In this document: positions 1 through 64,000 of the stretch, in pieces
How the letters are laid out: the number at the start of each line of letters is the position of its first letter
Numbering within the stretch: position 1 is the stretch's first letter
IMG/VR virus record: IMGVR_UViG_3300033075_001674
Span: 44,476 to 108,475 of that record
Length of the DNA: 64,000 nucleotides
Strand: one strand, 5' to 3'
Origin: a virus
Taxonomy: Duplodnaviria > Caudoviricetes
The notes under the pieces: generated by a model
Told to the model about the DNA's origin: nothing
The model's input: the letters and a program-made list of their open reading frames with translations, nothing else
The model's database searches: none
Position numbers and translations under genes: made by a program

Positions 1-1
1 G

Positions 2-196
2 TGGCCCATGTGGCCCTTCGCATTCGCATCGAGCACCGTGGGGGTGCGGGGGCGCCACGGCGCTTTCACTGACCTGCGGCTATGCTCCAGCGCTACTTCA
101 GCGGCAGACACGTACCCCGCTGATGCCAGCAGGGTCTGGGTCAACTGGGGGGCGCTCATCATGCCCTGGGACGGAGGGGCGGTGAACCTGTCATGA
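2..196 (+). CDS. C-terminal part of a virion/structural-region protein (truncated at window start)
   Basis: Frame open from window edge; TGA overlaps next ATG (ATGA 193-196). Confidence 0.6.
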   Translation, partial: WPMWPFAFASSTVGVRGRHGAFTDLRLCSSATSAADTYPADASRVWVNWGALIMPWDGGAVNLS

Positions 197-471
197 CGGA
201 TCGAGCTGGCGGCGACATGGCGCGCTCCGACTGGGGCGGTTCTGCCCTGGGCGGTAAGGGGTCGGTGCTGCCGGGCGGAGACGCATCGAACGTCCCTCTT
301 CCGCCCAGCGGATCAACGACCAGGTACAAGATGCGAGCGCTGAACAGCCTGGGGGCCCTCGTGTCCTGGACCGTCAACGACGCTCCCGACACCGACGCAA
401 GCGAGTGGGTAGGCGGAAACACGCCCTTGACCGAAGTCAGCGTGGCCGCTAGCTGGGTCGTGACCGTATAA
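193..471 (+). CDS. Hypothetical protein (92 aa), structural region
   Basis: ATGA-coupled to upstream gene; ends TAA. Confidence 0.6.
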   Translation: MTDRAGGDMARSDWGGSALGGKGSVLPGGDASNVPLPPSGSTTRYKMRALNSLGALVSWTVNDAPDTDASEWVGGNTPLTEVSVAASWVVTV

Positions 472-510
472 GAGCTGCCGACCGGGGGCGGGCTACAGTA
501 CCCTGCCGGA

Positions 511-3500
511 ATGGCAACGACCTGCTCCTCTCTGCTGGCTTGGGGCTCCTCCTGGGGGTTCGGGTGGGGAGGCCCGTCCTTCACGATCGGCGGCCCGCTG
601 CCCAGTGAGGACCCGTTCACCGACTTCTGCGTGTGCGGGTCCGCCACGCAACAGCTCGCTTCCTTCGCTGAAGTCACGCTGACCCCTGGGGATGTGGATC
701 ACGGGGCCCCCAACGCCGACGGCAGCTACCGACTCAAAAGCGACGATGGCACCCCCTCGGTCGCCTTCTTCGACAAGGCGGTGGGGGAGAAGTCCACCCT
801 GGAGATCGTGTTCAGCGTGGAAGGGGAGGCCAAGGACCTCGGCACCACCCAGCAGGCCATGTTCGTCGGGCTGTACGACGACGCACTCTCCTGCGCAGGT
901 CTATTCCTGAGCCCCGCGGGGATCGCCTACGGGGCTAGCTACGACGACAGCCCCCTGGTCATCCCCAGCTCCGAAGGGCTCATCGTACCCGAGACCACGT
1001 ACGCCCTTCGGATCGTCGTGGACAACGATGTGCGAGCGGTCTTTGTTTACCTCTCCGACTTCGAGTACGCGAAACAACACGGCCCGAAGCTGAAGTTCGT
1101 GCTCCCCCTGCTCGACTCCCTGACCGCCCCTCTTCATGAGGAGGGGGCGTACGTAGCAGTTCTGGGCACGACCTACAGCGTGGAGATCGCGATCCAGTCC
1201 ATCTGCATGGCCCCGGCCTCCCTCGTCGACAACTTCCCACCCACGGCAGATCCCGGGAAGGATGTTCGGAGGCTCGGGTTGGCCCCCTTCCGGCTCGACG
1301 GGAGCGGGAGCAAGGACCCCGAAGGAGGCCCCCTCTCCTATGAATGGCGAGCCGTGGCTCTCCCGCCCCTAAGCGCCCACCAGAGCTCCGGGCAGGACGG
1401 CCGCACGTTGGCCAGCGTCAGCGGGTACACCGACAAGCTCTACACGCTTCACGCCGAGGCCGGGGACGACGCCTTCAGCTACTCCGCAGGGGACATCCTG
1501 CGCGTGGGGGAGGTGCTCGCTACGATCGTGATCGCAGACTCCGATGGGGACGGGGCTTTCTTCCAGGTCACGGAGGAGGTACTGCCGGCGGAGCTCTCGG
1601 ACGCCCCCTTCCTCCTCATCCGGCAGGATGGATTCACGGACGCGACGGTGGAGAAGCCCTTGTACTCCCCGGACACGTACGGAGTGCATCGCTTCCAGCT
1701 CCGGGTGAGCGACGCCGCCTTCTCGTCCGACTGGACCTCGCAGATCACGGTGATCCAGCGGAGGGAGACTGCGACAGGTGTTGTGCCTGATACGTCACAC
1801 CTCTGGACGTACCTGTCGGATACCTGGGGGCTCCTCGAAGACGCAGGCCGCATCGAGACGTTGTGGTCGTCGGTGGCCCAGGTCCTTGGCGGGGAGATGC
1901 TACGTATGCTGCAGGTAGCGGCGTCGTCCAGCCTGCAGACCATCCCCCGACGGATCGTGCGTAAGTGGTTGAACTACGATCTGCTCCTCCGGGAGCCATT
2001 CATGGAACTGACCCGGTGCGAAGCGAGGTTCTCCGGGGCGGTGTCCGAGGCGCTGGACTCCAAGGGTCTCGACTACGAAGGCGAGACCCTGGTCGTCTAC
2101 ATCCCTGGTCGCACCGACCTCGTGACGGTGACCATACCCGCAGGTGACACGCCCCAGGCGCTGGCGACCGCTCTGCAGACCGAGCTGGACTCCGCAACCA
2201 ACGGCCTCACGGTGACCGCTCAGAAGAAGGCCCCCAGCTCCTGGGAGCTGTTGCTGCTTGCCCCCTTCCCTTTCATCGTCGTGGCGGGAACCACCGCCCT
2301 CTTCACTGTGGGCGATGCCAGCTCCCCCCTGAACGGCACCGGGGCGGAGCGCATCGACGCCTACACGCTCAAGGTGGGGGTGTCCCTGCTCAATCGGGGG
2401 GTAAAGAAAGGGGACCTCCTCAGCGTAGAGGGCACCGTGGTGCAGGTGAAGAGCCTGCAGGACAACTCCGCTGACCTGTACCGCTTCCAGCGCATCCAGA
2501 CGGTGGAGGCTCTCCCGCCCTACGCCGACTCCTGGGAGATCCTTCTGAAGTGCACCTCCCCCCAGCTCAACTTCTGGGGAGGAGGGGTCGTCGCGGGGGA
2601 CCTGGCGATGGTGAGCGTGAACGGGTCGCTCATGCGTACCCCCGTCGTGGGCCTCGTGGAAGCGCAGCCATCCGTGTTCGGACTGACCCTCGACGAGAGC
2701 CTGGCTGATCTGCTGGGGGCGGAGGGGAGCAACCTCTACCTCTGGGGGGTGTACCGCCGGTCCTACCTGCCGATCGGGGATGAGGTCGTGTCGGTGCCCA
2801 CTCTCTCGGTGAACCCCTGGGAGGCCCGGGAGGTAAACATCCTCCGGCAGCACGTGGACTACTGGATCGATACCTTCCGGGACCAGAAAGTGCTGGCGTT
2901 CCGGAGCGGCCTGTTCACCGACGGGCTGACGACGATCACCACCCCCAGGCTGTGGGCGGAGGACACGCAGCTCGACAACAGCGCAGCGATCGAGGCGAAC
3001 TTCGGGCTCACCGTGGGGTTGAAGCGCGAGGATCTGAACGAGGTCAACAACATCGACTACCTCTCTGCGGTGCGCGGGCTGTGGTTCGCTCGGGCCAAAG
3101 GGCCTCGCATCGGTAACCTTCGGATCGCAGCGCAGATTCTCTTCGGTCTGCCCTTCGCGGAGGAGCGTGGGGTCGTGCAAGAGATCGACCCAAACTACAC
3201 GCAGGACAGGGGTCGAATCCTCCTGGCTGACAAGGCCAACCCGGACAACGTGCGGAGCTACACCTACCCCTCCACTCTGAGCGTGGAGGTCAACCCGTCC
3301 ACCCGGAAGACGTACGTGGTCGGGGACGAGGTGGCCCAGTTCGCACCGCTGGTGGAGGGGGTGTCCATCACGGACAACACCAAGAACCCTGCCTGGGCGG
3401 ACCCCTACGTCTCCCAGGGGGCCCTGTCCCGTCTGGAGACCACCCACCTCTACCTGGTGGAGGCGGATGTCACGGCGTTCAACCTCTCCAGCTTGCTGTT

Positions 3501-4416
3501 CGTCTCGAACTTCCTGCAGCGCATCTCCCCTGCGCGCACCAAGCCTCTCTTTCTGGTGCGTATGCGCGACCTGACTCCCGACACCGTGGACGTCGAGGAT
3601 GCCCTGGAGATGACCGGGGTCCTGGAGCTCTACGAGAGCCCCTACACCAAGCCCTTCTCCTACCCTCTGGACGACATCCCGAACCTGGGGGAGCGAGAGG
3701 GGTCGGCCGCTATGTTTGATCAGCCTGACCCCTCTCCCCCCTGGGTTCTCACAGATCCCCTCGTAGGGGCGTCCCAGAGCAAGTTCGACACCGACATCGA
3801 CCCTGCTACGGGGGCCCCCGCCACCTCCGACGACTCTACCCCCTGGGGGTGGGACACCGCCGCCCTGTCGCCGGAGAGCTTGGTGAGCGCGAAGCTCAGC
3901 TACGTCCACGCCGGAGGGAATATCCCAGCAGACCTGGAGGCAGAGCTGCGGGTGGATCAGCCGTTGATGGTAGGAGAGACGCTCCTCTACGGGAGGTCCT
4001 GGGTCCCGGCCTTCGGAGAGCTCGGCTACCAGCTCGGGGGACCGGTCACCTCTGTGGCGCCCCTGTCCGTCGACGCGGCTGAGCTGCGGATCGTAGGGTG
4101 GCCCTCTGCGTCCACCTTCGACTACGTGGTGAAGATCTTCGTGAACTCGGTCCTGGTATCCACCCTGGAGGTAACCCACACCGCCGACGGTACCTCTCGC
4201 TGGTACTGGGGTCCTTCCCCGGCGGGGGCTACGCTTCCCGGGGGAGGGTTCAGCGTGTCTCCGGGAGATGAGGTCCGAGTCGGCATCTACGCCACCACGG
4301 AGGAGCGTTCTCGCCAGAGGCTCAGGCTCGTCTCGCTGACCCTTGGGGAGGGCGCCTCCTGGACATCCGGGGGACCGCTCGCGGCGGACACCTACGTAAT
4401 CCACAGAGGTCTGTTA
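511..4416 (+). CDS. Large baseplate/tail structural protein with PKD-like Ig domain (1301 aa if TTA 4414-4416 is stop; track ORF runs to 4470)
   Basis: PPTADPG...LDGSGSKDPEGGPLSYEW and FQLRVSD are PKD/Ig-like signatures; beta-rich; context among tail genes. Confidence 0.65.
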
Positions 4417-4427
4417 GGATGCCAGGC

Positions 4428-5102
4428 ATGCGGCCCAACACCACGGTGCGCCTCGCCAGGAGCAACTTGACGCTCACCGCTTACAACGAGCGGGGTAAGC
4501 GCGTCGGGTGGCGCAAGGGGCACAACATCTTCCTGACCCTGGGGAGGACCTGGCTCCCCGACCTGGTGAGCTACTCCGCCCTCCCTGCGGGTACCCCGCC
4601 CCCTGTGGGGCCCGTTACCCGCACCGACTCCCGTGGGGTCCGGTACATGGGCCTGGGCATCGGAGGCGATCGGCAGAGCAACCTGGCCCTTGCCGATGCC
4701 TCTCCGCTGGTCGATCACTACCCGGGCACGAACGTCCAGACCGACACAGACCCCGGGGTGGTTGCGCTGGAGCGCCCGGTACGGATCACCGCGGCCACCC
4801 CAGGCAGCCCTGCGCTGCCCCCGGGTTACGACGCGGGGGACGTGTGGCTAGGGCAGATCGCTGCGCCACCCACCAAGCCCAACGCGACGACGGTGAGGTT
4901 CTCCCGCCTCTTCACCTCGGGGGAGGTGGCCTTCGGCCCCTTCACGTCGGTCCCCATCTCGGAGATCGGGTTGTTCCTTCACAGCGACAGCGCGACCTAC
5001 ATCTACACCTACAACAACGCGCCGTTCGCCTACGACACGTTCGACACCTTCCACATTCGCTCGGGGTTCGGCGTGCTTGCCGAGTGGGAGCTGAGGTTCT
5101 GA
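4428..5102 (+). CDS. Baseplate/tail-fibre attachment-type protein
   Basis: HNIFLTLGR...YMGLGIG...ISEIGLF pattern resembles phage tail-collar/fibre N-terminal domains; ATG 4428 lies 7 nt after TAGGAT (track start 4419). Confidence 0.55.
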   Translation: MRPNTTVRLARSNLTLTAYNERGKRVGWRKGHNIFLTLGRTWLPDLVSYSALPAGTPPPVGPVTRTDSRGVRYMGLGIGGDRQSNLALADASPLVDHYPGTNVQTDTDPGVVALERPVRITAATPGSPALPPGYDAGDVWLGQIAAPPTKPNATTVRFSRLFTSGEVAFGPFTSVPISEIGLFLHSDSATYIYTYNNAPFAYDTFDTFHIRSGFGVLAEWELRF

Positions 5103-5103
5103 C

Positions 5104-7377
5104 ATGCCGTTCTACCGACACGCAGCGCCTACCTGGTACGGCGCCGGGACCATCAACCCCTCCACCACGACACCTACCGTTCTCGGCAGCGGGGAGTCCT
5201 ACATCTTCTGGAACGTCGCTGCGAGTGGGGCGGGCGGCGCCCCCCAAGGCACCCAGGTGGACAGCGGGGCCTCGCGCTACACCTTCGGGGTCGCTTTCGG
5301 GGAGAACGCGGAAGCGCTGTCGGTCAACAGGGGGTTCAAGGCCCTGTTCCAGAACACCGACTACCTGGACGAGGTGGTGCAGGCGGACCGGGTGCGCGCA
5401 GTCACGATCCCGGTGACGTTTGCGACCGACACGACCGACCTCACTCTGCCCGCAGACATCTACCTCGGGGCTCTCGGGGCCTCGCTCACGGAGGACCACC
5501 TCAAGAACGTTCTCCGCCTGCTCACCGAAGAGGGGGTGGAGCTCGTCGACTTCGCCACGTCCACCTTGATCGCCCCGCAGTCTTGCTCGGAGGCGACCTC
5601 CCCTCTCTACTCCGCTGGAACGGAGGTGATCACCTTCGCCGCCGAGGTCCCCGCAGGGGACTACTTGCTGCTCTGCTACGAGCGGGTCAGCTACGCCCAG
5701 GCGAGCCGGGAGATTCTACGCCCACCGTACCTGAACGCCCTTGCGGGGCTGGATGGCAGAGTTCAGCAGCTCTTCTCGGTCATCCGGGGAGACACCCTGG
5801 ACCTGGATGCTGCAGTACCGGCCTCGCTGAGCGTGCTTCTCCGCCGAGGTGTGAACGGGGTGTACAGGTCCGGGTCCACCGCAGCCAGCGTGCCAGCTGA
5901 GCTCGTGGACTACTACCCTGCGGTAACGGAGACGGATACCGCGGGAGCGGGTGCTTGGTTCCTGCGAGACGGGCCAGCGCTTACCGGCCTCTCCGAGAGC
6001 GACCTCTCCGCGGGGGAGCATCTTCGAGACCCTCTGGGCTCCATGTGGTGGAGCCGGCTGAAAGACACCGACCCGGGCAATGGCACCGGCATCCACCAGT
6101 TTGTGGGTGGAAGCCGAGGGTTCGTGGTGACCTCTGCCACCCCGCTCTCCACAAACGCCGGCAGCATGAACGGAGCCGCTGCCATCGATGCGTTCGCTGC
6201 GTTCGTGGAGTCGAACAACTCCCACAGCAGCGATACGTACACGCCCACCAAGCTCGCCCTGCCGCTACTTTGCGATCTGCAACGAGTCACCGGCGACGAC
6301 TTGGTGACCATCTCGGGCGGCAACTGGTTCACCAAGACCATCTCCCTGGTAGTCCGGTCGGCGCTCTCGGTGGGACAGACCCTGATTGAGATCGAGTGGT
6401 CCAACCCCTCGGACCTCCTGGCCCCCGGTTCGGACCAGCGAAGGGTCTACCGCATCAAGGAGATCGTCAGCGCCACGCAGATCAAGATCATGGCGGTGGA
6501 CGGGAGCGATGTCGGCCTCCCGGCCTCCCTCACCTCCGGGACGATCATTCGCTACTACACCCCTACGTTCCTGGCTACCGCAGGCAGCGGTGCAGTGCAG
6601 GCCCTCAAGGGCAACCTCAGCAACGCAGTGCTGGATGCTGGGGTAGTCCTGATGCTGGTGCCTCCGACGGCGTCCTATGACGCGGGCGATGCGGTGCTAT
6701 TCAAGTCGGCGTATGCAGGGGCCAGCAGCACCGGGTCCGGAGCCCTCGCTTTCGAGTGGGGGGGCTACGAAGCCAGCGGCGGAGCAAGCTCCGCTTTTAC
6801 CTACAAGCGCTTGGGCTCTCTGCGGGGGGATGGGAGCATCGTCCCCACCAGCATCACCTCCGCGAGCGGAACGTTCACCACCCTGGTGGCCCCTACCGCG
6901 TACCTCACGACCGTCTCGGCGACGACCCTTACCGCCACGACGGGTACTGTCTCCACGCTGACGTCGACCACGGCGTCGATCACCAACGCCCTCCCCTTCG
7001 GCCTGCGCATACAGCAGCAGCGGAAGAAGGTGACGGATCTATCCTCGGTGACCGGCACCGTAGCCATAAATCTCACCGCCATCCTCTACGAGAACCAAGT
7101 TGCCAAGGTGGTTTTCTCGGGAACGGCCTCTCTCACCACCATCACGCTGTACCCCTTTGAGGGCACCCCTGGGTACACCTTCGAGGTGTGGTTCGATCAG
7201 CAGACCGCTGCTGCGCAGATCGCCAACAACTCCACGACCTGGCCCAGCTTCCTCAAGTTTCGGTCCGAGGCAGACAAGTTGCTGACCGGTGAGGTCGGCT
7301 GGATCGACATCTTCACTTTCAACGTGCTGGCCGTAAACAAGGTCGAAGTCAGCGTTCGCAGGATCAAGGTGAGCTGA
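5104..7377 (+). CDS. Tail fibre-like structural protein (757 aa)
   Basis: Thr/Ser/Gly-rich, T-rich repeat stretch near C-terminus; tight coupling with neighbours. Confidence 0.55.
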   Translation: MPFYRHAAPTWYGAGTINPSTTTPTVLGSGESYIFWNVAASGAGGAPQGTQVDSGASRYTFGVAFGENAEALSVNRGFKALFQNTDYLDEVVQADRVRAVTIPVTFATDTTDLTLPADIYLGALGASLTEDHLKNVLRLLTEEGVELVDFATSTLIAPQSCSEATSPLYSAGTEVITFAAEVPAGDYLLLCYERVSYAQASREILRPPYLNALAGLDGRVQQLFSVIRGDTLDLDAAVPASLSVLLRRGVNGVYRSGSTAASVPAELVDYYPAVTETDTAGAGAWFLRDGPALTGLSESDLSAGEHLRDPLGSMWWSRLKDTDPGNGTGIHQFVGGSRGFVVTSATPLSTNAGSMNGAAAIDAFAAFVESNNSHSSDTYTPTKLALPLLCDLQRVTGDDLVTISGGNWFTKTISLVVRSALSVGQTLIEIEWSNPSDLLAPGSDQRRVYRIKEIVSATQIKIMAVDGSDVGLPASLTSGTIIRYYTPTFLATAGSGAVQALKGNLSNAVLDAGVVLMLVPPTASYDAGDAVLFKSAYAGASSTGSGALAFEWGGYEASGGASSAFTYKRLGSLRGDGSIVPTSITSASGTFTTLVAPTAYLTTVSATTLTATTGTVSTLTSTTASITNALPFGLRIQQQRKKVTDLSSVTGTVAINLTAILYENQVAKVVFSGTASLTTITLYPFEGTPGYTFEVWFDQQTAAAQIANNSTTWPSFLKFRSEADKLLTGEVGWIDIFTFNVLAVNKVEVSVRRIKVS

Positions 7378-7979
7378 TGGAGTTCAGGAACCCACGTGAC
7401 ACCCGGGCCGTATTCGAGCATACCGGCATAACCCCCACGGCACCTGGCTCCCTCCTATCGAGGGGGGAGCCGGGTCGACCCCACTCCTGGGTAGGGAACC
7501 ACGTCACCCTCCAGTGGAAGGTCACGATACCCGCGATGGCACCCGGAGCAGATGCCGACTTTTCCGGCGCATACCCTGACAAGGCGTTCGTCCACGGGTC
7601 GGACCCCTGGCTGGAGCTGTTCGATTACGGAGGCTACCCGCTCCTCATCACGGGGGCCTACGTCATGTCCGCGGCCAACCTCGGGTTGGCCTCACCGGGA
7701 ACGTTCGCGGACATTGGGCTCGGACTGCAGGCATTCAGCTCTGATCTCGCCGATAAAACGACGCACTGGTACGAGTTCGGCGGAGCTCAGCTCGACCCCA
7801 CGGCGGGAAGCCAGTACACGGCAGCGCGCCTATCCACGAACCTGCAGGGCACCTTGCCCTTGCAGTACACGTTCCCCAAGCTGGGGTTCCGTGCCACCAA
7901 CCTAGACGGATCCCCTTCCCTATCTGGGCAGGTCCTCATCGTGGTAGAAGCCCTTGAGTGTGGGCAGCCTTACCCATGA
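7377..7979 (+). CDS. Hypothetical protein (200 aa)
   Basis: TGATG coupling upstream, ATGA coupling downstream. Confidence 0.65.
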   Translation: MEFRNPRDTRAVFEHTGITPTAPGSLLSRGEPGRPHSWVGNHVTLQWKVTIPAMAPGADADFSGAYPDKAFVHGSDPWLELFDYGGYPLLITGAYVMSAANLGLASPGTFADIGLGLQAFSSDLADKTTHWYEFGGAQLDPTAGSQYTAARLSTNLQGTLPLQYTFPKLGFRATNLDGSPSLSGQVLIVVEALECGQPYP

Positions 7980-8290
7980 TCGCCGACATCCTCCCCCTCA
8001 TCCTCAGCGGGGTGGCCGTGCTACTGGGGCTCCTCTCTGGGGTCGCCTACCTGTCCAGGAAGGGCGGAACCCCGGGACCTGCTCCCGCTCCCCCGGTGCC
8101 GTTGCCGGACGTGAAGGTCGTCGAGAAGGAGATCCGCATCGAGGAGAAGGCCCGCGAAGAACGCGGGGCCCTTGAAGAGAAGCTGCGGGAGAGGGAGGCC
8201 CAGGACAAGGCGAAGGTGGAGGAGAAAGCGAAGGAGGCTGGTACTCTGGAGGAGATCGTCGAGTTGCTGAAGGAGGCTGGGAAGCGATGA
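7976..8290 (+). CDS. N-terminally anchored membrane protein with Pro linker and coiled coil (i-spanin-like architecture)
   Basis: MIADILPLILSGVAVLLGLLSGVAYL hydrophobic helix, PGPAPAPP, then E/K-rich helix; ATGA overlaps both ends. Confidence 0.5.
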   Translation: MIADILPLILSGVAVLLGLLSGVAYLSRKGGTPGPAPAPPVPLPDVKVVEKEIRIEEKAREERGALEEKLREREAQDKAKVEEKAKEAGTLEEIVELLKEAGKR

Positions 8291-8751
8291 AGCTACGAGA
8301 TCTAGTGGCCAAGTACGCCAACGACGACGAGGAGGAGGAGCTGCACCCGGACTGGGAGCACACCTTCGAGCGAATGCGCCGCCGCACCCCCGACGCAGCG
8401 GAGGCGCGCTTCGCTCGCAAGAACCCCGCGCTCTGGGCGCTGAGCCGGGCCTTCAAGGGCTCGCGCAAAGAAGCCGCGGAGAAGCTGGAGAAGGCAGCTG
8501 CCATCCTCAAGGAGGGCGGTTCCTGGGAGCAGAGCGGGGGAGGAGCGACCCAGGGGGTCTACGCGATGACCCCCGGGGCCCTGAACATCCCCAGCAGCGG
8601 GCTCGGCGGCATGCCGACCATGAACGCCCTCGTCGGGATGCAGATGCGACCCACGCTGGGAGGCATGCAGCCCATGTTTGGTGGCGGTGGCCAGGGTCTC
8701 GTCAACGCCTACAGCTCGATGGCGCGCGGCGGCTCCCCGGTTGGCTGGTGA
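8287..8751 (+). CDS. Hypothetical, possibly virion-internal protein with MKLRDL..KxA leader
   Basis: ATGA coupling; Gly/Met-rich tail; N-terminus matches ORF at 22720. Confidence 0.55.
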   Translation: MKLRDLVAKYANDDEEEELHPDWEHTFERMRRRTPDAAEARFARKNPALWALSRAFKGSRKEAAEKLEKAAAILKEGGSWEQSGGGATQGVYAMTPGALNIPSSGLGGMPTMNALVGMQMRPTLGGMQPMFGGGGQGLVNAYSSMARGGSPVGW

Positions 8752-8769
8752 AGCGGGGATAAGAGTCGG

Positions 8770-9225
8770 ATGAAAACCTACATCACCCTCACCCTGCTGC
8801 TGTCGATGCTCACTACCACGCTCCCCAGCTTTGCCGAGCCTCCAACCCCCTGGCGCCCCGAGCCGATTCCGCCGGGGGAAGATGTGATCGTTCCGCTGCG
8901 TAAGGAGGGGGCTGCCCCCTTTGATGGCGTGCTGTTCGACCCCGACACGGCCAGGCGCTGGGCCGGCTACATCCAGCAGGCCAAGGACGTCGTGGCCCGG
9001 GAGAGAGATGCACACGACCGTGTTCTCGCGATCGAGCTCAAGCGAGCCCGTGACACCCAGGCGCTGCTCCTGGAGGCGAAGAACCGCGACCTGCTCCTGT
9101 CTCTGCAGCGCATCCAGGAGCTAGAGAAGAAGGCAGCCCAGCCCCAGCCGTTCTACCAGACGCCCTGGTTCGGGGCGTCTGTAGCGGCGGTACTGCTTGC
9201 GGGGGGCTACCTCCTGTTCAAGTGA
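8770..9225 (+). CDS. Exported protein with signal peptide, coiled coil and C-terminal TM helix (possible lysis accessory)
   Basis: MKTYITLTLLLSMLTTTLPSFA signal peptide; C-terminal WFGASVAAVLLAGGYLLFK. Confidence 0.55.
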   Translation: MKTYITLTLLLSMLTTTLPSFAEPPTPWRPEPIPPGEDVIVPLRKEGAAPFDGVLFDPDTARRWAGYIQQAKDVVARERDAHDRVLAIELKRARDTQALLLEAKNRDLLLSLQRIQELEKKAAQPQPFYQTPWFGASVAAVLLAGGYLLFK

Positions 9226-9961
9226 CGGTGCCTGCCTCCTTGGCGCACTCGTGCTCGAAGTCATCGGGCTCCACCCCGAGCATCGCGGTGGCGATCCGGA
9301 GCAGCATCCGGTTCTGGACCCGGATGTTGTGGTCGAGCCGCTTCACGTGCGCCTCCAGCTCCTCGATGCTCGTCGTGATCCCCGTCTCCTCGCTCTCGAT
9401 AGCCCCCTCGATACGGGCCGACGCCTTGAGCAGGATGTCGACCTTGCCCTGGACAGCGCTCGCTTGAGACGCAGCGGTGGCAGCGTTCGAGGCGAGCGTG
9501 GCGAACTCCTGGGTGTGCACCACGGATACCTCGGGGGCGGGGGCGCCCACAGGTGCGGGCGGGGGAGCGGCCGAGGTAGCCACGGCGCCGGCGGCCCGAG
9601 CCTTGCGGCTCTTCGCAGGAGCTGGTGGCGGGGTAGGTGCGGGATCCGGGTCAGGGGCGATGATGGCCGCCTCCACCGGGGCTTCCTCCATCGGGGGAGG
9701 GGCTTCCTCCATCGGGGGAGGCACCGCGCCGTCGGACCGCACCTTGCGCAGCAGCTCTTGCACGCGCTCCCGGAGGAGCTGGTCCGAGAGCCTCGACACG
9801 TCGTGGCGCTCTTCGGGGCCGATCATGCCGGCCTTCACCAGATCCGCCAGGAGCAGGAGCAAGGCGAGGCGGGGGTTCTGCTTGCTCTTGAGAACCTGCT
9901 CGAACTCCTCGGGACCCATCGCAGCAGCCGTCTCCAGGGGGATCTTCGCTGCATCGATCAT
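9218..9961 (-). CDS. Hypothetical Pro/Ala-rich coiled-coil protein
   Basis: Start taken at MIDAAKIP; last gene of the minus-strand block; 21-bp tandem duplication at 9678-9719 (PPMEEAP x2). Confidence 0.6.
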   Translation of the reverse strand: MIDAAKIPLETAAAMGPEEFEQVLKSKQNPRLALLLLLADLVKAGMIGPEERHDVSRLSDQLLRERVQELLRKVRSDGAVPPPMEEAPPPMEEAPVEAAIIAPDPDPAPTPPPAPAKSRKARAAGAVATSAAPPPAPVGAPAPEVSVVHTQEFATLASNAATAASQASAVQGKVDILLKASARIEGAIESEETGITTSIEELEAHVKRLDHNIRVQNRMLLRIATAMLGVEPDDFEHECAKEAGTVT

Positions 9962-9969
9962 CGTAGTGC

Positions 9970-10281
9970 TCAACGTTCCATCTCCTCGCGCGCCACACCG
10001 TCTTGGGTGGCCACGCAGTACAAGACCTGGGACTCGGGACACCCGTAACACGCACGGGGGTCCCCGCTCTTGGCAGGGCACTGGAGCTGTGAGCGGGCGA
10101 CGCTCCAGTGCTTCAACAGGTACCGCATGATCCCGTCGCGGAGACGGTTCACGGGGTCCGGTTCGGGGAGGGCAAGACCCTCAAGGGTTTTTTCTAGCTC
10201 CTCCGCGCTTGCGTCGCTGCGGGTCGACAGGCCCGCTCGCTCGCATAGTTGCTTCAGCTCGGTTCTGTTCGGTTGACTCAT
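9970..10281 (-). CDS. Hypothetical Cys-containing protein (103 aa)
   Basis: CP..GDPRACYGCP...C cluster; operon context. Confidence 0.6.
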   Translation of the reverse strand: MSQPNRTELKQLCERAGLSTRSDASAEELEKTLEGLALPEPDPVNRLRDGIMRYLLKHWSVARSQLQCPAKSGDPRACYGCPESQVLYCVATQDGVAREEMER

Positions 10282-10684
10282 ACTTCTCTAGCTCCACACA
10301 GGCATGGGGTGCGATCCCCTGGACTGTGAAACGCTCTACCTCCAGTCTCTGCACCTGGCTGTCGTCCAGCCCGAGTGCCTCGAAGACAGCATCCTCCAGG
10401 ACCTTGATCCGGTTGGAGATGTCAACCGCCTTATGCCGGTGTTCCGCCGCTTTTGGCCAACCCTTGGAGAAGAACAGCTCCGGGGGGCCGAAGAGGTGGA
10501 TCCGCATGAGAAGGTTGTCATCCCTCCCCAGCGAAGAGGTGGAGCCCAGGTGCTCCCGCAACACCTCCGCACGCACCTCTACCTTGAACCGCTTGGCCTC
10601 TTTCGTGAGAAAGCGACCCTTTCCTCTGGCCTGGTTCACCCACGCGTGGTTCAGGCTCATCGGGAAGGGGACCACGAGCCTCAT
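10181..10684 (-). CDS. rusA: RusA-family Holliday junction resolvase
   Basis: PFPMSLN; DISNRIKVLED; DDSQV catalytic motifs. Confidence 0.85.
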   Translation of the reverse strand: MRLVVPFPMSLNHAWVNQARGKGRFLTKEAKRFKVEVRAEVLREHLGSTSSLGRDDNLLMRIHLFGPPELFFSKGWPKAAEHRHKAVDISNRIKVLEDAVFEALGLDDSQVQRLEVERFTVQGIAPHACVELEKYESTEQNRAEATMRASGPVDPQRRKRGGARKNP

Positions 10685-11295
10685 CGGGGGAGGCCGAAGG
10701 GGGAGGAGTTACCCCCCCTGTTCTGCGTTTGCAGGAGCACGTCCTGCTCCCGGACGGCCACGTATCGGCTCACCGCGCGAAGACCGGCTTCGATCTTGGA
10801 GCGGAACGCCTCCAGCAGGTTGAGGGTCTGCCGCTCGATCTGTGCCCTGTACTCAGCCTCCACCACCGCGGGGTGAGTGATGACCGTGGTGTCGAGCTCC
10901 TCCTGGGTCCTGATCTCCTTCGTCTTGTAGCGGTGGTAGCCGTTCTTCCGGACGAAGGCTTTCGCCGCTGTCAGCGCGTTCTCCGCCCCGAGCAAGGCGT
11001 TCTTCGTCACGGCTACCTTTGTGACGATGATGCCGTGCCAGTAGAGAAGCTCGTTGTTGATGCGCTCGTACTCCGCGGTGCTGCTCCTGCCGAGCACCTC
11101 CAGGTTCACCGTCGGGAACTCTCGCTCTGCCTTGGTGTTGAGCAGGGAGTCTACGGGGATCCCGCCCTCCACAAGGCGCTCCCGAACGGTGGAGTCCGTG
11201 CTCTGGAAGAGATCAATCCGGGCCTGGATCTCACTGTCGGGGACGAGGGTTCCCTGCAGCCTGGGCAGCCCGGTGCTGCTGTCGTAATCGCTCAT
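10681..11295 (-). CDS. Helical protein, possible UvsY-like recombination mediator
   Basis: ATG 11295 overlaps upstream stop; long amphipathic helices; sits between nuclease and resolvase. Confidence 0.4.
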   Translation of the reverse strand: MSDYDSSTGLPRLQGTLVPDSEIQARIDLFQSTDSTVRERLVEGGIPVDSLLNTKAEREFPTVNLEVLGRSSTAEYERINNELLYWHGIIVTKVAVTKNALLGAENALTAAKAFVRKNGYHRYKTKEIRTQEELDTTVITHPAVVEAEYRAQIERQTLNLLEAFRSKIEAGLRAVSRYVAVREQDVLLQTQNRGGNSSPFGLPR

Positions 11296-12080
11296 TTCTT
11301 CCACTCCCACTGGGTTGGGGTCGCAGGTGAGCCGCTGTCCCTGCACAGGTGCCGGTAGCTGCAGGCCATGCAGGTGCCTGACTTCGCGGCCCCCGGCAGG
11401 CTGTAGGGGTTCGTCTCGGCGTTGGCTTGCAGGATGCGTTGGCGCAGCTTGTCCCAGCGCCCGTGCTCGAACACGTAGGTGAAGGGGACCTTGAACGGGG
11501 TCCACTCCCCGGAGGACTTGCTGACGTAGGCGAAGTACATCAGGGGTAGGTCCAGGGCGGCCATGTAGACCGTGGCCTGGTCCAGGTGCTCCTCCTTGGG
11601 CTCCGTTATCTTCTTCCAGGCGTCGTGGTCCTCCGTCTTGATCTCCAACCCGATGCGGGCGATAGGCGCCCCCTCATCGTTGTGGAAGGTGAACACCCCG
11701 TCGGCCTTGCTGCGCAGGTTGAGCTCCTTTCCAAGAGAGGTGTCCGCCAGCTCCACCTCCTCCTCGAAGGAGATGTTGCCGGTCTTAGCCCCCACCTTGA
11801 GGGCGCTCTGCACCATGTCGTGGATGGCGTGGCCCAGGGCGAACCTCTTCTTGAGGTCCACGTTTTTCAGCGAAGGGGGGCCGACCTTGGATGCCCCGTT
11901 CAGGGTGAAGCGGACCTTGCGGACGCAGCTGGCCACCTCGCTGGCGTGAACACCGGGTAGCCTCGCTGGTTTGCTGGCCTCCTGCTCACGCAACCCCTTG
12001 TCGTAGAGTGGTTTGGGGTTGAACGCAGGGTCCTGCAGGATGGCGAAGGCGATTTTTGTGTCTGCGATGGATAGGAACAT
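11292..12080 (-). CDS. Cas4-like / PD-(D/E)xK exonuclease with Fe-S cysteines
   Basis: HASEVASC, GHAIH, ADG...EIKT, QATVY, CxxCxYxxxC; no CRISPR array nearby. Confidence 0.85.
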   Translation of the reverse strand: MFLSIADTKIAFAILQDPAFNPKPLYDKGLREQEASKPARLPGVHASEVASCVRKVRFTLNGASKVGPPSLKNVDLKKRFALGHAIHDMVQSALKVGAKTGNISFEEEVELADTSLGKELNLRSKADGVFTFHNDEGAPIARIGLEIKTEDHDAWKKITEPKEEHLDQATVYMAALDLPLMYFAYVSKSSGEWTPFKVPFTYVFEHGRWDKLRQRILQANAETNPYSLPGAAKSGTCMACSYRHLCRDSGSPATPTQWEWKK

Positions 12081-12099
12081 GCTCCCTCAGGAGCATGAG

Positions 12100-12276
12100 T
12101 AAGCGGCGCTCGAACGGCTCGCTACCGTGGGTGGGACAGCGGGTGACCGGCCCATCCTGGATGACCCGGCTGTTGCACCTCGGGCAGCGAACCTCGGACG
12201 CGATCTTCCCCGTGTGCGGGGTGTCGGTCTCGACGGCGTACTTGCTCATGCCTTCGTTGTCGTTGTGGTTGTGCAT
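12100..12276 (-). CDS. Small zinc-ribbon protein (58 aa if TTA is stop)
   Basis: CPRC...CPTHGSEPFERR then in-frame TTA; TATTCT-N6-ATG upstream; track ORF would overlap the nuclease gene by 95 bp. Confidence 0.6.
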
Positions 12277-12293
12277 GCGTCCAGAATAGACGC

Positions 12294-12806
12294 TTACTTG
12301 GCTTCGTACCAGGACTGGGCGAGCGTGGGCTCAGCCTTGAGCTTCACTCGCATCTTGTGGTTGAGCTTGCGGAACGGATCCTCCATGCAGCACTTGAGCA
12401 TGCGCATGGCCTCCTCCTTGGTGTCCTCGGGCCCCTCGGTTATGAGCTCGTCGTGAATCTGGGCGAGCACGTTCCATCCGAGGCGCGTATCGAACCCGTT
12501 GTCGTAGAGCTGGATCATGGCCATCTTCGCGCACTCCGCGGCCGACCCCTGGATCTGGAAGTTGGCTGCCTGCCTCCCAGCCCTCCAGCGCTCGAACTCG
12601 TTCGGGCTGCGGGCCTCGGGCAATGACCGCCTCCGACCCAGGATGGTCAGCACGTAGAGGTGCTTGTTCAGGAACTCTTGCGTCTCGGAGAAGAAACGCT
12701 CGACCGCCGGGTAGGTGTCCATGTACTTGCGCATGAGCGCCTCGGCCTCCGTGAGGGAGATGCCGAGGGTGAGGGCCAGCTTCCTCACCTGCATTCCGTA
12801 GTTCAG
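12294..12806 (-). CDS. polA: Family A DNA polymerase, exon 2
   Basis: LNYG, TILGRRR, AANFQIQGSAA, QIHDEL (motif C). Confidence 0.92.
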   Translation of the reverse strand: MNYGMQVRKLALTLGISLTEAEALMRKYMDTYPAVERFFSETQEFLNKHLYVLTILGRRRSLPEARSPNEFERWRAGRQAANFQIQGSAAECAKMAMIQLYDNGFDTRLGWNVLAQIHDELITEGPEDTKEEAMRMLKCCMEDPFRKLNHKMRVKLKAEPTLAQSWYEAK

Positions 12807-13538
12807 CGTAGGACTCCCCTGTTTCCAGGGGTACTGACTATGCCTTCGTGGCCCCGCACCCCTTGCACCGAAGCTGCCTGGCTCCGGTTGGGGTGAACAC
12901 ACCGCCGCAAGAAGAACAAGAACGATTCCGAAACACGACCCGAGCCGGCAGATTGCTGGCGCAGCCGTGCAGAAGCTGGTGGCATCGTTTACACATGGGC
13001 TGGAGGTTGGCAGGGTCGTTGTTGGACCTGTCCTCGTCCCTGTGGTGCACGAGCACCGCTCGCTCTCCGCACCCACACGTTGTGCCGTGGGCGCGGAAGC
13101 ACAGCTCTCGGTAGTACGCGGGAGAGCGCCCCCCTGACCAGACAGGGTTCTTCTCTCCTCGCTGATCCCGAGACCGCTTCGGTACGTTCTTCTCTCTCCA
13201 CTCTTGCTGGAGCTTTTGAGCGCGTGACTTCCGGCATACGGGACACCTCGGACAGTTCGCCCCCGTGGGAGTGAACGCCGACCCGCAGCCGCACCGTTTC
13301 GGTTCGTACACTTTCCGTTGAAGCATACCCCGGTGTAGCGCTTTGACGGGACAACGCCCCCCGTATCAAGGATGCCGTGGGCATGACTAGCCTCGCACCT
13401 GCGTGTGCGCATCCTTGAGGGCCGGTGCCGGCCCAAGTCGATACGCTCCTCGGTGGGGAGGAGCACGGTGTTGCCGTGGGCTTTCGCCGTTAGGGTTCGC
13501 CGTTTTGAGGGGGTTTTAGTACGGCCCAACATTCGTCA
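12807..13538 (-). mobile_element. Group I intron (732 nt) in DNA polymerase motif B
   Basis: Removal restores KTIAYG|LNYG; P1 exon GUACGGU pairs with GCCGUAC (U-G at splice site); P3 CCCCCUC/GGGGGG; P7 GACU/AGUC with GAAGGCAUAGUC; P9 CCCCUG-GAAA-CAGGGG; terminal G. Confidence 0.9.
12838..13326 (-). CDS. Intron-encoded HNH homing endonuclease
   Basis: VHHRDEDRSNNDPANL..MCKRCH..H; GEKNPVWSGG; flanking Cys ribbons; lies in P8 loop. Confidence 0.88.
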   Translation of the reverse strand: MLQRKVYEPKRCGCGSAFTPTGANCPRCPVCRKSRAQKLQQEWREKNVPKRSRDQRGEKNPVWSGGRSPAYYRELCFRAHGTTCGCGERAVLVHHRDEDRSNNDPANLQPMCKRCHQLLHGCASNLPARVVFRNRSCSSCGGVFTPTGARQLRCKGCGATKA

Positions 13539-14993
13539 ACCGTACGCGATCGTCTTCACAGCTTGCCGTTGGCGGAGTGCTTCGATCGCCCAGGCGTCCA
13601 AGTGCGTGAGCTTGCCGGATTTGAGGTCCTTCTCCAGGGCCTTGGCCTCTTTGAGCTTCTCGTAAGGGGTGCCAAACACGAAGCTCGCGTTCCCCATGTG
13701 AGCGTCCAGCCCCTGCTCGAAGATGCGCAACATCTTCTCGTCGCCACTGGCCTCCGCCAGAAGCATCATCTCCAGCGCGGTGTAGTCGGCTACACCCAGG
13801 CAGTACCCTTTCATGTTCGCCACGATGGCGCGTCGAATGCCGAAGACGTCGTGATCCGGGTGCACGATGTTTTGTGCGTTGGGGTTCTTCGACGACAGGC
13901 GACCCGTCACCGCCTCGTTCTGGTTGTAGGATGGGTGGATGCGCCCGTAGTTGTCCGCAGCGGCGAGCGCCTTGAGGAAGGTGCCTTTGAGGTTGTGCAA
14001 GTGCTTGGCCTCGACGATGAGCTTTGCTGCAGGGTCTCCGGTCTCCAGGGCCAGCTCTTCCAGCACGCCTTTCTCCGTGGATGGCTTCTGGACCCCAGTC
14101 TTGCCGCCGCTCGTCCATTTGCGGATCGTGTACCCCCTCTCTTCGTAGAGGTAGTGGGCGATCTGCTCGCTTGCGTGGGGGCTGATGGGCCGCCCCACCG
14201 CCTGAGTCAGCCGCCGGATGACCGTCTCCTCTTCCTTCGTGATCTCGTTGTGGAGACGCTCCACCTCCTTCTGGTCCACCCCCAGACCGAGGCGCTCGTT
14301 GATCCAGAGGACCCGGGTGAAGGGGGCCTCGGTGAGATCGAAGTAGTCCCAGAGGTTCCGGATCTTGTCCTGCACCACGCTCCAGGTGGGCGTCGCCTCC
14401 ATGCGCTTGCGCAGCTCCTTGTAGAGCATCAGCGTCCCATAGGCGTCGTTGCAGATGTACTCCAGGAGGCGGTTGAGGTCGGTCTTCTCGGCCGCTCGCA
14501 GGCGAGCAGCGATGGTGTCGTTCGGGTCGCGCGAGTTGGTCTTACCGAAGGTCTCCTCGAAGCCTGCCCAGGTCCAACCGAAGATCTGGTAGTGGATGTC
14601 CTTCAGCTTGTGGCTCATGTCCTCGTACAGCAGAGCGTGTTGCACGGCGATGTCGTTGATCACCCCACGCAGCTGCACCCCGCTGTTGGCGAGCATGTGG
14701 AGGTCGAACTTTGCGTTCGCCAGAAGCCAGCGCCGATCCGGGGATGAACGCATCAGCCGGGTGTACCTTGCGAGCAGGTCAGACCGAAGACCCATCCTTC
14801 GGATGCCGCTGTCGGTCTCAGCGGCGAGGGACCAGTAGACCACGTAGTCCTTCATGTTGTGGAGGCCGGTGGTCTCGGTATCGATGGCGATCTCCTTGCA
14901 TCGACTCAGGATGTTGCCCAGCTCCGTGAGGGCGCGCTCGGAAGAGTCGCCGGTGTACCACTCCGCTGCCGGCATGTTCACGTGAATAGCCAT
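13539..14993 (-). CDS. polA: Family A DNA polymerase, exon 1 (3'-5' exonuclease and polymerase motifs A/B)
   Basis: IDTETTG, NAKFD, Y..ND (Exo I-III); TGRLSSKNPNAQN; ADYTALE; RQAVKTIAYG; RBS AGGAG. Confidence 0.92.
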
Positions 14994-15003
14994 GCTTGCT
15001 CCT

Positions 15004-15055
15004 AAAAAGAAGCCCATCCCCAGACACCCGTGAAGGCATGTCTGGGGATGGGCTT
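15004..15055 (-). terminator. Intrinsic terminator after SSB gene
   Basis: 17-bp perfect stem aagcccatccccagaca/tgtctggggatgggctt followed by a T tract on the minus strand. Confidence 0.8.
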
Positions 15056-15078
15056 TGGTCAGGGTTACCTGCTCTGGA

Positions 15079-16194
15079 TCAGAACGGCATGTCGTCCGAG
15101 AGGTCCTCCGGCGGAGGCATCACGACCTGGGTGCTGCCGTGCGAGGCCATCGCGGGGGGCTTGCCGAAGACCTTCGCCTGCTGCTGGGCGGTGGCGGGGG
15201 CCATCTTCTCCAGCAAGTCAGCCGTCTCGAACAGCGCAGGATCGAACCGCAGCTCCTTGTTCGGGAGTCGCTCATCCTTCATCTCCGCCAGCGGCCTCCA
15301 GTCCTTCAGCGTGTAGGCGTAGGGGGGGCGCTGCCCAGGCTTGGCGGGAGCCCCGGCGACGATCGCCTCCAGCCGAACCGCGGTGTTGAACAGGTGGGCA
15401 CGGCTGGCCTTCGACTCGCAAGCCGCACACACGTCACCGTCAGGGGTCGGCATCACCGTGTCCTCGGCCTTGCACACCACGCAGTACCGGCGCAGCTTCT
15501 CGTCGATGCTCGCTCCGGAGTCAACTCCAGCCCCCCCGAAGAACATCGCGAGGCGAGCCCGGCTGAGAGAGAACAGGAAGGCCATGCCGTGCTTCTGCTT
15601 GAGCTTCTGCAGGGCCTCCTTCCCCTGGGGGGTGCGGAAGTCGGGGAGGCGGGGGTCGCCGCGGAGAACCCACTCCCCGTAGGGGATGTTGGTGGCGGGG
15701 TTCACGTTCTTGCCGGCGACCTCGAAGAAGGTCTCCAGCACGGACATCGAGAGACCGAAGTCCTCGCTGCGGCCCACGGGCCCCTTGTTCTCGTAGTGCC
15801 CCCTGCCGGTCACGGGGTCGTCGATCCACTCGCGGTTGCGGAAGTAGTCCTCGCAGCCGGAGCAGAGCTGGGATGCCAGCTCGGGGTTGTGGTAGTCCGG
15901 ACCTCCCGAGCAGTTGAGGAAGGTGCGCTTTCCGGCGTGGTAGTGCCGGAAGATGCGGAGGAACGGACGGATCACGCGGGTCTCGTTCTTCTCCCGGTCG
16001 ATAAAGATGTTCTCCCACTCCCCGTAGTGGAAGACCGCCCAGAAGGGCACGCCCATCTGGGGCTGGAAGTTGCGCAGGAAAGGCGTGCGAGCCTTCCCGC
16101 CGCCCCTCCCGGCTCCGGGGAGGTCAGCGAGGCCGGAGCTGGAGCCTCCGCCGAGGGAGGGGTAGTCATTGGGGTTCTTTCCGAAAGTGGTCAT
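15079..16194 (-). CDS. Single-stranded DNA-binding protein (gp32-like, zinc-binding)
   Basis: Acidic DLSDDMPF C-terminus; H..C...CxxC; between primase and polymerase. Confidence 0.65.
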   Translation of the reverse strand: MTTFGKNPNDYPSLGGGSSSGLADLPGAGRGGGKARTPFLRNFQPQMGVPFWAVFHYGEWENIFIDREKNETRVIRPFLRIFRHYHAGKRTFLNCSGGPDYHNPELASQLCSGCEDYFRNREWIDDPVTGRGHYENKGPVGRSEDFGLSMSVLETFFEVAGKNVNPATNIPYGEWVLRGDPRLPDFRTPQGKEALQKLKQKHGMAFLFSLSRARLAMFFGGAGVDSGASIDEKLRRYCVVCKAEDTVMPTPDGDVCAACESKASRAHLFNTAVRLEAIVAGAPAKPGQRPPYAYTLKDWRPLAEMKDERLPNKELRFDPALFETADLLEKMAPATAQQQAKVFGKPPAMASHGSTQVVMPPPEDLSDDMPF

Positions 16195-17164
16195 GGGGAG
16201 TCCTTGTGGGGGAAATGTAGGGGGCGCAATGGATGGCCGATTCGGCCTGCGCACGTGTAAGGGTGTCAGGTTGGGGGGTTGGGTACTCGGGGACACGCAC
16301 CGAGCAGCCGGTGTTCGCGAGACGCTCGCCGATGGCGAACTTCTTCTTGCCGGCAGCATCGTTGTCCAAGAAGAGGTACAGCGTGCCCCCGAGGCGCTCA
16401 AGCAGAGCGTGTTGCTGCTCGGACATTGACGAGCCGAGTAGCGCGACCGTGTTCGTGAAGCCGAGCTGCACCAGCCACATGCATGCCTTGAACCCCTCCA
16501 CCACAAGGATGGGGGCGTCGTAGACGTGCATGAGGGCAGACGCCACTCGGTCGTAGTTCCATATGATTTTTCCTTTCTCTTCCAGTGGGGTGCTCGTGAT
16601 CCCCCACGCCCCGTATTCCCGTTCTTTGTAGACTTTGTAGCGAGCCGGGTGGTCGTCCAGAGCTCGGCCGCTGAAGCCCACCAGGTTCCCCTGGAAGTCC
16701 CGGAGAGGGAACGTGATGCGCAGGTGCTTCTTGTCGTACCCCAGGTCGAAGGTCCTGAAGGTGCGGTAGCTGAACCCCCAGTCCAGGACGGCTTGCGGCA
16801 TCCCGGGGTGGGTGTCGAACAGGCCGAGCACGGACTCAGGGAGCCGGTACCGGGCTTCGATGCGCGGGTCCGTGAGATAGAACCTGCCCTTCGCGGGGCC
16901 CTGGACGTCGAGCTCCTCGAAGAGCTTGGACGAGAGCGTGTCTTCCGGGAGACAGAGCTTGGAGAGCAGCTTGCGCATGCCCCCACCCTCCCCGCAGGTG
17001 TGGCAGAACCACTGCCCCGTCTGGATCGAGAAGGCGAGGCTGCCCGTACGCTCGGGCCTCCCATCCTTCTGGTGGAACGGGCACACGACCATGAGGTCGT
17101 TGGGTCCGCTCCTCCTGCTCACCACGAAGAGGGCTCGCGCGAACGCCTCCAGCTCAGGACGCAC
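16166..17164 (-). CDS. DnaG-type primase
   Basis: CPFH...CHTC zinc finger; RITFP, GFSGRAL; TOPRIM VVEG and LDNDAAG. Confidence 0.9.
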   Translation of the reverse strand: MRPELEAFARALFVVSRRSGPNDLMVVCPFHQKDGRPERTGSLAFSIQTGQWFCHTCGEGGGMRKLLSKLCLPEDTLSSKLFEELDVQGPAKGRFYLTDPRIEARYRLPESVLGLFDTHPGMPQAVLDWGFSYRTFRTFDLGYDKKHLRITFPLRDFQGNLVGFSGRALDDHPARYKVYKEREYGAWGITSTPLEEKGKIIWNYDRVASALMHVYDAPILVVEGFKACMWLVQLGFTNTVALLGSSMSEQQHALLERLGGTLYLFLDNDAAGKKKFAIGERLANTGCSVRVPEYPTPQPDTLTRAQAESAIHCAPYISPTRTPHDHFRKEPQ

Positions 17165-18584
17165 TGCCCACCAGAGCGGTGATCTGGTCAGAGAGGGCGT
17201 CGTCGGCGGCTACCTTCTTCCGACGAGGCTTGGGCTGGGGCTCCGGTGGGGTGTAGGTCGGAGGGTCCATCGTGCTCTCGTCGTCCTCCTGAATGACTCG
17301 CTGAGCCTGGCTTTCCTGGATGGCTTCCAGGAAGGAGAAGTCGGTGCAGGGCACCGCGTTGATGCGGAAGTTGGGCACCGCGGTCTCCCGGGAGGTCCGC
17401 CAGAGGATGGTCGCCGTGTTGTCCACCTTCGAGGCCGCGACCCTCATCAGGTGCGTGCAGTCCTGCCCCACCGAGTCGGAGAAGGCCACGTCGTCGCTCT
17501 CCCCTTCGGTGTCATCGATCGCTGCCTTGTTGCTGACCTTACGGTTCGCCTGGATGGTCCCGAGCACAGGCACGTGTTCGTAGAGAGCTACGCTACGAAG
17601 CGCCCTGCTGATACCCTGCACCCTCTCGTGATCGGCCTTGGTTTTCTGGGGGCTGCTCATCAGGTAGATGCCGTCGACCACCACGATCCGGGGGCGGTAG
17701 TGACGGATCTTGCCGAGGAGCCAGGCCACGGAGTCCATCCGGGAGGGAGCGTCCTGCCCGCTGACGCAGATGAGCCGGTAGTTCATCTGCTGGACCATCA
17801 TCTCCACGTCGGCCACGGTCTGCTTCATCCGGGCGTAGTCGGAGTGGGACAGGTTGTAGGTAGTCAGGTCGGTGTACGGCAGGTTGGCGAGGAAGGCGAG
17901 GACGCGGCGCCAGATCTGCTCCTTCGGCATCTCCTTCGAGTAGACGAGCACGGGGTAGCCCGACAGGAAGTAGAACGACACGAAGAACAGGAGGAGGAAG
18001 CTTTTCTTGTTCTTCGGACGTCCGTAGAGGATCGCGTAATCCTCGTCCTCCATGCCGAGGGTCCAGCGGTTCCTGCGCAGCTCTGGCCAGGGCCAGGGGA
18101 GTACGGGCAGCTCCCCCCGCAATCCCTTGTCGTAGTTCTCCGCCGTGTCCCTGACGCCCGTATCCACCGAGCTGTCCGCGTTCTCGTGTCCCTGGTTCAG
18201 CAGCTCGGCTATCTGCTCCTGCACCCCTGCCAGGTAGGACAGGATGTTGGGGTTGTAGTTGTCGGTGAGGTCCCGGCTCATCCTCGCCCCGAGTGCCCGA
18301 GCCTCCCGTACCGCGCTCCCTTGCTTGCATGCCGCCACGAGGTCCTGGATGCGAGCGCTCCCGGGATCAGGGAGCTCGATCTCCGGGAAGTAGGAGGAGA
18401 CCATGCTGAGCGAAGGGGTCTGTCCTCTGGTGGCGGCGTTCTCGTAGTAGTCCTGCAGGAACCCGTAGACGATGTTCCCCTCACCGGTAGCCAGGTGTTT
18501 CTCCGACAGCCCCCGCGCAGCGAGATCGCCGAAGTTGCCCTCGCGGATGGTCTTGGAGAGCAGGATGAGGTCCAGGTTGCTCAC
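17154..18584 (-). CDS. DnaB-like replicative helicase
   Basis: Variant Walker A GRPKNKKS; SKEM; Walker B VVVDGIYLM; QANR. Confidence 0.85.
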   Translation of the reverse strand: MSNLDLILLSKTIREGNFGDLAARGLSEKHLATGEGNIVYGFLQDYYENAATRGQTPSLSMVSSYFPEIELPDPGSARIQDLVAACKQGSAVREARALGARMSRDLTDNYNPNILSYLAGVQEQIAELLNQGHENADSSVDTGVRDTAENYDKGLRGELPVLPWPWPELRRNRWTLGMEDEDYAILYGRPKNKKSFLLLFFVSFYFLSGYPVLVYSKEMPKEQIWRRVLAFLANLPYTDLTTYNLSHSDYARMKQTVADVEMMVQQMNYRLICVSGQDAPSRMDSVAWLLGKIRHYRPRIVVVDGIYLMSSPQKTKADHERVQGISRALRSVALYEHVPVLGTIQANRKVSNKAAIDDTEGESDDVAFSDSVGQDCTHLMRVAASKVDNTATILWRTSRETAVPNFRINAVPCTDFSFLEAIQESQAQRVIQEDDESTMDPPTYTPPEPQPKPRRKKVAADDALSDQITALVGSAS

Positions 18585-18928
18585 TTCGCGTCCTCCAGGA
18601 AGTCGTTGATGCTCGGAACGTTCACACCCCCTGGAGACGCCTTCTCCAGGGGGGAGGTGAAGACAGGAGGGGCAGCGGGGGTTTCCGTAGCGGGCGTCTC
18701 CGCAGGGGTGGTGGCGCCGACCATCTTGCAGACTTCGATCTCCACGAGGCGCACCAGCTTCGCGTGCAGCTCCCTGATCTCCGGCGTGATGGGCACCTTC
18801 CTTGGCACCCCGGGGATGACGACCTCCATCCCCTCGTAGAAGTGAACCGTTGCGGTGAGGGAGAGCCCCTCGAACGTCACGTTCGACGCTGCCGCCACGG
18901 TAGCCTTGCCCAGCAGTGCTTCAATCAT
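18581..18928 (-). CDS. Hypothetical protein
   Basis: Coupled ORF with RBS. Confidence 0.6.
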   Translation of the reverse strand: MIEALLGKATVAAASNVTFEGLSLTATVHFYEGMEVVIPGVPRKVPITPEIRELHAKLVRLVEIEVCKMVGATTPAETPATETPAAPPVFTSPLEKASPGGVNVPSINDFLEDAK

Positions 18929-19373
18929 GCGGTCTCCTCGTTGGCAGACCGTAGCGCTCGATGCGGGTGAACGAGGTGCTACGGGTAGTCAGAGTCTTCG
19001 CATCCTCCTCGGAGATCAAGTCTTCGCGCACCGCCTTGCGCAAAGCCTCGGAAGAAAGCGTGGGTTCCAGGTCCACCGAGCCACCGAGCTCGATGATCCG
19101 GTCGGGCCCCGCCTCCTCCATGAGCTTGCGGAGGGCCGGAGGGTTGATGCGCTGTGAGGAGGAGGTCTTCTGGAAGGGGCCGAGCGACTTGTCTCCGCGC
19201 CTCGCGTGGGTCTCCAGCGCATCCAGGGACTCTTTGAGTTCCTTGATCATGTCCTCCATGTGCTCCACGAGATCTGGGTTCATGGCGCAGAAGCGCTCCC
19301 AGGCCCTCTGCGCGGACTCGTAGCGTTCGAGGGCAGCTTGCTCTTCTTCGGTGTAGGGTTTGTTGTCTTCCAT
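18921..19373 (-). CDS. Hypothetical protein (150 aa)
   Basis: GGAGG RBS before MEDNKPY; coupled to neighbours. Confidence 0.65.
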   Translation of the reverse strand: MEDNKPYTEEEQAALERYESAQRAWERFCAMNPDLVEHMEDMIKELKESLDALETHARRGDKSLGPFQKTSSSQRINPPALRKLMEEAGPDRIIELGGSVDLEPTLSSEALRKAVREDLISEEDAKTLTTRSTSFTRIERYGLPTRRPHD

Positions 19374-20167
19374 CACGCCTCCCGTGAGATCTTCTCTCGA
19401 AGTTTCCACATGCTCAGCGCCCGCTGCAGGCAGCGGACCAGGACCATCTTCTCGCGATCGATATCCTCGCTGGCCCCGTAGGTCTGAACGTCTCGCATGC
19501 TGGGCCCCAGCAGCGCTCGGTACTCGACCACGTTGGGCTTCATGGGGTAGACCATCTGCCCCTTTGCCTTCCTGCCCCAGACCCCCTTGGGGGTGAGAGC
19601 GGGGACCTTGGTCATCCCGAGGATGGGGACCGGATACATCTTCCCCGGGGAGAGGTCTGCTGCACGAGGGTTGAGCGCCCGGAGGGCCCCCGTGCCGAGC
19701 GCGATGATCAAGAACGGATCGCGCAGGTACACCTCCTCGTGCAGGCGCTCCCTGCACGCATCGGTGGAGATCTTCTGGGGCTCCACGTCGCGCACTCGCT
19801 GCACGCCGTACTTGTCGAGCAAGGGGGCCTGGTTGGCCCCCAGGATGAGGGCACAACATCGACACGCCAGCGAGTGGGTGATGGCGTAGGGGATCTCCTT
19901 GTTTTCGGCCATCACGTTGTGGATCGGCTTGTACTTGCTGTGCGTACCGGGGGTCCCGGTGGCTTCCTCGCTCTCGCCCGCAGGCTCCACCACGAACAGG
20001 AGGCCTGGCGTAGGGACCACCTGCCCCAGAGCGATGCGCGGGGGGCTGAGCATGCGGCGCACATCCACGATGGTCCGCGCGTTACGAAGCGTGCCGAGGT
20101 GACATCGCGTGCATCCGTCCCACTTCAGCTCAAACTTGCGGGACAGCGTTGAGGGGTCGGTTGTCAA
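19373..20167 (-). CDS. Divergent family-4 uracil-DNA glycosylase-like protein
   Basis: CTRCHL; LFVVEPAGESE...G.P; CRERL.EE; IIALG. Confidence 0.7.
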   Translation of the reverse strand: MTTDPSTLSRKFELKWDGCTRCHLGTLRNARTIVDVRRMLSPPRIALGQVVPTPGLLFVVEPAGESEEATGTPGTHSKYKPIHNVMAENKEIPYAITHSLACRCCALILGANQAPLLDKYGVQRVRDVEPQKISTDACRERLHEEVYLRDPFLIIALGTGALRALNPRAADLSPGKMYPVPILGMTKVPALTPKGVWGRKAKGQMVYPMKPNVVEYRALLGPSMRDVQTYGASEDIDREKMVLVRCLQRALSMWKLREKISREA

Positions 20168-21557
20168 ACGGTTGTTCTCCTCCGGCCTCTTCAGGCCAGT
20201 GCTTGAGTAGACGTTGTACGTCGACGCACTTCCGCTCCAGCAGCGGGTGTGCGTCGCGCAGGATGAATACCCGGGGCCGCTTCCCGGGCAGGAAGCGGCA
20301 GGGCCTGCCGAGGATCTGCTGGAGCGTGTCGGGATCGCTCACGGGCTCCAGCAGCAACACGGTGTCGAGCTCCTCATCGTCGTACCCTTCGCGCCCGTAG
20401 GAGCGATAGGCAAACGTGAGGCGGGAGCGCCGCCTCTGCAACTCCCGGGGCACCTCCGCGGACAAGATGCCGATCTCGGGGGAGGCGTCCAGGGCCCGTC
20501 GAAACATCCAGGGACGGTTGTCGACGGTGACCTCGGCCTCGATCCCGGAGTAGGCCAGCGCGAGATGTGCGAGAGAGGTCAGGCTGGCGGAGAGCACGAG
20601 GATCTTTTTGTTCGGCTGCGAAAGCACCCATCGAAGCAGGCGCACGCACCCCGCCTTCCTCTCCGGGAGAGACCCTACCCTGCCGGCCAGCTCGGCCCAG
20701 GTTTTCTCCGCGTTGTCTCCTGGTTGTGGGCGTTCCCAGATGACGGTCTGCCCGGTCTTCAGGAAGGTTACCCGGGGTCGTAGGGGGGCCTGCAGGTTCC
20801 GGTGCAGGATGGGGCCCAGGTGGTACTTGCGCAGGATGTCCAGTCCATCCCTGCGCTCGGGTGTGGCCGTCAGCGCGATTCGCTTCCCGGAGAAAGCCTC
20901 GGCGCAGGCCGTGTAGGTTGCGGCGTGTACGTGGTGTGCCTCGTCGAACACCACCTGCCCGAAGCGCCCCTCACAGGGGGTGACTCGACCCGCACGGGCC
21001 GCCGATGCCAGGGCAGTGTACGTAGACAGCACGAAGGGCGCAGTCTCCAGGAGGCCGCTCTTCGAGGTCAGCAGCGGGATCTTGCCCGAGAGCCCCAGGA
21101 ATCGTACAGCGGACTCCCACCACTGATGCAGCAGGTCCAGGTTGTCGGCGACCACGATGGCGGGGCGCTGCGAAGCGGCGATGGCGTGCAGAGCCACCAC
21201 CGTTTTCCCGGCCCCGCAGTAGAGTTGCAGAACACCGCCGAGGTTGGCGGCAGCCAGCGCTTGCGCTGCGGGGACCTGGACCGGCTTCTCGGGGTTGCGC
21301 AAGTCGAGCTGGATGTTGCAGCTGAACCGGGCGACCTCACCTGTGAAACGGCGATCGTCGGTGATCTCCAGGTTCAGCTGCTTCGGGAGGAAGAGCATCG
21401 CCCTCGGAACCAGTAGATACCCGTCTGCTTCGTGGAAGAGGGGACCCCCCGCCCCTCCATCTTGCAGCGACGACTTCAGGACGCGAAGCGCTGCAGGATC
21501 GATGGAGGAGAGGGGGAGCCACAGATGGCGGCGGAGGTAAGCGGTCATCCTCGTCAT
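20130..21557 (-). CDS. Superfamily 2 helicase (UvsW/XPB-like)
   Basis: CGAGKT, DEAHH, LTATPER, QILGR..R. Confidence 0.88.
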   Translation of the reverse strand: MTRMTAYLRRHLWLPLSSIDPAALRVLKSSLQDGGAGGPLFHEADGYLLVPRAMLFLPKQLNLEITDDRRFTGEVARFSCNIQLDLRNPEKPVQVPAAQALAAANLGGVLQLYCGAGKTVVALHAIAASQRPAIVVADNLDLLHQWWESAVRFLGLSGKIPLLTSKSGLLETAPFVLSTYTALASAARAGRVTPCEGRFGQVVFDEAHHVHAATYTACAEAFSGKRIALTATPERRDGLDILRKYHLGPILHRNLQAPLRPRVTFLKTGQTVIWERPQPGDNAEKTWAELAGRVGSLPERKAGCVRLLRWVLSQPNKKILVLSASLTSLAHLALAYSGIEAEVTVDNRPWMFRRALDASPEIGILSAEVPRELQRRRSRLTFAYRSYGREGYDDEELDTVLLLEPVSDPDTLQQILGRPCRFLPGKRPRVFILRDAHPLLERKCVDVQRLLKHWPEEAGGEQPFDNRPLNAVPQV

Positions 21558-22095
21558 CGTCGTTCAACCACGGGACGTTCGCCACGAAGGAGGCGCCCTG
21601 CAGCATCGCGCCCACGATGCCTGCTCGAGCGACCTCGGCGGCGAAGCGCCTGGTTTTCGAGTGCCGGCGATGCTCCTGCGCCGGCAAGCGTGAGGCCACC
21701 TGCGGCGCAACTGCGTCGTAGGTCACCGGCGACATAGCCCCGGTGGGCACGACCCCTGCTGCGGCTGCGCCCATCGCTGCGGCCTTGTTCGCCTTGACGG
21801 GGGCAGCGGTCCGGTCAGGGGGAGGGGAGGAATCCCCCGGGAGGCTGTACGGGCTCCCGCTCTGCTGTGTCGGCGCGGGGTTGTTGGTCTTCCGGACGAT
21901 GTAGGCCGCTGGCAGGGTCTTGCTGAAGTTGGACGCCTTGACCCCCAGGCAGGCCGCGCGCATGTCGCAGGGGTTGGTCCGGGTCCCCGACGCGGTGATG
22001 CCGCCTCCGACGCACATCGTCTTCGCGGCAGAGTATGTGCCGAAGCAGGGGTACTTCTGCTCCACGTCGGTGCTGTTGGTGTAGAGCTGGGCCAT
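21538..22095 (-). CDS. Hypothetical protein with Cys-rich N-terminus (185 aa if TTA is stop)
   Basis: RBS AAAGGA; ends NDDDEDDR then TTA; track ORF would overlap the helicase by 221 bp. Confidence 0.6.
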
Positions 22096-22133
22096 TCGTT
22101 CCTTTCGGGAGGGGTTGTTGGTACTCTCTGGGC

Positions 22134-22718
22134 ATGAAGCTCCTCGACGGAACCGTGATCGACGTGCAGGACGACTCTCGCGGAGAGGTGTTGCGGGGCG
22201 TCTTTCCAGAGCAGGCCCTTATTCCCGATTCGATCAAAGTTGCGATGCCCCTGAAGCGCCTTTCGGACATGGAAGACGCTCACTTCGCGCTCGTTTTCGA
22301 CAACGAAGGGCAGCATCACCGCAAGTTCGCCTGCATCGACGAGGGCCACACGGTCCTGAGCGCCATCTACTTCATGAAGACGGCGCACCGTCTTCCACGC
22401 GAGGCCCAGAAGATGGCCGCGCAAGGGATCGTGGAGTCCTGCGAGCGGTATGACCTGCCCTACCCCGCCGTCATGGTGAAGATCGCGAACGACGAGGCTT
22501 ACCTGGCGGGGGACGTCCGGGGGGTAGCGGTCCTGCCCACGGAGAAGGCCGCCGGGCTCCTGGGCACCCTGGCCAGCGTGGGGCAGAAGGGGCTGGACTG
22601 GGCGGTCAGCAACCCCGGCAAGGCGCTCGGAACCGCGATGACGGGGCTGTCGGTGGTCAACACCGGCTCCGAGATCAAGAACAACCTCAAGAACCTCTCT
22701 TCCACGGTGGGCGGCTTA
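22134..22718 (+). CDS. Head-associated hypothetical protein (194 aa if TTA is stop)
   Basis: TACTCT-N6-ATG; HFAL..RKFA..YF domain; TTA ends 1 nt before next ATG. Confidence 0.6.
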
Positions 22719-22719
22719 G

Positions 22720-24924
22720 ATGAAACTCAGGGACTTGGCAGAGAAGAGTGCTGCCCGGAGGATCGACAAGATCGTCCTCCAAGGACGACGGGCTGCACCC
22801 GCTGTGATGGAGGAGCTGGCTAACCGAGCCCGAGGTATCTTGCCCAAGGGGGTGAGAGCTCAGCTGCGGCATCGGCCGGGGCGTCTGCCCGAGCAGGAGG
22901 GGGTCTCCGATCTGAAAAGGCTCCTGGATAGGAAAGTTCAGGTAGGCCCTCTGCGGGATCAGCTGGACTTCGAGATCTCCAGGAGGCACGAGCTCAACGG
23001 GGACCCCTTCACTGACATCAGTAAGTTGGGTCCCGCCACGACCGGAGAGGAGCTGAAAGATCTCTTCGATCGCACTGGGAGCGTTCAAGCGGTCAGAGCT
23101 GCAATCACTCACCCTAACGCCCCTCCCGAGCTCCACGCCTGGGGACAGAACGTCTACCCGGAGTTCAGCAACGTCCCTGCCCATGCTTCAGGGGGGTTGC
23201 CTGGTGCCGTGGAGCCGTACGTCGAGATGTCCAAGCTCATGAACCCGCTTGCTTTCGAGCCCGGCGCGAACCGTCCTGCACGTGGGCCCGCCGCGCCGAA
23301 TCCTGTTCAGCACACCAAAAACTGGGCGGGGGTAGGCGAGATCTCCCTCGAAAACGCCTCCCCCAACCTACAAGCTCGTATTTTGGAGAAGGGTCTGCCT
23401 GCGCGAGGGACGCAGGCGGCGGAGGATCTGGAGTTCGACCTGAAGTACCTGGCGAATGGGGGGCACACGGAAAAGGACGTACGCAGGCACCTGCTCCCAA
23501 AAAGCAAGCAGGAGATCATGCGAGACAGGGCCATCGCCCGCAATGCCCTCCCTGAGTTTGCGGACGCCATGCACCCGCGTTCGGTGGCCGAAGCTCAAGC
23601 GGCACACCGAGCTGCGCTTGACGCAGAGTCGCGCGCCTTCCGTGCCGAGCTCCGCGAGGAGACTCCGCACTACAGCCAGTTCAAGGCAGACACCCTCGCG
23701 CAGAAGTTCAAACAGCACGAGAAGCAGCACGGCACAGTCTCCGCTCGCGACGCGTTCAAAGCACAGCTCGCTGAGCTGGAGGAAGAAGCGCGGACGGACC
23801 TCCTAGACGCTTCTCTGCTGGAGCGCATGCGCGCTAGCTCGCACCCCGAAGACATCCCCCCACCTGCCCCTGCTGCAGCTACCCCTCCGATCTCACCTGC
23901 GGAGTTCGCGCCTACACCCTCCCCTCCTCCCGCACCGGTCCTTGCCGGAGCCCCCACGATTCAACCCTCGCATGCCACCTCCTCCGCTGTATCCCCGGAG
24001 GGCCCGGGTATCGGCGCAGGCACGCTCGCTGCGGGTCTGGGCGGTGTGGCCCTTCTCGGTGGAGCTGGCGCGTACGCTGCTTCGCGCAAGAAGAAGGAGG
24101 ACGAGAAGACCGCGGACCTGGGCGGCTCCCGCCCGATGGCGTACGGGGCGCTGCCCCAGCCGAAGAAGCCCCTCAGCCCACCCACTACCCCGGTGACGAA
24201 GCAAGCCATGACCCTCGACCTGACGAACAAGGAGGCTCCCTCCCTCCCGGGAGTGAAGCTCGCCGACACCCACTTCGCCCTCGGTACCCACTACCCCATC
24301 ACCGCCCCCACGCAGGTGAAGATGGCGTGCGCGTACTTCGAGGAGCACGTCAACGCCTTCCCTCCGGAGCACCGCAGGGAGTTCGCCTACAACCTCTGCA
24401 AGCGCGCCTCCGAGCTCGGATTCCCTGAGTGGCTGGGGGAGAGCGCTCGCATCTACGGGGGAGAGCCCACCGAGGACCTGGACACCATCAAGCGCGCCTT
24501 CCACTCCCGACAGGAGTACCTGCCCTGGGACGACGACGAGAAGCGGGAGAGGGGGCTCGCTCTCCTCGACAAGCTGGAGCCCAAGCTCGCCTACATCACC
24601 CCCAGCCAGCGAGTCGACGCGCTGACCACGTTCGACCGCGCCTTCGGGCTAGACCGGCTCTACAGCCAGGGGCACCTGGAGGACCCCCACCGGGCCTTGA
24701 CGCAGAAGTGGGCGGAGGCACCCACCTTCTCCGAGGTTGTCGACGGCCTGACCGTCCTGGAAGATGACCTGGTGCACCTCGCTACGAAGCGTCCGACCCT
24801 GAAGGAGCACTTCAGTGACGAGATCGTCGAGAAGATGCAGGTCAACCCCGTGGCCACCTTCAAGAGCCTCCCTGCCCCTTTGAAGGTCCTGATGGCGCGC
24901 TGCGCGAAGTCCATGACGGACTGA
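22720..24924 (+). CDS. Head-associated hypothetical protein (734 aa) with KxA motifs
   Basis: MKLRDLAEKSAA leader; Gly/Ala hydrophobic segment; C-terminal HFAL..YP..YF domain. Confidence 0.6.
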   Translation: MKLRDLAEKSAARRIDKIVLQGRRAAPAVMEELANRARGILPKGVRAQLRHRPGRLPEQEGVSDLKRLLDRKVQVGPLRDQLDFEISRRHELNGDPFTDISKLGPATTGEELKDLFDRTGSVQAVRAAITHPNAPPELHAWGQNVYPEFSNVPAHASGGLPGAVEPYVEMSKLMNPLAFEPGANRPARGPAAPNPVQHTKNWAGVGEISLENASPNLQARILEKGLPARGTQAAEDLEFDLKYLANGGHTEKDVRRHLLPKSKQEIMRDRAIARNALPEFADAMHPRSVAEAQAAHRAALDAESRAFRAELREETPHYSQFKADTLAQKFKQHEKQHGTVSARDAFKAQLAELEEEARTDLLDASLLERMRASSHPEDIPPPAPAAATPPISPAEFAPTPSPPPAPVLAGAPTIQPSHATSSAVSPEGPGIGAGTLAAGLGGVALLGGAGAYAASRKKKEDEKTADLGGSRPMAYGALPQPKKPLSPPTTPVTKQAMTLDLTNKEAPSLPGVKLADTHFALGTHYPITAPTQVKMACAYFEEHVNAFPPEHRREFAYNLCKRASELGFPEWLGESARIYGGEPTEDLDTIKRAFHSRQEYLPWDDDEKRERGLALLDKLEPKLAYITPSQRVDALTTFDRAFGLDRLYSQGHLEDPHRALTQKWAEAPTFSEVVDGLTVLEDDLVHLATKRPTLKEHFSDEIVEKMQVNPVATFKSLPAPLKVLMARCAKSMTD

Positions 24925-24957
24925 CGTTCCCAGGGTCAGGGGTGGTAGGCTCAGCGC

Positions 24958-25755
24958 ATGCACCCCCTACCCTCCTTCGAGCAGGAGCTGAAAGACGTGG
25001 AGGAGTTCCTGGCGCTCCACGCCCCCAGCGACTCCGAGCTCCAGTCGATGGACGAGTCCACGGTGGTCGAGGTGGAGATCGACCCAGCCAACGTGGAGGA
25101 GCGGCAGCACCTGGTCAACCCGGTGCACGAGCCGAAGCTGACGAGGGAGACCCTGATCCAGCGCAGCGACGCCCACCCGCTGGTGCTGTCGCTGATGCTC
25201 TTCGATCGCTTCGAGGAGTCCTGGCTAACCTGGGACACCGAGGCGCTGATCGACGAGGTGAGCAGCCTCTACGGCACCCCCCACCCGGTGAACCTGGGGA
25301 AGCTCAGCGCCGCCCAGGCGGCCTACACCAAGACCGCTGCCTGGGAGGAGTGGCACTACTTCCTCCTCACCCTCCAGGCGTTCAACGACGAGATGGTTGA
25401 CCCCGACCACTACCGCCCGCCCACGGTGGAGGAGGTGGGGGTGGCGGTCGACATGCTCCGGCTGATCGACGACAAGTCCACCTACTCCCTGGAGGTGCAG
25501 ACCTTCAACGTGAGCGTGCTGCGCTGGCACCAGTGGCTCTACCCGCCGGACAACCTGGAGAAGGCGGTCCCCCCGGGGACGGACCTGCACCCCTGCGATA
25601 GCAGGCGGGTGGAGCTGATGCGGAAGCACCCTGACATGATCGACGAATCCCTTGAGGGGTTCTTCGCGTCGCGCCTCCACGAGTACGACCTTCACATGCA
25701 AATGATGCGCAAACGTCTACAGCAGCAGCTGGCTGTCGTACGGAGGGCAGGATGA
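24958..25755 (+). CDS. Hypothetical protein (265 aa)
   Basis: TAGGCT-N6-ATG; strong GC3 bias; ATGA coupling. Confidence 0.7.
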   Translation: MHPLPSFEQELKDVEEFLALHAPSDSELQSMDESTVVEVEIDPANVEERQHLVNPVHEPKLTRETLIQRSDAHPLVLSLMLFDRFEESWLTWDTEALIDEVSSLYGTPHPVNLGKLSAAQAAYTKTAAWEEWHYFLLTLQAFNDEMVDPDHYRPPTVEEVGVAVDMLRLIDDKSTYSLEVQTFNVSVLRWHQWLYPPDNLEKAVPPGTDLHPCDSRRVELMRKHPDMIDESLEGFFASRLHEYDLHMQMMRKRLQQQLAVVRRAG

Positions 25756-26720
25756 GCCTGATCGAAGCGAGATTCACTCCTGAGCAGCAGGAGAAGGTGG
25801 CGAGACTGCGAGAGGACCTTCGCAGCTGGGAGACCAAGGAGGCGGCCCCATTCACCGCTTCCCGGGTCTTGACCCCGGCGCTTGCGGGCGCAGGCCTTGG
25901 GGCGTTCCACGAGTTCGCCAACAAGACCCTTGATGCCCGCGACCAGGGGGAGACCTGGGGGGACTCGCTGCGAAGCGGGGCCCGAGGCGCTCTACGCGGA
26001 GCTGGGGTAGGGGCTGCGGCTGGAGCTGCAGCAGGAGCTATCTCCCCGAACCTTGGGGAGAGGACGACCAACTTCGCCAAGGGCGTTCTCCACAACGTGA
26101 CCGGGTGGAAGCCCAAGGGGGGCCTGGCGGCCCTCGGCACCGGGTCCTCCGTCGAGAAGAAGCGGCTGCAAAGCATGATCGCTGGCGGCGCTGACCCGGA
26201 GCACATCCTCAACCAGCAGAAGCAGCTCGCCGCTCTTCAGGCGGTCGAGGACAAGGGACTCACGAGCCTGCCCGGCATGGCGAAGGGCCTGCTCGACCCC
26301 CGCCGAACCTTCGACACCCTGCGCACCAGCAAGAACTACATCACCCACGGGCTGGACGGCATGGGCAAGGCGTTCCTTGGCGGAGGTGTGGCTCTCTCCG
26401 TGCTGCCGGCCCTCACCGAGCCCGACAAGACGCCCGAAGAGAGGGTGCGCATGGCGGCGAGACCGCTGGCCGGGATGCTCCTCACCTCCCCCCTGCAGGC
26501 CGCCACCAGCCAGGCTTCCGGCAACCCGGGCCTCGGCTCGATGGTGGAGGGCATGCTCCACAACCAGTTCTCCAGTGCGCCAGGAAGGATCCTGTCCCGC
26601 CCGGTCGACCAGCTCATCGCGCCGAAGGAGCGGTGGCAGGAACCCCCTGGGATGCCACAGCGGATGTCGCGGTACTCCGCTTACGATGTCTCCCCGCACC
26701 ACACCTCGGACAACACATGA
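25752..26720 (+). CDS. Gly/Ala-rich putative virion-internal (ejection-type) protein
   Basis: Glycine-zipper hydrophobic stretches; coupled to portal. Confidence 0.5.
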   Translation: MSLIEARFTPEQQEKVARLREDLRSWETKEAAPFTASRVLTPALAGAGLGAFHEFANKTLDARDQGETWGDSLRSGARGALRGAGVGAAAGAAAGAISPNLGERTTNFAKGVLHNVTGWKPKGGLAALGTGSSVEKKRLQSMIAGGADPEHILNQQKQLAALQAVEDKGLTSLPGMAKGLLDPRRTFDTLRTSKNYITHGLDGMGKAFLGGGVALSVLPALTEPDKTPEERVRMAARPLAGMLLTSPLQAATSQASGNPGLGSMVEGMLHNQFSSAPGRILSRPVDQLIAPKERWQEPPGMPQRMSRYSAYDVSPHHTSDNT

Positions 26721-28642
26721 GCGAGCTATACTCGTCCTCCTACAGCAGGAGCCGCGGACGCATCCAGGGCGGTGCGTCGAACGCCATCTCCTACCCGCAC
26801 CCGTGGTTCGACGTCGCCACGACGTACATGCCGGCGAGCATTCAGTCGCTCTTCCGGCAGCTGCGGGAGTTCTTCCTGCTCAACGGGTTCTTCCACACCG
26901 TCGTAACGAAGCTGGCTCAGTATCCGCTGACCGACCTGATCTTCGACGACAAGGACAGGGACACCGCCCACAAGTGGGACGCCTTCTTCAAGGACACGCT
27001 GCGGTTCCGCTCGTTCCAGCTGGAGGTCGGGCTCGACTACTACGTCTACGGGAACGCGCTCGTCACACTCCGCTACCCGCTGGTGAAGTGGCTCCGCTGC
27101 ACGGAGTGCAAGTCCGAGAGGGCCGCCCACACCTGCAGGAGCCACTGGGTCTACCGGGGCTACGAGTTCCACTACACCTGTGACAAGTGCGCGCACGACG
27201 ATCCAGCGGAGGTACGCGACGAGTCGGTGCGCATCCCTGAGCAGGTGCGCCTCCTTCGGCTGGACCCCGAGCTCGTGCAGATCCGGTACAACCCTCTGAC
27301 GCGAGAGCGTACCTACTACATGAGCATCCACGGGCAGCTTCGGTCTGACGTGATGATGGGGCGCAAGGATGTCGTGGAGAACCTCCCACAGGTCTACCTC
27401 GACGCCTGCAAGCGAAACGAGATGGTGGTGATCCCCGCCGCCGAGGTGTTCCACATGGCCCGCCCCACGGTAAGCGGGTTCGACCCGGGGTGGGGGTGCC
27501 CCCTGCTGCTGCCGGTCCTCAAGGAGGCATTTCAGCTGCAGGTGATGCGCAAGGCGCAGGAGACTGTGCTCCTGGAGCACCTGGTGCCGCTTCGCGTGCT
27601 CTACCCGCAGCCTGCCAGCAGCACGAGCGACCCCTTCGCCACGGTCCCCCTCCCCCTCTGGAAGGAGCACATGGCGAAGGAGATCGCTCGGTGGAGGTGG
27701 GACCCAGCCTACATCCCGATCCTCCCGCTCCCTGTGGGCCAGCAGGCCGTAGGGGGCGACGGCAAGGCCCTCATGGTTCAGCCAGAGATGCAGGCCCTGA
27801 TCGAGCACATCGTGGTCTGCCTCGGGGTCCCGAAGGAGTTCATCTTCGGGGGGGCCAGCTGGAGCGGGAGCAACGTCTCTCTCCGCACCGTCGAGAACAT
27901 GTTCCTCGACTACATCGAGATGCAGCTCGACCTGGTGAAGTTCATCCAACGCAAGGTGCAGCCCATCGCCGAGTGGCCCCAGAGCCCCGCCAAGTTCAAG
28001 CCCTTCCGTATGGCGGACGACATCCTGCGCAAGCAGTGGCTCACCGGCCTTGTTCAGGCGGGTTATCTGTCCCAGACCTCCTTGCTTGAGGAAGCGGACT
28101 TCGACGCCCACCGGGAGGCTCAACGCCGCAAGGACGAGACCAAGCAGCAGATGGAGGCCACGAAGACTCAGCAACTGGCTCAAGCAAAGATGCAGCAGGA
28201 AGTCCAGCGCATCAACACCGAGACCCAGATCGAGCAGATGCAGGCTCAGCAGCGCGCCCAGAACCAGCTGCAGCAAGAGCAGATGGCTCAACAGCAACAG
28301 CAGCAGGAACAGGCATCCCAGCAGCAGAACGAGATGGCTCAGCAGCAACAAGCCGCTGCTGAGAAGAGCATGGCCCCGACCTTCGAGCAGATCGTCGGGT
28401 CCAAGCTCAACGGGGGTCAGCTGCCTGGCGCAGACATCGCCACGATGGCGAGCCTTCTGGCCGAGCAGATTGCTGCCTTGCCCCAGCACATGCAGCCATC
28501 TGCCCTGGCGAACCTGGGCCAGACCGGTGGCCCGGAGCTGCAGCAAGAGGTGCAGAGGCGCGTGGGTGGAGCAGTGGCCAACGGAATCAACGTCGGCAAA
28601 CCCGACCCAGAGCAGCGTCCTCCTCGTAGACCCCAGAGCTAA
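26717..28642 (+). CDS. Portal protein with zinc-ribbon insertion and Gln-rich C-terminus
   Basis: DYYVYGNALV; VFHMAR...GWG.P; CLGVPKEFIFGG are portal-type motifs. Confidence 0.75.
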   Translation: MSELYSSSYSRSRGRIQGGASNAISYPHPWFDVATTYMPASIQSLFRQLREFFLLNGFFHTVVTKLAQYPLTDLIFDDKDRDTAHKWDAFFKDTLRFRSFQLEVGLDYYVYGNALVTLRYPLVKWLRCTECKSERAAHTCRSHWVYRGYEFHYTCDKCAHDDPAEVRDESVRIPEQVRLLRLDPELVQIRYNPLTRERTYYMSIHGQLRSDVMMGRKDVVENLPQVYLDACKRNEMVVIPAAEVFHMARPTVSGFDPGWGCPLLLPVLKEAFQLQVMRKAQETVLLEHLVPLRVLYPQPASSTSDPFATVPLPLWKEHMAKEIARWRWDPAYIPILPLPVGQQAVGGDGKALMVQPEMQALIEHIVVCLGVPKEFIFGGASWSGSNVSLRTVENMFLDYIEMQLDLVKFIQRKVQPIAEWPQSPAKFKPFRMADDILRKQWLTGLVQAGYLSQTSLLEEADFDAHREAQRRKDETKQQMEATKTQQLAQAKMQQEVQRINTETQIEQMQAQQRAQNQLQQEQMAQQQQQQEQASQQQNEMAQQQQAAAEKSMAPTFEQIVGSKLNGGQLPGADIATMASLLAEQIAALPQHMQPSALANLGQTGGPELQQEVQRRVGGAVANGINVGKPDPEQRPPRRPQS

Positions 28643-28670
28643 AGAAACGCCCCCCGAGGGGGGAGGGCGC
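28638..28670 (-). terminator. Terminator between convergent portal and VWA genes
   Basis: C-run/G-run hairpin followed on the minus strand by TTTCTTTAGC. Confidence 0.55.
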
Positions 28671-28671
28671 T

Positions 28672-29823
28672 TCACCCCTTGATCCGGACCACCGTGCCGG
28701 GTCCCGGTGGGTCGGCATCGGTGAACAGCCCCCACACGATGGGGAAGGGGGTGTACTCCACCTTGTCCCCGTACCCGTCGGTCAGGTAGAGGAGCAACCC
28801 GATCTCCTCGCCCCGAGCGATCAGCTGCTGGATGGGCCAGCTGAAGCAGGTACCCCCGCGCCCCCTCCACGAGAACCCTGCGTTCCGTAGAGCTTCGGGG
28901 GTGACCTCCTCGCTGCTGACCAGAGCGACATCTGCCTGATGGAGGGAGCAGATGTCGAGACCCACGTCATCCATCGCAGCCGCAGCTTCCCTGCAGCACG
29001 CCTTCAGAAGGTTGCTGTGCATCGACCCGGAGGTGTCGACGAGGATGGTGAAGACCGACCGCTCCGCGATCCCTGCGGGCAGAATCACCTCGTCGTCGAT
29101 GAAGCTGCGGCGATGCGGCCTGCTGTAGGTGAACCCGTCGTGCCCGCGCAACCTGCTCAGCTCCCCCCGGAGGGAGTGCTTCAACAGCTCCTGCCAGGAG
29201 AGGGTGGATGTCTCTCCGCACAGGTCAGCCAGGTGCTCCATGTGTCCGCCGTAGAGCCCGCGGTCTCTCGTGGGGATCGCCTTAGCAACCCTCCCGAGCG
29301 CGGACTTCACGACAGAGCGCCCCTTCCCCTCCTTCGAGTAGCGGGACTCAAGCTCCGGGGCAGCGGTGCACTCCCCGCCCCCGCACCCACTGCAGGGGGC
29401 GGCACTACCCCCTTGCTGGAGCAGGAGCTTGTAGTATTCCAGCGTCCCCAGGTGCGGAGGGAGCCCCAGGGTCTCCGGGAGGATCACCCCCTCCACCAAC
29501 GCCTTGCCCAGCGAGCGCCCCACCGAGTTGATGTACGCGTCTGCAGCGAGGTTGAGGATGTGGTGGTTGACCCCCTCCCCCAGCACCGCCCTGGCGGCAA
29601 AAGTGGTGCTGACGTGCATCACCTCGTGCCAGAGCAAGAACGACCTCTCCGGCAGGGGGCGCTGAGAGAAGAACGTGGGGTTGATGAAGAGGAGCATGCT
29701 CTCGCTCACAGCGAGCGTCGCCACCTCTTCCGTGAAGATGGGCACGAGCTCGTAGACGATGTGCGAGAAGTAAGGCTCGGCATTCAGCAGATGGCGCCGA
29801 GCATCGGCCAACCCCGTGGTCAC
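28672..29823 (-). CDS. DUF2201-type metallopeptidase-VWA protein
   Basis: HEVMH (HExxH); VDTSGSM, GRGGT, LTDG (MIDAS); GTGA coupling. Confidence 0.85.
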   Translation of the reverse strand: MTTGLADARRHLLNAEPYFSHIVYELVPIFTEEVATLAVSESMLLFINPTFFSQRPLPERSFLLWHEVMHVSTTFAARAVLGEGVNHHILNLAADAYINSVGRSLGKALVEGVILPETLGLPPHLGTLEYYKLLLQQGGSAAPCSGCGGGECTAAPELESRYSKEGKGRSVVKSALGRVAKAIPTRDRGLYGGHMEHLADLCGETSTLSWQELLKHSLRGELSRLRGHDGFTYSRPHRRSFIDDEVILPAGIAERSVFTILVDTSGSMHSNLLKACCREAAAAMDDVGLDICSLHQADVALVSSEEVTPEALRNAGFSWRGRGGTCFSWPIQQLIARGEEIGLLLYLTDGYGDKVEYTPFPIVWGLFTDADPPGPGTVVRIKG

Positions 29824-31025
29824 GGAGCGGCCTCTCGGTAGAGGCGCACATCCATGCCCTGGGAGATGCGCAGGATCTTCGAGACCACGGGGCGCAGGTG
29901 CGCCGGACCAGAGAGCAGGGACACCGGGAAGTGCTTGCACAGGGACTTCACCACGCCCGTCACCAGGTCCTTGCCCTCCGCCGCCAACATATCCTCGCAT
30001 ACCTTCAGGATGTGCATCGCCTGGCCCACCTTGTCCGCCTCAGGCAGAGCGCGGTACGTTGTGGAGTCGACGTACTGACGAACGCTCTGCATCACGGCGT
30101 ACATGATGTCGAGCCTGCGCGCGTTGGGTGACCACCCCCCAGAGACGACGGTGTGCAGCGGAGGCAGGTCCGCTGCCATCAGGTACTGGAGGAACGCCTC
30201 GGCGATCTTCTTCCCCAGAAGCCCCTCCGCGAACGACACCTTCACGTCCTGGAACCCCAGGACGCTGCACGTGGCCAACGCGTTGAGCGCGAGGTGCCAT
30301 GTCCGAGGGGATGGGTAGGCACCGCTGATGTCTGGGCTCCCGGCCGCCGGGGTTACCTGCAGGAAGGTCGGGTTGGTCTGCATGAAGGCGTGAATCGCCA
30401 TCAGCAGCTGCGACCGCTCCCGGTCGAAGTGAGTCTCCATCTGGCTGCGCAGGTCCTTGAGCTGCAGGGGTGTCCGGTCTGCGGGGTCCTGGGCCAGCCG
30501 CTCTACCCAGTTGTCCGGGGAGGACATCTCGTACTCGATGTGGCACAGGCGGTTGGCCTGGGAGGAGGGGAGCACCCGCCCTCCCGCGGACAGGTGTGGG
30601 GGGTTGAGGGTCGCGAAGATGCGGATGCCCGGGGGGAGGATCCTTCGGCACCACATCCGTTCGTAGATGATGCGGTTGACGGCGGCCGACAGCGCTCGGT
30701 TGGAGTTGAGCTCATCGAGGACGATGATTCCCTCCCCCACCTCGATCATCTCCAGCACCTCCTGGTTGTCCGATAGACGTTCCAGGTACCCGCTGGGGTG
30801 CCGAACGACGATCCCGTTGAGGTCCTCTGTCTCGCAGGACTCGATGGGGAACGCGTAGTGCAGCATCCCCGTCTCACGGGCGAGCGAGCTGAACATCGCG
30901 GATTTCCCACACCCCGGGGGGCCGTGCACCGCGAGAGGTAGACCGAGCGGGCCCTTGTAGGCGGCGTACCCCTCGCCGTAGATCCAGGCAGGGGTGAGAA
31001 GAGCAGCGTAGAGCAGTTTTTCCAT
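29820..31025 (-). CDS. MoxR-type AAA+ ATPase
   Basis: GPPGCGKS; IVLDELN; ATLNP; ANR; SPRTW. Confidence 0.88.
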   Translation of the reverse strand: MEKLLYAALLTPAWIYGEGYAAYKGPLGLPLAVHGPPGCGKSAMFSSLARETGMLHYAFPIESCETEDLNGIVVRHPSGYLERLSDNQEVLEMIEVGEGIIVLDELNSNRALSAAVNRIIYERMWCRRILPPGIRIFATLNPPHLSAGGRVLPSSQANRLCHIEYEMSSPDNWVERLAQDPADRTPLQLKDLRSQMETHFDRERSQLLMAIHAFMQTNPTFLQVTPAAGSPDISGAYPSPRTWHLALNALATCSVLGFQDVKVSFAEGLLGKKIAEAFLQYLMAADLPPLHTVVSGGWSPNARRLDIMYAVMQSVRQYVDSTTYRALPEADKVGQAMHILKVCEDMLAAEGKDLVTGVVKSLCKHFPVSLLSGPAHLRPVVSKILRISQGMDVRLYREAAP

Positions 31026-31037
31026 TTGTTTACCTCG

Positions 31038-31640
31038 CTACTGCTGCCTGTGACAGGAGCAGTGGCACGTGGGGTTGTTGTTGCGCCAGCACTTGCTGTG
31101 GCAGCACAGCGAGCACTCCCCGTTCTCATCGATGCGCATGTCCGGAAGGGAGGGGGTGTCGGGATCGTTTGTGAGCTGAGTCTCCATCTCTGCGATGCAG
31201 CAGAGGCACGCGACTCCATGCAGCTCCTCGCCGGGGACCTCGGACAACATCACCTCCCCGTTGGGGGCCATGTCCCCTGAGACGGAGGCGATGCGGTAGC
31301 AGGCCTCTCCCAGCAGAACCTCTGCTCCGCAGAACTCGCACAGGCCGATGGAGGAGTCAGCGAGCTCTTTACGCTCTGACAAGTTCCAGACACGCGCGTC
31401 CTCCACCCGCACAGGGTTCACGTCGACGGCCTGCTCGACGAGCACGTCGTACACGTCCTCCATGTGGGTATCGCACAGCAGGAGCTGCGGAACGTGGTAC
31501 TCCCCTAGCAGCTCAAGCCCGTCGGGGACGATGAGGGGCGGGGTGTCGGGGAGGAGACGCACCCGCTGAACCAGGTGCATCGTGTGGCGCAGCGTCCCGC
31601 ACAGGGAGCAGCTAAGCGAGCCGTTTCTCGAATGGTCCAT
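31038..31640 (-). CDS. Cys-rich hypothetical protein
   Basis: Multiple CxxC; RBS AAAGGA. Confidence 0.6.
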   Translation of the reverse strand: MDHSRNGSLSCSLCGTLRHTMHLVQRVRLLPDTPPLIVPDGLELLGEYHVPQLLLCDTHMEDVYDVLVEQAVDVNPVRVEDARVWNLSERKELADSSIGLCEFCGAEVLLGEACYRIASVSGDMAPNGEVMLSEVPGEELHGVACLCCIAEMETQLTNDPDTPSLPDMRIDENGECSLCCHSKCWRNNNPTCHCSCHRQQ

Positions 31641-32197
31641 CTACGAGAGATCCTTTCTCGGCTGGGGTCTGGGCCCCGGCCGTTTGCGTCGCAGTCAGCG
31701 ACGAGAACGAACGTCTGCATGTACGGGGTGCTGCCGCTCTCGATGACCGTGCGGGTGAGGGTGGTGCCTGCGGGGATGGGTGTGGCGGCCTGGGCCCTGG
31801 TTTCGTAGCGGAGGACGCACTCCCGGAGGTGGAGATCGTCCTCACTCTCAGCGGTCTCGAAGTACGGGCCCAGCCACCTGTCCGCTGAAGGTGGATAGAA
31901 CCTCTCCGTGGGGCACCAGGGGATGGGCTCGCCTGGCTGGGCGAGGTTGAGGATCACCTCGACATCCCGCTGACAGAAGAAGGTGACCGCCCCAGAAGAG
32001 GTGATGCACCGAAACCTCAAGCCCAGGGACATCGCGGTGGGGTCGCGAGCGAAGGCGTTGGTGATGGTGTAGCGGGAGTCTTCCCCGCGCAGAGGGTTGC
32101 GGATCGACAGGCCGAGGAAGTCCAGAGGCAACTCGATGAGGTTGCTCTTCGGGATCCGATGGTACTCGGCCCTCTCTGGGTCAATCAGCGACGCCAC
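31613..32197 (-). CDS. Hypothetical protein (194 aa, GTG start, TTA end)
   Basis: RBS AAAGGA before GTG; in-frame TTA on both sides. Confidence 0.55.
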
Positions 32198-32200
32198 GGC

Positions 32201-32350
32201 TAATCCTTTCTCCGAGGAGGGCTCGGGCGGCGAGGAGGGCGAGGAGGAAGATGGCGTTGAGGAAGAGTCGCAAGGTTCGGGGTCTCCCAGGAGGAGCTGA
32301 AGGAGGAGGACGAACCACCCCCCGCTGCTTTCGTTGTGGTCGGTAGGCAT
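32201..32350 (-). CDS. Small Ser/Pro-rich peptide (49 aa if TTA is stop)
   Basis: Downstream of GGCATAAG motif; short hydrophobic segment. Confidence 0.35.
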
Positions 32351-32426
32351 GGTGAGATTGCGGCCACGAGAGGCTGCGCACTCTTATGCCTGCGGGTCCC
32401 GAGATTTGCCGTAAACTTGAGACCGC

Positions 32427-35400
32427 ATGGCAACGCTCGATCCCCACGAAGACTTCCAGGAAACGCTCAAGGCGGTCACCAGCGGTCTGCAGGAGGCGTT
32501 CCCCATCAAGGGTCGAACCTCCTCGCTACACCTCGTAAGCGTGCACGCAGGGCAGATGCCCGACCCGGAAGACATCGGTTCGCAGTACGCAACCCGGGTT
32601 GCGGGCAAGAGCTGGATGACCCCAATCCAGGGTGTCATCGAGCTCCGAGACAACGAGACCGGTAAGGTCTTGATGACCCAGAAGACGCGCCTGATGTCGA
32701 TCCCGTCTATGACCAAGCGCTTCTCCTTCATCTACAACGGCCAGGAGCACCAGTCCGCCAACCAGTGGCAGCTCAAGCCGGGGGTCTTCGCTCGTCGCCA
32801 GGACAACGGGGAGCTGGAGGCGCGGTTCAACGTGGTCAACCGTGCGGCCTTCAAGATGAAGTTGGACCCGCAGAGCCAGCTGTTCCACGTCGAGTACAAG
32901 AAGGCGAACCTGCCCGCGTACCCGCTTCTGCGGGCGATGGGGGTCTCTGACCAGCAGATGGAAGAGTCCTGGGGCAAGCAGGTCTTCGAGGCCAACAAGA
33001 AGGTCAAGCGGCAGGCCGGAGTGCTCGCGCAGTTCTACCGCACCAGCACCAACGGGAAAGCCCCCCCGGAGAGCGAGGAGGACCTGGCGGCACACCTGCG
33101 CCAGGTGATGAAGGAGTCGAAGGTGCGCCCCGAGGTGGTCAAGCAGACCCTGGCCCACGAGGTAGACCACGTGGACCACACGCTCATGCTGAACGCCGGC
33201 ACGAAGCTGCTCGCCGTGCAGAACGGCGCCCCCGAGGATGACCGTGACTCGCTGATCTACAAGACGCTGCGCTCCACCGGGGACTTCCTGAAAGACCAGA
33301 TCCAGGCCTCCAGCCGCAACCTGGCCATGAAGGTGCAGCGCCAGCTGAACAAGGGCGACCTCAAGGACATCCGCCACGCCTTCAAGCCAGGGCTCTACGA
33401 CGACGCGGTTCGCAGGCTTTTCCAGAGCTCCCTGGTCAACCCCGCGAAGCAGATCAACCCGGTCGACATGATCGGGACGGCCATGCAGACGACCATCATG
33501 GGGCCCGGAGGAATCAAGAGCGACATCCAGGTCACCGACGCGGCCAAGGAGATCAACCCCAGCCAGTTCGGCATGATCGACCCCCTCACCACCCCGGAGG
33601 GAGGGGCCACCGGCATCTCGCTGCGTCTACCCATCGGGGTGAAGCGGATCGGCGACCAGCCCCACATCCCCGTCTACAGCATCAAGCAGAAGAAGACGAT
33701 CTACGTGAACCCCGCCCAGATGATGGCGGCCAAGAAGGTGTTCGCCGACGAGGTGGAGTACCGCAACGGGGTCCCCCACCCCCTGCGAGAGAAGGTGAAG
33801 GCGCTCGGCAAGGGCAACGAGCCCGAGGTCATCTCGTTCCACGAAGCGGACTACGTGATGAAGGACCCCAGCCAGGTCTACGGCACGACGGTCAACCTCG
33901 TCCCCTTCCTGCAGAACAACTCGGGTGGTCGTGTGTCGATGGCCAGCCGGCACATCGAGCAGAGCATCTCCCTGCGGGACAGGGACAAGCCCTTGGTGCG
34001 GGTGAACGCGCCCGGAGGAACACACACCTTCGAGGAGATGATCGGCCACCAGAGCGCCCACACCGCCCCAGTGGACGGAAGGGTCACCAGGGTCACTGCG
34101 GACGCGATCCACGTGGCGGATGCCTCCGGCAAGGAGCACAAGGTCCACCTCTACAACAACTATCCCGTCAACGACGCCAAGAGCGTCTTGCACTCCACCC
34201 CGCTTGTGAAGGTGGGAGATGCCGTCAAGAAGGGCGGCGTGGTGGCGGACAACAACTACACCCGAGATGGTGTGCTCGCGCTCGGTAAGAACCTCCGCAC
34301 GGCATTCATGAGCTACCACGGCCTGAACTTCGAGGACGGTATCGTCATCACGGAGTCTGCGGCCAAGAAGCTGACCAGCAACCACCTCCACAAGGAGATG
34401 CTCCCTATCCCGGAGGTGAACAACCAGCTGATCTTCGACGCCAAGAAGTTTCAGGCTGCCCACCCGCTGGCGTTCTCCAAGGACCAGCTGGGGCACATCG
34501 GCGCGGATGGCGTCGCGAAGGTGGGGGCCAAGATCCGCCCCGGTGACCCGCTGGTGCTGGCGATGCAGCCGTACCAGCTCAAGGATCGAACCGGCATCGG
34601 AGCAATCCGCAAGAGCCTCACGAACCAGCTGGTCGACAAGAGCCTGCGCTGGGAGTCGGATGTGCCGGGGGAAGTTGTATCTGTCCACCGGAACGATCAG
34701 GGCATCCACGTCCACGTGCGCACCGAGGAGCCTGTGCGCGTAGGCGACAAGCTCTCCCACCGCCACGGCGGCAAGGGCATCATCACCAGCATCCTCCCGG
34801 ACAAGGACGCCCCTCGCAGCAAGGACGGGAAGCCCGTGGACATCCTGTTCCAGCCGGGCGGTCTCGGCGGGCGCATGAATATCGGGCAGGTCCTCGAAGC
34901 ACAGGCCGGGAAGATCGCCGAGAAGACCGGCAAGCCGTACTTCGTCAAGAACTTCGACCCGAAGGTCCAGGATTGGACCCGTCACATGATGGGAGAGCTC
35001 AAGAAGCACGGGCTCTCGGACACCGAGGAGCTGTTCGACCCCAAGACCGGCATCTCCTACGGGCAGGTGATGACGGGCCCCATCCACTTCCTGAAGCTCG
35101 TCCACCAGATGGACAAGAAGGAGTCGATGCGGAGCGGCATGTCTCTGCCCAGGGTACAGAGCAAGGAGAAGTACGACCCCACGACCCTGCAGCCCGCCAG
35201 CGGCGGCGGGACCGGAGGGCAGTCCTGGGGGCAGCTCGGCATCTACGCTCTGCTGGCGCACGGGGCCAAGGGGATCCTGCGCGAGAGTATGACCTACAAG
35301 AGCGAGGGTGAGGACCCGGAGACCAACGAGGCCAAGCGGTGGAGGTCCCAGCACAACGAGGTCTGGAACGCCATCCAGTCGGGGCAGCCCCTCCCTCCCC

Positions 35401-38400
35401 CGAAGCCCACCTTCTCGTTCCACCGCTTCACCGAGCTCATCAAGGGCGCGGGCATCAACGTGGACAAGAAGGGGGACGAGTTCGTGCTGTCCCCTCTCAC
35501 CAACAGCCACATCCTCAAGATGAGCAAGGGGGAGATCTCCGACCCCACGGCCGTGGTGCACTCCAAGCGCGACGAGAACGGGGTCTTCAAGACCATCAAG
35601 GGCGGGCTCTTCGACGACAAGATCACCGGAGGACACGGCGGCACTGGCTGGTCCCACGTGAAGCTGCCGGAGCCCATGCCCAACCCGATCTTCGAGGAGC
35701 CCATCAAGAAGATCCTCGGCATCACGGAGACCACCTACCAGGCCCTGGTGGAGGGCAAGCAGGGGGTCAACCCGCTGACAGGGAAGATCGGCCCCTACGA
35801 GCGCGGGTTCCTCGTAGGGGGCTCGGCGTTCAAGAAGCTCCTCGGGAAGATCGACGTCTCAAAGGAGCTGGCCGCCACGAAGAAGGCCCTCGACTCGGCC
35901 AAGCCCTCCCAGGTCAACCCGCTCTACAAGAAAGCCCGGTACCTCCAGGGGCTGGAGAAGACAGGGATGCGCCCCGACGAGGCGTACGTGCTCGACTACC
36001 TGCCCATCGTGCCCCCCAAGCTCCGCCCTCTGTCCAACCTGGACGACGGAGCGCTGCACTACGACGGTATCAACGGCATGTACAACCAGCTGGGGCAGCT
36101 CACGAACGCGATGAACCACCCATCGCAGAAGATGCTCCCCGATCAGTACAAGGCCGAGGGGCGCAGGGCTCTCTACGACGGGGTGTCCGCTCTCTTCGGT
36201 ACAGCTGCTCTACCCGAGGGAGCCAAGGACAAGGGCATCCTCCACATGATCGCCGGCAGCCAGCCGAAGCGCGGTATCGCCCAGAAGGGCCTACTCTCCC
36301 GCAGGCAGGATGCCTCGGCCCGCGCCACGATCATCCCTGAGCCGAAGCTCGGGCTCGACGAGATCGGGCTACCCAAGGAGATGGCCATGACCATCCTCCG
36401 CCCACAGCTCGTGCGTCAGCTTGTGGTGCAGGGGAGCGCCAAGGATGAGCTGGCAGCGCAGAACCTCCTGGCGGAGGCCCACAAGGGCAAGGAGGACCCC
36501 TCCATCCAGTCCGCCCTCAACAACCTGGCGAACAACGAGCTCGTCATCTCGAAGCGTGACCCTGCGCTGTGGAAGTACAGCGTGCAGGCGTTTCGTCCGC
36601 GCATCGTTGAGGGTAAGGCGATCCGGATTCACCCGCTTGTGACCGGGGGATTCAATGCCGACTTCGACGGCGACAGCGCCAAAGGGCTGGTGCATGTTGA
36701 AGTTTCTACGGAAACCGGGAACAAGGAGGAGATGCCACACCTCGGATCCCTTCCTGTTCATGGGCTCATCAACCTTCGTGACTTTCCCCGCCAGCAACTC
36801 CTTCGGGATGACGGGCGCGTAGCGGTTTACAGCGTGCCGGAGGGGGTGGTGGTGCCCTCCCACCTCAACGGGGTCGGCATCGTGCGGATGCCAGTCACCG
36901 AGTTTTCCATCCACCGTGACTGCCCTCTCTGGAGGGTGACCAGCCGTGCGGGCCGGTTGCTGGAGGTAAGCGAAGACCACTCCCTGGCCACCCTCGACAT
37001 GAACACCCTGGACGTCGTGGAGACCAAGGCGTCGGGAAGCGAGGGCAAGGTCTTCCCTGTCATGCGCGCCCTCGCCCACTCTCACGGCAAGGACGCGTGG
37101 GACACCTCCTGCTTCGAGGGTGTCTCGGAGAGGGGCTACCCTCTTCCCCAGTTCCCTCTCACCAAAGCATCCGGTTGGTTCCTGGGGGCGATGGTTGGGG
37201 ATGGGTGGGTGAGCGACACATCCAAGTACACAAACGGCACAGCCATGCAGATCAGTTTGGCTTACGGGGCGAGGGGGGTTGAGGTAGCAGCCCGGTGGGG
37301 GTCCTTCCTGGATAACCTCGTCCCCGAGATTGCCAAACGATCCTACCGAAACGAGCACGAGTTCGAGGGGAAGCCCGCTCTCTCCTTCCGCGACACTGTG
37401 ACCCACTCCGCTCTCGGGCGTCTCCTCCAGGAGCAGCTCGGGCACGGGGCCCGGAACAAGCACCTGCCCCTCGACTTCCTGGAGTGGAACGAGCAGGCAC
37501 GTCGGGGCCTGCTCGCTGGTCTGCTGGACACGGATGGCTCGGTGACCTGGGTGCACGCGGCGACCAAGAACAAGCCTCAGTTCCAGGCCGCCTACCACAC
37601 CACCTCCGCACAGCTCGCCATCGAGGTCGTATTGCTCTGCCAGTCCCTTGGCATCGTCGCCAGCTACACCGAGTACGCGAAGCGGGACGGGCTCGCCTAC
37701 AACATCTTCCTGTCCACCTCCACGATGCAGGAGGCCACCTGGCTGGACCTGGCCCATCCGGAAAAGAAGGAGGCCCTGGAGCGGCTCTGGGGGAGCGAGC
37801 CTGTGATCTCGGGCAGGGGGGACTGGGTGCCCATGCCCCCGGCTGTCCGGAGCATTCTGCTCACGGAGCTCCGCAAGAAGGGGGCTGCCCGCAAGGAGAA
37901 GACCGAGGAGGGCAAGCGCGCTTTCAGCCTCTACGTGGTACTGAAGAAAGAGGAGCCCATCATCACGCGGGAGACCTTTGCCCTGCTCACCGAGATGCTC
38001 GGGGATGCGGTGTGCAGCGAAGGGCTGATGTCCTCGTGGTACGCGCTCTGCACCAACCCCACGCTCTCCTGGGATGTGGTGGAGACGGCGGAGGACACGG
38101 GGGAGCTCCACGAGATGTACGACCTCACCGTTCCGGACTCCTACACCTTCACGATGGCCAATGGCGCCGTGGTCTGGGACACCATGAGTGTGCAAGCCGT
38201 GCTCTCCGACGAGGCAAAGCGCGACGCGGCTCGCATGCTCCCCAGCAAGAACATCTTCAGCGAGAGCACCGGAGGGGTGGCCTACCTGCCCTCGATGGAG
38301 TCTCTCCTGGGACTCCACCGTCTGTCCCTTGTCGGGCAGTCGAAGGGCGCCTCTTTTAGCCACGACAAGGACGCCATCGCGGCCCTGCACCAGAAGAAGG

Positions 38401-41400
38401 TGAGCCTCGATGAGCAGATCAAGGTCGGGGGTGTAACCACTACCCCCGGGCGAGTCCTGCTCGCTTCGGCGGTGCCGGACGAGATGCGGAACAAGATCCT
38501 CACCGACTTCTCCCTGGAGCTGAACAAGAAGGGCGTGAACGCCGTCTTCACCGAGATCGGGAAGAACCACGCCCCGAGGTTCGCTGCGCTGGCCGACAAG
38601 CTGAAGGATCTGGGGTACGACACCTCGACGGGCATCATCAACACCCCCCTGGCCCCCCAGGGCAAGGTCGGGGTGGGCACCCACTCCTTCAAGCTGTCGG
38701 ACTTCATCGCCGACACCGCCTCTCGCGACCCTCACCTGCACGCCGCGGACAAGGAGGTGGAGGAGCTGAAGAAGAAAGGTCTTCGACCCGAGGAGCTGAA
38801 GCGCCAGATGGCCGAGGCATACCTGCGGGCGGACGTGGCCATCCAGAAGCAGCACGCAGCCTCCGGGAAGATGCAGGACAACGCGCTAGGCAAGATGACC
38901 CGGGCGGGCATGAAGCCCAGCAAGGACCAGTACAAGCAGATGGTCCTGGCTCCGATGGTGATGACCAACTCCAAGGGAGAGCTCATCCCCGTACCCGTGC
39001 GCCGCAGCTACGGGGAGGGTGTGGACCAGATGGGCTACACCGTGCAGCAGGAGGGCGCGCGCAGCGGCACCATCAAGAAGGTGCAGGAGGTACAGGAGCC
39101 CGGGTACATGACCAAGCTGCTGCAGAACACCTCGATGCACACCCTCATCGACACCCACGACTGCGGCACCCAGAAGGGCCTCCTGGTGGGAGTGGGGGAC
39201 TACGACATCATGGATCGCCACCTGGCCACCCCCCTCAAGCTCAAGGGGCTGGACCTGCCCGGGGGGACTCTGCTCAGCAAGGACATCGTGGATCGAATCC
39301 GCAAGGTCGACCCGTCCGCGAAGCTGGTGGTTCGCTCCCCGCTTCACTGCCACTCTGAGAAGGGTGTCTGCCAGAAGTGCTACGGGCTAGACGCCAACGG
39401 CAAGCACCTGACGGTGGGATCCAACGTGGGTGTTCTGAGCGCACACACGCTTGGAGAGCGCGCGGTGCAGCTCACGCTGAAGGCGTTCCACTGCCTCCAC
39501 GAGCACTCCCTTGTGCTCGTTCGGCACAAGGGCAGGGTCTACCACACCACGCTCCGCGCTGTGTTCGAGGGTTCTCCCGGGACGGAGCCCGAGGTCCGGA
39601 TCCCCCAGGATCTCGAGGTGTGGGGGCCGGAGGGGTGGGTTCGCGTGTTGAGCGCGAGCCGCCACCTGCAAGAGCCTGGGACCCAGATGGTCTTTGCGCG
39701 TACACGCTCCGGCTTCGGCCTCCTCAGCCAGGACAACCACCCCCACATGCTCGCAGAGAACCTGGCGGTCTGCGAGCGGTGCGGCACCTACCCCAAGCGA
39801 AGCAACGGAGGAAAGCAGCACTACTGCCGGCGCTGCGGGCGAACCTGGCAGGGCGAGCTCCCGGAGCCAGAAGACTTCCAGATGGTCATGCCGTCCGAGC
39901 TCTCGGAGAAGTCCCACACCGCCAAGGTGAGCTGGGGGCCGAGCCCCACCGAGCAGAACCCACCCCTGCGCTCAGGTTGGCTCGCGGGCATGTTCTGCGC
40001 AGAAGGGTACATTCACGCGCAGAACCGGGAGCAGGGTTCGTATGTGATCGGCTTCGGTATCTCCCAGAACCAGGGCACCCCGGTTTACACCAAGCTCGGA
40101 GCGTGCCTGGCCCAGGAGTTCCCGGAGGCCAGGTTGGGGGCTCGACCCAGGGCCTTCCAGGTCTACGGCCGGGAGCGAGGTCTTTTCTTCGAGAAGACGT
40201 TCGGGAGGTACTCCCGGAACAAGGGGCTGCCGGAGGGGTGGAGCGGTTTGCCTGTGGATTGGTTGGCGGACTTCGTCTCCGGCGTCTTCGATGGGGACGG
40301 CACCCTGGTCTCCACCAAGGACAGCGCCTGGAAAGTTGGAAGGATCGACACCACCAGCTACTTGCTGGCGCAACAACTCCACCACATCTTGCGCTCCAGA
40401 GGGGTCCACTCCCGAGTGCTCCTCTCACCGTGGCGCAAGGCATCTCTGCACCAGGGGTTCGCCGTCACCTTCCCCATCACGGCAGAAGCGAAAGAGATGC
40501 TCTCCTCCGCGCTGAAGTTGGCGAACGTGGAGGCTCGTCCCCACGGAAACGAGGAGCGGTTCGGAGAAGTGGTGGATTACGTGCGCCCCGTGCGGTTCGG
40601 GGCGCCTCCCTGGGTGTACGACCTTGAGACGGAGACCAGCACGCTCTGCGTCAACAACGTGTGGACCCACAACTCCGGCGGAGTCGCTTCGGCAGGCGGA
40701 GGCGCCATCGGGTCTTTCGGTCGCCTGGAGCAGCTGACCTACCTCCCCGACCAGATCCCCAACTCCGCGGTGCACGCGAACGTGTCGGGCAAGATCACCA
40801 AGATCGAGCCAACCCCCACGGGAACGAACATCTGGGTGGGGCAGCACATGCACTTCGTGGGCAAGGACAGCAAGGGCAACCCCCTGCACGAGAAGCAGGA
40901 GGGGGTGTTCCACACCAAGCCCTGGAGCCCCCCGCAGGTGGGCAAGGAGGTGAAGCCCGGAGACTTCCTCTCGGACCCCAACCGCACCCACCTCAACCCC
41001 CACCGCTTCTTCGAGGCCACCAAGAGCATGGACAGGGTGCAAGAGAAGCTCGCCGAGGAAATGCACGGCCTTTACGCAGACGAAGGCGTGCGCAAGCGTG
41101 CTGTCGAGGTGGTGGTGCGCAGCATGGGCAACCTGACCCAGATCGAGCACCCGGGCGGCAGCCCCGACTTCCTGCGGGGGCAGACCTACTCCCGTTCCGC
41201 GGTGGAGCAACTCAACAAGGAGCTCAAGGCCAAGGGTCAGCCCCTGGTGGTCCACAAGCCGGTCTTGCGCGGGGTGAACCTGCTGCCCCTCGACATGACC
41301 ACCGACTGGATGGCCCGCCTCAACCACCAGAAGCTGCGCGGCACCATGATGGAGGGCGCTGCGCAGGGCTGGGCCAGCGACATCCACGGCCGACACCCCG

Positions 41401-41480
41401 TCCCGGGGCTCATGTACGGAGCCGAGTTCGGGCGCAAGAGCATGGATCCTCGGAAGGCAGGCAAGACCAACTTCTACTAA
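32427..41480 (+). CDS. rpoBC: Single-chain multisubunit-type RNA polymerase (fused beta-beta'), two inteins; 2121 aa after splicing
   Basis: Beta: TPEG, GKNL...NFEDGI, GDKLSHRHGGKG, RMNIGQ, LKLVH. Beta': GGLFD..I.G, PPKLRP, RDPAL, NADFDGD, EPGYM, GERAVQLTLKAFH.GG. Confidence 0.95.
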   Translation: MATLDPHEDFQETLKAVTSGLQEAFPIKGRTSSLHLVSVHAGQMPDPEDIGSQYATRVAGKSWMTPIQGVIELRDNETGKVLMTQKTRLMSIPSMTKRFSFIYNGQEHQSANQWQLKPGVFARRQDNGELEARFNVVNRAAFKMKLDPQSQLFHVEYKKANLPAYPLLRAMGVSDQQMEESWGKQVFEANKKVKRQAGVLAQFYRTSTNGKAPPESEEDLAAHLRQVMKESKVRPEVVKQTLAHEVDHVDHTLMLNAGTKLLAVQNGAPEDDRDSLIYKTLRSTGDFLKDQIQASSRNLAMKVQRQLNKGDLKDIRHAFKPGLYDDAVRRLFQSSLVNPAKQINPVDMIGTAMQTTIMGPGGIKSDIQVTDAAKEINPSQFGMIDPLTTPEGGATGISLRLPIGVKRIGDQPHIPVYSIKQKKTIYVNPAQMMAAKKVFADEVEYRNGVPHPLREKVKALGKGNEPEVISFHEADYVMKDPSQVYGTTVNLVPFLQNNSGGRVSMASRHIEQSISLRDRDKPLVRVNAPGGTHTFEEMIGHQSAHTAPVDGRVTRVTADAIHVADASGKEHKVHLYNNYPVNDAKSVLHSTPLVKVGDAVKKGGVVADNNYTRDGVLALGKNLRTAFMSYHGLNFEDGIVITESAAKKLTSNHLHKEMLPIPEVNNQLIFDAKKFQAAHPLAFSKDQLGHIGADGVAKVGAKIRPGDPLVLAMQPYQLKDRTGIGAIRKSLTNQLVDKSLRWESDVPGEVVSVHRNDQGIHVHVRTEEPVRVGDKLSHRHGGKGIITSILPDKDAPRSKDGKPVDILFQPGGLGGRMNIGQVLEAQAGKIAEKTGKPYFVKNFDPKVQDWTRHMMGELKKHGLSDTEELFDPKTGISYGQVMTGPIHFLKLVHQMDKKESMRSGMSLPRVQSKEKYDPTTLQPASGGGTGGQSWGQLGIYALLAHGAKGILRESMTYKSEGEDPETNEAKRWRSQHNEVWNAIQSGQPLPPPKPTFSFHRFTELIKGAGINVDKKGDEFVLSPLTNSHILKMSKGEISDPTAVVHSKRDENGVFKTIKGGLFDDKITGGHGGTGWSHVKLPEPMPNPIFEEPIKKILGITETTYQALVEGKQGVNPLTGKIGPYERGFLVGGSAFKKLLGKIDVSKELAATKKALDSAKPSQVNPLYKKARYLQGLEKTGMRPDEAYVLDYLPIVPPKLRPLSNLDDGALHYDGINGMYNQLGQLTNAMNHPSQKMLPDQYKAEGRRALYDGVSALFGTAALPEGAKDKGILHMIAGSQPKRGIAQKGLLSRRQDASARATIIPEPKLGLDEIGLPKEMAMTILRPQLVRQLVVQGSAKDELAAQNLLAEAHKGKEDPSIQSALNNLANNELVISKRDPALWKYSVQAFRPRIVEGKAIRIHPLVTGGFNADFDGDSAKGLVHVEVSTETGNKEEMPHLGSLPVHGLINLRDFPRQQLLRDDGRVAVYSVPEGVVVPSHLNGVGIVRMPVTEFSIHRDCPLWRVTSRAGRLLEVSEDHSLATLDMNTLDVVETKASGSEGKVFPVMRALAHSHGKDAWDTSCFEGVSERGYPLPQFPLTKASGWFLGAMVGDGWVSDTSKYTNGTAMQISLAYGARGVEVAARWGSFLDNLVPEIAKRSYRNEHEFEGKPALSFRDTVTHSALGRLLQEQLGHGARNKHLPLDFLEWNEQARRGLLAGLLDTDGSVTWVHAATKNKPQFQAAYHTTSAQLAIEVVLLCQSLGIVASYTEYAKRDGLAYNIFLSTSTMQEATWLDLAHPEKKEALERLWGSEPVISGRGDWVPMPPAVRSILLTELRKKGAARKEKTEEGKRAFSLYVVLKKEEPIITRETFALLTEMLGDAVCSEGLMSSWYALCTNPTLSWDVVETAEDTGELHEMYDLTVPDSYTFTMANGAVVWDTMSVQAVLSDEAKRDAARMLPSKNIFSESTGGVAYLPSMESLLGLHRLSLVGQSKGASFSHDKDAIAALHQKKVSLDEQIKVGGVTTTPGRVLLASAVPDEMRNKILTDFSLELNKKGVNAVFTEIGKNHAPRFAALADKLKDLGYDTSTGIINTPLAPQGKVGVGTHSFKLSDFIADTASRDPHLHAADKEVEELKKKGLRPEELKRQMAEAYLRADVAIQKQHAASGKMQDNALGKMTRAGMKPSKDQYKQMVLAPMVMTNSKGELIPVPVRRSYGEGVDQMGYTVQQEGARSGTIKKVQEVQEPGYMTKLLQNTSMHTLIDTHDCGTQKGLLVGVGDYDIMDRHLATPLKLKGLDLPGGTLLSKDIVDRIRKVDPSAKLVVRSPLHCHSEKGVCQKCYGLDANGKHLTVGSNVGVLSAHTLGERAVQLTLKAFHCLHEHSLVLVRHKGRVYHTTLRAVFEGSPGTEPEVRIPQDLEVWGPEGWVRVLSASRHLQEPGTQMVFARTRSGFGLLSQDNHPHMLAENLAVCERCGTYPKRSNGGKQHYCRRCGRTWQGELPEPEDFQMVMPSELSEKSHTAKVSWGPSPTEQNPPLRSGWLAGMFCAEGYIHAQNREQGSYVIGFGISQNQGTPVYTKLGACLAQEFPEARLGARPRAFQVYGRERGLFFEKTFGRYSRNKGLPEGWSGLPVDWLADFVSGVFDGDGTLVSTKDSAWKVGRIDTTSYLLAQQLHHILRSRGVHSRVLLSPWRKASLHQGFAVTFPITAEAKEMLSSALKLANVEARPHGNEERFGEVVDYVRPVRFGAPPWVYDLETETSTLCVNNVWTHNSGGVASAGGGAIGSFGRLEQLTYLPDQIPNSAVHANVSGKITKIEPTPTGTNIWVGQHMHFVGKDSKGNPLHEKQEGVFHTKPWSPPQVGKEVKPGDFLSDPNRTHLNPHRFFEATKSMDRVQEKLAEEMHGLYADEGVRKRAVEVVVRSMGNLTQIEHPGGSPDFLRGQTYSRSAVEQLNKELKAKGQPLVVHKPVLRGVNLLPLDMTTDWMARLNHQKLRGTMMEGAAQGWASDIHGRHPVPGLMYGAEFGRKSMDPRKAGKTNFY
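36675..38180 (+). mobile_element. Intein with LAGLIDADG endonuclease directly after NADFDGD (502 aa)
   Basis: Starts S; block B VSEDHS; FLGAMVGDG and LLAGLLDTDG; block F MYDLTV; ends VVWD|T. Confidence 0.88.
39492..40673 (+). mobile_element. Intein with LAGLIDADG endonuclease in trigger loop (394 aa)
   Basis: FH|CL...VYDLE...THN|SGG; WLAGMFCAEG and FVSGVFDGDG; CxxC zinc ribbon insert. Confidence 0.92.
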
Positions 41481-41489
41481 GATGCCCGC

Positions 41490-42701
41490 ATGACGATGAG
41501 CGGTGGGGTACTCCCCGAGAACCCAGGGGCCCGGATGCCGGAGATGATCGACGCCACGGTCGAGAACTCCTACCCGGACCGCTGGATGGTCGACGTCTCG
41601 GCGGCGAACGGGCGCCGGTGGTTCCCGAAGGTCGTGGTGCTGAACCCCTACCTACACCACGAGGGAGGGGCAGGGATGTCCTTCACCCCACCCCCCGGCA
41701 CACGGGGGGTCCTGCTGCTCCTGTCGGACGGCAGCCCCCCTGCGTTCCTGCCCGGTCTCCCGAACATGCGCCCCTCCTCGGGGGAGCCAGGGGTGCCCCA
41801 GGGCGGCAAGGAGGGGACGAAGACCCCGCTGCAGGAGGCCAGCATGGCCAAGCAGCCGCCCAATGAGCCGCGCTTCGATAACAACCGCCCCCCTCAAGCC
41901 GACGGGGATCAATGCTGGCGGGGAGGCGAGGGGCAGGGGGTGGAGATCCTGGTGGGGGGCGTGGTGCGCTCGTACGCAGGCCCGCTTTGTCAGACCATCT
42001 GGGACGTGCGGGGGAAGCGTACCTCCGCTTGCAGAACCTCGGTCGACTGGTGGGAGGGCGGAGCAGACGCTCAGCGTCGACGCAGCCTCCAGGGAGCCAC
42101 CACCTACGAGACCACCCACGCCTTCCGGGTGAAGGCCACGGAGACCCACGCCAGCTTGCGCGTCCGGGAGGGCAAGTCGCTCCTGGGAGAGCCCGACGGC
42201 TTCAACGCTACCGAGGCCGCAGCTCTGGCGGGTCTCGACCTCGATGACGGCGTGATGGAGATGAGCATCAGCCCCGAGGGCTTCTCCAGCTACGACGGCG
42301 AGGCGGTGAGCGAGCAGACCCGCAACAAGAGCGTGTTCCGCATGCTCGTGACCCTGGGCGGGGGCCTGCTGATCCGGGCTCTGCAGGCCGTGGTGCTCAA
42401 GCTGAAGAGCAAGCTGCGCATCGAGGTGGAGGGGGATATCGTCCTCAGCTCCAAGGGCCGCATCATCCTCGACGGCAAGCAGGGGGTCACCCTGGTCTCC
42501 GACGGCGGGCTGAAGCTCCAGGGCGCTCTCACCCAGGTAGGGGGCGGGGATAAGGGGGTGGCCCGGCAGGGCGACCAGATCCTGTGCACCATCCCTCCGG
42601 GGACCACGGTGGGTGGAGCCCTGCTCGCCCTGCCCCCGGGTCTGTCCTTCTTCTCCGCCACCATCACCAGCCCCGGCAGCCCGGACTTCAAGGTAGGCTG
42701 A
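41490..42701 (+). CDS. Baseplate spike / gpV-like protein
   Basis: N-terminal OB-like P..G...L pattern, beta-repeat C-terminus, VARQGD. Confidence 0.6.
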   Translation: MTMSGGVLPENPGARMPEMIDATVENSYPDRWMVDVSAANGRRWFPKVVVLNPYLHHEGGAGMSFTPPPGTRGVLLLLSDGSPPAFLPGLPNMRPSSGEPGVPQGGKEGTKTPLQEASMAKQPPNEPRFDNNRPPQADGDQCWRGGEGQGVEILVGGVVRSYAGPLCQTIWDVRGKRTSACRTSVDWWEGGADAQRRRSLQGATTYETTHAFRVKATETHASLRVREGKSLLGEPDGFNATEAAALAGLDLDDGVMEMSISPEGFSSYDGEAVSEQTRNKSVFRMLVTLGGGLLIRALQAVVLKLKSKLRIEVEGDIVLSSKGRIILDGKQGVTLVSDGGLKLQGALTQVGGGDKGVARQGDQILCTIPPGTTVGGALLALPPGLSFFSATITSPGSPDFKVG

Positions 42702-42704
42702 GGG

Positions 42705-43331
42705 ATGCCCACCCCGCTGACCCTGCTCGCCCAAGGCACGCTGGCCGACGTCAACATCGGAGCCAAGGCCGCTGTGCTCGCCATCCTCCCCCTGATCGCG
42801 CAGCTCGACCTGCAGCTGGGTGCGGAGTTCGGACTCGGTCAGCTCAAGGCAGAGATCCAGGCGAGACTCAAGGCGGCGCTGGAGGGGGCGGTCCAGATCA
42901 CGGCCCCCTCCGCCTCCCTGCTCGTCGCGCTCCAGGGCGCGCTGCAGAGCGTGGTGGCCCTGCAGGCCGCCCTCAACGCCGGAGGGGTGCTGACTCCCCC
43001 GGGGATCTCCGCCAGCGGCAGCCTCCAGGTGATAGCGGATCTTCAAGCCAGGCTCACCGGTCTGCAGCTGCTGCTGGACCTGGCGGCAGGCGTGCGTCTG
43101 CAGGGGGCCAACCTGGTGGGGGCCCTCAACGCCGCTCTGAGCGTGGGCCCGGTCGCTCTCTACGGCGCCACGGGGCAGCTGCTACCAGAGCTCCTCTCGC
43201 AGATCAACGGGGCGGACTACGCCTCGGTGGGCATCAACAACACGGACACCTGCGACGCCCTGCTCCTCTTGAGCAAAGCACCCGGCTTCAACGCTGCAGC
43301 CGGCTTGCTCTTCGTAGTTCCCCCAGCCTGA
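42705..43331 (+). CDS. Leu/Ala-rich hypothetical structural protein
   Basis: Follows spike gene; strong codon bias. Confidence 0.6.
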   Translation: MPTPLTLLAQGTLADVNIGAKAAVLAILPLIAQLDLQLGAEFGLGQLKAEIQARLKAALEGAVQITAPSASLLVALQGALQSVVALQAALNAGGVLTPPGISASGSLQVIADLQARLTGLQLLLDLAAGVRLQGANLVGALNAALSVGPVALYGATGQLLPELLSQINGADYASVGINNTDTCDALLLLSKAPGFNAAAGLLFVVPPA

Positions 43332-43346
43332 GTACAATGAGGACCC

Positions 43347-45407
43347 ATGACCACGAAGCTCTTCCTGCCGGTCACCGAGGATGCTCCCGAGAAGCATGCC
43401 GCCGCCATGACCAAGCTCCCTCTCGACCCCCAGCAGTGGCCAGCCGCTCTTTACCAGAAAGCGGTGGAGGTCCTGCCGGAGCTGGCGGAGTACGACCTCA
43501 ACATCGCTCTCGACCAGCAAGACATGTCTTCGGCCACCGCTCTGGGGGCTGTGCTGGTCTCGCTGAAGCAGGCCCCTTCGCTGGACATCATGGGCCAGGT
43601 TCGCCCCACCGCCCCGGGCAAGACCCTGCGCATCCCGATCCTGATCCTGCGCGGGCAGCTCTACCCCCTCGATCTTCTCGTGGTCCCGGACTCCCGGGGC
43701 GGGGAGGCCCGCACCGTCCCCCTCACCCCCCGCCGGCTGCGCGCCGCCCTCTTCCGCAGCGACATCTTCCAGACCACCAGCCAGCCCCCGGGTCCCTCCA
43801 ACCTTGCCGGCCTCCTCTACCCGAGCAGCCGCGACACCTTCTACGGCGGCAACTCCTCGATCAACCAGAAGCAGGCCTCCCTGCTGGAGGACCTGCTCGT
43901 CGAGGGGGCAGACCAGGAGGGGCTCAGGGCCAAGGTGGCCCAGCACAAGGGCTTCGCGGACAACCCCGCGGCTCGCCCGGCTCTCGAAGCCCTGCTGTCC
44001 ACCTACGAGAAGGTGGCCAACGTGGAATGGAATCCCACGGCGCTGCAGATCCTGAAGATCGACTCCGACACCTACGTGGTGAAGTCGGCGAACACGGAAT
44101 GCTGGGAGCCCAGGGCTCGCACCCTGTCGAGGGCGGAGCTCATCAAGGAGGCGAGCCCCGAGGAGATCGCTGTTCTCGACACCGAGGGCGAGATCCTCGA
44201 TGGTCCGGAGACCGCGGCAGGCGAGATGGCCGAAGAGCCGGAGGTCCACGTCATCTCCACCCCCGGGGTGGCCAAGGTCACCTCCATCGAAGGCATGCCG
44301 ATGGTGGGGCTCGTCCTACCCTCCCTCTTCGACCTCACGGGGCTCCTGGTCCCCATCGGCCTCTTCATGGGTGAGGCGACCGCGCTGGCCCCCGAGATCT
44401 ACGGGGAGCTGATCGACACCCAGGTCCCCCCGCATGACGTCGCGAGCGATCCCTCCGGCTACGGCTTCTTCCTACAGACCGAGGGCGAGACGAGGGGCAC
44501 CGTCCCGATGAGCATCGTCACCAGGGTGACCACCTCCCAGGGCAGCGCCTGGCTGGTCAGGACCGAGGACGGCAGCACCGGCATGATCGACTACACCGTG
44601 GGGGCGAGGAAGCCCTTCGCCACCGACGGCGTGCTCCACCTGCCCCACACCTTCCGGTGGATGCCCCTGCCAGCCACCAAGGTGCAGCTCGCCGGCGGAG
44701 CTCCCTCGGGCGAGGAGGAGGATCCGCTCTTCGATGGCCTCACCGAAGACGAGGAGGGGGGAGGGCCGGGCTCGCCCGTCCTGGAGAAGAAGGCTGCCCT
44801 GCGCAAGCTCGCCTCCCGCAGGGTGGACCTCCGCTACCACGGCGCGGACACCTGGAGCGTCTCGGGCCCCCTGCTGGAGAAGGTGGGGGGTCGCTACGAC
44901 CTCAACGAAGAGGATACGAGGCTGCTGCTGATCTCCGCCGGCCTGAGCAAGCAGGCGATGGCGAGCGTGATGGTCAAGGCGGCCACCACGGGCGGCAAGG
45001 TGCGGATCCTCGCCGGGGTGGAGCAGTTCACCCCCCCCGCCTCCCACATCAAGGCAGCCCAGGAGAAGAAGGCATCGCTCCGGTTCTCTGCCCCGCTGCC
45101 CCCCGGGCTCGACCTCGACGCCGGCATCAAGATCGCCGCGGAGTTCCAGGACGGCGACACCATCGACAGCTTGCTCGGTCTGTCGCTCCTCACCCCCGAC
45201 AACATCTCCACCTTCGTGACGCACATCGTGGAGATGGAGAAGGTGCAGGCGATCCTGTGCGATGCCCTGCTCGCATCCAGGTTGGGGCTCAAGGCCTTCG
45301 ATGAGTCCTCGCTGGAGAAGGCGGTCCAGGGGATGGAGGCGGCGATCGAGGGCACCTACCTGCTTCGTTTTCAGCAAGGAGGTTCTACCGTATCCTCGAA
45401 CCTATGA
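43347..45407 (+). CDS. Head-associated hypothetical protein (686 aa), KxA-rich
   Basis: TACAAT-N8-ATG; more than ten K-x-A motifs. Confidence 0.6.
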   Translation: MTTKLFLPVTEDAPEKHAAAMTKLPLDPQQWPAALYQKAVEVLPELAEYDLNIALDQQDMSSATALGAVLVSLKQAPSLDIMGQVRPTAPGKTLRIPILILRGQLYPLDLLVVPDSRGGEARTVPLTPRRLRAALFRSDIFQTTSQPPGPSNLAGLLYPSSRDTFYGGNSSINQKQASLLEDLLVEGADQEGLRAKVAQHKGFADNPAARPALEALLSTYEKVANVEWNPTALQILKIDSDTYVVKSANTECWEPRARTLSRAELIKEASPEEIAVLDTEGEILDGPETAAGEMAEEPEVHVISTPGVAKVTSIEGMPMVGLVLPSLFDLTGLLVPIGLFMGEATALAPEIYGELIDTQVPPHDVASDPSGYGFFLQTEGETRGTVPMSIVTRVTTSQGSAWLVRTEDGSTGMIDYTVGARKPFATDGVLHLPHTFRWMPLPATKVQLAGGAPSGEEEDPLFDGLTEDEEGGGPGSPVLEKKAALRKLASRRVDLRYHGADTWSVSGPLLEKVGGRYDLNEEDTRLLLISAGLSKQAMASVMVKAATTGGKVRILAGVEQFTPPASHIKAAQEKKASLRFSAPLPPGLDLDAGIKIAAEFQDGDTIDSLLGLSLLTPDNISTFVTHIVEMEKVQAILCDALLASRLGLKAFDESSLEKAVQGMEAAIEGTYLLRFQQGGSTVSSNL

Positions 45408-46645
45408 TCACAGACACGCCTTGCCGGAGGTACCTCCTGCACCTGATGCTGGGGGGTAAGACCGTCCAGCAGGTTGAGGATCACGCCCTGGAGATGGGGC
45501 TCGACTACGGCAGCATCCAGCTGCTGGTCCTCATCCGGGAGAGGGGGGCGCCCCCGGAGGTGTTCCGGCCCCGAGACCTCAACCACCGACCGAGCCAGGA
45601 GTTCCTGGAGTCCGTGGGGCTGCTCGGCAACTTCCCTCGCCTCAGCCGCGAGGGGGGCGCGGCGTTCCAGCTCCACCAGAACCCGAGGGCCAGAGAGATC
45701 CTGGAGCTCGGGTTGCTGGGCAGGATGCCGATCCACGAGATCCTCAGCTTGCTCGCGGAGAGCAAGGTCCGCACCCGCGTGGAGGTGCTCGAAGCCTACG
45801 CCCACCTCTTCTGGGATGTGGCCGGCATGGACTCCACGGAGCTCAGGGCCCTGCTGCACCTGAGAACGCCCGATGTCGCCCGGCTCCAGAAGCTCTCGGC
45901 CCTGCAGGATAGCCGGGAGGCCGAGGCAGGCATGCCCGTGGCGGTCACCCCCCAGCGTGGAGGGGGTGGGGGTGGAAGGCCCGACGCCAACTCGCTGCCC
46001 CTGCCCTACGAGACCCTCACCCCCGAGCGGCCCACCCCGTCGGAGCTGCGGCAGAGCAGGCAGTGGCGCGCCCACGGAAAGCGGGACTTCGTACGCCAGC
46101 TGGCCAGGAGTATGCCCCTGCACGAGCGGGCACGGCAGGCCGACGCCCTGAAGCGTGCACACTACAGCGACCCCAGGCTCACCATCTCCAGCCTGCCGGC
46201 GAGCCCTCTGACGGTCGCACTTACACGGTCCTACCTGGGGATGCAGATGGACCGCCTGGACTTGAAGAAGGCCTACGAGGTGCTCCACCACCTGGTCTTC
46301 CACCGCACTGTGGAGCAGGCGGTGAGCAACCACCCCGAAGCCCCACTGCGCCTGGGATCTCTGCTCAGCAGCGCAGCCACGCTGGTCCGCATCCAGAAAG
46401 AGCTCGGAGCAGGCACCGCCTCCCTGCAGAACCAGATCCAGGTCATGGCGCTGCAGACCAACCTGGAGGGGCACTACGGCAGCCCCAACGAGCTCACCGG
46501 CGGTCACCACAACCTCGACCCCTACTCCGACGCCGACAGCGCCAACCTCAAGGAGATCACCGGCAAGGGCGCGGGACGCACGGCCAACCAGGTCACCACG
46601 GTGGATGCCGATGAGGAAGAGGAGGACGAGGAGACCGTGGGGTTA
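45404..46645 (+). CDS. Hypothetical helical protein upstream of terminase (413 aa if TTA is stop); possible small-terminase role
   Basis: Acidic tail DADEEEEDEETVG then TTA; track ORF would overlap next gene by 121 bp. Confidence 0.5.
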
Positions 46646-46680
46646 TGGCGTGGAGGGGGTAGCTGTGTGAGGATCGCGGA

Positions 46681-47346
46681 ATGCTCGACCAGCAAGACCT
46701 CAACGACTTCCGGGAGGAGTCTCGGAACGTCCCCACCCCCACCCAGGCGACCAAGGACCCCCACCGCCTGCACTTCGACCTCTTCCACGCAGACGTCGTG
46801 ATCCGGGGCTCCTCCCTCATCCTGCAGATCCACCTTCCCTACCCGCTGCTCAAGGGGGAGAAGATCCCCTCCTGGTGGGAGGACGAGGACGGGCTGTTCG
46901 CCAGGGTGCTGAGCGACACCGCCATCAAGTTCTTCGGCGAGGGGAGGACCTCGGACCTGCGCGCCACCCACACCTCCACGGAGAACGGCGGACCCCTGCC
47001 CCTCGACTCCTGGTATCTCGAAGCCAGGAACGAGTCGATCTGGGCCTTCACCACCCCGCTAGAAGAGCGCGCCAATCAGCTTCTGACCTTGCTGGAGGAG
47101 AAGCTGCGTGCCGCCCTGACGGAGGCGAAGCTCCAGATCCCGAACGCCGAGGGCCCTCCGTACGGGGAGGCTGCGTCGAGCCCGAAGGTCTTCCTGGCTC
47201 GCTACAACATGATGCGGGACTACGGGGGCTGGAGGGAGGTGGAGGCGTGGGCGGATGCCCTCCACCAGCGCTGTGACTACCCGGCTCGCCTCCTCCAGCC
47301 GATGCTCCAGGCTGCGAAGGCGAGGGAGGCCAGCACGGTCCTCTGA
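46681..47346 (+). CDS. Hypothetical protein (221 aa)
   Basis: RBS GAGGA; GC3 bias. Confidence 0.65.
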   Translation: MLDQQDLNDFREESRNVPTPTQATKDPHRLHFDLFHADVVIRGSSLILQIHLPYPLLKGEKIPSWWEDEDGLFARVLSDTAIKFFGEGRTSDLRATHTSTENGGPLPLDSWYLEARNESIWAFTTPLEERANQLLTLLEEKLRAALTEAKLQIPNAEGPPYGEAASSPKVFLARYNMMRDYGGWREVEAWADALHQRCDYPARLLQPMLQAAKAREASTVL

Positions 47347-47609
47347 GGGCTATCTTACGATTCCCCACCCTTGCCACCCTCACCTCCACGATCCCCGCCT
47401 CCTCCAGCAACGCCTGGGCGAAAGCGACCGCCTGTTCCTGCGCTCCCCGGGGAAGCAGCAGGGTCAGCTCTCGCCGTACGGGCAGGTCCTCGTCCTGACT
47501 CCGATCACCCTCCTCTCGAACCCGATCGCCCCAGGTGTCCCTGAACACGACCGTCGCCCCTCCCCACAGGAGCTTGCGCACCACCTCACCCCAGGAGCTC
47601 TGATCCACC

Positions 47610-50600
47610 ATGATTACCGGGAAGTTTGACCAGCGCTGGTACAGCGGCAAGGAGCAGGAGCAGCGGGTCTCCTCCCAGATCGAACGCTACGATCCCGACG
47701 AGGAGGACCAGCTCGAAGAAAGCTGGAAGCACGACTCCTTCTGGGAGCAAGAGGGCGAATCCCTGGGAAATCTGCCCAGTATACCCTCCTTCAAGATGAG
47801 CGATTTCATCACAAGGATCCTGCGCATCCCGAATAAGAAGGGCGCGTACGCTCCTTTTTCCTTTGAGGGTCGGGCTCATTTGCCAGCCATCTACGATACC
47901 CCGGCTCGCTTCATCCTTCTCTGTTGCGCCAGGCAGGTGGAGAAGTGCGTTAGCTTGCGCACGCCCATTCTCACAACGAATGGGTTGCTCCGCGCCTCGG
48001 AGATTTCCGAGGGGGATGTGGTCCTAAGCTACGACACCCGTACCTCAAAGCTCGTATGGAAGCCGGTGCTATGGAAGAGCCCTACGGTACGCAAGCCCGC
48101 TCTTCGGATAACCCTCCAAGGAGGAGCGCAGGTGGTTTGTGGGGAGGATCATCCGTTCAGGGGGTACCGTCAGTGGATACTCGCCAAGGACCTGGTGAAG
48201 GGCAGTCGGGTAGAAGTGGCGAACGAAACCCCGGAGATCCCGGGGTCTATGGAAGTACCTGTCGAAGACGTGGTTCGAGCCGGAGTGTTCGACGCGCTTC
48301 GGCTAATGGGGGTGGCTGCGCACGCTGAACCCCGGCCCTTCCTGTCGTGTACTGTCCGGCACCGTCATCAGATAGTCCCGCTTCTCGAAGACGTCCTCTA
48401 CCAGGTGGCCGAACCGTTCGAGGGAAAGTACCGGGTCCCGAAGGGCAGGTGGACTGTCTGGCTGCGGGGTAAACTCGGGGCCGTCCTCGCTGAGCGGAAA
48501 GGCAAGGGCTTTTCCAGCAACCTGAGCTGCAAGGCAGGGGTCCGCTCCGCCCGGGTGGCCGTGAAGGCGATGTGGTTGATCGCGGGCGTGCTCTCGGAGC
48601 GGGCCAACCGATCTGGTTCCCTGGAGATGCACATCGACGTCGGGAACGAGGAGGAGGCCGAGGAGGTGCGGGCGATCCACCTCATGGCCGGGATCGAGCT
48701 CAGCACAGTGAAGCACCAGCACGGCCCCGGGGGAGCGGGAGGGGTGTGGTGGCGGATGCGCCCCATCGGACGGGGGAAGCGGAAGCTGCTCTCCCTCCTG
48801 CCCAGGGAGCTGGTGAGCGACTTCCCGGAAGCCGACCCCTACTGGGAGGACGACACCCTCCCCCCGCAGTGGGCTTCGAGCATGCAGCGGGTCTACTCGG
48901 AGCGGGTCCCGGAACGGCGAGACCTGGAACACGGCTGGTACGGTAAGAAAAGACCCGGCCAGAGAGGGCGGCAGGGACGCAAGGGGTCGCGCTCCCCCTC
49001 GCTCTCCCTCTCCAGGGTCCGAGGGGAGGAGGCGATCGAGACCCTCCTGCAGGTGGAGGGCGCACACCCCGAGGAGCTGTACCTGCTCAAGCGGGAGCTG
49101 GAGGCCCCGACTCGGTGGAGCCGGGTCATGTCGGTGGAGCCCCTTGGAGAGATGGAGATGGTGGACTTCGAGGTGGAGGGGACGCACACCTTCGTCGCCA
49201 ACGGGGCCATCACCCACAACAGCACGTACCTCGGCAACCGACTGCTCGTCAGCTCGGTCGCTTACCCGGGCTACAAGAGCCTCTACGTCAGCCCGAGCTC
49301 CATCCAGACCAAGACTTTTAGCTCCGACCGTCTGCGCAACCCCATCGAGACCTCGCCCTTCCTGCAGGACTTCGCCAGGGCCGGAGGCGTGCAGAACGTG
49401 CTGGAGATGGAGTTCGGCAACTCCAGCAAGATCACGATGCGGTCTGCGTACCTAAGCGCAGACCGGTGCCGCGGTATCCCGGCGTACCTGCTCTGCATGG
49501 ACGAGTTCCAGGACCTGCTGCCAGAGCACATCCCGGTCATCGAGCCCTGTACCTCCCACGCCCCTCGGGATTACCGCGTCCACCTCTACGCCGGCACCCC
49601 GAAGAGCTTCGACAACAACATGGAGTTCTACAGGTCGGGGTTCTCCGCCGACCGGCCGATGTCGACGATGGGCGAGTGGATGGTGCCCTGCGACCACTGC
49701 GGGGTGAAGGGGCCTGGCGGTTGGAGGTTCTGGCAGAGCCTCGGGGTGAAGAACATCCAGAAGAAAGGTCTGTCCTGCTCTCAGTGCGGGGGAAGCCTGG
49801 ACCCCCAGCACGCAGACGCTCGCTGGGTACATCAACAGGCAGACGGGCGGTTCGAGAGCTACCGCATCCCGCAGCTGATGGTGCCCTGGCGCCCCTGGGA
49901 CGAGCTCTACACCGACTACATCAACTTCGATAACGCCAAGTTCCACAACGAGGTGCTCGGGCTGTCGATGGACAACCACCAGCGCCCGCTCAGCATGTCG
50001 GAGATGCGCGACTGCTGCGACCCCCGGCTGCCGATGGCGCTCAAGGACGCCTTCCTGCCCGAGAAGTGGGGTGACCACATCTTCATGGGCGTCGACTGGG
50101 GCAGCGGCACGCTGAGCTACACCGTCATGACGCTCGCTACCTACGTCGGCGGCATCTTCACGATCTTCTACATGCAGCGCTTCACGGGAAGGCTGCTGGA
50201 CGTGCAGGAGCAGATCGACCACGTGCTCCACACGCTGCGCAGGTTCAAGGTCGTCGTCTGCGGCACCGACTTCGGTTACGGGGCCCAGAACAACGACCAC
50301 CTCATCCGCTGGTACGGCCGTGACAGGATCGCGGTCTATCAGCACCTCGGACGCGTCACCAAGAAGATCGCCTTCGACCCCAGGATGCAGCGCTTCAAGG
50401 TGTTCCGCTCGGCCGTGATGGCCGACTTCATCAACATGATCAAGCGCAAGAACATCCGCTTTCCTCGCTGGGAGGACATGCGGGAGCCCTTCGCCAAGGA
50501 CTTCTGCAACATCACCTCGGAGCTGAGCGAGACGCAGCAGATGATGATCTACAGCCACCGCCCGGACCGCCCGGATGACAGCTTCCACTCCGCCCTCTAC

Positions 50601-50714
50601 TGCCTCATGGCAAGCACGCTGGTTGTGCAGCGCCCCGACATCTTCTCGCCGCTGCACAACAGCTACCGGCAGGGCCCGGTGCGAGAACTGGGGGGGCCCG
50701 TAGATCAGGGCTAA
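47610..50714 (+). CDS. terL: Terminase large subunit with intein in Walker A
   Basis: RQVEK|ST after splicing; Walker B CMDEFQD; GTPK; nuclease GVDWG and PDDSFHS. Confidence 0.9.
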   Translation: MITGKFDQRWYSGKEQEQRVSSQIERYDPDEEDQLEESWKHDSFWEQEGESLGNLPSIPSFKMSDFITRILRIPNKKGAYAPFSFEGRAHLPAIYDTPARFILLCCARQVEKCVSLRTPILTTNGLLRASEISEGDVVLSYDTRTSKLVWKPVLWKSPTVRKPALRITLQGGAQVVCGEDHPFRGYRQWILAKDLVKGSRVEVANETPEIPGSMEVPVEDVVRAGVFDALRLMGVAAHAEPRPFLSCTVRHRHQIVPLLEDVLYQVAEPFEGKYRVPKGRWTVWLRGKLGAVLAERKGKGFSSNLSCKAGVRSARVAVKAMWLIAGVLSERANRSGSLEMHIDVGNEEEAEEVRAIHLMAGIELSTVKHQHGPGGAGGVWWRMRPIGRGKRKLLSLLPRELVSDFPEADPYWEDDTLPPQWASSMQRVYSERVPERRDLEHGWYGKKRPGQRGRQGRKGSRSPSLSLSRVRGEEAIETLLQVEGAHPEELYLLKRELEAPTRWSRVMSVEPLGEMEMVDFEVEGTHTFVANGAITHNSTYLGNRLLVSSVAYPGYKSLYVSPSSIQTKTFSSDRLRNPIETSPFLQDFARAGGVQNVLEMEFGNSSKITMRSAYLSADRCRGIPAYLLCMDEFQDLLPEHIPVIEPCTSHAPRDYRVHLYAGTPKSFDNNMEFYRSGFSADRPMSTMGEWMVPCDHCGVKGPGGWRFWQSLGVKNIQKKGLSCSQCGGSLDPQHADARWVHQQADGRFESYRIPQLMVPWRPWDELYTDYINFDNAKFHNEVLGLSMDNHQRPLSMSEMRDCCDPRLPMALKDAFLPEKWGDHIFMGVDWGSGTLSYTVMTLATYVGGIFTIFYMQRFTGRLLDVQEQIDHVLHTLRRFKVVVCGTDFGYGAQNNDHLIRWYGRDRIAVYQHLGRVTKKIAFDPRMQRFKVFRSAVMADFINMIKRKNIRFPRWEDMREPFAKDFCNITSELSETQQMMIYSHRPDRPDDSFHSALYCLMASTLVVQRPDIFSPLHNSYRQGPVRELGGPVDQG
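47946..49220 (+). mobile_element. Intein (425 aa) with apparently degenerate endonuclease
   Basis: K|CV...GEDHPF...MVDFEV...THN|S. Confidence 0.9.
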
Positions 50715-50720
50715 ATCCGG

Positions 50721-50750
50721 CATGAGGGTGTTGAAAGGAACACCCTCATG
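50721..50750 (+). promoter_or_regulatory. 12-bp perfect hairpin covering RBS and start codon
   Basis: catgagggtgtt-gaaagg-aacaccctcatg; ATG 50748 is in the 3' arm. Confidence 0.55.
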
Positions 50751-51098
50751 TCCAACGCCCAAACCCTCAGCCTCTCCGCCTCCGGGGACAGCCTCACCGC
50801 TCTCCACTCGATCCTCCAATCCCAACCCTTCGGGGATTCTCAGCCACGCTTCCTCCGGTACATGGTCCCGCGGGCAGGGTCCATCGTCCTCCTCCAGGGA
50901 AGCACACAGCAAGCCCTGCCCTTCCCCCTCAGCTCGGGGGAGCAGGTTGCGGCCTTCCTCTCCGCGTGGTTCCTGGGGGCTCAAGCGCAAGAGGACCCGG
51001 AAGCCGAGGATGAGACGCAGAAGGTTACCCGGGGCTGGCAGCTGAGCTGGACCCCCCAAGTGCTCACCTTCTCCTGCGTCTGGATCGTGTCCGGGTGA
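50748..51098 (+). CDS. Hypothetical protein, paralog of 52171-52509
   Basis: LPFPL...AAFL.AW...GWQL. Confidence 0.65.
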   Translation: MSNAQTLSLSASGDSLTALHSILQSQPFGDSQPRFLRYMVPRAGSIVLLQGSTQQALPFPLSSGEQVAAFLSAWFLGAQAQEDPEAEDETQKVTRGWQLSWTPQVLTFSCVWIVSG

Positions 51099-51493
51099 GC
51101 GCGAATGAGATCCAGGAGGTGTACAGCGACATCGACCACCTCCTCAACGAACTTCGCATCGCTCGGCCACCCAGGTCCACCCTCCTCCGCGCCGAGATTC
51201 ACGATCTGCGTAAGCGGCTGGAAGGGCTAGCCTTGGACCCCGGACTTCCCCTTCCAGTGCTGGTGGTAGAGCTGCAGCACGGTCGCGGGTGGGATAACCC
51301 CGCCCTGGCGCTGTATCTCCTGGCTGACCCGCTGCTGTCCGCGTCGGTTGCGCCGTACTCCTTGCTGATCGGTCTCTCCACCAGGTGCGGGGTGACCGCC
51401 CCCGTAGGCGCCCTTATCGACCTTACGCATTACGGGCAGTGGGGCGATCTCGCGCTGGCCCTTCACCGCGCATCACAGAAAGGATCCACGTGA
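51095..51493 (+). CDS. GW.NP paralog family member
   Basis: DPGLP...GRGWDNPALALYLLADP. Confidence 0.65.
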   Translation: MSANEIQEVYSDIDHLLNELRIARPPRSTLLRAEIHDLRKRLEGLALDPGLPLPVLVVELQHGRGWDNPALALYLLADPLLSASVAPYSLLIGLSTRCGVTAPVGALIDLTHYGQWGDLALALHRASQKGST

Positions 51494-52161
51494 CAAGTAA
51501 GGCAGCTGGAACCCCTACAACCCGCCCCCAACCACTCCAGCGAGGGGGCGTGAAGAGGAGGTCAGCGGTGCCCAACCCCCTCGGACTGCCCCCGCACTCC
51601 CTCTTTCTGCGAGACCTCAACTACTCGCTGAAAGGAGGGTACAACCGCGCCTTCCGGTACAAGGACATCCCTTCCTGGGCGGCCACCTTCCCGGACCTGC
51701 AGCAAGCCTGGGTGGCCTGTCCTGACGGCCTGTGGATGTACTGGTACATCTGCAAGATCGCCTCTTCGGAGCGCCCAGGCACCCCCCTCCACCGCAAGGC
51801 TGTGCGAGCCGCCACCCTCTGCTTGCAGCTCTCCCATCGGCAGCAGGAGCTGGTGGGGGACCACGCCTCCACGCTGGAGAAGGTGCTGGTCTGGACCAGG
51901 ATGCCGAGCAAGGCCCACCTTCTCAGGGAGGCTACCGACAAGACGCCGATGTGGATGAGCACCATCTGGAGCATCCTCCACATGGCGCAGGTGCCGAAGT
52001 GGTGCCGCCCCCGAGGAGAGGGGGTCTACCTCTCCGCCAGCGCCAACCACCCGGGGGGCAACCTCCTGTTCGACAACAAGCTGCGGGAGGTGATCCGCAA
52101 GGAGTTCCCCACCATCCCCCTCCCGCCCAACCGCGATGTCCTCGGGAGACCGAGGCCGTTA
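51490..52161 (+). CDS. Hypothetical protein (223 aa if TTA is stop)
   Basis: GTGA coupling, RBS AAAGGA; W..CPDG.WM.W motif. Confidence 0.6.
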
Positions 52162-52170
52162 GGAGAACGA

Positions 52171-52509
52171 ATGCGAGACCAACAAGACCCGCTGCCGCTG
52201 TCCGCCGTCGTCGTAGGCGTCACGCGCCAGGATCTCTCCAGGGCCTGCCGCCTTGTGGCCGGCCTCCGCCCTCAAACGTACCTCTTCTACTCCGAGCACC
52301 CGGGGCTGATGCACCTGCGAGGTACGGGTGACAGCCGGCTGCCCTACCCGCTCGAAGATCCCTCTGCGATCAGCTCGTTTCTCTGGGGCTGGCTGCATTG
52401 CGGGGTGGTGTGGCCCGAACAGCCGAAGGGCACCAACTACGTCCAGCACGGTTGGAACCTTCGCTTCGATGGCGGCCCCTCCCTGGTGCTGCAGACCTTC
52501 TGGGTCTGA
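52171..52509 (+). CDS. Hypothetical protein, paralog of 50748-51098
   Basis: Own RBS AGGAG; LPYPL...SSFLWGW...GWNL. Confidence 0.6.
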   Translation: MRDQQDPLPLSAVVVGVTRQDLSRACRLVAGLRPQTYLFYSEHPGLMHLRGTGDSRLPYPLEDPSAISSFLWGWLHCGVVWPEQPKGTNYVQHGWNLRFDGGPSLVLQTFWV

Positions 52510-52523
52510 GGAGGTGAGCCCTC

Positions 52524-52558
52524 GCCCTGCCGGTTCCAGGCAGGGCTTTCTTTCTAGC
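52524..52558 (+). terminator. Intrinsic terminator
   Basis: gccctgcc/ggcagggc stem then TTTCTTTCTAGC. Confidence 0.7.
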
Positions 52559-52624
52559 CCCGCAAGGAGCTGGTCAGCGGGGAATAAGGGGGTGTGGGTC
52601 CTTCGGTCCACAAGGAGTTCGAGG

Positions 52625-53104
52625 ATGATTATCGCGTGCATCGTGCTCATCGAGGCGCCCGTTCGAGAGGACGGGGAGGTGATTCGCCACGGCGTGATGG
52701 CCACCACCCTCCGCAAGCTTGTGTCCCTCGGCTTCCGGGTCACCGGGCGAGGCGAGGAGGAGAGCGGGGCCTGGGACCAGGACAACCTCGTGATCCGCCG
52801 CGTGAGGGCCGAAGCAGACCTCACCCCAACGCAGATGGACGCGCTGGTGGCGGCGCTGTCCCTGGAGTCCAGTGGGGACGAGGTGGAGGTCCTCGGTGGA
52901 GGAGGCTTTCGCTCAGCTCCAGCCTTCTCCTTCGACGGCGTGTGCCGCTACACCGACCGGTTCGATCCGGGGGACATGGGCATTCTGGACGCCTACGTCA
53001 CGCCCTACCCCAGCTTCGAGCCTGTCAACCGATTCAACGACGAAGCCTGGGTGCGTAGGGCCTGGGCTCGTGTCACCCGCGCCGTGCTGGCGCGCTGGGG
53101 CTGA
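52625..53104 (+). CDS. Hypothetical protein
   Basis: RBS AGGAG; downstream of ATAAG motif. Confidence 0.6.
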   Translation: MIIACIVLIEAPVREDGEVIRHGVMATTLRKLVSLGFRVTGRGEEESGAWDQDNLVIRRVRAEADLTPTQMDALVAALSLESSGDEVEVLGGGGFRSAPAFSFDGVCRYTDRFDPGDMGILDAYVTPYPSFEPVNRFNDEAWVRRAWARVTRAVLARWG

Positions 53105-53131
53105 ACGCCCCGCTGAAAGAAGGAGGAGAAC

Positions 53132-53539
53132 ATGCGATTCAAGATCGTTCTAGGTGACTGGTCCAACGACGGACACGGCCGGACCTCGGCCGTCGAGGTC
53201 GAGTGCACCGCCAGCAGCATCAACCAGGTTCGCGAAGCGTTCTTCAAGGCCAAGGCCCTCCTACCGGAGACGTGCCACCCCGACGTGCTGTGCAGCGAAT
53301 ACGGGGAATCCTGCCCCCCGGATGAGGCGGTGGCGGAGGTCGAACGCCAGGGAGGCCCCCACTACGATGGCGACAGCACGATGTGGATGGCGAACCTTGC
53401 GGCGTGGTTCCTGAACGTCGGAGACCCGAGCCTCTGCTGTTCCGTGGTCGACAACCACCTGGAGTCCCTCCACTTCTACGGCTACGACGCGCAGGGCAGG
53501 CACATCGGGTCCTTCGGCTACGGGCTCTTCAGTGAGTAA
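53132..53539 (+). CDS. Hypothetical phage protein (GDWSNDGHG motif)
   Basis: Strong RBS AAGGAGGAG; ends TAA. Confidence 0.7.
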   Translation: MRFKIVLGDWSNDGHGRTSAVEVECTASSINQVREAFFKAKALLPETCHPDVLCSEYGESCPPDEAVAEVERQGGPHYDGDSTMWMANLAAWFLNVGDPSLCCSVVDNHLESLHFYGYDAQGRHIGSFGYGLFSE

Positions 53540-53572
53540 GGGGGCGTCCAGGTATCCCCTGGTTCGGAAAGC

Positions 53573-54115
53573 ATGCGTACCTACCGTATAGCCAGACGCA
53601 AACTTCCAGCGTTCGCCCCTCTTCCCGGGGAGAGGCCAGGCGCTGCCATAGCTCGCGAGGCAGCGATGCTCCAGGGCTTCCGGGAAACACTGCTCCAGGA
53701 CGATCCCTGGAACTGGAACCCGAACAACCGACAGCTCCCCAGGAAGAGAAAGAAGCACGGCTACCTGGAGGAGCGGGCGCAGAAGCTCCTGCTCAAGGAC
53801 ATCCATGACCGCTGGCGCGCCTTCTCCACCCACCCGGATGTGCCCCTCGACATCCTCCTGCGCTGCCTGCACAACGGGTGGGGTTGGTGTAACCCCTCCG
53901 TAGAGCTGCTCTTGCTGACGCACCCGCCAACGCTGGGACAGAGACTCTCCCTGGCGAGCGGGCTTTTGTTTCACGTACATAGCACCCGGGGGTACCGCTG
54001 GGAGCAGCTCTGGGATGGAATGCAGAGAGACCCCGGGCGATGGCTCCCCCGGATCTGGCCTTACGAGGAGCTGCTACGGGCCCTCTGGCCCTGGGGCGAG
54101 CCTCCCCCAACCTGA
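53573..54115 (+). CDS. GW.NP paralog family member
   Basis: HPDVP...GWGWCNPSVELLLLTHPP. Confidence 0.65.
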   Translation: MRTYRIARRKLPAFAPLPGERPGAAIAREAAMLQGFRETLLQDDPWNWNPNNRQLPRKRKKHGYLEERAQKLLLKDIHDRWRAFSTHPDVPLDILLRCLHNGWGWCNPSVELLLLTHPPTLGQRLSLASGLLFHVHSTRGYRWEQLWDGMQRDPGRWLPRIWPYEELLRALWPWGEPPPT

Positions 54116-54130
54116 TAACCAAAGGATCAC

Positions 54131-54598
54131 ATGGAAGACCCAGAATCCCCGATCGACAAGCAAATCCAGGCCATCTACGCGCGCATTCACGTGTTGCTCA
54201 CCAAGAACCCCCCAGAGCTGATGGACTCGGCGCATCAGCTCTGGGGGGAGATAGCGAAACTTGCCGACCACCCCGAGATCAGCGATAAGCAGCTACTCCA
54301 GGAGCTGCGCTGCGCCCGGGGGTGGGGGAATCCGAGGGCCCGGGAGCTGGTGCGAGCGCAGCGGGGGGTGTTTTCCGCTATCCCGCTGCTTCACGGTCTG
54401 ACGCGCTACCTCAACATCTACCCGAAGCTGGTCGCCCCCCTCACGGACTGGAGCCTCTGGGCTACCCTGCACCCCCACTGGAGCCGCTGCGCGCCACCCA
54501 GGGAGCCGCTGCGGGAGGAGCACTTCGCGGCCTACGGGAAGTGGGAGGGGGAGGCCAGGGAGATGTACGCAGAGTGGAGCAGTCTATGGAAACGATAG
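54131..54598 (+). CDS. GW.NP paralog family member
   Basis: HPEIS...ARGWGNP; RBS AAAGGA. Confidence 0.65.
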   Translation: MEDPESPIDKQIQAIYARIHVLLTKNPPELMDSAHQLWGEIAKLADHPEISDKQLLQELRCARGWGNPRARELVRAQRGVFSAIPLLHGLTRYLNIYPKLVAPLTDWSLWATLHPHWSRCAPPREPLREEHFAAYGKWEGEAREMYAEWSSLWKR

Positions 54599-55137
54599 AC
54601 ACAGCCCAGCTGCTGGAGTCCCTATACGAGACGAACCCCTTCTCTCGGGACGTGCTGATCTCCCACCCGCTCGCCACGGATCGCATGCTGTTCCACGGCA
54701 TGAGGTCAGGGATGCGGGCGGCGTGGGAGCACCCCAGCACAAGCCTCCTGTGGGTGACCTGTGCAGGCAGCACTGCTTACCTGGAGCAGCTGTGGAAGGA
54801 TCCCGCCCTTGGGATAGCCCACGGGCTGTTCGTCCAGGTGGTTTTGCTGGAAGGGTTCGACGCGGCGTATGGCACGACCATCCAGAGAGACGAGGCTGTC
54901 GGGGACGGGGTACCCGAAGAGCTCCAACCCGTCCTGGAGTGGGTTCTGCGAGGTCTGCAAGTGCTGGGTAACCCTCCTCGACAGCCTCTCGAATGTCGGG
55001 GGCATCGATGCCTCCATCACCGAGTTCAAGCGCTGGCTGGCATCCCCCACCACGTTGGCGACGTCGGTGGGCTGGAGTACCGCCCGCACGGATGTGTGGT
55101 GGCCCTCCACGCTAAAGCTCCCGGAGAAGTCCCTTAG
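54586..55137 (+). CDS. Divergent GW.NP family member; 3' part uncertain
   Basis: HPLAT...AAWEHP..SLLW; overlaps 54869-55234. Confidence 0.45.
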   Translation: METIDTAQLLESLYETNPFSRDVLISHPLATDRMLFHGMRSGMRAAWEHPSTSLLWVTCAGSTAYLEQLWKDPALGIAHGLFVQVVLLEGFDAAYGTTIQRDEAVGDGVPEELQPVLEWVLRGLQVLGNPPRQPLECRGHRCLHHRVQALAGIPHHVGDVGGLEYRPHGCVVALHAKAPGEVP

Positions 55138-55234
55138 CATCCTCGTTCTCCGGAGCAGGAACCGCTACGGGACTCTGGTGGAGACCATGCTCCCTCTCGA
55201 CGAACGTTACCCCCTCCCCTTCGAGGTCCCATGA
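54869..55234 (+). CDS. Hypothetical ORF (or frameshifted C-terminus of previous gene)
   Basis: Its stop is ATGA-coupled to the next gene. Confidence 0.4.
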   Translation: MARPSRETRLSGTGYPKSSNPSWSGFCEVCKCWVTLLDSLSNVGGIDASITEFKRWLASPTTLATSVGWSTARTDVWWPSTLKLPEKSLSILVLRSRNRYGTLVETMLPLDERYPLPFEVP

Positions 55235-55779
55235 AGCCCTACCGAACGGATGCCCTCTCCCTGGGAGCACCTCCCGCTCAGCCTCCGCCAAACGGGCGCT
55301 TCGCCTTCCTGCGTGCCTGGCGCTGCGAGCACAGGGAGGCGCTTACCTACAAACTCCCCGAGGTATCCATTCGCTGGGAGGTGCACGAGCTCTACCGGAG
55401 GCACCCTTTCTCAGAGCACCCCAAGGCGTTGGCGTTCGAGGGGGTGCGCTACGTACCCTACCGGACCCAGAACCGCTTCTTCCTGGAGACCCGCGTCTTC
55501 TGTGGAGAGTGCCTGTGCTGGGTGGACTTTTCTGCGGAGCAGGGGTTCTCTCCGGACGCTCCCGAGGTGGGCCAGGACAGAGCGCGCGTGCTGGAGGAGT
55601 GGGAGGTGATCTCCAGCAAGTCTATCGGGGGGGTCGCTCGGGTGGGCTGGCGCAGGCAGTTCGCGCGCATCTGGCTCCGCAAGGGAGTTCCTCTACCGGA
55701 GCCGACCACCCTCCTCACGTTCCACCACATCAACATCTTCGGTCGATGGAAGGCCGTCGCCACCTACCCCGCCCCCTGA
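55231..55779 (+). CDS. Hypothetical protein
   Basis: RBS GAGGT; ATGA coupling. Confidence 0.55.
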   Translation: MKPYRTDALSLGAPPAQPPPNGRFAFLRAWRCEHREALTYKLPEVSIRWEVHELYRRHPFSEHPKALAFEGVRYVPYRTQNRFFLETRVFCGECLCWVDFSAEQGFSPDAPEVGQDRARVLEEWEVISSKSIGGVARVGWRRQFARIWLRKGVPLPEPTTLLTFHHINIFGRWKAVATYPAP

Positions 55780-55802
55780 CCCAATCACCGAAAGGAAACA
55801 GC

Positions 55803-56426
55803 ATGAAGATCTACCTCGCTTCCTCGTGGAGGAACACCAAGCAGCCAGCCGTCCTCGCCGCCCTCCGTGCCGCCGGCTTCGAGGTCTACGACTTCCGCAA
55901 CCCCGGCCCCGAGAACTACGGCTTCTCCTGGACCGAGATCGACCCCGGTTGGCGCGGCTGGGACACCGCCACCTTCCGGGAGGCGCTGAATCACCCTGCT
56001 GCCGAGCGCGGCTTCTCCCTGGACATGGAGGCCCTCAAGGCATGTGACGTCTGCGTCCTGCTCCACAGGTGCGGAACCTCCTCGCACCTGGAGCTCGGCT
56101 ACGCCAAGGGCGCCGGGAAGAAGACCGTCGTGATCTGGGAGGACGGCCTGGAGCCGGAGCTGATGGTCAAGATGGCAGACGCCATCGTGGCGGACGTGGA
56201 GGAGTGCATCGCGTACCTCTCCCGCAACGAAGGCAAGCCCTGCAGGGCGTGTGCGCACTGCGGGCTGGACCCCGACGAGCCCTACTGCGTGCACCCTCGG
56301 GGTGGGATCTATGTCAACGCTCTGTCGGGCCCCAAGTCCCCCACGCGCAAGGAGGGCTTCTGCGGGCCGCTGCGGCTGTACTTCGAGCAGCACCCCGCCA
56401 GGGACTCGGAGGGGAACATCCTCTGA
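55803..56426 (+). CDS. Nucleoside 2-deoxyribosyltransferase-like protein with Cys-rich tail
   Basis: KIYLAS; DMEAL..CD; SHLELGYA.G.GK; RBS AAAGGA. Confidence 0.8.
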   Translation: MKIYLASSWRNTKQPAVLAALRAAGFEVYDFRNPGPENYGFSWTEIDPGWRGWDTATFREALNHPAAERGFSLDMEALKACDVCVLLHRCGTSSHLELGYAKGAGKKTVVIWEDGLEPELMVKMADAIVADVEECIAYLSRNEGKPCRACAHCGLDPDEPYCVHPRGGIYVNALSGPKSPTRKEGFCGPLRLYFEQHPARDSEGNIL

Positions 56427-56437
56427 AGGTGTGACGC

Positions 56438-56467
56438 CCCCCGCCCTCCCGGGGGATCTTCTTTAGC
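56438..56467 (+). terminator. Intrinsic terminator
   Basis: cccccg/cggggg stem then TCTTCTTTAGC. Confidence 0.6.
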
Positions 56468-56533
56468 CCCAAGAAGCCCACGCAGGCGGCATAAGGGCTC
56501 GCAGGGGGAGTACCCCCCTGCGGAAAGGATTTC

Positions 56534-57187
56534 ATGAGGAAGCGGTCAGACCCCTCGCCCAGGACTGCCTTGAACAGGCTCAACACCCTGTCTTCAAGCT
56601 GGACCTATGCGCAAACCGAGGCGCTTGCGAGCAGCTGCCCCGGCAAGAAGCCACGCAATCCCTACGCCAAGGCCCGTCGTATCTGGAGGAGGCTGCGCAA
56701 GATCAACAGCGTTCTGCACCGGATAGGGCGGTCCCTGCAGCTAGGTCCCCTCTCGCTGTGCACTCTGCTCGCAGAAGGATACGCCTGGCAAAACCCGCTG
56801 CTCGACCTCCACCTGTTGACGGACCCTCATCTCCGTGCGGTACCCCCGCGGCACCCCAACCCGGATTTTGAAGTAGAAATGCTACACGCTGGCTTGCGCG
56901 CAGCGATGCTCAGGAAGTTCCTCGCAGAGATCCACTCTTTTCACAACGTGCCCAGCGTCTGGCGCACCTACCTTCGGAGCCCAGCCACAGAGATGCCGCC
57001 GTCGATACGCCCGCACCTGCTCGACGAGCACGCTCACCTGGCGTGTGTTCTGCACGAAGAGCTGTGGGACATAGCTGTGCGCCTCGCTACCTTCCGGGAG
57101 GGTCCGCCTCCCTGGGAGCACCTCCACCCCTACAAGAAGAGCGGAGCGATCGTCACGCTCTGCGACCAAGGAGCTGTTGCCGTATGA
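56534..57187 (+). CDS. GW.NP paralog family member
   Basis: EGYAWQNPLLDLHLLTDP. Confidence 0.65.
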   Translation: MRKRSDPSPRTALNRLNTLSSSWTYAQTEALASSCPGKKPRNPYAKARRIWRRLRKINSVLHRIGRSLQLGPLSLCTLLAEGYAWQNPLLDLHLLTDPHLRAVPPRHPNPDFEVEMLHAGLRAAMLRKFLAEIHSFHNVPSVWRTYLRSPATEMPPSIRPHLLDEHAHLACVLHEELWDIAVRLATFREGPPPWEHLHPYKKSGAIVTLCDQGAVAV

Positions 57188-57573
57188 AACTTCTCTACGC
57201 GTCCCTGCTCGTCCCCCTGCTGGGGGCGTGTGAACCCCCGCCCTGCGAAGATGCCTGGGAGAGCGCCGACAAGCGGGCTCTCCACTTCACCCTCAGCCTC
57301 CGCTCGGGCTCCTTCGGCTGCCCCAGCCTCATCACCTTCGGGAGCGAGGACCCCACCAACCCTTGGGTCGAGTGCAACCTCGCTGGGGCCAGGGAGTACG
57401 AGTCCGCGAGCACGTGCACGCGCTCCTTCAGCGGCACCTGCACCACCCCCGACGGGGAGTACGCCGCCTCGGGGGCCCTCTACCTGGATCGCGACAGCGA
57501 GAACGTGACCGGGGAGATGACCTACTACTTCAGGGACGGCAGCACCTGCACCTACGGGGTCCTCGCCCAATGA
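57184..57573 (+). CDS. Lipoprotein
   Basis: MKLLYASLLVPLLGA|C lipobox; ATGA coupling at both ends. Confidence 0.7.
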   Translation: MKLLYASLLVPLLGACEPPPCEDAWESADKRALHFTLSLRSGSFGCPSLITFGSEDPTNPWVECNLAGAREYESASTCTRSFSGTCTTPDGEYAASGALYLDRDSENVTGEMTYYFRDGSTCTYGVLAQ

Positions 57574-57932
57574 TGCCCATCATGGAAGGCCTCTCGAACT
57601 CCGGCCCCCTGGTAAAGGGCCTGACGAACTATCGAACCTACGCGAGCCAGCACAACCTGTTCGACGTAGACACCGCGCTGCTGTGCAGCGCCTTGCGCGC
57701 CGCTACGACTGCGGGGGTCATCCACGCCTGGTGTTTGGAGTCCGGGCACGTCTTCCTGCCCAATGATAACCCCGGCGGCGCAGCTCTCTGGCTCGTCTAC
57801 GCCCCCCTCTACGCAGCCTTCGAGCTGGATGCCAGGATCGCCAGGTCCAGCTTCGATCACGCGAACCCCAAGTGGGAGCGCCTGCTCCGCTGCATGGAGG
57901 AGCTGGCTGCCTCGCTGGAGATGTGGAGGTGA
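57570..57932 (+). CDS. Hypothetical protein
   Basis: Coupled ORF. Confidence 0.55.
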   Translation: MMPIMEGLSNSGPLVKGLTNYRTYASQHNLFDVDTALLCSALRAATTAGVIHAWCLESGHVFLPNDNPGGAALWLVYAPLYAAFELDARIARSSFDHANPKWERLLRCMEELAASLEMWR

Positions 57933-58462
57933 CGCCCGAGCAGCTCAGCGAGATCCTGGAGAAGCAAGCCATCCTCTGGGACAGCGGCTCGAACATGCAC
58001 CTTCTCGCTTACCCGGTCACGTGGGAAGGGAAGCGCGCCAGGATCCCCCGGAAGAAGAAGAAAGCGCTGCTTCGTCGCTCTCTGGAGCTCGTTGACCTGG
58101 GATCTTCCTTCGACGACACCCTCCGGAGGGAGGCACAGAACCCCGATATCGACTTCAGGGTGCTGGCCAAGCTGCTGACCCGGGGGTTCGGCTGGGAGAA
58201 CCCTGCGGTGCACCTTCTGCTGCTTGCTTACCCTCCTCCCTTGGTGTTTGACCTCCTCGACAGCTACCCCGACGAGTTCAGCGAGGTTCGCGGGGAGATG
58301 GAGCTCCTGAGCGGGCTGGTTTGCCACTGCAGGAAACGACACAAACTCGATTGGTGGAACCGCTTCCACCTGGACCCCGGACCCGCCACCTTCGGGCTGC
58401 TGTGGCCCCACGAGGAGCTGGCCCGCTGGCTGATAGCTGAAGTAGGACTGATCCCAAGATGA
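57929..58462 (+). CDS. GW.NP paralog family member
   Basis: NPDID...GFGWENPAVHLLLLAYPP; close to 53573-54115 (R.PRK.KK, WP.EEL). Confidence 0.65.
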   Translation: MTPEQLSEILEKQAILWDSGSNMHLLAYPVTWEGKRARIPRKKKKALLRRSLELVDLGSSFDDTLRREAQNPDIDFRVLAKLLTRGFGWENPAVHLLLLAYPPPLVFDLLDSYPDEFSEVRGEMELLSGLVCHCRKRHKLDWWNRFHLDPGPATFGLLWPHEELARWLIAEVGLIPR

Positions 58463-58932
58463 CCGCCGATCCAAGCCTCTTCCCTGTCGCACTCCTGATC
58501 ACCGGCTCCCGCTCCCTGGCAAGCAAGGCGGAGTCCCGGGCCTGGGCGCAGCTACTCCTCAAGGAGGTCCTCCTTTCCCTGCCCAACAACAGCCTCCTCA
58601 TCCACGGTGGGGCGGTGGGGCCCGACAAGTGGGCCGGGGAGATCTTCCAGACCCGCGCGAACGGAAGCATGCGGGTCTACTACGCCGACGGTCGATCCGA
58701 GTACCGTCGAACCCTGGACGCCCCGCCCCTTGAAGAACGGTGGAGCGACCGAGACGTGGGCCCGCTGGCCCGCAACACCCACATGGTCGTCCGCGTGCTC
58801 CCTGCGCTGACCGGATTCCGCCGGCAGGTTCTGGGGCTCGTGGACATGCACTCCCCCACCCGGGGGACCGACCACACGCTGAATCTCGCTCGCAAGCAGG
58901 GGTTCAGCGTTCGACGCTTCGTTTACCCGTTA
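58459..58932 (+). CDS. SLOG-family (DUF2493/YspA-like) protein (157 aa if TTA is stop)
   Basis: ITGSR; IHGGA.G.D..A; GPLARN..M; RGT. Confidence 0.75.
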
Positions 58933-58944
58933 TATGGAGCTGCT

Positions 58945-59499
58945 ATGGACCTGACCAAGAAACGCGTGTTCATCTTCGATGCGGACGGAACCCTCCGCCG
59001 CTGCCTGGACCCCAAGAAGCCCTGCCCGAATGCACCGGGAGAGTGGGAGCTGATGCCAAACGTGCGGGAGAAGCTCCGCTCGCTCGACTGGGCGGAGGTC
59101 ATCGGGGTGGTCTCCAACCAGGCCGGTGTCGCCTTCGGGCACCTGACCCGTGAAGTGGCCCAGCAGATGCTGGCCGACACGTTCATCGAAGCGCTGTCCC
59201 TGTGCAGTGTGGCAACCCACCCGAAGCTGAAGTCAACCCACCTGTTCATGTGCGCTCACCACCCCGATGCGGCGTGCGTCTGCAGGAAGCCTGAGCCCTT
59301 CGGGCTTTACTCCGTGATGGGGGCGCTGGTTACCGCCACGGGCGCTCCGCTCAGCAAGTCGGAGGTCCTCTACGTGGGGGACATGGCCAGCGACAAGAAG
59401 GCGGCGAGCCGAGCGGGCGTGGACTTCATGTGGGCGTGCGACTTCTTCGGGTGGGACACCCCCTGTAAGGGGAAAGAGGAGAGCGACGAGTGGGACTGA
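58945..59499 (+). CDS. HAD-IIIA phosphatase (GmhB/HisB/PNKP-like)
   Basis: FDADGTL; SNQAGV; CRKP.P; YVGD...D; own RBS GGAG. Confidence 0.85.
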   Translation: MDLTKKRVFIFDADGTLRRCLDPKKPCPNAPGEWELMPNVREKLRSLDWAEVIGVVSNQAGVAFGHLTREVAQQMLADTFIEALSLCSVATHPKLKSTHLFMCAHHPDAACVCRKPEPFGLYSVMGALVTATGAPLSKSEVLYVGDMASDKKAASRAGVDFMWACDFFGWDTPCKGKEESDEWD

Positions 59500-59987
59500 C
59501 GGAGCTGGTGAGGCTCTCCCGTGTACCTCGACCGTCAGCCCTGGAGCTCCACCACAGGGAGCGGATGCGGATCGAGCAGGAGTTGCTGTCCCTGTCCCTT
59601 CAGCGCGTGTGGCACAGCTGCGCTCGGTGTGGCCGTCTCCACCTGACCGTAATCGACGACGGCTACATCTGGCGCGACGATGCAGAGCACTACGTGACTC
59701 GCATCAACCTCTGTCTGCACCCTCTCCTCACCATCAGCCAGGCGCAGCAGATCGCCCGCAAGTGCCCTGCTCTCATCGCTGTGATGAAGGAGAACGCCAC
59801 CCTACGCCTCGGTCTGCAGACCGACCCCGCTGTGCTACGGCCGGGTGGGATGACGATGCAGGATCTGGAGAACCGCCTGGAGTGGTTCAACCTACTCCAG
59901 GAGTACATCGAGCAGTGGGGGTTGCGGCCCCTGTTGGCCAAAGGCTTTGAGCACCCGCAGTGGGTTCACAGCCCACGCTACGGCTGA
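59490..59987 (+). CDS. Divergent GW.NP family member
   Basis: HPLLT...ENATLRLGLQTDP. Confidence 0.5.
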   Translation: MGLTELVRLSRVPRPSALELHHRERMRIEQELLSLSLQRVWHSCARCGRLHLTVIDDGYIWRDDAEHYVTRINLCLHPLLTISQAQQIARKCPALIAVMKENATLRLGLQTDPAVLRPGGMTMQDLENRLEWFNLLQEYIEQWGLRPLLAKGFEHPQWVHSPRYG

Positions 59988-59997
59988 AAGGACGAAC

Positions 59998-60807
59998 ATG
60001 AAGAAGTACGGTTGGTACAAGATCCACGGCCCCCTCCGGGGGGAGCACGACAGATGGGAGGGCCTCCTGGAGGATGTGCGGTGCCAGGCACGTAAGGACG
60101 TGGTGAACGTGCGGGCAGGCGAGCTTCGGGCATGCGACCAGTACGCCGCTATCTCCGTCAAGGAGCTCCGCAACTTTCTGTACGCTCACCCGGGCACTGC
60201 CCCCATGCGAGCAGTGAAGCTGTGGGTTTTTAGCCTGGCCTCCCTGTCGTGGGAGGGGGCTATCTTCGAGGGCAAGGTGCTCACGAAGGACCGGGAAATG
60301 CACGACGCCTTTGAGAGGCTGGTCGACACCTACGTCTCATCCGAGCCCAGCAAGATGGGGCGCGTGCTGGTGATCGATAAGGGCGTCGAGGCCACCCTCT
60401 CCCAGTGGCTGTCCACCCACTTCCAGATCTCCTGCAGGTACGTCCACGAAGGGCGGCCACTGGCTGCGGAAGAGTGGCGCACGGTCTACGCACACACGCA
60501 CCAATGCAGCAGCTGCTCCAAGGAGGAGACCTGCCAGAAGAGGGAGTGCCATGTGCACGGGCGCTTCAACGAGCAGGGAGAGAAGCGCCCCTGCGCACCC
60601 TGCTTCCGGCAGGGGATGTTGGACCTGGAGGAGCAGGCATTCACGTACGCCAACAGGGAGTCCCCTCTCCCGGGAGAGGCCACCGCTTGCCTGAACGCCC
60701 TCGCTTACCAGGCGCTGGCCTACTCCTCCGAGGGAGCGGCCCGGGTGCGTGAGATCGCCAAGATCTGCGCAACCCACAAGCCTGAGCCTTCCTACCGGGT
60801 GTGGTGA
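59998..60807 (+). CDS. Hypothetical Cys-containing protein
   Basis: RBS AAAGGA. Confidence 0.6.
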   Translation: MKKYGWYKIHGPLRGEHDRWEGLLEDVRCQARKDVVNVRAGELRACDQYAAISVKELRNFLYAHPGTAPMRAVKLWVFSLASLSWEGAIFEGKVLTKDREMHDAFERLVDTYVSSEPSKMGRVLVIDKGVEATLSQWLSTHFQISCRYVHEGRPLAAEEWRTVYAHTHQCSSCSKEETCQKRECHVHGRFNEQGEKRPCAPCFRQGMLDLEEQAFTYANRESPLPGEATACLNALAYQALAYSSEGAARVREIAKICATHKPEPSYRVW

Positions 60808-61012
60808 TGGAAGTGAAGCTGACCCACGCAGAGGTCATCACGGCGTGCCAGGAGTACATCGAGCGTCACTACGGGCTCCGTACTGCTGGGAGACGAAGGT
60901 AGCTGGGAGCGTCCGTAACAACAGCGGGATTTACGAGATCACCACCGTTGCTGTCTCCTTCCCGGAAGTGGGGGAAAAGTCGAGACAAGGATCCTACCGC
61001 GAGAACGGGTAG
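60807..61012 (+). pseudogene. Small gene apparently frameshifted near 60890
   Basis: MEVKLTHAEV...LRTAG stops at TAG 60900-60902; plausible continuation ETKVAG...RENG in another frame. Confidence 0.35.
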
Positions 61013-61020
61013 AGTCCGGA

Positions 61021-61044
61021 GAAGCCGGGGGGCTTCTTTTTAGC
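61021..61044 (+). terminator. Intrinsic terminator
   Basis: gaagcc/ggcttc stem then TTTTTAGC. Confidence 0.7.
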
Positions 61045-61094
61045 TGAAAGCTGACATAAGCACCTGGAGCCCCTTCGCTCCAGAAAGAGAACCT

Positions 61095-61925
61095 ATGGCG
61101 AACAACTACATGCACTCCTGCACGCAGCTGCCCATCCCCGATGCGCTCAAGGACAAGGCTCAAGCCTGGGTGAAAGATATCGAAGAACTCCTCCGGTTCC
61201 TCTGCGATGAGGAGTACGAAGAGGGGGACGACTACCCCCTCCCCGGCCTGGCGCACGCGCATGCCTTCGTGAACCGATTCTACGGGGGCGTGAAGGCGGC
61301 GGCGTACGCTCTGTGCGACGCTGCACACGATGTCGAGCTGACGCTGGAAAGCTGTCCGCAGGGCAGGTGTCTCTACGTTTCGGACAAGGACGGGTCGCTC
61401 AACGTGGATCTGGCGCTGCAGCTCATCAGCCAGTTCCTGGAGGTCATGGGGAGCGACGAGGAGACCTTCGTGGAGTGGTGTTCCACCTGCGACAAGAGCC
61501 GCCCTGATGCGTTTGGCGGAGGTACCGCGCTGGTCAGCCGGGAGCACATCGCAGACCTCGACGTGCAGGCGTTGCTGCGGCTCAAGATGCGGTCGCTCCG
61601 CTGCGCGCAGGATTCCAAGTGGGCAAAGCACGCCAGCTCTCCGTTCCGCGCCAAGAGCTACCTGCTGACGTTCGTGGGCGACAACGGCGACGAGACCTTC
61701 TCCTCGATGGACCTCAGCGAGGCTCTTGAAGAGGCAGCTTCTGGGGACCTTCTCCTGCTGGTTGAATGCCCCCGGGAGGAGCACCTCACCCCCGAACGCA
61801 CACACGCCCTCGTCAAGAGGGCGGATGGGTACTCCGACTTCTTCTGGCCCAACGGGGACGCGCCCCCGGAAGGCAAGGTCGCTGATGTGCAGGCCGACTA
61901 CGGCCCTCTGGGGGAGGTGTCCTAG
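61095..61925 (+). CDS. Hypothetical protein (276 aa)
   Basis: Downstream of CATAAG motif; ends TAG. Confidence 0.65.
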   Translation: MANNYMHSCTQLPIPDALKDKAQAWVKDIEELLRFLCDEEYEEGDDYPLPGLAHAHAFVNRFYGGVKAAAYALCDAAHDVELTLESCPQGRCLYVSDKDGSLNVDLALQLISQFLEVMGSDEETFVEWCSTCDKSRPDAFGGGTALVSREHIADLDVQALLRLKMRSLRCAQDSKWAKHASSPFRAKSYLLTFVGDNGDETFSSMDLSEALEEAASGDLLLLVECPREEHLTPERTHALVKRADGYSDFFWPNGDAPPEGKVADVQADYGPLGEVS

Positions 61926-61926
61926 G

Positions 61927-62472
61927 GTGCCCGGACCGATACATCTTCCCCTGTTGTCGTTCGATGACGTGCCCACGTTCCCTAGGGCGCATTGGGAGGT
62001 GGATGTTGGTTGGAGGGACCTCCCTCACTTCTTGGATCGCCATGTGAACGACCCGACCACCCCGCTGGATCTAGACCCTGACTTCCAGAGAGGGCACGTC
62101 TGGACCCTGGAGCAGAAGACGGCCTACATCGAGTACGTTCTGCAGGCGGGGGAGCAAGGGAAGGTCCTGGTCTCCAACTGCCCCGGGTGGGACAGCGTTC
62201 CGAAGGGTCCTCACCAGCTGGTGGACGGCAAGCAGCGCTTGGAGGCAGCGCTGGGGTTCCTTCGAGACGAGGTGCCCGCGTTTGGCAGGCTGCGCAGCCA
62301 GTACACCGGCGCGATGCGCTACTACATCGGCTTCAAGTGGAGGATCCTCGCCTTGAACACTCGGGCGGAGGTCTTGCGCTTCTACCTGGCGTTCAACGCA
62401 GGCGGTACCCCTCACGCTGCCAGCGAGATCGAGCGGGTGCGCGGGCTCCTTCGGGAGGAGGAAGCGCGGTAG
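61927..62472 (+). CDS. DUF262 (ParB-like/GmrS) domain protein
   Basis: PDFQRGHVW; VDGKQRL; FN..GTP; RBS GGAGGT. Confidence 0.82.
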   Translation: MPGPIHLPLLSFDDVPTFPRAHWEVDVGWRDLPHFLDRHVNDPTTPLDLDPDFQRGHVWTLEQKTAYIEYVLQAGEQGKVLVSNCPGWDSVPKGPHQLVDGKQRLEAALGFLRDEVPAFGRLRSQYTGAMRYYIGFKWRILALNTRAEVLRFYLAFNAGGTPHAASEIERVRGLLREEEAR

Positions 62473-62479
62473 CCCGCCA

Positions 62480-62504
62480 GCCCCCCTGGGGGGCGTCTTT
62501 TAGC
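62480..62504 (+). terminator. Intrinsic terminator
   Basis: gccccc/gggggc stem then TCTTTTAGC. Confidence 0.6.
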
Positions 62505-62720
62505 TAAAAAAGCTGCCCGTACAGGCACAGCCGCGCGTCGCGTCGGTAAGGGCATTTCACTAAGGAGGGTCGCAGATCCACGAGAGTCCAGGAGCGTAGT
62601 GGGCCGGAGCGCGGGGAGGCAGGGGGGCAGATAGATCTTGTCTCTGTGTCAGAGATCCTGGGAGTCTTGCTGGTGCAGCAAGTAGAAACCGCCCCCAACC
62701 GATCACGATGGAGAAGAAGC

Positions 62721-63080
62721 ATGTCGCAGGAAAGTCCACGAAACGTCGCCGCAAGGATCGCGGTGCTCGCGCATGAAGCTGGCGGGATGGGAGAGGAGGA
62801 GAATCTGCTCCGGGCGCTCCTCGCCAAGGCGCAGATGACCCTCAAGGAGACGGACTGCGAGATGTACCCCAGGTACTTCGCGGGGTGGCTGTTCTCCCTT
62901 GTTCTTGTCGACCGCTTCACCGGGCAGGAGAAGGAGACGATCCTGATCGACAGCGACGCCCACAATCTCCTGCCCCCGGAAGGGGACGTTGTGGAGGTCG
63001 GGCCCCCATTGCGCCCGCACCGCGTCACCCGGGGCATCACTGTCCCTTGGGGTGCCCCGTGGGCCGCTCAGACCAGCTTA
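62721..63080 (+). CDS. Hypothetical protein; 3' end uncertain (in-frame TTA at 63078)
   Basis: RBS GGAG; coding-like sequence continues past the TTA. Confidence 0.45.
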
Positions 63081-63303
63081 CTGGATCACCCGGACTACAA
63101 GCCCTTCGCCCTCATCGGCAAGCCGCAGAACAGGCTCGGTCAGCCGCGGGATCTCGCGGGGGGCCGGGTGGGGCAGGCTTGTGCGTGCACCGTGTCCCGG
63201 AGCAGCAACACCTACCGGAGCAGCAGATGGACGCGCTGCACATGTTCCAGATGCTGCAGAAGCTCACGTTACCTGGCCTCCGTAGGGGTGGTATACTGCC
63301 GGC

Positions 63304-63447
63304 ATGCGCATCCTCCTCGGCATCTTTCTGGGTAGGGTTACCCGGAGACTCCACCTCCGGGGTGGAGGGGACCCGTACACCTTCCTGCTCAACGAGGACG
63401 GCACCTTCGTCCTGAACGAGGACGGATCCAAGATCCGCCTGACTTGA
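63304..63447 (+). CDS. 47-aa structural peptide with LLNEDG repeat (not in ORF track)
   Basis: TATACT-N6-ATG; MRILLGIFLG...FLLNEDGTFVLNEDGSKIRLT-TGA. Confidence 0.65.
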   Translation: MRILLGIFLGRVTRRLHLRGGGDPYTFLLNEDGTFVLNEDGSKIRLT

Positions 63448-63457
63448 GGAGGAGACG

Positions 63458-64000
63458 ATGCCTAACCTGAAAGTAACCGAGATGGGGGCGGCCGACGCGC
63501 TCTCCGGGACGGAATCCTTCTTCACGGTGCAGGGGGGTGTAGGGAAGCGCGTTACCGCGAACCAGGTCACCACCTTCATCGGTGCGCAGGCCAAAGCCGA
63601 TGCTGCGCAGGCTGCTGCAGAGTCCTACGCGGATGGTGTAGCTGCTGCGGCACAAGCCGCTGCAACACTGGCTGCAGCTGGGTACACCGACAGCGAGATC
63701 GCCTCGCTAGGGACTTCCCTGCAGTCCTACGCGGACGGCGTGGTCTCGGGCTACGTCCCCACGTCGCGCACTGTCACAGCGGGCAGCGGCCTTACCGGAG
63801 GAGGCGACCTCAGCGCGAATCGCTCGCTCGCGGTGGACTACGGCAGCGCGCCCGGCGCCATCGCTACCACCGGCAGCGCGGGTGCTGCGTCGACGGTGAG
63901 CCGCAGCGACCACACCCACCAGGCCGAGGACGTGACGGCGCGCACCGCTGCCTCGACGCTCACCGGCGCCGAGGTGCTGGGGCTCAGCCAGAGCAGCGCG
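63458..64000 (+). CDS. Tail fibre protein, N-terminal part (runs off window; not in ORF track)
   Basis: RBS GAGGAGG; MPNLKVTEM...; VPTSRTVTAGSGLTGGGDLSANR; SRSDHTH. Confidence 0.75.
   Translation, partial: MPNLKVTEMGAADALSGTESFFTVQGGVGKRVTANQVTTFIGAQAKADAAQAAAESYADGVAAAAQAAATLAAAGYTDSEIASLGTSLQSYADGVVSGYVPTSRTVTAGSGLTGGGDLSANRSLAVDYGSAPGAIATTGSAGAASTVSRSDHTHQAEDVTARTAASTLTGAEVLGLSQSSA

Follow-up and report, generated by a model that had tools for sequence, protein, structure and literature searches.

TTA as a probable fourth stop codon in a lineage of uncultured high-GC phages

In an uncultured high-GC phage (Caudoviricetes), UUA is very probably not a leucine codon. Gene sequences point instead to its use as a fourth stop codon, beside UGA, UAA and UAG, in about one fifth of the genes of a lineage that comprises this genome and its relatives REL, L006, L009 and L012–L016. 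We favor this reading because TTA is absent from gene interiors and stands at alignment columns occupied by TGA or TAG in homologues, and because the DNA that follows it is non-coding or in the frame of the next gene. A first-pass annotation of a 64,000-nt stretch (“the window”; positions 44,476 to 108,475 of record IMGVR_UViG_3300033075_001674) had proposed that translation ends at TTA, whether the codon is a reassigned stop or simply undecodable. Every check suggested there that we ran supports this, and we met none of the observations named there as refuting. Our analysis covered the entire 108-kb phage record, i.e. 59% of the genome, and the pattern seen in the window extends across it.

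Distribution of in-frame TTA codons

About 20 in-frame TTAs fall within credible genes of the 108-kb record, and none is clearly internal. Re-calling genes with TTA as a stop, a check suggested with the original claim, gave 104 tidy genes that together occupy 95% of the genome. It also eliminated ~3.5 kb in which genes would otherwise overlap or fuse with their downstream neighbors. Stop usage in this gene set is TGA 69, TTA 20, TAA 8 and TAG 6; on these counts, TTA appears to end about one fifth of the proteins in the phage. Called genes contain no in-frame TTA, whereas the two remaining frames hold 41 and 46; roughly 10–14 internal TTAs would be expected. The RNA polymerase, terminase, polymerase, portal and inteins had been described as TTA-free, and we found no in-frame TTA within the RNA polymerase, terminase, helicases, 1300-aa proteins or any other long gene.

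The raw rarity of TTA is unremarkable, since the TTA/TTG ratio (8/136) is similar to that of CTA/CTG (76/1086). It is the positions of TTA, not its count, that exclude chance. Genome-wide tabulation, also suggested at the outset, bears this out: the coding score collapses directly after TTA at 16 of the 19 sites with a strong upstream coding signal, whereas the same collapse follows 8.2% of 26,082 sense codons (binomial P = 3e-15). In a codon-position test over all 64 codons, TTA was the top outlier among the 61 sense codons. At the remaining three sites, the TTA is followed by GGAG and the ATG of a same-frame gene, and same-frame genes occur downstream of TTA (3/19) and TGA (7/58) at similar rates. 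Downstream of TTA, the first in-frame canonical stop comes after a median of 34.5 codons, much as downstream of TGA (30), and TTA has no additional back-up stops behind it. Furthermore, start overlaps of the form TTATG occur, like TGATG and TAATG.

TTA sites and their homologues

The nine TTAs that had been listed as protein ends are all present with the coordinates and strands given, and eight of them stand as such. At three of these, and at a further site outside the window, homologues have a canonical stop at exactly the TTA column, as the original claim anticipated. The TTA at 22716..22718 (+) ends a 194-aa gene (22134-22718), a single base separating it from ATG 22720, and is TGA, column for column, in L009, L010 and L011 (GGC T[T/G]A G ATG). 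Homologues of the 734-aa protein encoded downstream align from residue 1, so the stretch overlapped by the TTA tail codes in the downstream frame. The TTA at 12100..12102 (-) ends a 58-aa zinc-ribbon-like gene (12100-12276), with PFERR-TTA aligned to GFERD-TGA in L014 and to PFERA-TGA TGA in L015; read on, the frame yields 37 codons that score -20 bits and run 95 nt into the next gene. The TTA at genome coordinate 26473 matches TAG in L016 and L017.

The third such site in the window, 4414..4416 (+), ends a 1301-aa gene (511-4416) just before the next ATG at 4419, and its tail scores -19.6 bits. More than 40 homologues finish ...R-x-L* at this column, which is the family-wide C-terminus of this 1300-aa family. 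L015 has TGA TGA here; TTA is retained in L012, L013 and L014 and followed by tails of 1–18 codons, the lengths at this site being 1, 1, 17 and 18 codons. In L012 and L014, GGA TAG directly follows the TTA, so only two residues differ between the stop and leucine readings. The conserved TTAGGAT at this junction could in part be a -10-like TAGGAT box of the next gene.

The exchange between TTA and a canonical stop runs both ways, since TGA 28672..28674 (-), the ordinary stop of gene 28672-29823, is replaced by TTA at the same column in L009 (VVRIKG-TGA in the window, VVRIKP-TTA in L009). Read past that TTA, the L009 frame would run 633 codons antisense across the neighboring gene.

Two sites are near matches. 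The TTA at 31613..31615 (-) ends a 194-aa gene (31613-32197), with a tail of -22.6 bits, and in L009 the homologue, also 194 aa, has its TAG stop roughly two aligned residues before this point. The TTA at 46643..46645 (+) ends a 413-aa gene (45404-46645) after the acidic EEEEDEETVG, with a tail of -27.9 bits; REL stops with TGA (TGATG) just past its own acidic tail, and L006 keeps the TTA with a 5-nt indel that shifts the conserved downstream DNA to another frame. More generally, the tails are unconserved, as the original claim requires: frame-breaking indels interrupt them, and conservation is instead in the frame of the downstream gene.

The TTA at 21538..21540 (-) follows an acidic NDDDEDDR at the end of a 185-aa gene (21538-22095); read on, it adds 66 codons that score -55.7 bits and reach 221 nt into the next gene. 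The homologue search yielded nothing that spans this C-terminus. Two further TTAs are followed by GGAG and a same-frame gene. That at 52159..52161 (+) ends a 197-aa gene (51568-52161) ahead of ATG 52171 and a 112-aa gene. All 13 homologues found are 136–216 aa long and match residues 7–184 only, none being fused to the downstream part. That at 58930..58932 (+) ends a 157-aa gene (58459-58932) ahead of ATG 58945, the start of a 184-aa HAD/PNK-phosphatase with a Pfam PNK3P domain from residue 8. In REL the homologue has no phosphatase and likewise stops at a TTA, beyond which 75 codons score -36 bits.

The ninth listed TTA, at 32201..32203 (-), is not a protein end. It lies two codons upstream of GTG 32197, the start of the 194-aa gene that ends at 31615, in 5ʹ untranslated or intergenic DNA, within the divergent gap ahead of the RNA polymerase gene. 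The preceding 60 codons have no coding signal, and the L009 homologue begins MASLIDP at the aligned GTG/ATG start. A tenth TTA, at 63078..63080 (+), is the probable end of a 105-aa gene (62763-63080; upstream coding +47.5 bits) but an ambiguous one: the following 45 codons still gain a weak +18 bits before the signal collapses, and the full 84-codon tail scores -16.4 bits. A homologue search with this gene gave none. Otherwise, the first-pass annotation was accurate in its details. The ATG one base after TTA at 22720 and the NDDDEDDR, EEEEDEETVG and PFERR contexts are as described, as are overlaps of 52, 95, 221, 104 and 121 nt; that at 31615, given as 136 nt, is 76–136 nt depending on the downstream start.

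The homologues come from independent assemblies. In REL, L006, L012–L016 and L009, all in-frame TTAs are terminal (for L009, by the window-trained score). The family-A DNA polymerase of one relative ends IGRSWYDAK-TTA, and we take IGRSWYDAK to be the usual C-terminus of this family. Assemblies from four separate sequencing runs share the TTA, which excludes an assembly error. As a control, the distant relatives L017 and L018 have internal TTAs in the same gene, one of them at a conserved leucine position; judged from these alignments, TTA is an ordinary leucine codon there.

Decoding machinery and alternative explanations

How might UUA terminate translation? The task would fall to the infected cell's translation machinery, most likely to a class-I release factor that has become less strict at the second codon base, like those of organelles with UUA stops, in combination with a missing or inactive tRNA-Leu(UAA). 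The altered factor could be encoded by the host or by the unassembled 41% of the phage genome. We give about an even chance to this specific proposal, that the bacterial-type system of the infected cell reads UUA as a genuine stop through a host- or phage-encoded release factor of altered specificity. The phage DNA had been flagged as a place to look: in the 108 kb (59% of the genome), we found no tRNA-Leu(UAA) and no match to the release-factor domains RF-1 and PCRF. The only tRNA gene in the 108 kb is of suppressor type for TAG (anticodon CUA), in a conserved cassette with a 99-aa protein and a Pth2-like hydrolase (21.8 bits, under the Pfam cut-off of 23 bits). The Pth2-like gene, next to the tRNA, has an in-frame TAG where L012 has alanine, and together these suggest that programmed read-through is in use in the phage. 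Recoding of TAG as an amino acid, which the tRNA might suggest, was rejected: each of the five in-frame TAGs that follow a strong coding signal is at a gene end, large genes have no internal TAG, and the only internal one seen is that in the small Pth2-like gene.

For candidate hosts, we sampled 401 Myxococcota genomes and inspected the RF2 loop in the ten lowest-scoring and in four MAGs with related contigs. Neither of the two myxobacterial MAGs tested, G001 and G063, uses UUA as a stop. G001 has tRNA-Leu(UAA) and an RF2 with the canonical SPF motif; its link to the phage is no more than a binned, distantly related contig. G063 has one full-length RF2 with SKF replacing SPF, yet has TTA at conserved leucine positions.

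The standard code, with TTA as a very rare leucine codon in dispensable C-terminal tails, is strongly disfavored. AT-rich junction motifs such as ribosome-binding sites and -10-like boxes could place TTAs in frame by chance; TTA trinucleotides are indeed enriched at gene junctions in all frames (17 TTAs located after stops fall 6/3/8 in frames 0/1/2), and TTAGGAT at 4414 contains a TAGGAT box. Similarly, a TTA in REL and L006 that aligns with a window GTA (valine) four codons before the stop fits a Leu/Val exchange equally well. However, this explanation requires ~15 genes to carry junk tails of 10–155 codons that overlap their neighbors and begin exactly at TTA, internal TTAs to be missing altogether, and homologues to have canonical stops at exactly those columns; the frame-shifting indel in one tail and the collapse statistic also argue against it. 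Recoding at the TTA, by a +1 shift onto the TAG of TTAG, by bypass or by RNA editing to TAA or TGA, is in our view highly improbable. We know of no phage mRNA editing system. Six of the 20 sites are TTAG, where a +1 slip meets TAG immediately, but the other 14 are TTAC or TTAT, some with no nearby stop in another frame (at 21540 the +1 frame is open for >50 codons). UUA-triggered translational bypass has been proposed in the terminase gene of the Streptomyces phage phiHau3 and two prophages (PMC10732093). phiHau3 is likewise high-GC and uses a near-undecodable UUA as a translational signal rather than as leucine, but its UUA heads 7–10-nt gaps inside one essential gene, after which translation is proposed to resume (PMC10732093). 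In the phage described here, UUA is at gene ends and the terminase is TTA-free. We rejected a bypass of this type since homologues end at the TTA, with no continuation past a gap, and the N-terminal part at 52159 has stand-alone homologues only.

A leaky or conditional stop, at which a host tRNA-Leu(UAA) or a sister-phage tRNA reads through to give extended or fused regulatory products, is improbable. The suppressor-type tRNA and the TAG in the Pth2-like gene are precedents for read-through within this phage, and three TTAs stand between same-frame genes. Nonetheless, the share of same-frame neighbors is no higher than for TGA, no tRNA with a UAA anticodon was found in the 108 kb, and most tails are out-of-frame junk with overlaps of up to 469 nt, so read-through products would be useless. 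We consider it unlikely, though a possibility to be taken seriously, that UUA is an unassigned (“hungry”) codon: with no tRNA, the ribosome would stall and the chain would be freed by rescue or drop-off, possibly helped by the Pth2-like peptidyl-tRNA hydrolase, giving the same protein ends without recognition by a release factor. In Micrococcus luteus, the unassigned codons AGA and AUA have been reported to halt translation. In addition, UUA is effectively undecodable in vegetative Streptomyces (PMC10732093), and the phage has its conserved cassette and no release factor found in the 108 kb. However, stalling and rescue are slow, and the tmRNA route marks the protein for degradation; it is improbable that 20% of genes, one of them encoding a 1301-aa protein, are completed in this manner. 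TTATG overlaps, and the fact that no extra stops back up the TTAs, point to termination and re-initiation of the ordinary, efficient kind, and the Pth2 match is sub-threshold.

Relation to known codes

A fourth stop codon, the reading that we prefer, has close parallels in organelles. UUA is a stop in labyrinthulean/Thraustochytrium mitochondria (NCBI table 23), UUA and UCA are stops in plastids of pedinophyte-derived dinoflagellates, and UUA and UUG are stops in Marsupiomonadales mitochondria (PMC12574857). As in the phage, the same codon is absent inside genes, lies at the stop positions of homologues and closes a large share of genes, and the cognate tRNA gene is absent from the genome concerned (for the phage, from the 108 kb) (PMC12574857). 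The organelles differ in having dedicated release factors with identified changes (a Ser204 substitution in an RF2-type factor; an altered mtRF1a) (PMC12574857), whereas the phage must rely on bacterial-type host machinery, and its proposed reassignment is read from gene sequences. Our literature search found no case of UUA as a stop in bacteria or phages; the published ones all concern mitochondria or plastids.

Phages that read TAG or TGA as an amino acid with suppressor tRNAs have reportedly been described by Ivanova et al. in 2014 and Borges et al. in 2022. They share with this phage a lineage-specific departure from the code and a phage suppressor-type tRNA (CUA here), but the change there is from stop to sense, and here from sense to stop. 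Streptomyces offers a rare UUA codon in a high-GC bacterium, with bldA/UUA regulation (PMC10732093). Systems of the bldA type and M. luteus resemble the phage in high GC, near-absence of UUA and a limiting or absent tRNA; there, however, UUA is still an internal leucine codon or unused, and is not recruited to close genes. We rejected regulatory leucine of the bldA type as the phage, unlike L017 and L018, has no internal TTA in the 108 kb.

If UUA is indeed a genuine stop, read in the infected cell by a release factor of altered specificity, it would be the first sense-to-stop change in the genetic code outside organelles, and the genes of these phages would be shielded from, or tied to, a particular host code.

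TTA position and gene calling

The oddity of TTA in this phage is its position, not its raw number. The count is ordinary for the composition of the record (TTA/TTG 8/136, CTA/CTG 76/1086), and called genes contain no TTA in frame but 41 and 46 in the other two frames. A codon log-odds model, trained on 37 long ORFs, was run on all TTAs of the complete record, those of either strand included. About 20 in-frame TTAs lie behind a strong coding signal, and at 16 sites the in-frame score drops immediately after the TTA. When all 64 codons were compared, such a collapse was seen at 16 of 19 TTAs versus 8.2% of 26,082 sense codons (binomial P = 3e-15), and at 28% for the next codon. Tails read beyond TTA total -0.3 to -121 bits, the single non-negative tail being 9 codons long. 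Coding resumes in the same frame after three TTAs (genome position 14035, numbered on the whole 108-kb record, and window positions 52159 and 58930); at the latter two it does so a few codons on, behind GGAG and an ATG. The fraction of stops followed by a same-frame gene is 3/19 for TTA, 7/58 for TGA, 3/7 for TAA and 2/5 for TAG.

Gene calling with four stops yielded 104 genes that together take up 95% of the record, with ends at TGA (69), TTA (20), TAA (8) and TAG (6). The spacer after TTA ranges from -26 to +223 nt (median 19), and TTATG overlaps are among these junctions. If TTA is read as Leu, genes overlap or fuse with their downstream neighbours over about 3.5 kb in total; re-calling with TTA as a stop avoids this, in line with the first-pass annotation, which had proposed UUA as a fourth stop codon. 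The next in-frame canonical stop lies a median of 34.5 codons after TTA and 30 after TGA. These distances are alike, so selection for back-up stops is not apparent.

All nine TTA codons that had been listed as apparent protein ends are present in the sequence, and one of them does not end a protein. That codon, 32203(-), sits in a divergent intergenic region, two codons ahead of the GTG at which a 194-aa gene starts, and the homologue in the related phage L009 begins at that GTG. A tenth in-frame TTA, 63078(+), is the probable end of a 105-aa gene on the plus strand, yet it is ambiguous, with a weak positive score for the next 45 codons; a search for homologues of this gene found none.

The whole record is 108,475 bp long with 65% G+C, and CheckV estimates its completeness at 59%. 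The window encodes a single-polypeptide beta-beta' fusion RNA polymerase (32427-41480; 3017 aa) into which a LAGLIDADG intein is inserted, a gpA-type large terminase (47610-50714) that carries an intein, helicases, and many proteins without a Pfam match. The polymerase and terminase of the related phage REL are longer, at 3363 and 1447 aa. The sole tRNA across the whole record has the anticodon CUA. Outside the window, a TAG at genome 31405-31407 ends a 787-aa gene with a C-terminal InPase domain, and a 207-aa gene begins nine codons further on in the same frame. Given the TAG-reading tRNA of the phage, read-through of this TAG to give a fusion protein is conceivable.

Homologue stops at TTA sites

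A Pfam scan of ten TTA-terminated proteins gave no match for nine, and only coiled-coil noise below the cut-offs for the tenth, which is encoded outside the window at genome 27772-28992. These proteins are thus orphans, and family-defined C-termini can be obtained only through the homologues found. Relatives were drawn from Logan, ENA, NCBI and JGI assemblies. Comparison with a phage collection by blastn gave no match to the window phage, IMG/VR scans with single proteins and alignments gave no close relative, and a first metagenome scan gave no relative. Instead, the relatives came from a protein database and contig look-ups. A second metagenome scan, queried with the family of the 1301-aa protein described below (the 1300-aa family), returned 80 distant loci.

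Stops of homologues map onto the TTA sites, as the proposal of a fourth stop implies; the match is exact at 22716, 12102 and 4414, and a reverse case exists at 28672. TTA 22716 ends a 194-aa gene whose L009 homologue is also 194 aa long, and its column is TGA in L009, L010 and L011 (GGC TTA G ATG versus GGC TGA G ATG). Homologues of the 734-aa protein downstream (window 22720-24924) align from residue 1. The public record gives this protein only 694 aa and a start further downstream; the table-11 call is 40 residues short because of the false overlap read through TTA 22716. At 12102, PFERR before TTA corresponds to GFERD before TGA in L014 and PFERA before TGA TGA in L015. TTA 4414 ends the 1301-aa protein (window 511-4416), whose family numbers more than 150 proteins. 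Most of 52 aligned C-termini from this family finish with ...TY..R.L, in the column just before the TTA of the window. At the DNA level, this column reads CTC TGA TGA in L015, CTG/TTG TTA GGA TAG in L012 and L014, CTG TTA GGA TAC followed by 16 more codons in L013, and CTG TTA GGA TGC followed by 15 more codons in the window. Hence, TTA is conserved across assemblies of four runs while the sequence beyond it varies freely.

In the reverse case, the window gene at 28672-29823(-) ends VVRIKG/TGA and its L009 homologue ends VVRIKP/TTA. Read by table 11, the L009 gene would continue for 633 further codons, antisense through a neighbouring gene. At 46643, REL has TGA(TG) directly after the acidic tail, and L006 keeps the TTA. 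The downstream DNA, GGGTAGNTGTGT, is conserved, and a 5-nt indel places it in different frames in the two phages compared, so this stretch is not coding in the frame of the tail. The L009 homologue of the gene ending at TTA 31615 has a TAG stop, aligned about two residues before the TTA. For TTA 52159, the fused 313-aa ORF served as query in an exhaustive HMMER search; the 13 homologues obtained are 136-216 aa long and match only residues 7-184, and the downstream part of the fusion is absent from all 13. Beyond TTA 58930, a Pfam phosphatase domain begins at residue 8 of the protein starting at ATG 58945. In REL, the homologue of the upstream part lacks a phosphatase, and itself ends at a TTA followed by a 75-codon junk tail. 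Outside the window, the gene at genome 25828-26475 ends with TTA, and its matches in L016 and L017 have a TAG stop at the corresponding residue.

All in-frame TTAs of the relatives that follow a strong coding signal are terminal, and TTATG overlaps occur in L013, L014 and L015. The family-A DNA polymerase of L015 ends IGRSWYDAK and then TTA; we take IGRSWYDAK to be the usual C-terminus of this family. One TTA shared by REL and L006 aligns with a window GTA (Val) that precedes the stop by four codons, and this TTA fits a stop or Leu alike.

The heptamer TTAGGAT is kept in four phages (window 4414-4421, L012 13919-13935, L013 4695-4711 and L014 5964-5982). It includes a -10-like TAGGAT box, which in L012, L013 and L014 lies 5-7 nt upstream of the next ATG. 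TAGGAT may be the promoter of a transcript that is leaderless or has a short leader and that overlaps with the TTA stop.

Alternative explanations and possible mechanism of termination

Could TTA stand at gene ends for reasons other than termination? Assembly error is excluded, because independent assemblies share the TTA. Slippage by +1 onto TAG would be workable only at the 6 TTAG sites, the other 14 of 20 being TTAC or TTAT, and the fact that other frames can stay open past TTA also counts against it. UUA has been proposed as a bypass signal in Streptomyces phages, including phiHau3 (PMC10732093), whereas here homologues stop at TTA, so bypass does not fit. Junction motifs could place TTA at gene borders: they enrich TTA in all frames, and TTAGGAT with its -10-like box is one such sequence. 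However, such motifs leave unexplained why upstream frames lack a canonical stop exactly where an in-frame TTA stands, and so cannot account for the pattern. Nor is the pattern explained by G+C content alone, since the same method detects internal TTAs in distant relatives. L017 (58% G+C) has five in a homologous 1400-aa gene, one of them at a Leu common to the window protein, and L018 has one in its homologous gene. Other distant relatives (L154, L086, L087, L096 and L101; 59-64% G+C) have in-frame TTAs with coding on both sides, and internal TTAs occur in several of the 80 distant loci at 60-63% G+C, the first four of these among them. In the 80-locus survey, which is rough because it relied on self-trained models and short loci, TTAs of the close clade are almost exclusively terminal. 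Restriction of TTA to gene ends therefore appears confined to a sub-lineage. Together, the position statistics and the homologous stop positions, in both directions, strongly support the claim that TTA ends translation in these phages.

How would translation end at UUA? In organelles with a UUA stop, substitutions in RF2- or RF1-type factors are accompanied by loss of the cognate tRNA (PMC12574857). We consider a comparable altered release factor most likely here: a factor with changed codon reading, together with loss of the cognate tRNA, would end chains at UUA. Searches of the 108-kb record found neither an RF-1 or PCRF domain nor a tRNA for UUA, and such a factor would come from the host or from phage DNA missing from the assembly. 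In the leading rival explanation, UUA is an unassigned codon at which ribosomes stall and are then rescued. UUA could be a genuine stop recognised by a release factor, or a codon that cannot be read. A conserved cassette about 6.5 kb upstream of the window (genome 37312-37959) may bear on UUA termination. It encodes a protein of 99 aa, a Pth2-like peptidyl-tRNA hydrolase (21.8 bits against Pfam PTH2, slightly below the cut-off of 23 bits) and the tRNA(CUA). At a position that is Ala in L012, the Pth2-like gene has an in-frame TAG. In both L012 and L015 the tRNA, of the amber-suppressor type, is kept just downstream of this gene.

Contigs that carry homologues of the 1300-aa protein are binned in Myxococcales, Deltaproteobacteria and Acidimicrobiia MAGs, and one homologue is in Pendulispora rubella. 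The Myxococcales and Deltaproteobacteria bins and P. rubella hint at a host among Myxococcota; the other 400 of 401 Myxococcota genomes gave no further match. We scored RF2 in these 401 genomes and inspected the ten lowest scorers, which were mostly truncated genes. The sole full-length variant among them, in the MAG G063 (L055:1501-2529), has SKF in place of the universal codon-reading motif SPF, a loop two residues shorter, and RRETSF in place of RRHTSF. G063 has TTA at conserved Leu positions, e.g., in a PLP enzyme, within its YPG[L] motif. Another Myxococcota MAG, G001, has almost no TTA, a tRNA-Leu(UAA) and an RF2 with SPF. Neither the RF2 survey nor these two MAGs yielded a host with a UUA-stop code.

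Implications of the proposed UUA stop

A full-text literature search found UUA as a stop in organelles only, and none for termination in bacteria or phages. A sense codon made into a stop has been described to date only for mitochondria and plastids; to our knowledge, the natural code changes of bacteria and phages all run from stop to sense or from sense to sense. Should UUA indeed terminate translation in this phage, bacterial ribosomes allow more codes than those listed, and an undiscovered factor or tRNA loss must exist in a free-living host or in the phage. Standard gene callers would then mis-annotate these phages. Examples are fused ORFs, a truncated start (P0004), and two genes left uncalled, as their frames continue into adjacent genes (REL ~27000-27316, the homologue of the part upstream of TTA 58930, and L009 6866-8012(-)). 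With such errors at TTA, public proteins of an entire group of large phages from soil and water would be partly wrong. If true, a UUA stop would also provide a natural model of codon-based isolation between virus and host, with relevance to synthetic recoding.

What the first reader, a model, noticed from the sequence alone, without database searches (positions are those of the whole stretch)
32427..41480. Compact single-chain bacterial-type RNAP located among virion genes
Beta and beta' motifs are colinear in one 2121-aa spliced chain, with no obvious beta' N-terminal zinc-binding cysteines at the junction and no alpha or sigma gene in the window. It has the same TAnnnT promoter as structural genes and precedes the spike gene, suggesting late synthesis and possible packaging. 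It fits the deeply branching RNAP-encoding tailed phages described from metagenomes.
Basis: partly seen in the sequence, partly recalled or inferred. Interest (0 to 1): 0.7.

Follow-up and report, generated by a model that had tools for sequence, protein, structure and literature searches.

The report
Single-chain phage RNA polymerase with inteins
An uncultured phage of roughly 180 kb encodes its whole bacterial-type RNA polymerase core (beta fused to beta-prime) as one protein interrupted by two self-splicing inteins; it belongs to a large family, for which I found no description, that carries its own sigma factor but no alpha or omega subunit.

Summary
Window 32427-41480 (+) is one 3017-aa ORF. 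Removing intein 1 (aa 1417-1918, directly after NADFDGD, ending Trp-Asp|Thr) and intein 2 (aa 2356-2749, in the trigger loop, Cys...His-Asn|Ser) leaves exactly 2121 aa. That chain is beta joined without a linker to beta-prime residue ~20. The beta-prime Zn ribbon and the SI1, SI2 and SI3 insertions are missing; all catalytic elements are kept.

At least 527 metagenomic relatives exist, mostly intein-free at 2119-2160 aa, on genomes of 170-196 kb. Beta and beta-prime trees each put the viral proteins on one side of a long, fully supported branch from 27-32 bacteria of more than 15 phyla. Complete relatives have one RNAP gene and no alpha or omega. They do have a conserved sigma70-family gene, also present in this contig about 30 kb before the window start.

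The gene sits in a conserved block of portal, RNAP, central-spike-like gene and large terminase, behind a positionally conserved TAnnnT. The published mReC phages encode beta and beta-prime separately, so the fit to them is loose. Virion packaging remains untested.

Verdict: a real feature and a new variant of a known kind. First readers of this scan also noted a similar single-chain RNAP and Trp-Asp intein on another genome.

The parts
32427..41480 (+). Whole ORF: 3017-aa precursor of a fused beta-beta' RNA polymerase (stop codon TAA)
32427..35477 (+). Beta module (aa 1-1017). Keeps the GDK...RHGGKG catalytic Lys motif and a flap region; lacks E. coli SI1 (b219-354), SI2 (b933-1036) and b1125-1178. 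Its C-terminus GINVDKKGD aligns with the end of E. coli beta (residue 1342).
35478..36674 (+). Beta-prime N-terminal module (aa 1018-1416). It starts at the equivalent of beta-prime residue ~20 with no linker. The Zn ribbon is replaced by GHGG (nt ~35622-35651). The lid and clamp helices are kept, and it ends in NADFDGD (nt 36654-36674).
36675..38180 (+). Intein 1 (502 aa): starts with Ser1, has a block-B-like SEDH and a LAGLIDADG endonuclease domain, and ends with the atypical ...VVWD before Thr+1. It splits the Mg-binding loop.
38181..39491 (+). Beta-prime middle module (aa 1919-2355): bridge helix, second Zn site (C...C..C..C) and the first arm of the trigger loop, ending ...KAFH
39492..40673 (+). 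Intein 2 (394 aa): canonical Cys1 ... His-Asn | Ser+1 with a LAGLIDADG domain, inserted in the trigger loop. It is 96% identical to the copy in P0002, whose exteins are only 87% identical.
40674..41480 (+). Beta-prime C-terminal module (aa 2750-3017); SI3 is absent and the C-terminal tail is shortened
32351..32426 (.). 76-bp divergent regulatory gap. TAAACT (32412-32417, + strand) ends 9 nt before the RNAP ATG, with no Shine-Dalgarno sequence. GCATAAG (32383-32389, - strand) faces the divergent operon. Both elements are conserved in relatives.
26633..28642 (+). Portal protein; its linkage to the RNAP gene is conserved from Arash and D69 to this family
28672..32350 (-). Conserved divergent cassette between portal and RNAP: DUF2201 metallopeptidase/VWA-like (28672-30000), AAA ATPase (29820-31025), a small ORF, and a conserved protein of unknown fold (31505-32350; core aa ~55-245)
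41490..42701 (+). 403-aa gene 9 nt after the RNAP stop; probably the central tail spike (gpV/VgrG-like). Low-confidence model, but the spike hits are consistent.
47610..50714 (+). Large terminase (GpA-type ATPase), itself carrying an intein; it closes the conserved portal-RNAP-spike-TerL block

Best explanation
This is the catalytic core of a phage-encoded, bacterial-type, double-psi-beta-barrel RNA polymerase made as a single polypeptide. The precursor (3017 aa) must excise two LAGLIDADG inteins that interrupt the Mg-binding NADFDGD loop and the trigger loop. The product is a 2121-aa beta-beta' chain. The covalent beta-to-beta' junction probably replaces the assembly role of the alpha dimer, and no alpha or omega is encoded. 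Promoter recognition is most likely supplied by a phage-encoded sigma70-family factor that is a core gene of the family. In this genome that factor lies about 30 kb before the window start. It would act on minimal TAnnnT (-10-like) promoters that give near-leaderless mRNAs. The gene is the only RNAP gene of these ~180-kb phages and sits in a conserved portal - RNAP - central spike - terminase block. Shown: the architecture, the intein boundaries, the missing and retained elements, the family, the tree position, the synteny, and the presence of sigma with absence of alpha and omega. Inferred: splicing competence of the Trp-Asp intein, the sigma partnership, the role of the fusion in assembly, and the timing of expression.
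For: Domain order and catalytic motifs. Intein boundaries reproduced by intein-free homologs of 2119-2160 aa. At least 527 homologs in the 1659-5280 aa length class; the 120 best are fused viral forms, on contigs up to ~198 kb. Split relatives (Arash type and others). Beta tree (80 rows) and beta-prime tree (44 rows): cellular sequences on one side of a branch with SH-aLRT 100 (lengths about 1.6 and 1.4), and the fused family one clade at 100. Five of five complete relatives (CheckV 100%, two with terminal repeats) have exactly one RNAP frame and no PF01000, PF01193 or PF01192 match. No alpha in the own contig. Sigma-like gene: own-contig homolog at E 6e-45 to orthologs that pass Pfam Sigma70_r3/r4 cut-offs, PHROG 351, present in 17 of 19 long relatives, and the profile matches SigA/RpoD regions 2.2-4.2 at E 1e-16. 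The WD ending is conserved in at least 10 diverged inteins at this site, and intein 2 is more conserved than its exteins. TAnnnT is conserved at the same place in 4 relatives and found in 5 of 34 clean upstream regions against 1.8% expected per window. Synteny.
Against: No experiment exists on any fully fused member. Intein 1 lacks both the terminal Asn and the penultimate His, so its splicing is assumed from conservation only. The sigma-RNAP contact could not be modelled because the complex server was unreachable. Some E. coli clamp-helix residues important for sigma70 binding are not conserved (for example, R275 aligns with a non-basic residue). Alpha- or omega-like partners too diverged for Pfam, or host subunits, cannot be excluded. 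No archaeal or eukaryotic outgroup was available, so 'deep' means 'outside all sampled bacteria', not a rooted position. The contig is only ~59% complete.
Confidence: 0.8

Rival explanations
1. Virion RNAP. The single chain, perhaps with sigma, is made late, packaged in the capsid and ejected with the DNA to transcribe early genes independently of the host, as N4 vRNAP, crAss gp66 and phiKZ vRNAP do. This concerns timing and location, and is compatible with the enzyme description above.
For: The gene lies between portal and central spike in a block conserved across the family, and the portal-RNAP linkage extends to Arash and D69. There is only one RNAP per genome, so it would have to serve all phases if the host enzyme is not used. 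In Arash the beta+beta'N protein gp206 had the highest spectral count in virion preparations, and gp216 and sigma gp10 were also found (PMC10585845). No terminator excess lies between the RNAP gene and TerL.
Against: The Arash preparation yielded 116 of 272 proteins, including ribonucleotide reductases, and its authors themselves allow carry-over of abundant proteins. Gene position is not proof of packaging. No capsid-targeting signal was identified. TAnnnT promoters could also be read by host sigma70 holoenzyme.
Confidence: 0.35
2. Non-virion RNAP only. Host RNAP transcribes the early genes, including this gene and the sigma gene, and the phage enzyme then takes over middle and late transcription (T7-like logic with a multisubunit-type enzyme).
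For: The promoter-proximal TAnnnT resembles a generic sigma70 -10 element. The enzyme keeps the sigma-type architecture, and the phage encodes sigma factors as T4-like phages do. Two inteins must splice before the enzyme is active, which does not favour an immediate-early role for newly made protein.
Against: The position in the morphogenesis block and the Arash mass-spectrometry data. No canonical -35/-10 promoter is found in the region.
Confidence: 0.5
3. A member of the published mReC lineage (Weinheimer & Aylward 2020) in which beta and beta-prime happen to be fused.
For: Same concept: tailed phages with a bacterial-like RNAP branching outside cellular clades. Beta-only relatives of ~1020-1150 aa exist in the same viral superclade, lengths that resemble one mReC class.
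Against: All mReC rows I read list separate beta and beta-prime proteins, and no entries with the checked lengths (2131-2150) appear. Fused-family IMG/VR contigs from pre-2020 metagenomes are not in the mReC tables. The mReC TerL is PF03237 and the MCP is PF07068, whereas here TerL is GpA-type and PF03237 is sub-threshold in complete relatives. No mReC sequence could be placed in my trees.
Confidence: 0.3
4. A recently captured cellular rpoBC (for example from a bacterium with a natural fusion), or bacterial contamination of the contig.
For: Natural rpoB-rpoC fusions exist in Helicobacter and Wolbachia (my own knowledge). Sequence similarity to bacterial beta and beta-prime is easily detected.
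Against: Identity to any bacterium is only 25-35%, even in the catalytic segment, and is equal across phyla. Both trees separate all cellular rows from the viral ones by a long branch at 100. The gene is embedded in conserved phage synteny. The Zn ribbon is lost.
Confidence: 0.03
5. A decaying or inactive gene: the non-canonical intein 1 cannot splice, so the product is dead.
For: Intein 1 ends in Trp-Asp instead of His-Asn, and no solved relative was found.
Against: It is the only RNAP gene. The frame is intact over 3017 codons with strong GC3 coding bias. All catalytic residues are kept. The same WD|T/S ending recurs in at least 10 diverged inteins at this site in otherwise intact proteins.
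Confidence: 0.05

Closest known systems
Salmonella phage Arash gp206 + gp216 (also Vibrio phages D69, D181, D148), the closest cultured relatives
   Same: Same viral RNAP superclade, 32% identity over beta plus beta-prime N. Beta is fused to the N-terminal part of beta-prime without a Zn ribbon. The portal lies just upstream. The phages encode sigma factors, and genomes are ~180-187 kb.
   Different: Arash-type enzymes are two polypeptides (about 1525 + 606 aa), split after the catalytic loop. Here the whole core is one chain and carries two inteins. The Arash paper annotates the proteins only as beta and beta-prime subunits and does not discuss the fusion.
mReC phages (Weinheimer & Aylward 2020, PMC7481178)
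   Same: Metagenomic tailed phages with a bacterial-like RNAP outside cellular clades.
   Different: Their beta and beta-prime are separate adjacent genes, sometimes in two sets per genome. They have a T4-type MCP and a PF03237 TerL. No sigma or fusion is described.
phiKZ/AR9 jumbo-phage multisubunit RNAPs
   Same: Phage-encoded relatives of beta and beta-prime that work without alpha and omega (PMC7598289 and PMC7824862).
   Different: Those are split into 4-5 polypeptides, come as virion and non-virion sets, are far more diverged, and lack sigma70-type factors. Here there is one chain, one set, easily recognised homology and a sigma70-family partner.
crAss-like phage gp66 and YonO single-chain RNAPs
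   Same: Both DPBB domains lie in one polypeptide. By my own knowledge, gp66 is virion-packaged.
   Different: Those show no HMM-detectable similarity to COG0085 or COG0086 and lack most beta and beta-prime domains. This protein keeps nearly the full bacterial core.
Cellular RpoB-RpoC fusions (Helicobacter, Wolbachia) and the engineered tethered E. coli beta-beta' (my own knowledge)
   Same: The beta C-terminus is joined to the beta-prime N-terminus. This shows such a fusion is structurally tolerated.
   Different: Those remain ordinary members of their bacterial clades, keep the Zn ribbon and lineage insertions, and still use alpha2 and omega.
Inteins with a C-terminal Asp or Gln (for example the Chy RIR1 type; my own knowledge) and RNAP-subunit inteins of archaea and algae
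   Same: A non-Asn terminal residue can still support splicing, and RNAP catalytic subunits are known intein hosts.
   Different: Here Asp is combined with Trp in place of the penultimate His, at a site immediately after the catalytic DFDGD. This allele type appears specific to this phage RNAP family.

Membership tests
Bacterial-type multisubunit RNAP core (beta/beta-prime, double-psi beta-barrels) | Beta DPBB with catalytic lysines (GDK...RHG.KG) and Pfam Rpb2_6 above cut-off | tested here: met
   PF00562 at 175 bits against a 23.4-bit cut-off; motif aligned to E. coli b1060-1080
Bacterial-type multisubunit RNAP core (beta/beta-prime, double-psi beta-barrels) | Beta-prime NADFDGD Mg-binding loop, bridge helix, trigger loop and second Zn site | tested here: met
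   All aligned and conserved after intein removal; PF00623 and PF04998 above cut-off
Bacterial-type multisubunit RNAP core (beta/beta-prime, double-psi beta-barrels) | Beta-prime N-terminal Zn ribbon (four Cys) | tested here: not met
   E. coli b'64-99 is replaced by GHGG here and across the family
Bacterial-type multisubunit RNAP core (beta/beta-prime, double-psi beta-barrels) | Partner subunits alpha2 and omega encoded or used | tested here: not met
   No PF01000, PF01193 or PF01192 match in 5 complete relatives, and no PF01000 in the own contig. Use of host subunits is not testable here.
Bacterial-type multisubunit RNAP core (beta/beta-prime, double-psi beta-barrels) | Sigma70-family initiation factor | tested here: met
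   A conserved phage sigma-like gene in 17 of 19 relatives; profile against SigA/RpoD at E 1e-16. Physical binding was not tested.
mReC (Weinheimer & Aylward 2020) | Beta and beta-prime encoded as two proteins detected separately by COG0085 and COG0086 | tested here: not met
   A single ORF here; mReC tables list separate proteins
mReC (Weinheimer & Aylward 2020) | RNAP clusters with mReC sequences in a clade outside cellular life | tested here: inconclusive
   It lies outside all sampled bacteria, but no mReC, archaeal or eukaryotic sequences were available for the tree
mReC (Weinheimer & Aylward 2020) | T4-type MCP (PF07068) and TerL of family PF03237 | tested here: inconclusive
   The window TerL is PF05876. 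PF03237 is only sub-threshold in 2 of 5 complete relatives. PF07068 is absent, but the control search rang nowhere.
phiKZ/AR9-type jumbo-phage RNAPs | Beta and beta-prime each split into two or more polypeptides, with two paralogous sets (virion and non-virion) | tested here: not met
   One unsplit frame per complete genome
crAss gp66 / YonO-type single-chain RNAPs | Only the DPBB cores are retained, with no profile-detectable beta or beta-prime homology | tested here: not met
   Five beta and beta-prime Pfam domains and full-length PDB matches
Canonical class 1 intein (intein 2) | Cys/Ser1, terminal His-Asn, a nucleophile at +1, and a precise in-frame insertion relative to intein-free alleles | tested here: met
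   C...THN|S; junction FH|SGG compared with FH|(M/T)GG in intein-free homologs
Canonical class 1 intein (intein 1) | Terminal Asn preceded by His | tested here: not met
   It ends ...VVWD|T. Ser1, the block-B-like SEDH, block-F-like YDLTVP..., Thr+1 and the precise insertion are all present. Splicing chemistry is not testable here.

The most novel reading that the evidence does not exclude
A minimal sigma70-dependent RNA polymerase that needs no alpha and no omega. One 2121-aa chain is packaged with its sigma into the virion next to the portal and ejected to start host-independent transcription from minimal TAnnnT promoters that give leaderless mRNAs. Newly made enzyme is gated by two protein-splicing steps, one of which uses an unusual Trp-Asp terminus.
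Probability: 0.2. Interest if true: 0.8.

Novelty: new variant of a known kind. Interest (0 to 1): 0.6.

Why it matters
Phage RNAPs related to the cellular enzyme are known in three forms: heavily split (phiKZ, AR9), unrecognisably diverged single chains (crAss, YonO), or two-gene sets known only from metagenomes (mReC). This family is different. It is a nearly complete bacterial core compressed into one polypeptide, without alpha, omega, the Zn ribbon or lineage insertions, yet it is paired with a recognisable sigma70-type factor. It is also abundant, with hundreds of sequence clusters and complete 170-196 kb genomes. This offers a natural test of how much of the bacterial holoenzyme is dispensable, and of whether covalent beta-beta' linkage can replace alpha-dependent assembly. 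It is also a candidate compact, sigma-programmable RNAP for in vitro work. Cultured cousins (Arash and the Vibrio phages) make the packaging and host-independence questions testable. The family is an intein hot spot, with six or more sites all inside catalytic motifs, including a conserved non-canonical Trp-Asp intein.

Tried and rejected
- Complex prediction (beta-prime aa 1017-1416 with the sigma-like alignment) was requested ten times and the server was never reachable (and one paired retry). No verdict exists.
- The search for related loci with the single protein found nothing because it uses exact peptides; the alignment query worked.
- The look-up of encoding contigs has no record of P0001.
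- Pfam sigma domains alone miss the contig's sigma-like gene. It was found only through orthologs in relatives.
- The strong ECF-like sigmas of relatives G002, G004 and G005 have no counterpart in this 59%-complete contig.
- GCATAAG by itself is not enriched in the window (3 matches against 2.0 expected). Only its intergenic bias across the contig is notable, and some copies overlap Shine-Dalgarno-like AAGGAGG.
- The sigma70 consensus promoter scan found 0 sites, and terminators were not above chance.
- The spike model is poor (pLDDT 56), so its fold matches have low TM-scores.
- The divergent neighbour 31505-32350 folds well but matches nothing (Foldseek E > 0.1; VIA best Z 4.6, rmsd 3.1 over 58 residues). 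No alpha-like fold was seen, which does not exclude one. The ESM Atlas gave only scores below 0.9.
- PDB sequence searches for the inteins and the neighbouring genes found nothing, or only a marginal PI-PkoII hit.
- Literature searches for a fused phage rpoBC found no description.
- The mReC supplement was searched for fused-length entries and for contigs of this family, and none were found.
Full report
**What is there**

The window is the last 64 kb of a 108,475-bp IMG/VR viral contig that CheckV rates about 59% complete. Positions 32427-41480 (+) form a single ORF of 3017 codons ending in TAA. It has strong third-position GC bias (0.88) and no in-frame TTA, TAG or TGA.

Pfam finds beta domains (Rpb2_3, and Rpb2_6 at 175 bits). 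These are followed by beta-prime domains (Rpb1_1, Rpb1_2, Rpb1_5), and by LAGLIDADG and intein-splicing domains. Bacterial beta and beta-prime chains in the PDB match different halves of the protein at E about 1e-75 to 1e-62.

**Inteins and the 2121-aa product**

BLAST against Salmonella RpoB and RpoC and against phage homologs places two large insertions.
- Intein 1 is aa 1417-1918 (nt 36675-38180). It begins with Ser directly after NADFDGD and ends ...VVWD before Thr.
- Intein 2 is aa 2356-2749 (nt 39492-40673). It has the canonical Cys...His-Asn|Ser form and sits in the trigger loop after ...KAFH.

Independent proof comes from relatives. Most of the 120 best homologs are 2119-2160 aa, and they read NADFDGD|TMAV and LTLKSFH|(M/T)GGV straight through both sites. 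Each intein has a LAGLIDADG_3 domain above the Pfam cut-off.

**Anatomy of the spliced chain (E. coli numbering)**

The beta C-terminus (GINVDKKGD, aligning with E. coli ...GINIELEDE-1342) runs directly into the equivalent of beta-prime residue ~20. The fusion is therefore head-to-tail with no linker.

Missing elements:
- beta 1-23
- SI1 (b219-354)
- SI2 (b933-1036)
- b1125-1178
- beta-prime 2-19
- the Zn ribbon (b'64-99, replaced by GHGG, all four Cys gone)
- SI3 (b'945-1132)
- the last ~18 residues

Retained elements:
- the catalytic Lys motif GDK..RHGGKG
- NADFDGD
- the lid and clamp helices
- the bridge helix
- the second Zn site
- both trigger-loop arms

The compactness is thus mostly the absence of lineage-specific insertions plus loss of the Zn ribbon. 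The same N-terminal sequence (GGLFD.K.TGGHGG..W) is conserved across the family.

**The family**

A search of 5.8 billion proteins gave at least 527 hits in the 1659-5280 aa length class. The 120 best are all fused viral forms, 43-87% identical, on contigs up to about 198 kb.

Shorter relatives show other split states:
- Arash-type beta+beta'N (1440-1525 aa), paired with a separate beta'C of ~600-620 aa
- beta-only proteins of ~1020-1150 aa
- betaC+beta'N proteins of ~1000 aa

True cellular beta subunits appear only at 27% identity. The closest cultured phages are Salmonella phage Arash and Vibrio phages D69, D181 and D148, at 32% identity.

**Phylogeny**

I pulled 80 named bacterial rpoBC loci from many phyla. 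All are 30-35% identical in the most conserved beta-prime segment, so no phylum stands out as a donor.
- Beta tree (80 rows, 959 columns, LG+G4): all 32 cellular rows lie on one side of a branch (SH-aLRT 100, combined length about 1.6) and all 48 viral rows on the other. The fully fused proteins form one clade at 100.
- Beta-prime tree (44 rows, 1045 columns): the same result, with Arash and D69 as sister to the fused clade.

Three caveats apply: there was no archaeal or eukaryotic outgroup, the search was the 'quick' kind without a mixture model, and treekit flagged a long-branch join in the beta-prime tree.

**Relation to mReC**

The mReC paper's tables list beta (about 1000-1400 aa) and beta-prime (about 900-1200 aa) as separate, usually adjacent, proteins, sometimes in two sets per contig. 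No entries with the checked lengths (2131-2150) occur. Fused-family IMG/VR contigs from older metagenomes, including one metagenome shared with mReC, are not listed.

mReC phages were characterised by PF07068 capsids and PF03237 terminases. Here TerL is GpA-type (PF05876). Complete relatives give only sub-threshold PF03237 matches and no PF07068 match, although the PF07068 control search also rang nowhere.

I therefore treat this as a parallel or related lineage with a different architecture. Direct co-phylogeny was not possible. I found no paper that describes a fully fused phage beta-beta' of this type.

**Accessory subunits**

Five relatives are complete genomes of 185-196 kb (CheckV 100%, two with terminal repeats). 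Each has exactly one RNAP frame of 2148-2188 aa. None has an alpha match (PF01000, PF01193) or an omega match (PF01192). The own contig has no PF01000 match either.

Sigma is different. Sigma70_r4 rings in 5 of 5 complete relatives (3 above cut-off) and Sigma70_r2 in 2 of 5. The own contig shows nothing by Pfam alone. However, the weaker sigma-like ORFs of G001 and G005 have a clear homolog at contig C1:14059-14853 (E 6e-45 and 1e-33), about 30 kb before the window start.

Evidence that this ORF is a sigma factor:
- Its orthologs pass the Pfam cut-offs for Sigma70_r3 and r4, and all hit PHROG 351 'RNA polymerase sigma factor'.
- An ortholog is present in 17 of 19 long relatives, and in 16 of the 17 that are at least 90% complete.
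- A profile of 17 orthologs matches SigA/RpoD from region 2.2 to 4.2 at E 1e-16.

The likely holoenzyme is thus a single-chain core plus a phage sigma. That the two bind is an inference, because the complex prediction could not be run.

**Genomic context and regulation**

The gene at 26633-28642 is the portal (E 6e-71 to Arash gp204). Across dozens of related loci the order is conserved:
- portal (+)
- DUF2201/VWA-like, AAA ATPase and a small conserved ORF (all -)
- RNAP (+)
- the 403-aa gene
- further conserved genes of 686 and 465 aa
- TerL (+)

The 403-aa gene starts 9 nt after the RNAP stop. Its model is poor (pLDDT 56). Even so, about 20 of the best Foldseek hits are central spikes, at E 3e-4 to 3e-2 with low TM-scores: phi92 gp138, the R2 pyocin spike, VgrG and CIS spikes, and the phiKZ spike.

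The 76-bp gap before the RNAP gene holds two elements, both conserved in four relatives with 54-75% RNAP identity. One is TAAACT, ending 9 nt before the ATG with no Shine-Dalgarno sequence. The other is GCATAAG on the opposite strand, facing the divergent operon.

In the contig, TAnnnT ends 5-14 nt before the start codon in 5 of 34 genes with clean upstream gaps, against 1.8% expected per random window. The shared-element observation therefore has some support, and it suggests near-leaderless mRNAs. No sigma70-consensus promoter and no terminator excess occur between the RNAP gene and TerL.

**Inteins as a family trait**

Twenty-six of the 120 best homologs carry inteins, at six or more sites: TPEG|, GDK(L/M)|, NP|, AHGA(R)|, NADFDGD| and FH|. 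All lie in catalytic-core motifs.

At the NADFDGD site at least ten diverged inteins end in VVWD|T/S, while others end HN|T or SN|T. Because each phage has only this one RNAP gene, conservation of the WD ending argues that it splices.

The closest relative, P0002 (exteins 87% identical), lacks intein 1 but has intein 2 at 96% identity. P0003 has both inteins plus a third. This pattern points to recent homing.

**Packaging**

The only experimental hint is the Arash virion proteome. There gp206 had the highest spectral count, and gp216 and sigma gp10 were also present. However, 116 of 272 proteins were detected, and the authors allow carry-over of abundant proteins. Together with the conserved portal-RNAP-spike position and the single RNAP per genome, I rate packaging at about 0.35.

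**Verdict**

This is a functional-looking, single-chain, sigma-type phage RNAP of a large family for which I found no description: a new variant of a known kind.

Noticed in passing
window 47610-50714 (+): The large terminase (GpA-type ATPase, PHROG 675) also carries an intein (Intein_splicing/PT-HINT at aa ~120-537), so this phage has at least three inteins in essential genes.
   Followed up: no
window 13536-13538 (- strand), between ORFs 13536-15017 and 12294-13532: The DNA polymerase is split by a single in-frame TGA (...AYG-TGA-R-M...). The two ORFs hit consecutive parts of PHROG 17 (positions 671-1071 and 1072-1233). This may be read-through or recoding, or a two-piece polymerase.
   Followed up: partly
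window 31505-32350 (-) codons 50 and 246; contig C1:13696-14862 codon 114: In-frame TTA codons bracket the conserved, confidently folded core of the RNAP's divergent neighbour (aa ~55-245). Another sits just before homology begins in the sigma-like ORF. The 3017-codon RNAP has none. This fits other scan notes that TTA may terminate translation in this phage.
   Followed up: partly
window 32383-32389 (-), 56489-56495 (+), ~61055 (+); further copies elsewhere in the contig: CATAAG is the most intergenic-enriched hexamer in the contig: 7 of its 10 copies lie in the 6% of sequence that is non-coding, and each intergenic copy points toward its downstream gene. Three window copies lie ~40-45 nt before a start codon, often after a hairpin plus TTCTTTAGC tail. 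This may be a second promoter class, although some copies overlap AAGGAGG ribosome-binding sites.
   Followed up: partly
window 28672-31025 (-): A DUF2201 metallopeptidase/VWA-like protein plus an AAA (MoxR-like) ATPase form a conserved divergent pair between portal and RNAP in 44-50 of 80 related loci. Their function is unknown; they may be an assembly chaperone pair.
   Followed up: no
window 31505-32350 (-): A conserved protein found in 56 of 80 loci, sharing the RNAP's regulatory gap. Its core folds confidently (pLDDT 77-94), but it has no Foldseek match and no VIA match above Z 4.6.
   Followed up: yes
proteins P0067, P0069, P0070 (relatives, not the window): Three intein-bearing homologs read NADFDGN|C... 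at the residue before the intein, so their spliced product would carry Asn in place of the third catalytic Asp. This could be real variation or could need some other explanation.
   Followed up: no
contig C1:13696-14862 (outside the window, ~30 kb before its start): A divergent sigma70-family gene that is a core gene of the phage family. Relatives G002, G004 and G005 carry additional ECF-size sigma genes with no counterpart in this incomplete contig.
   Followed up: yes
locus L096 / record G006: One 177-kb relative (95% complete) is classed by IMG/VR as a provirus, unlike the others, which are linear or have terminal repeats. I did not examine this.
   Followed up: no
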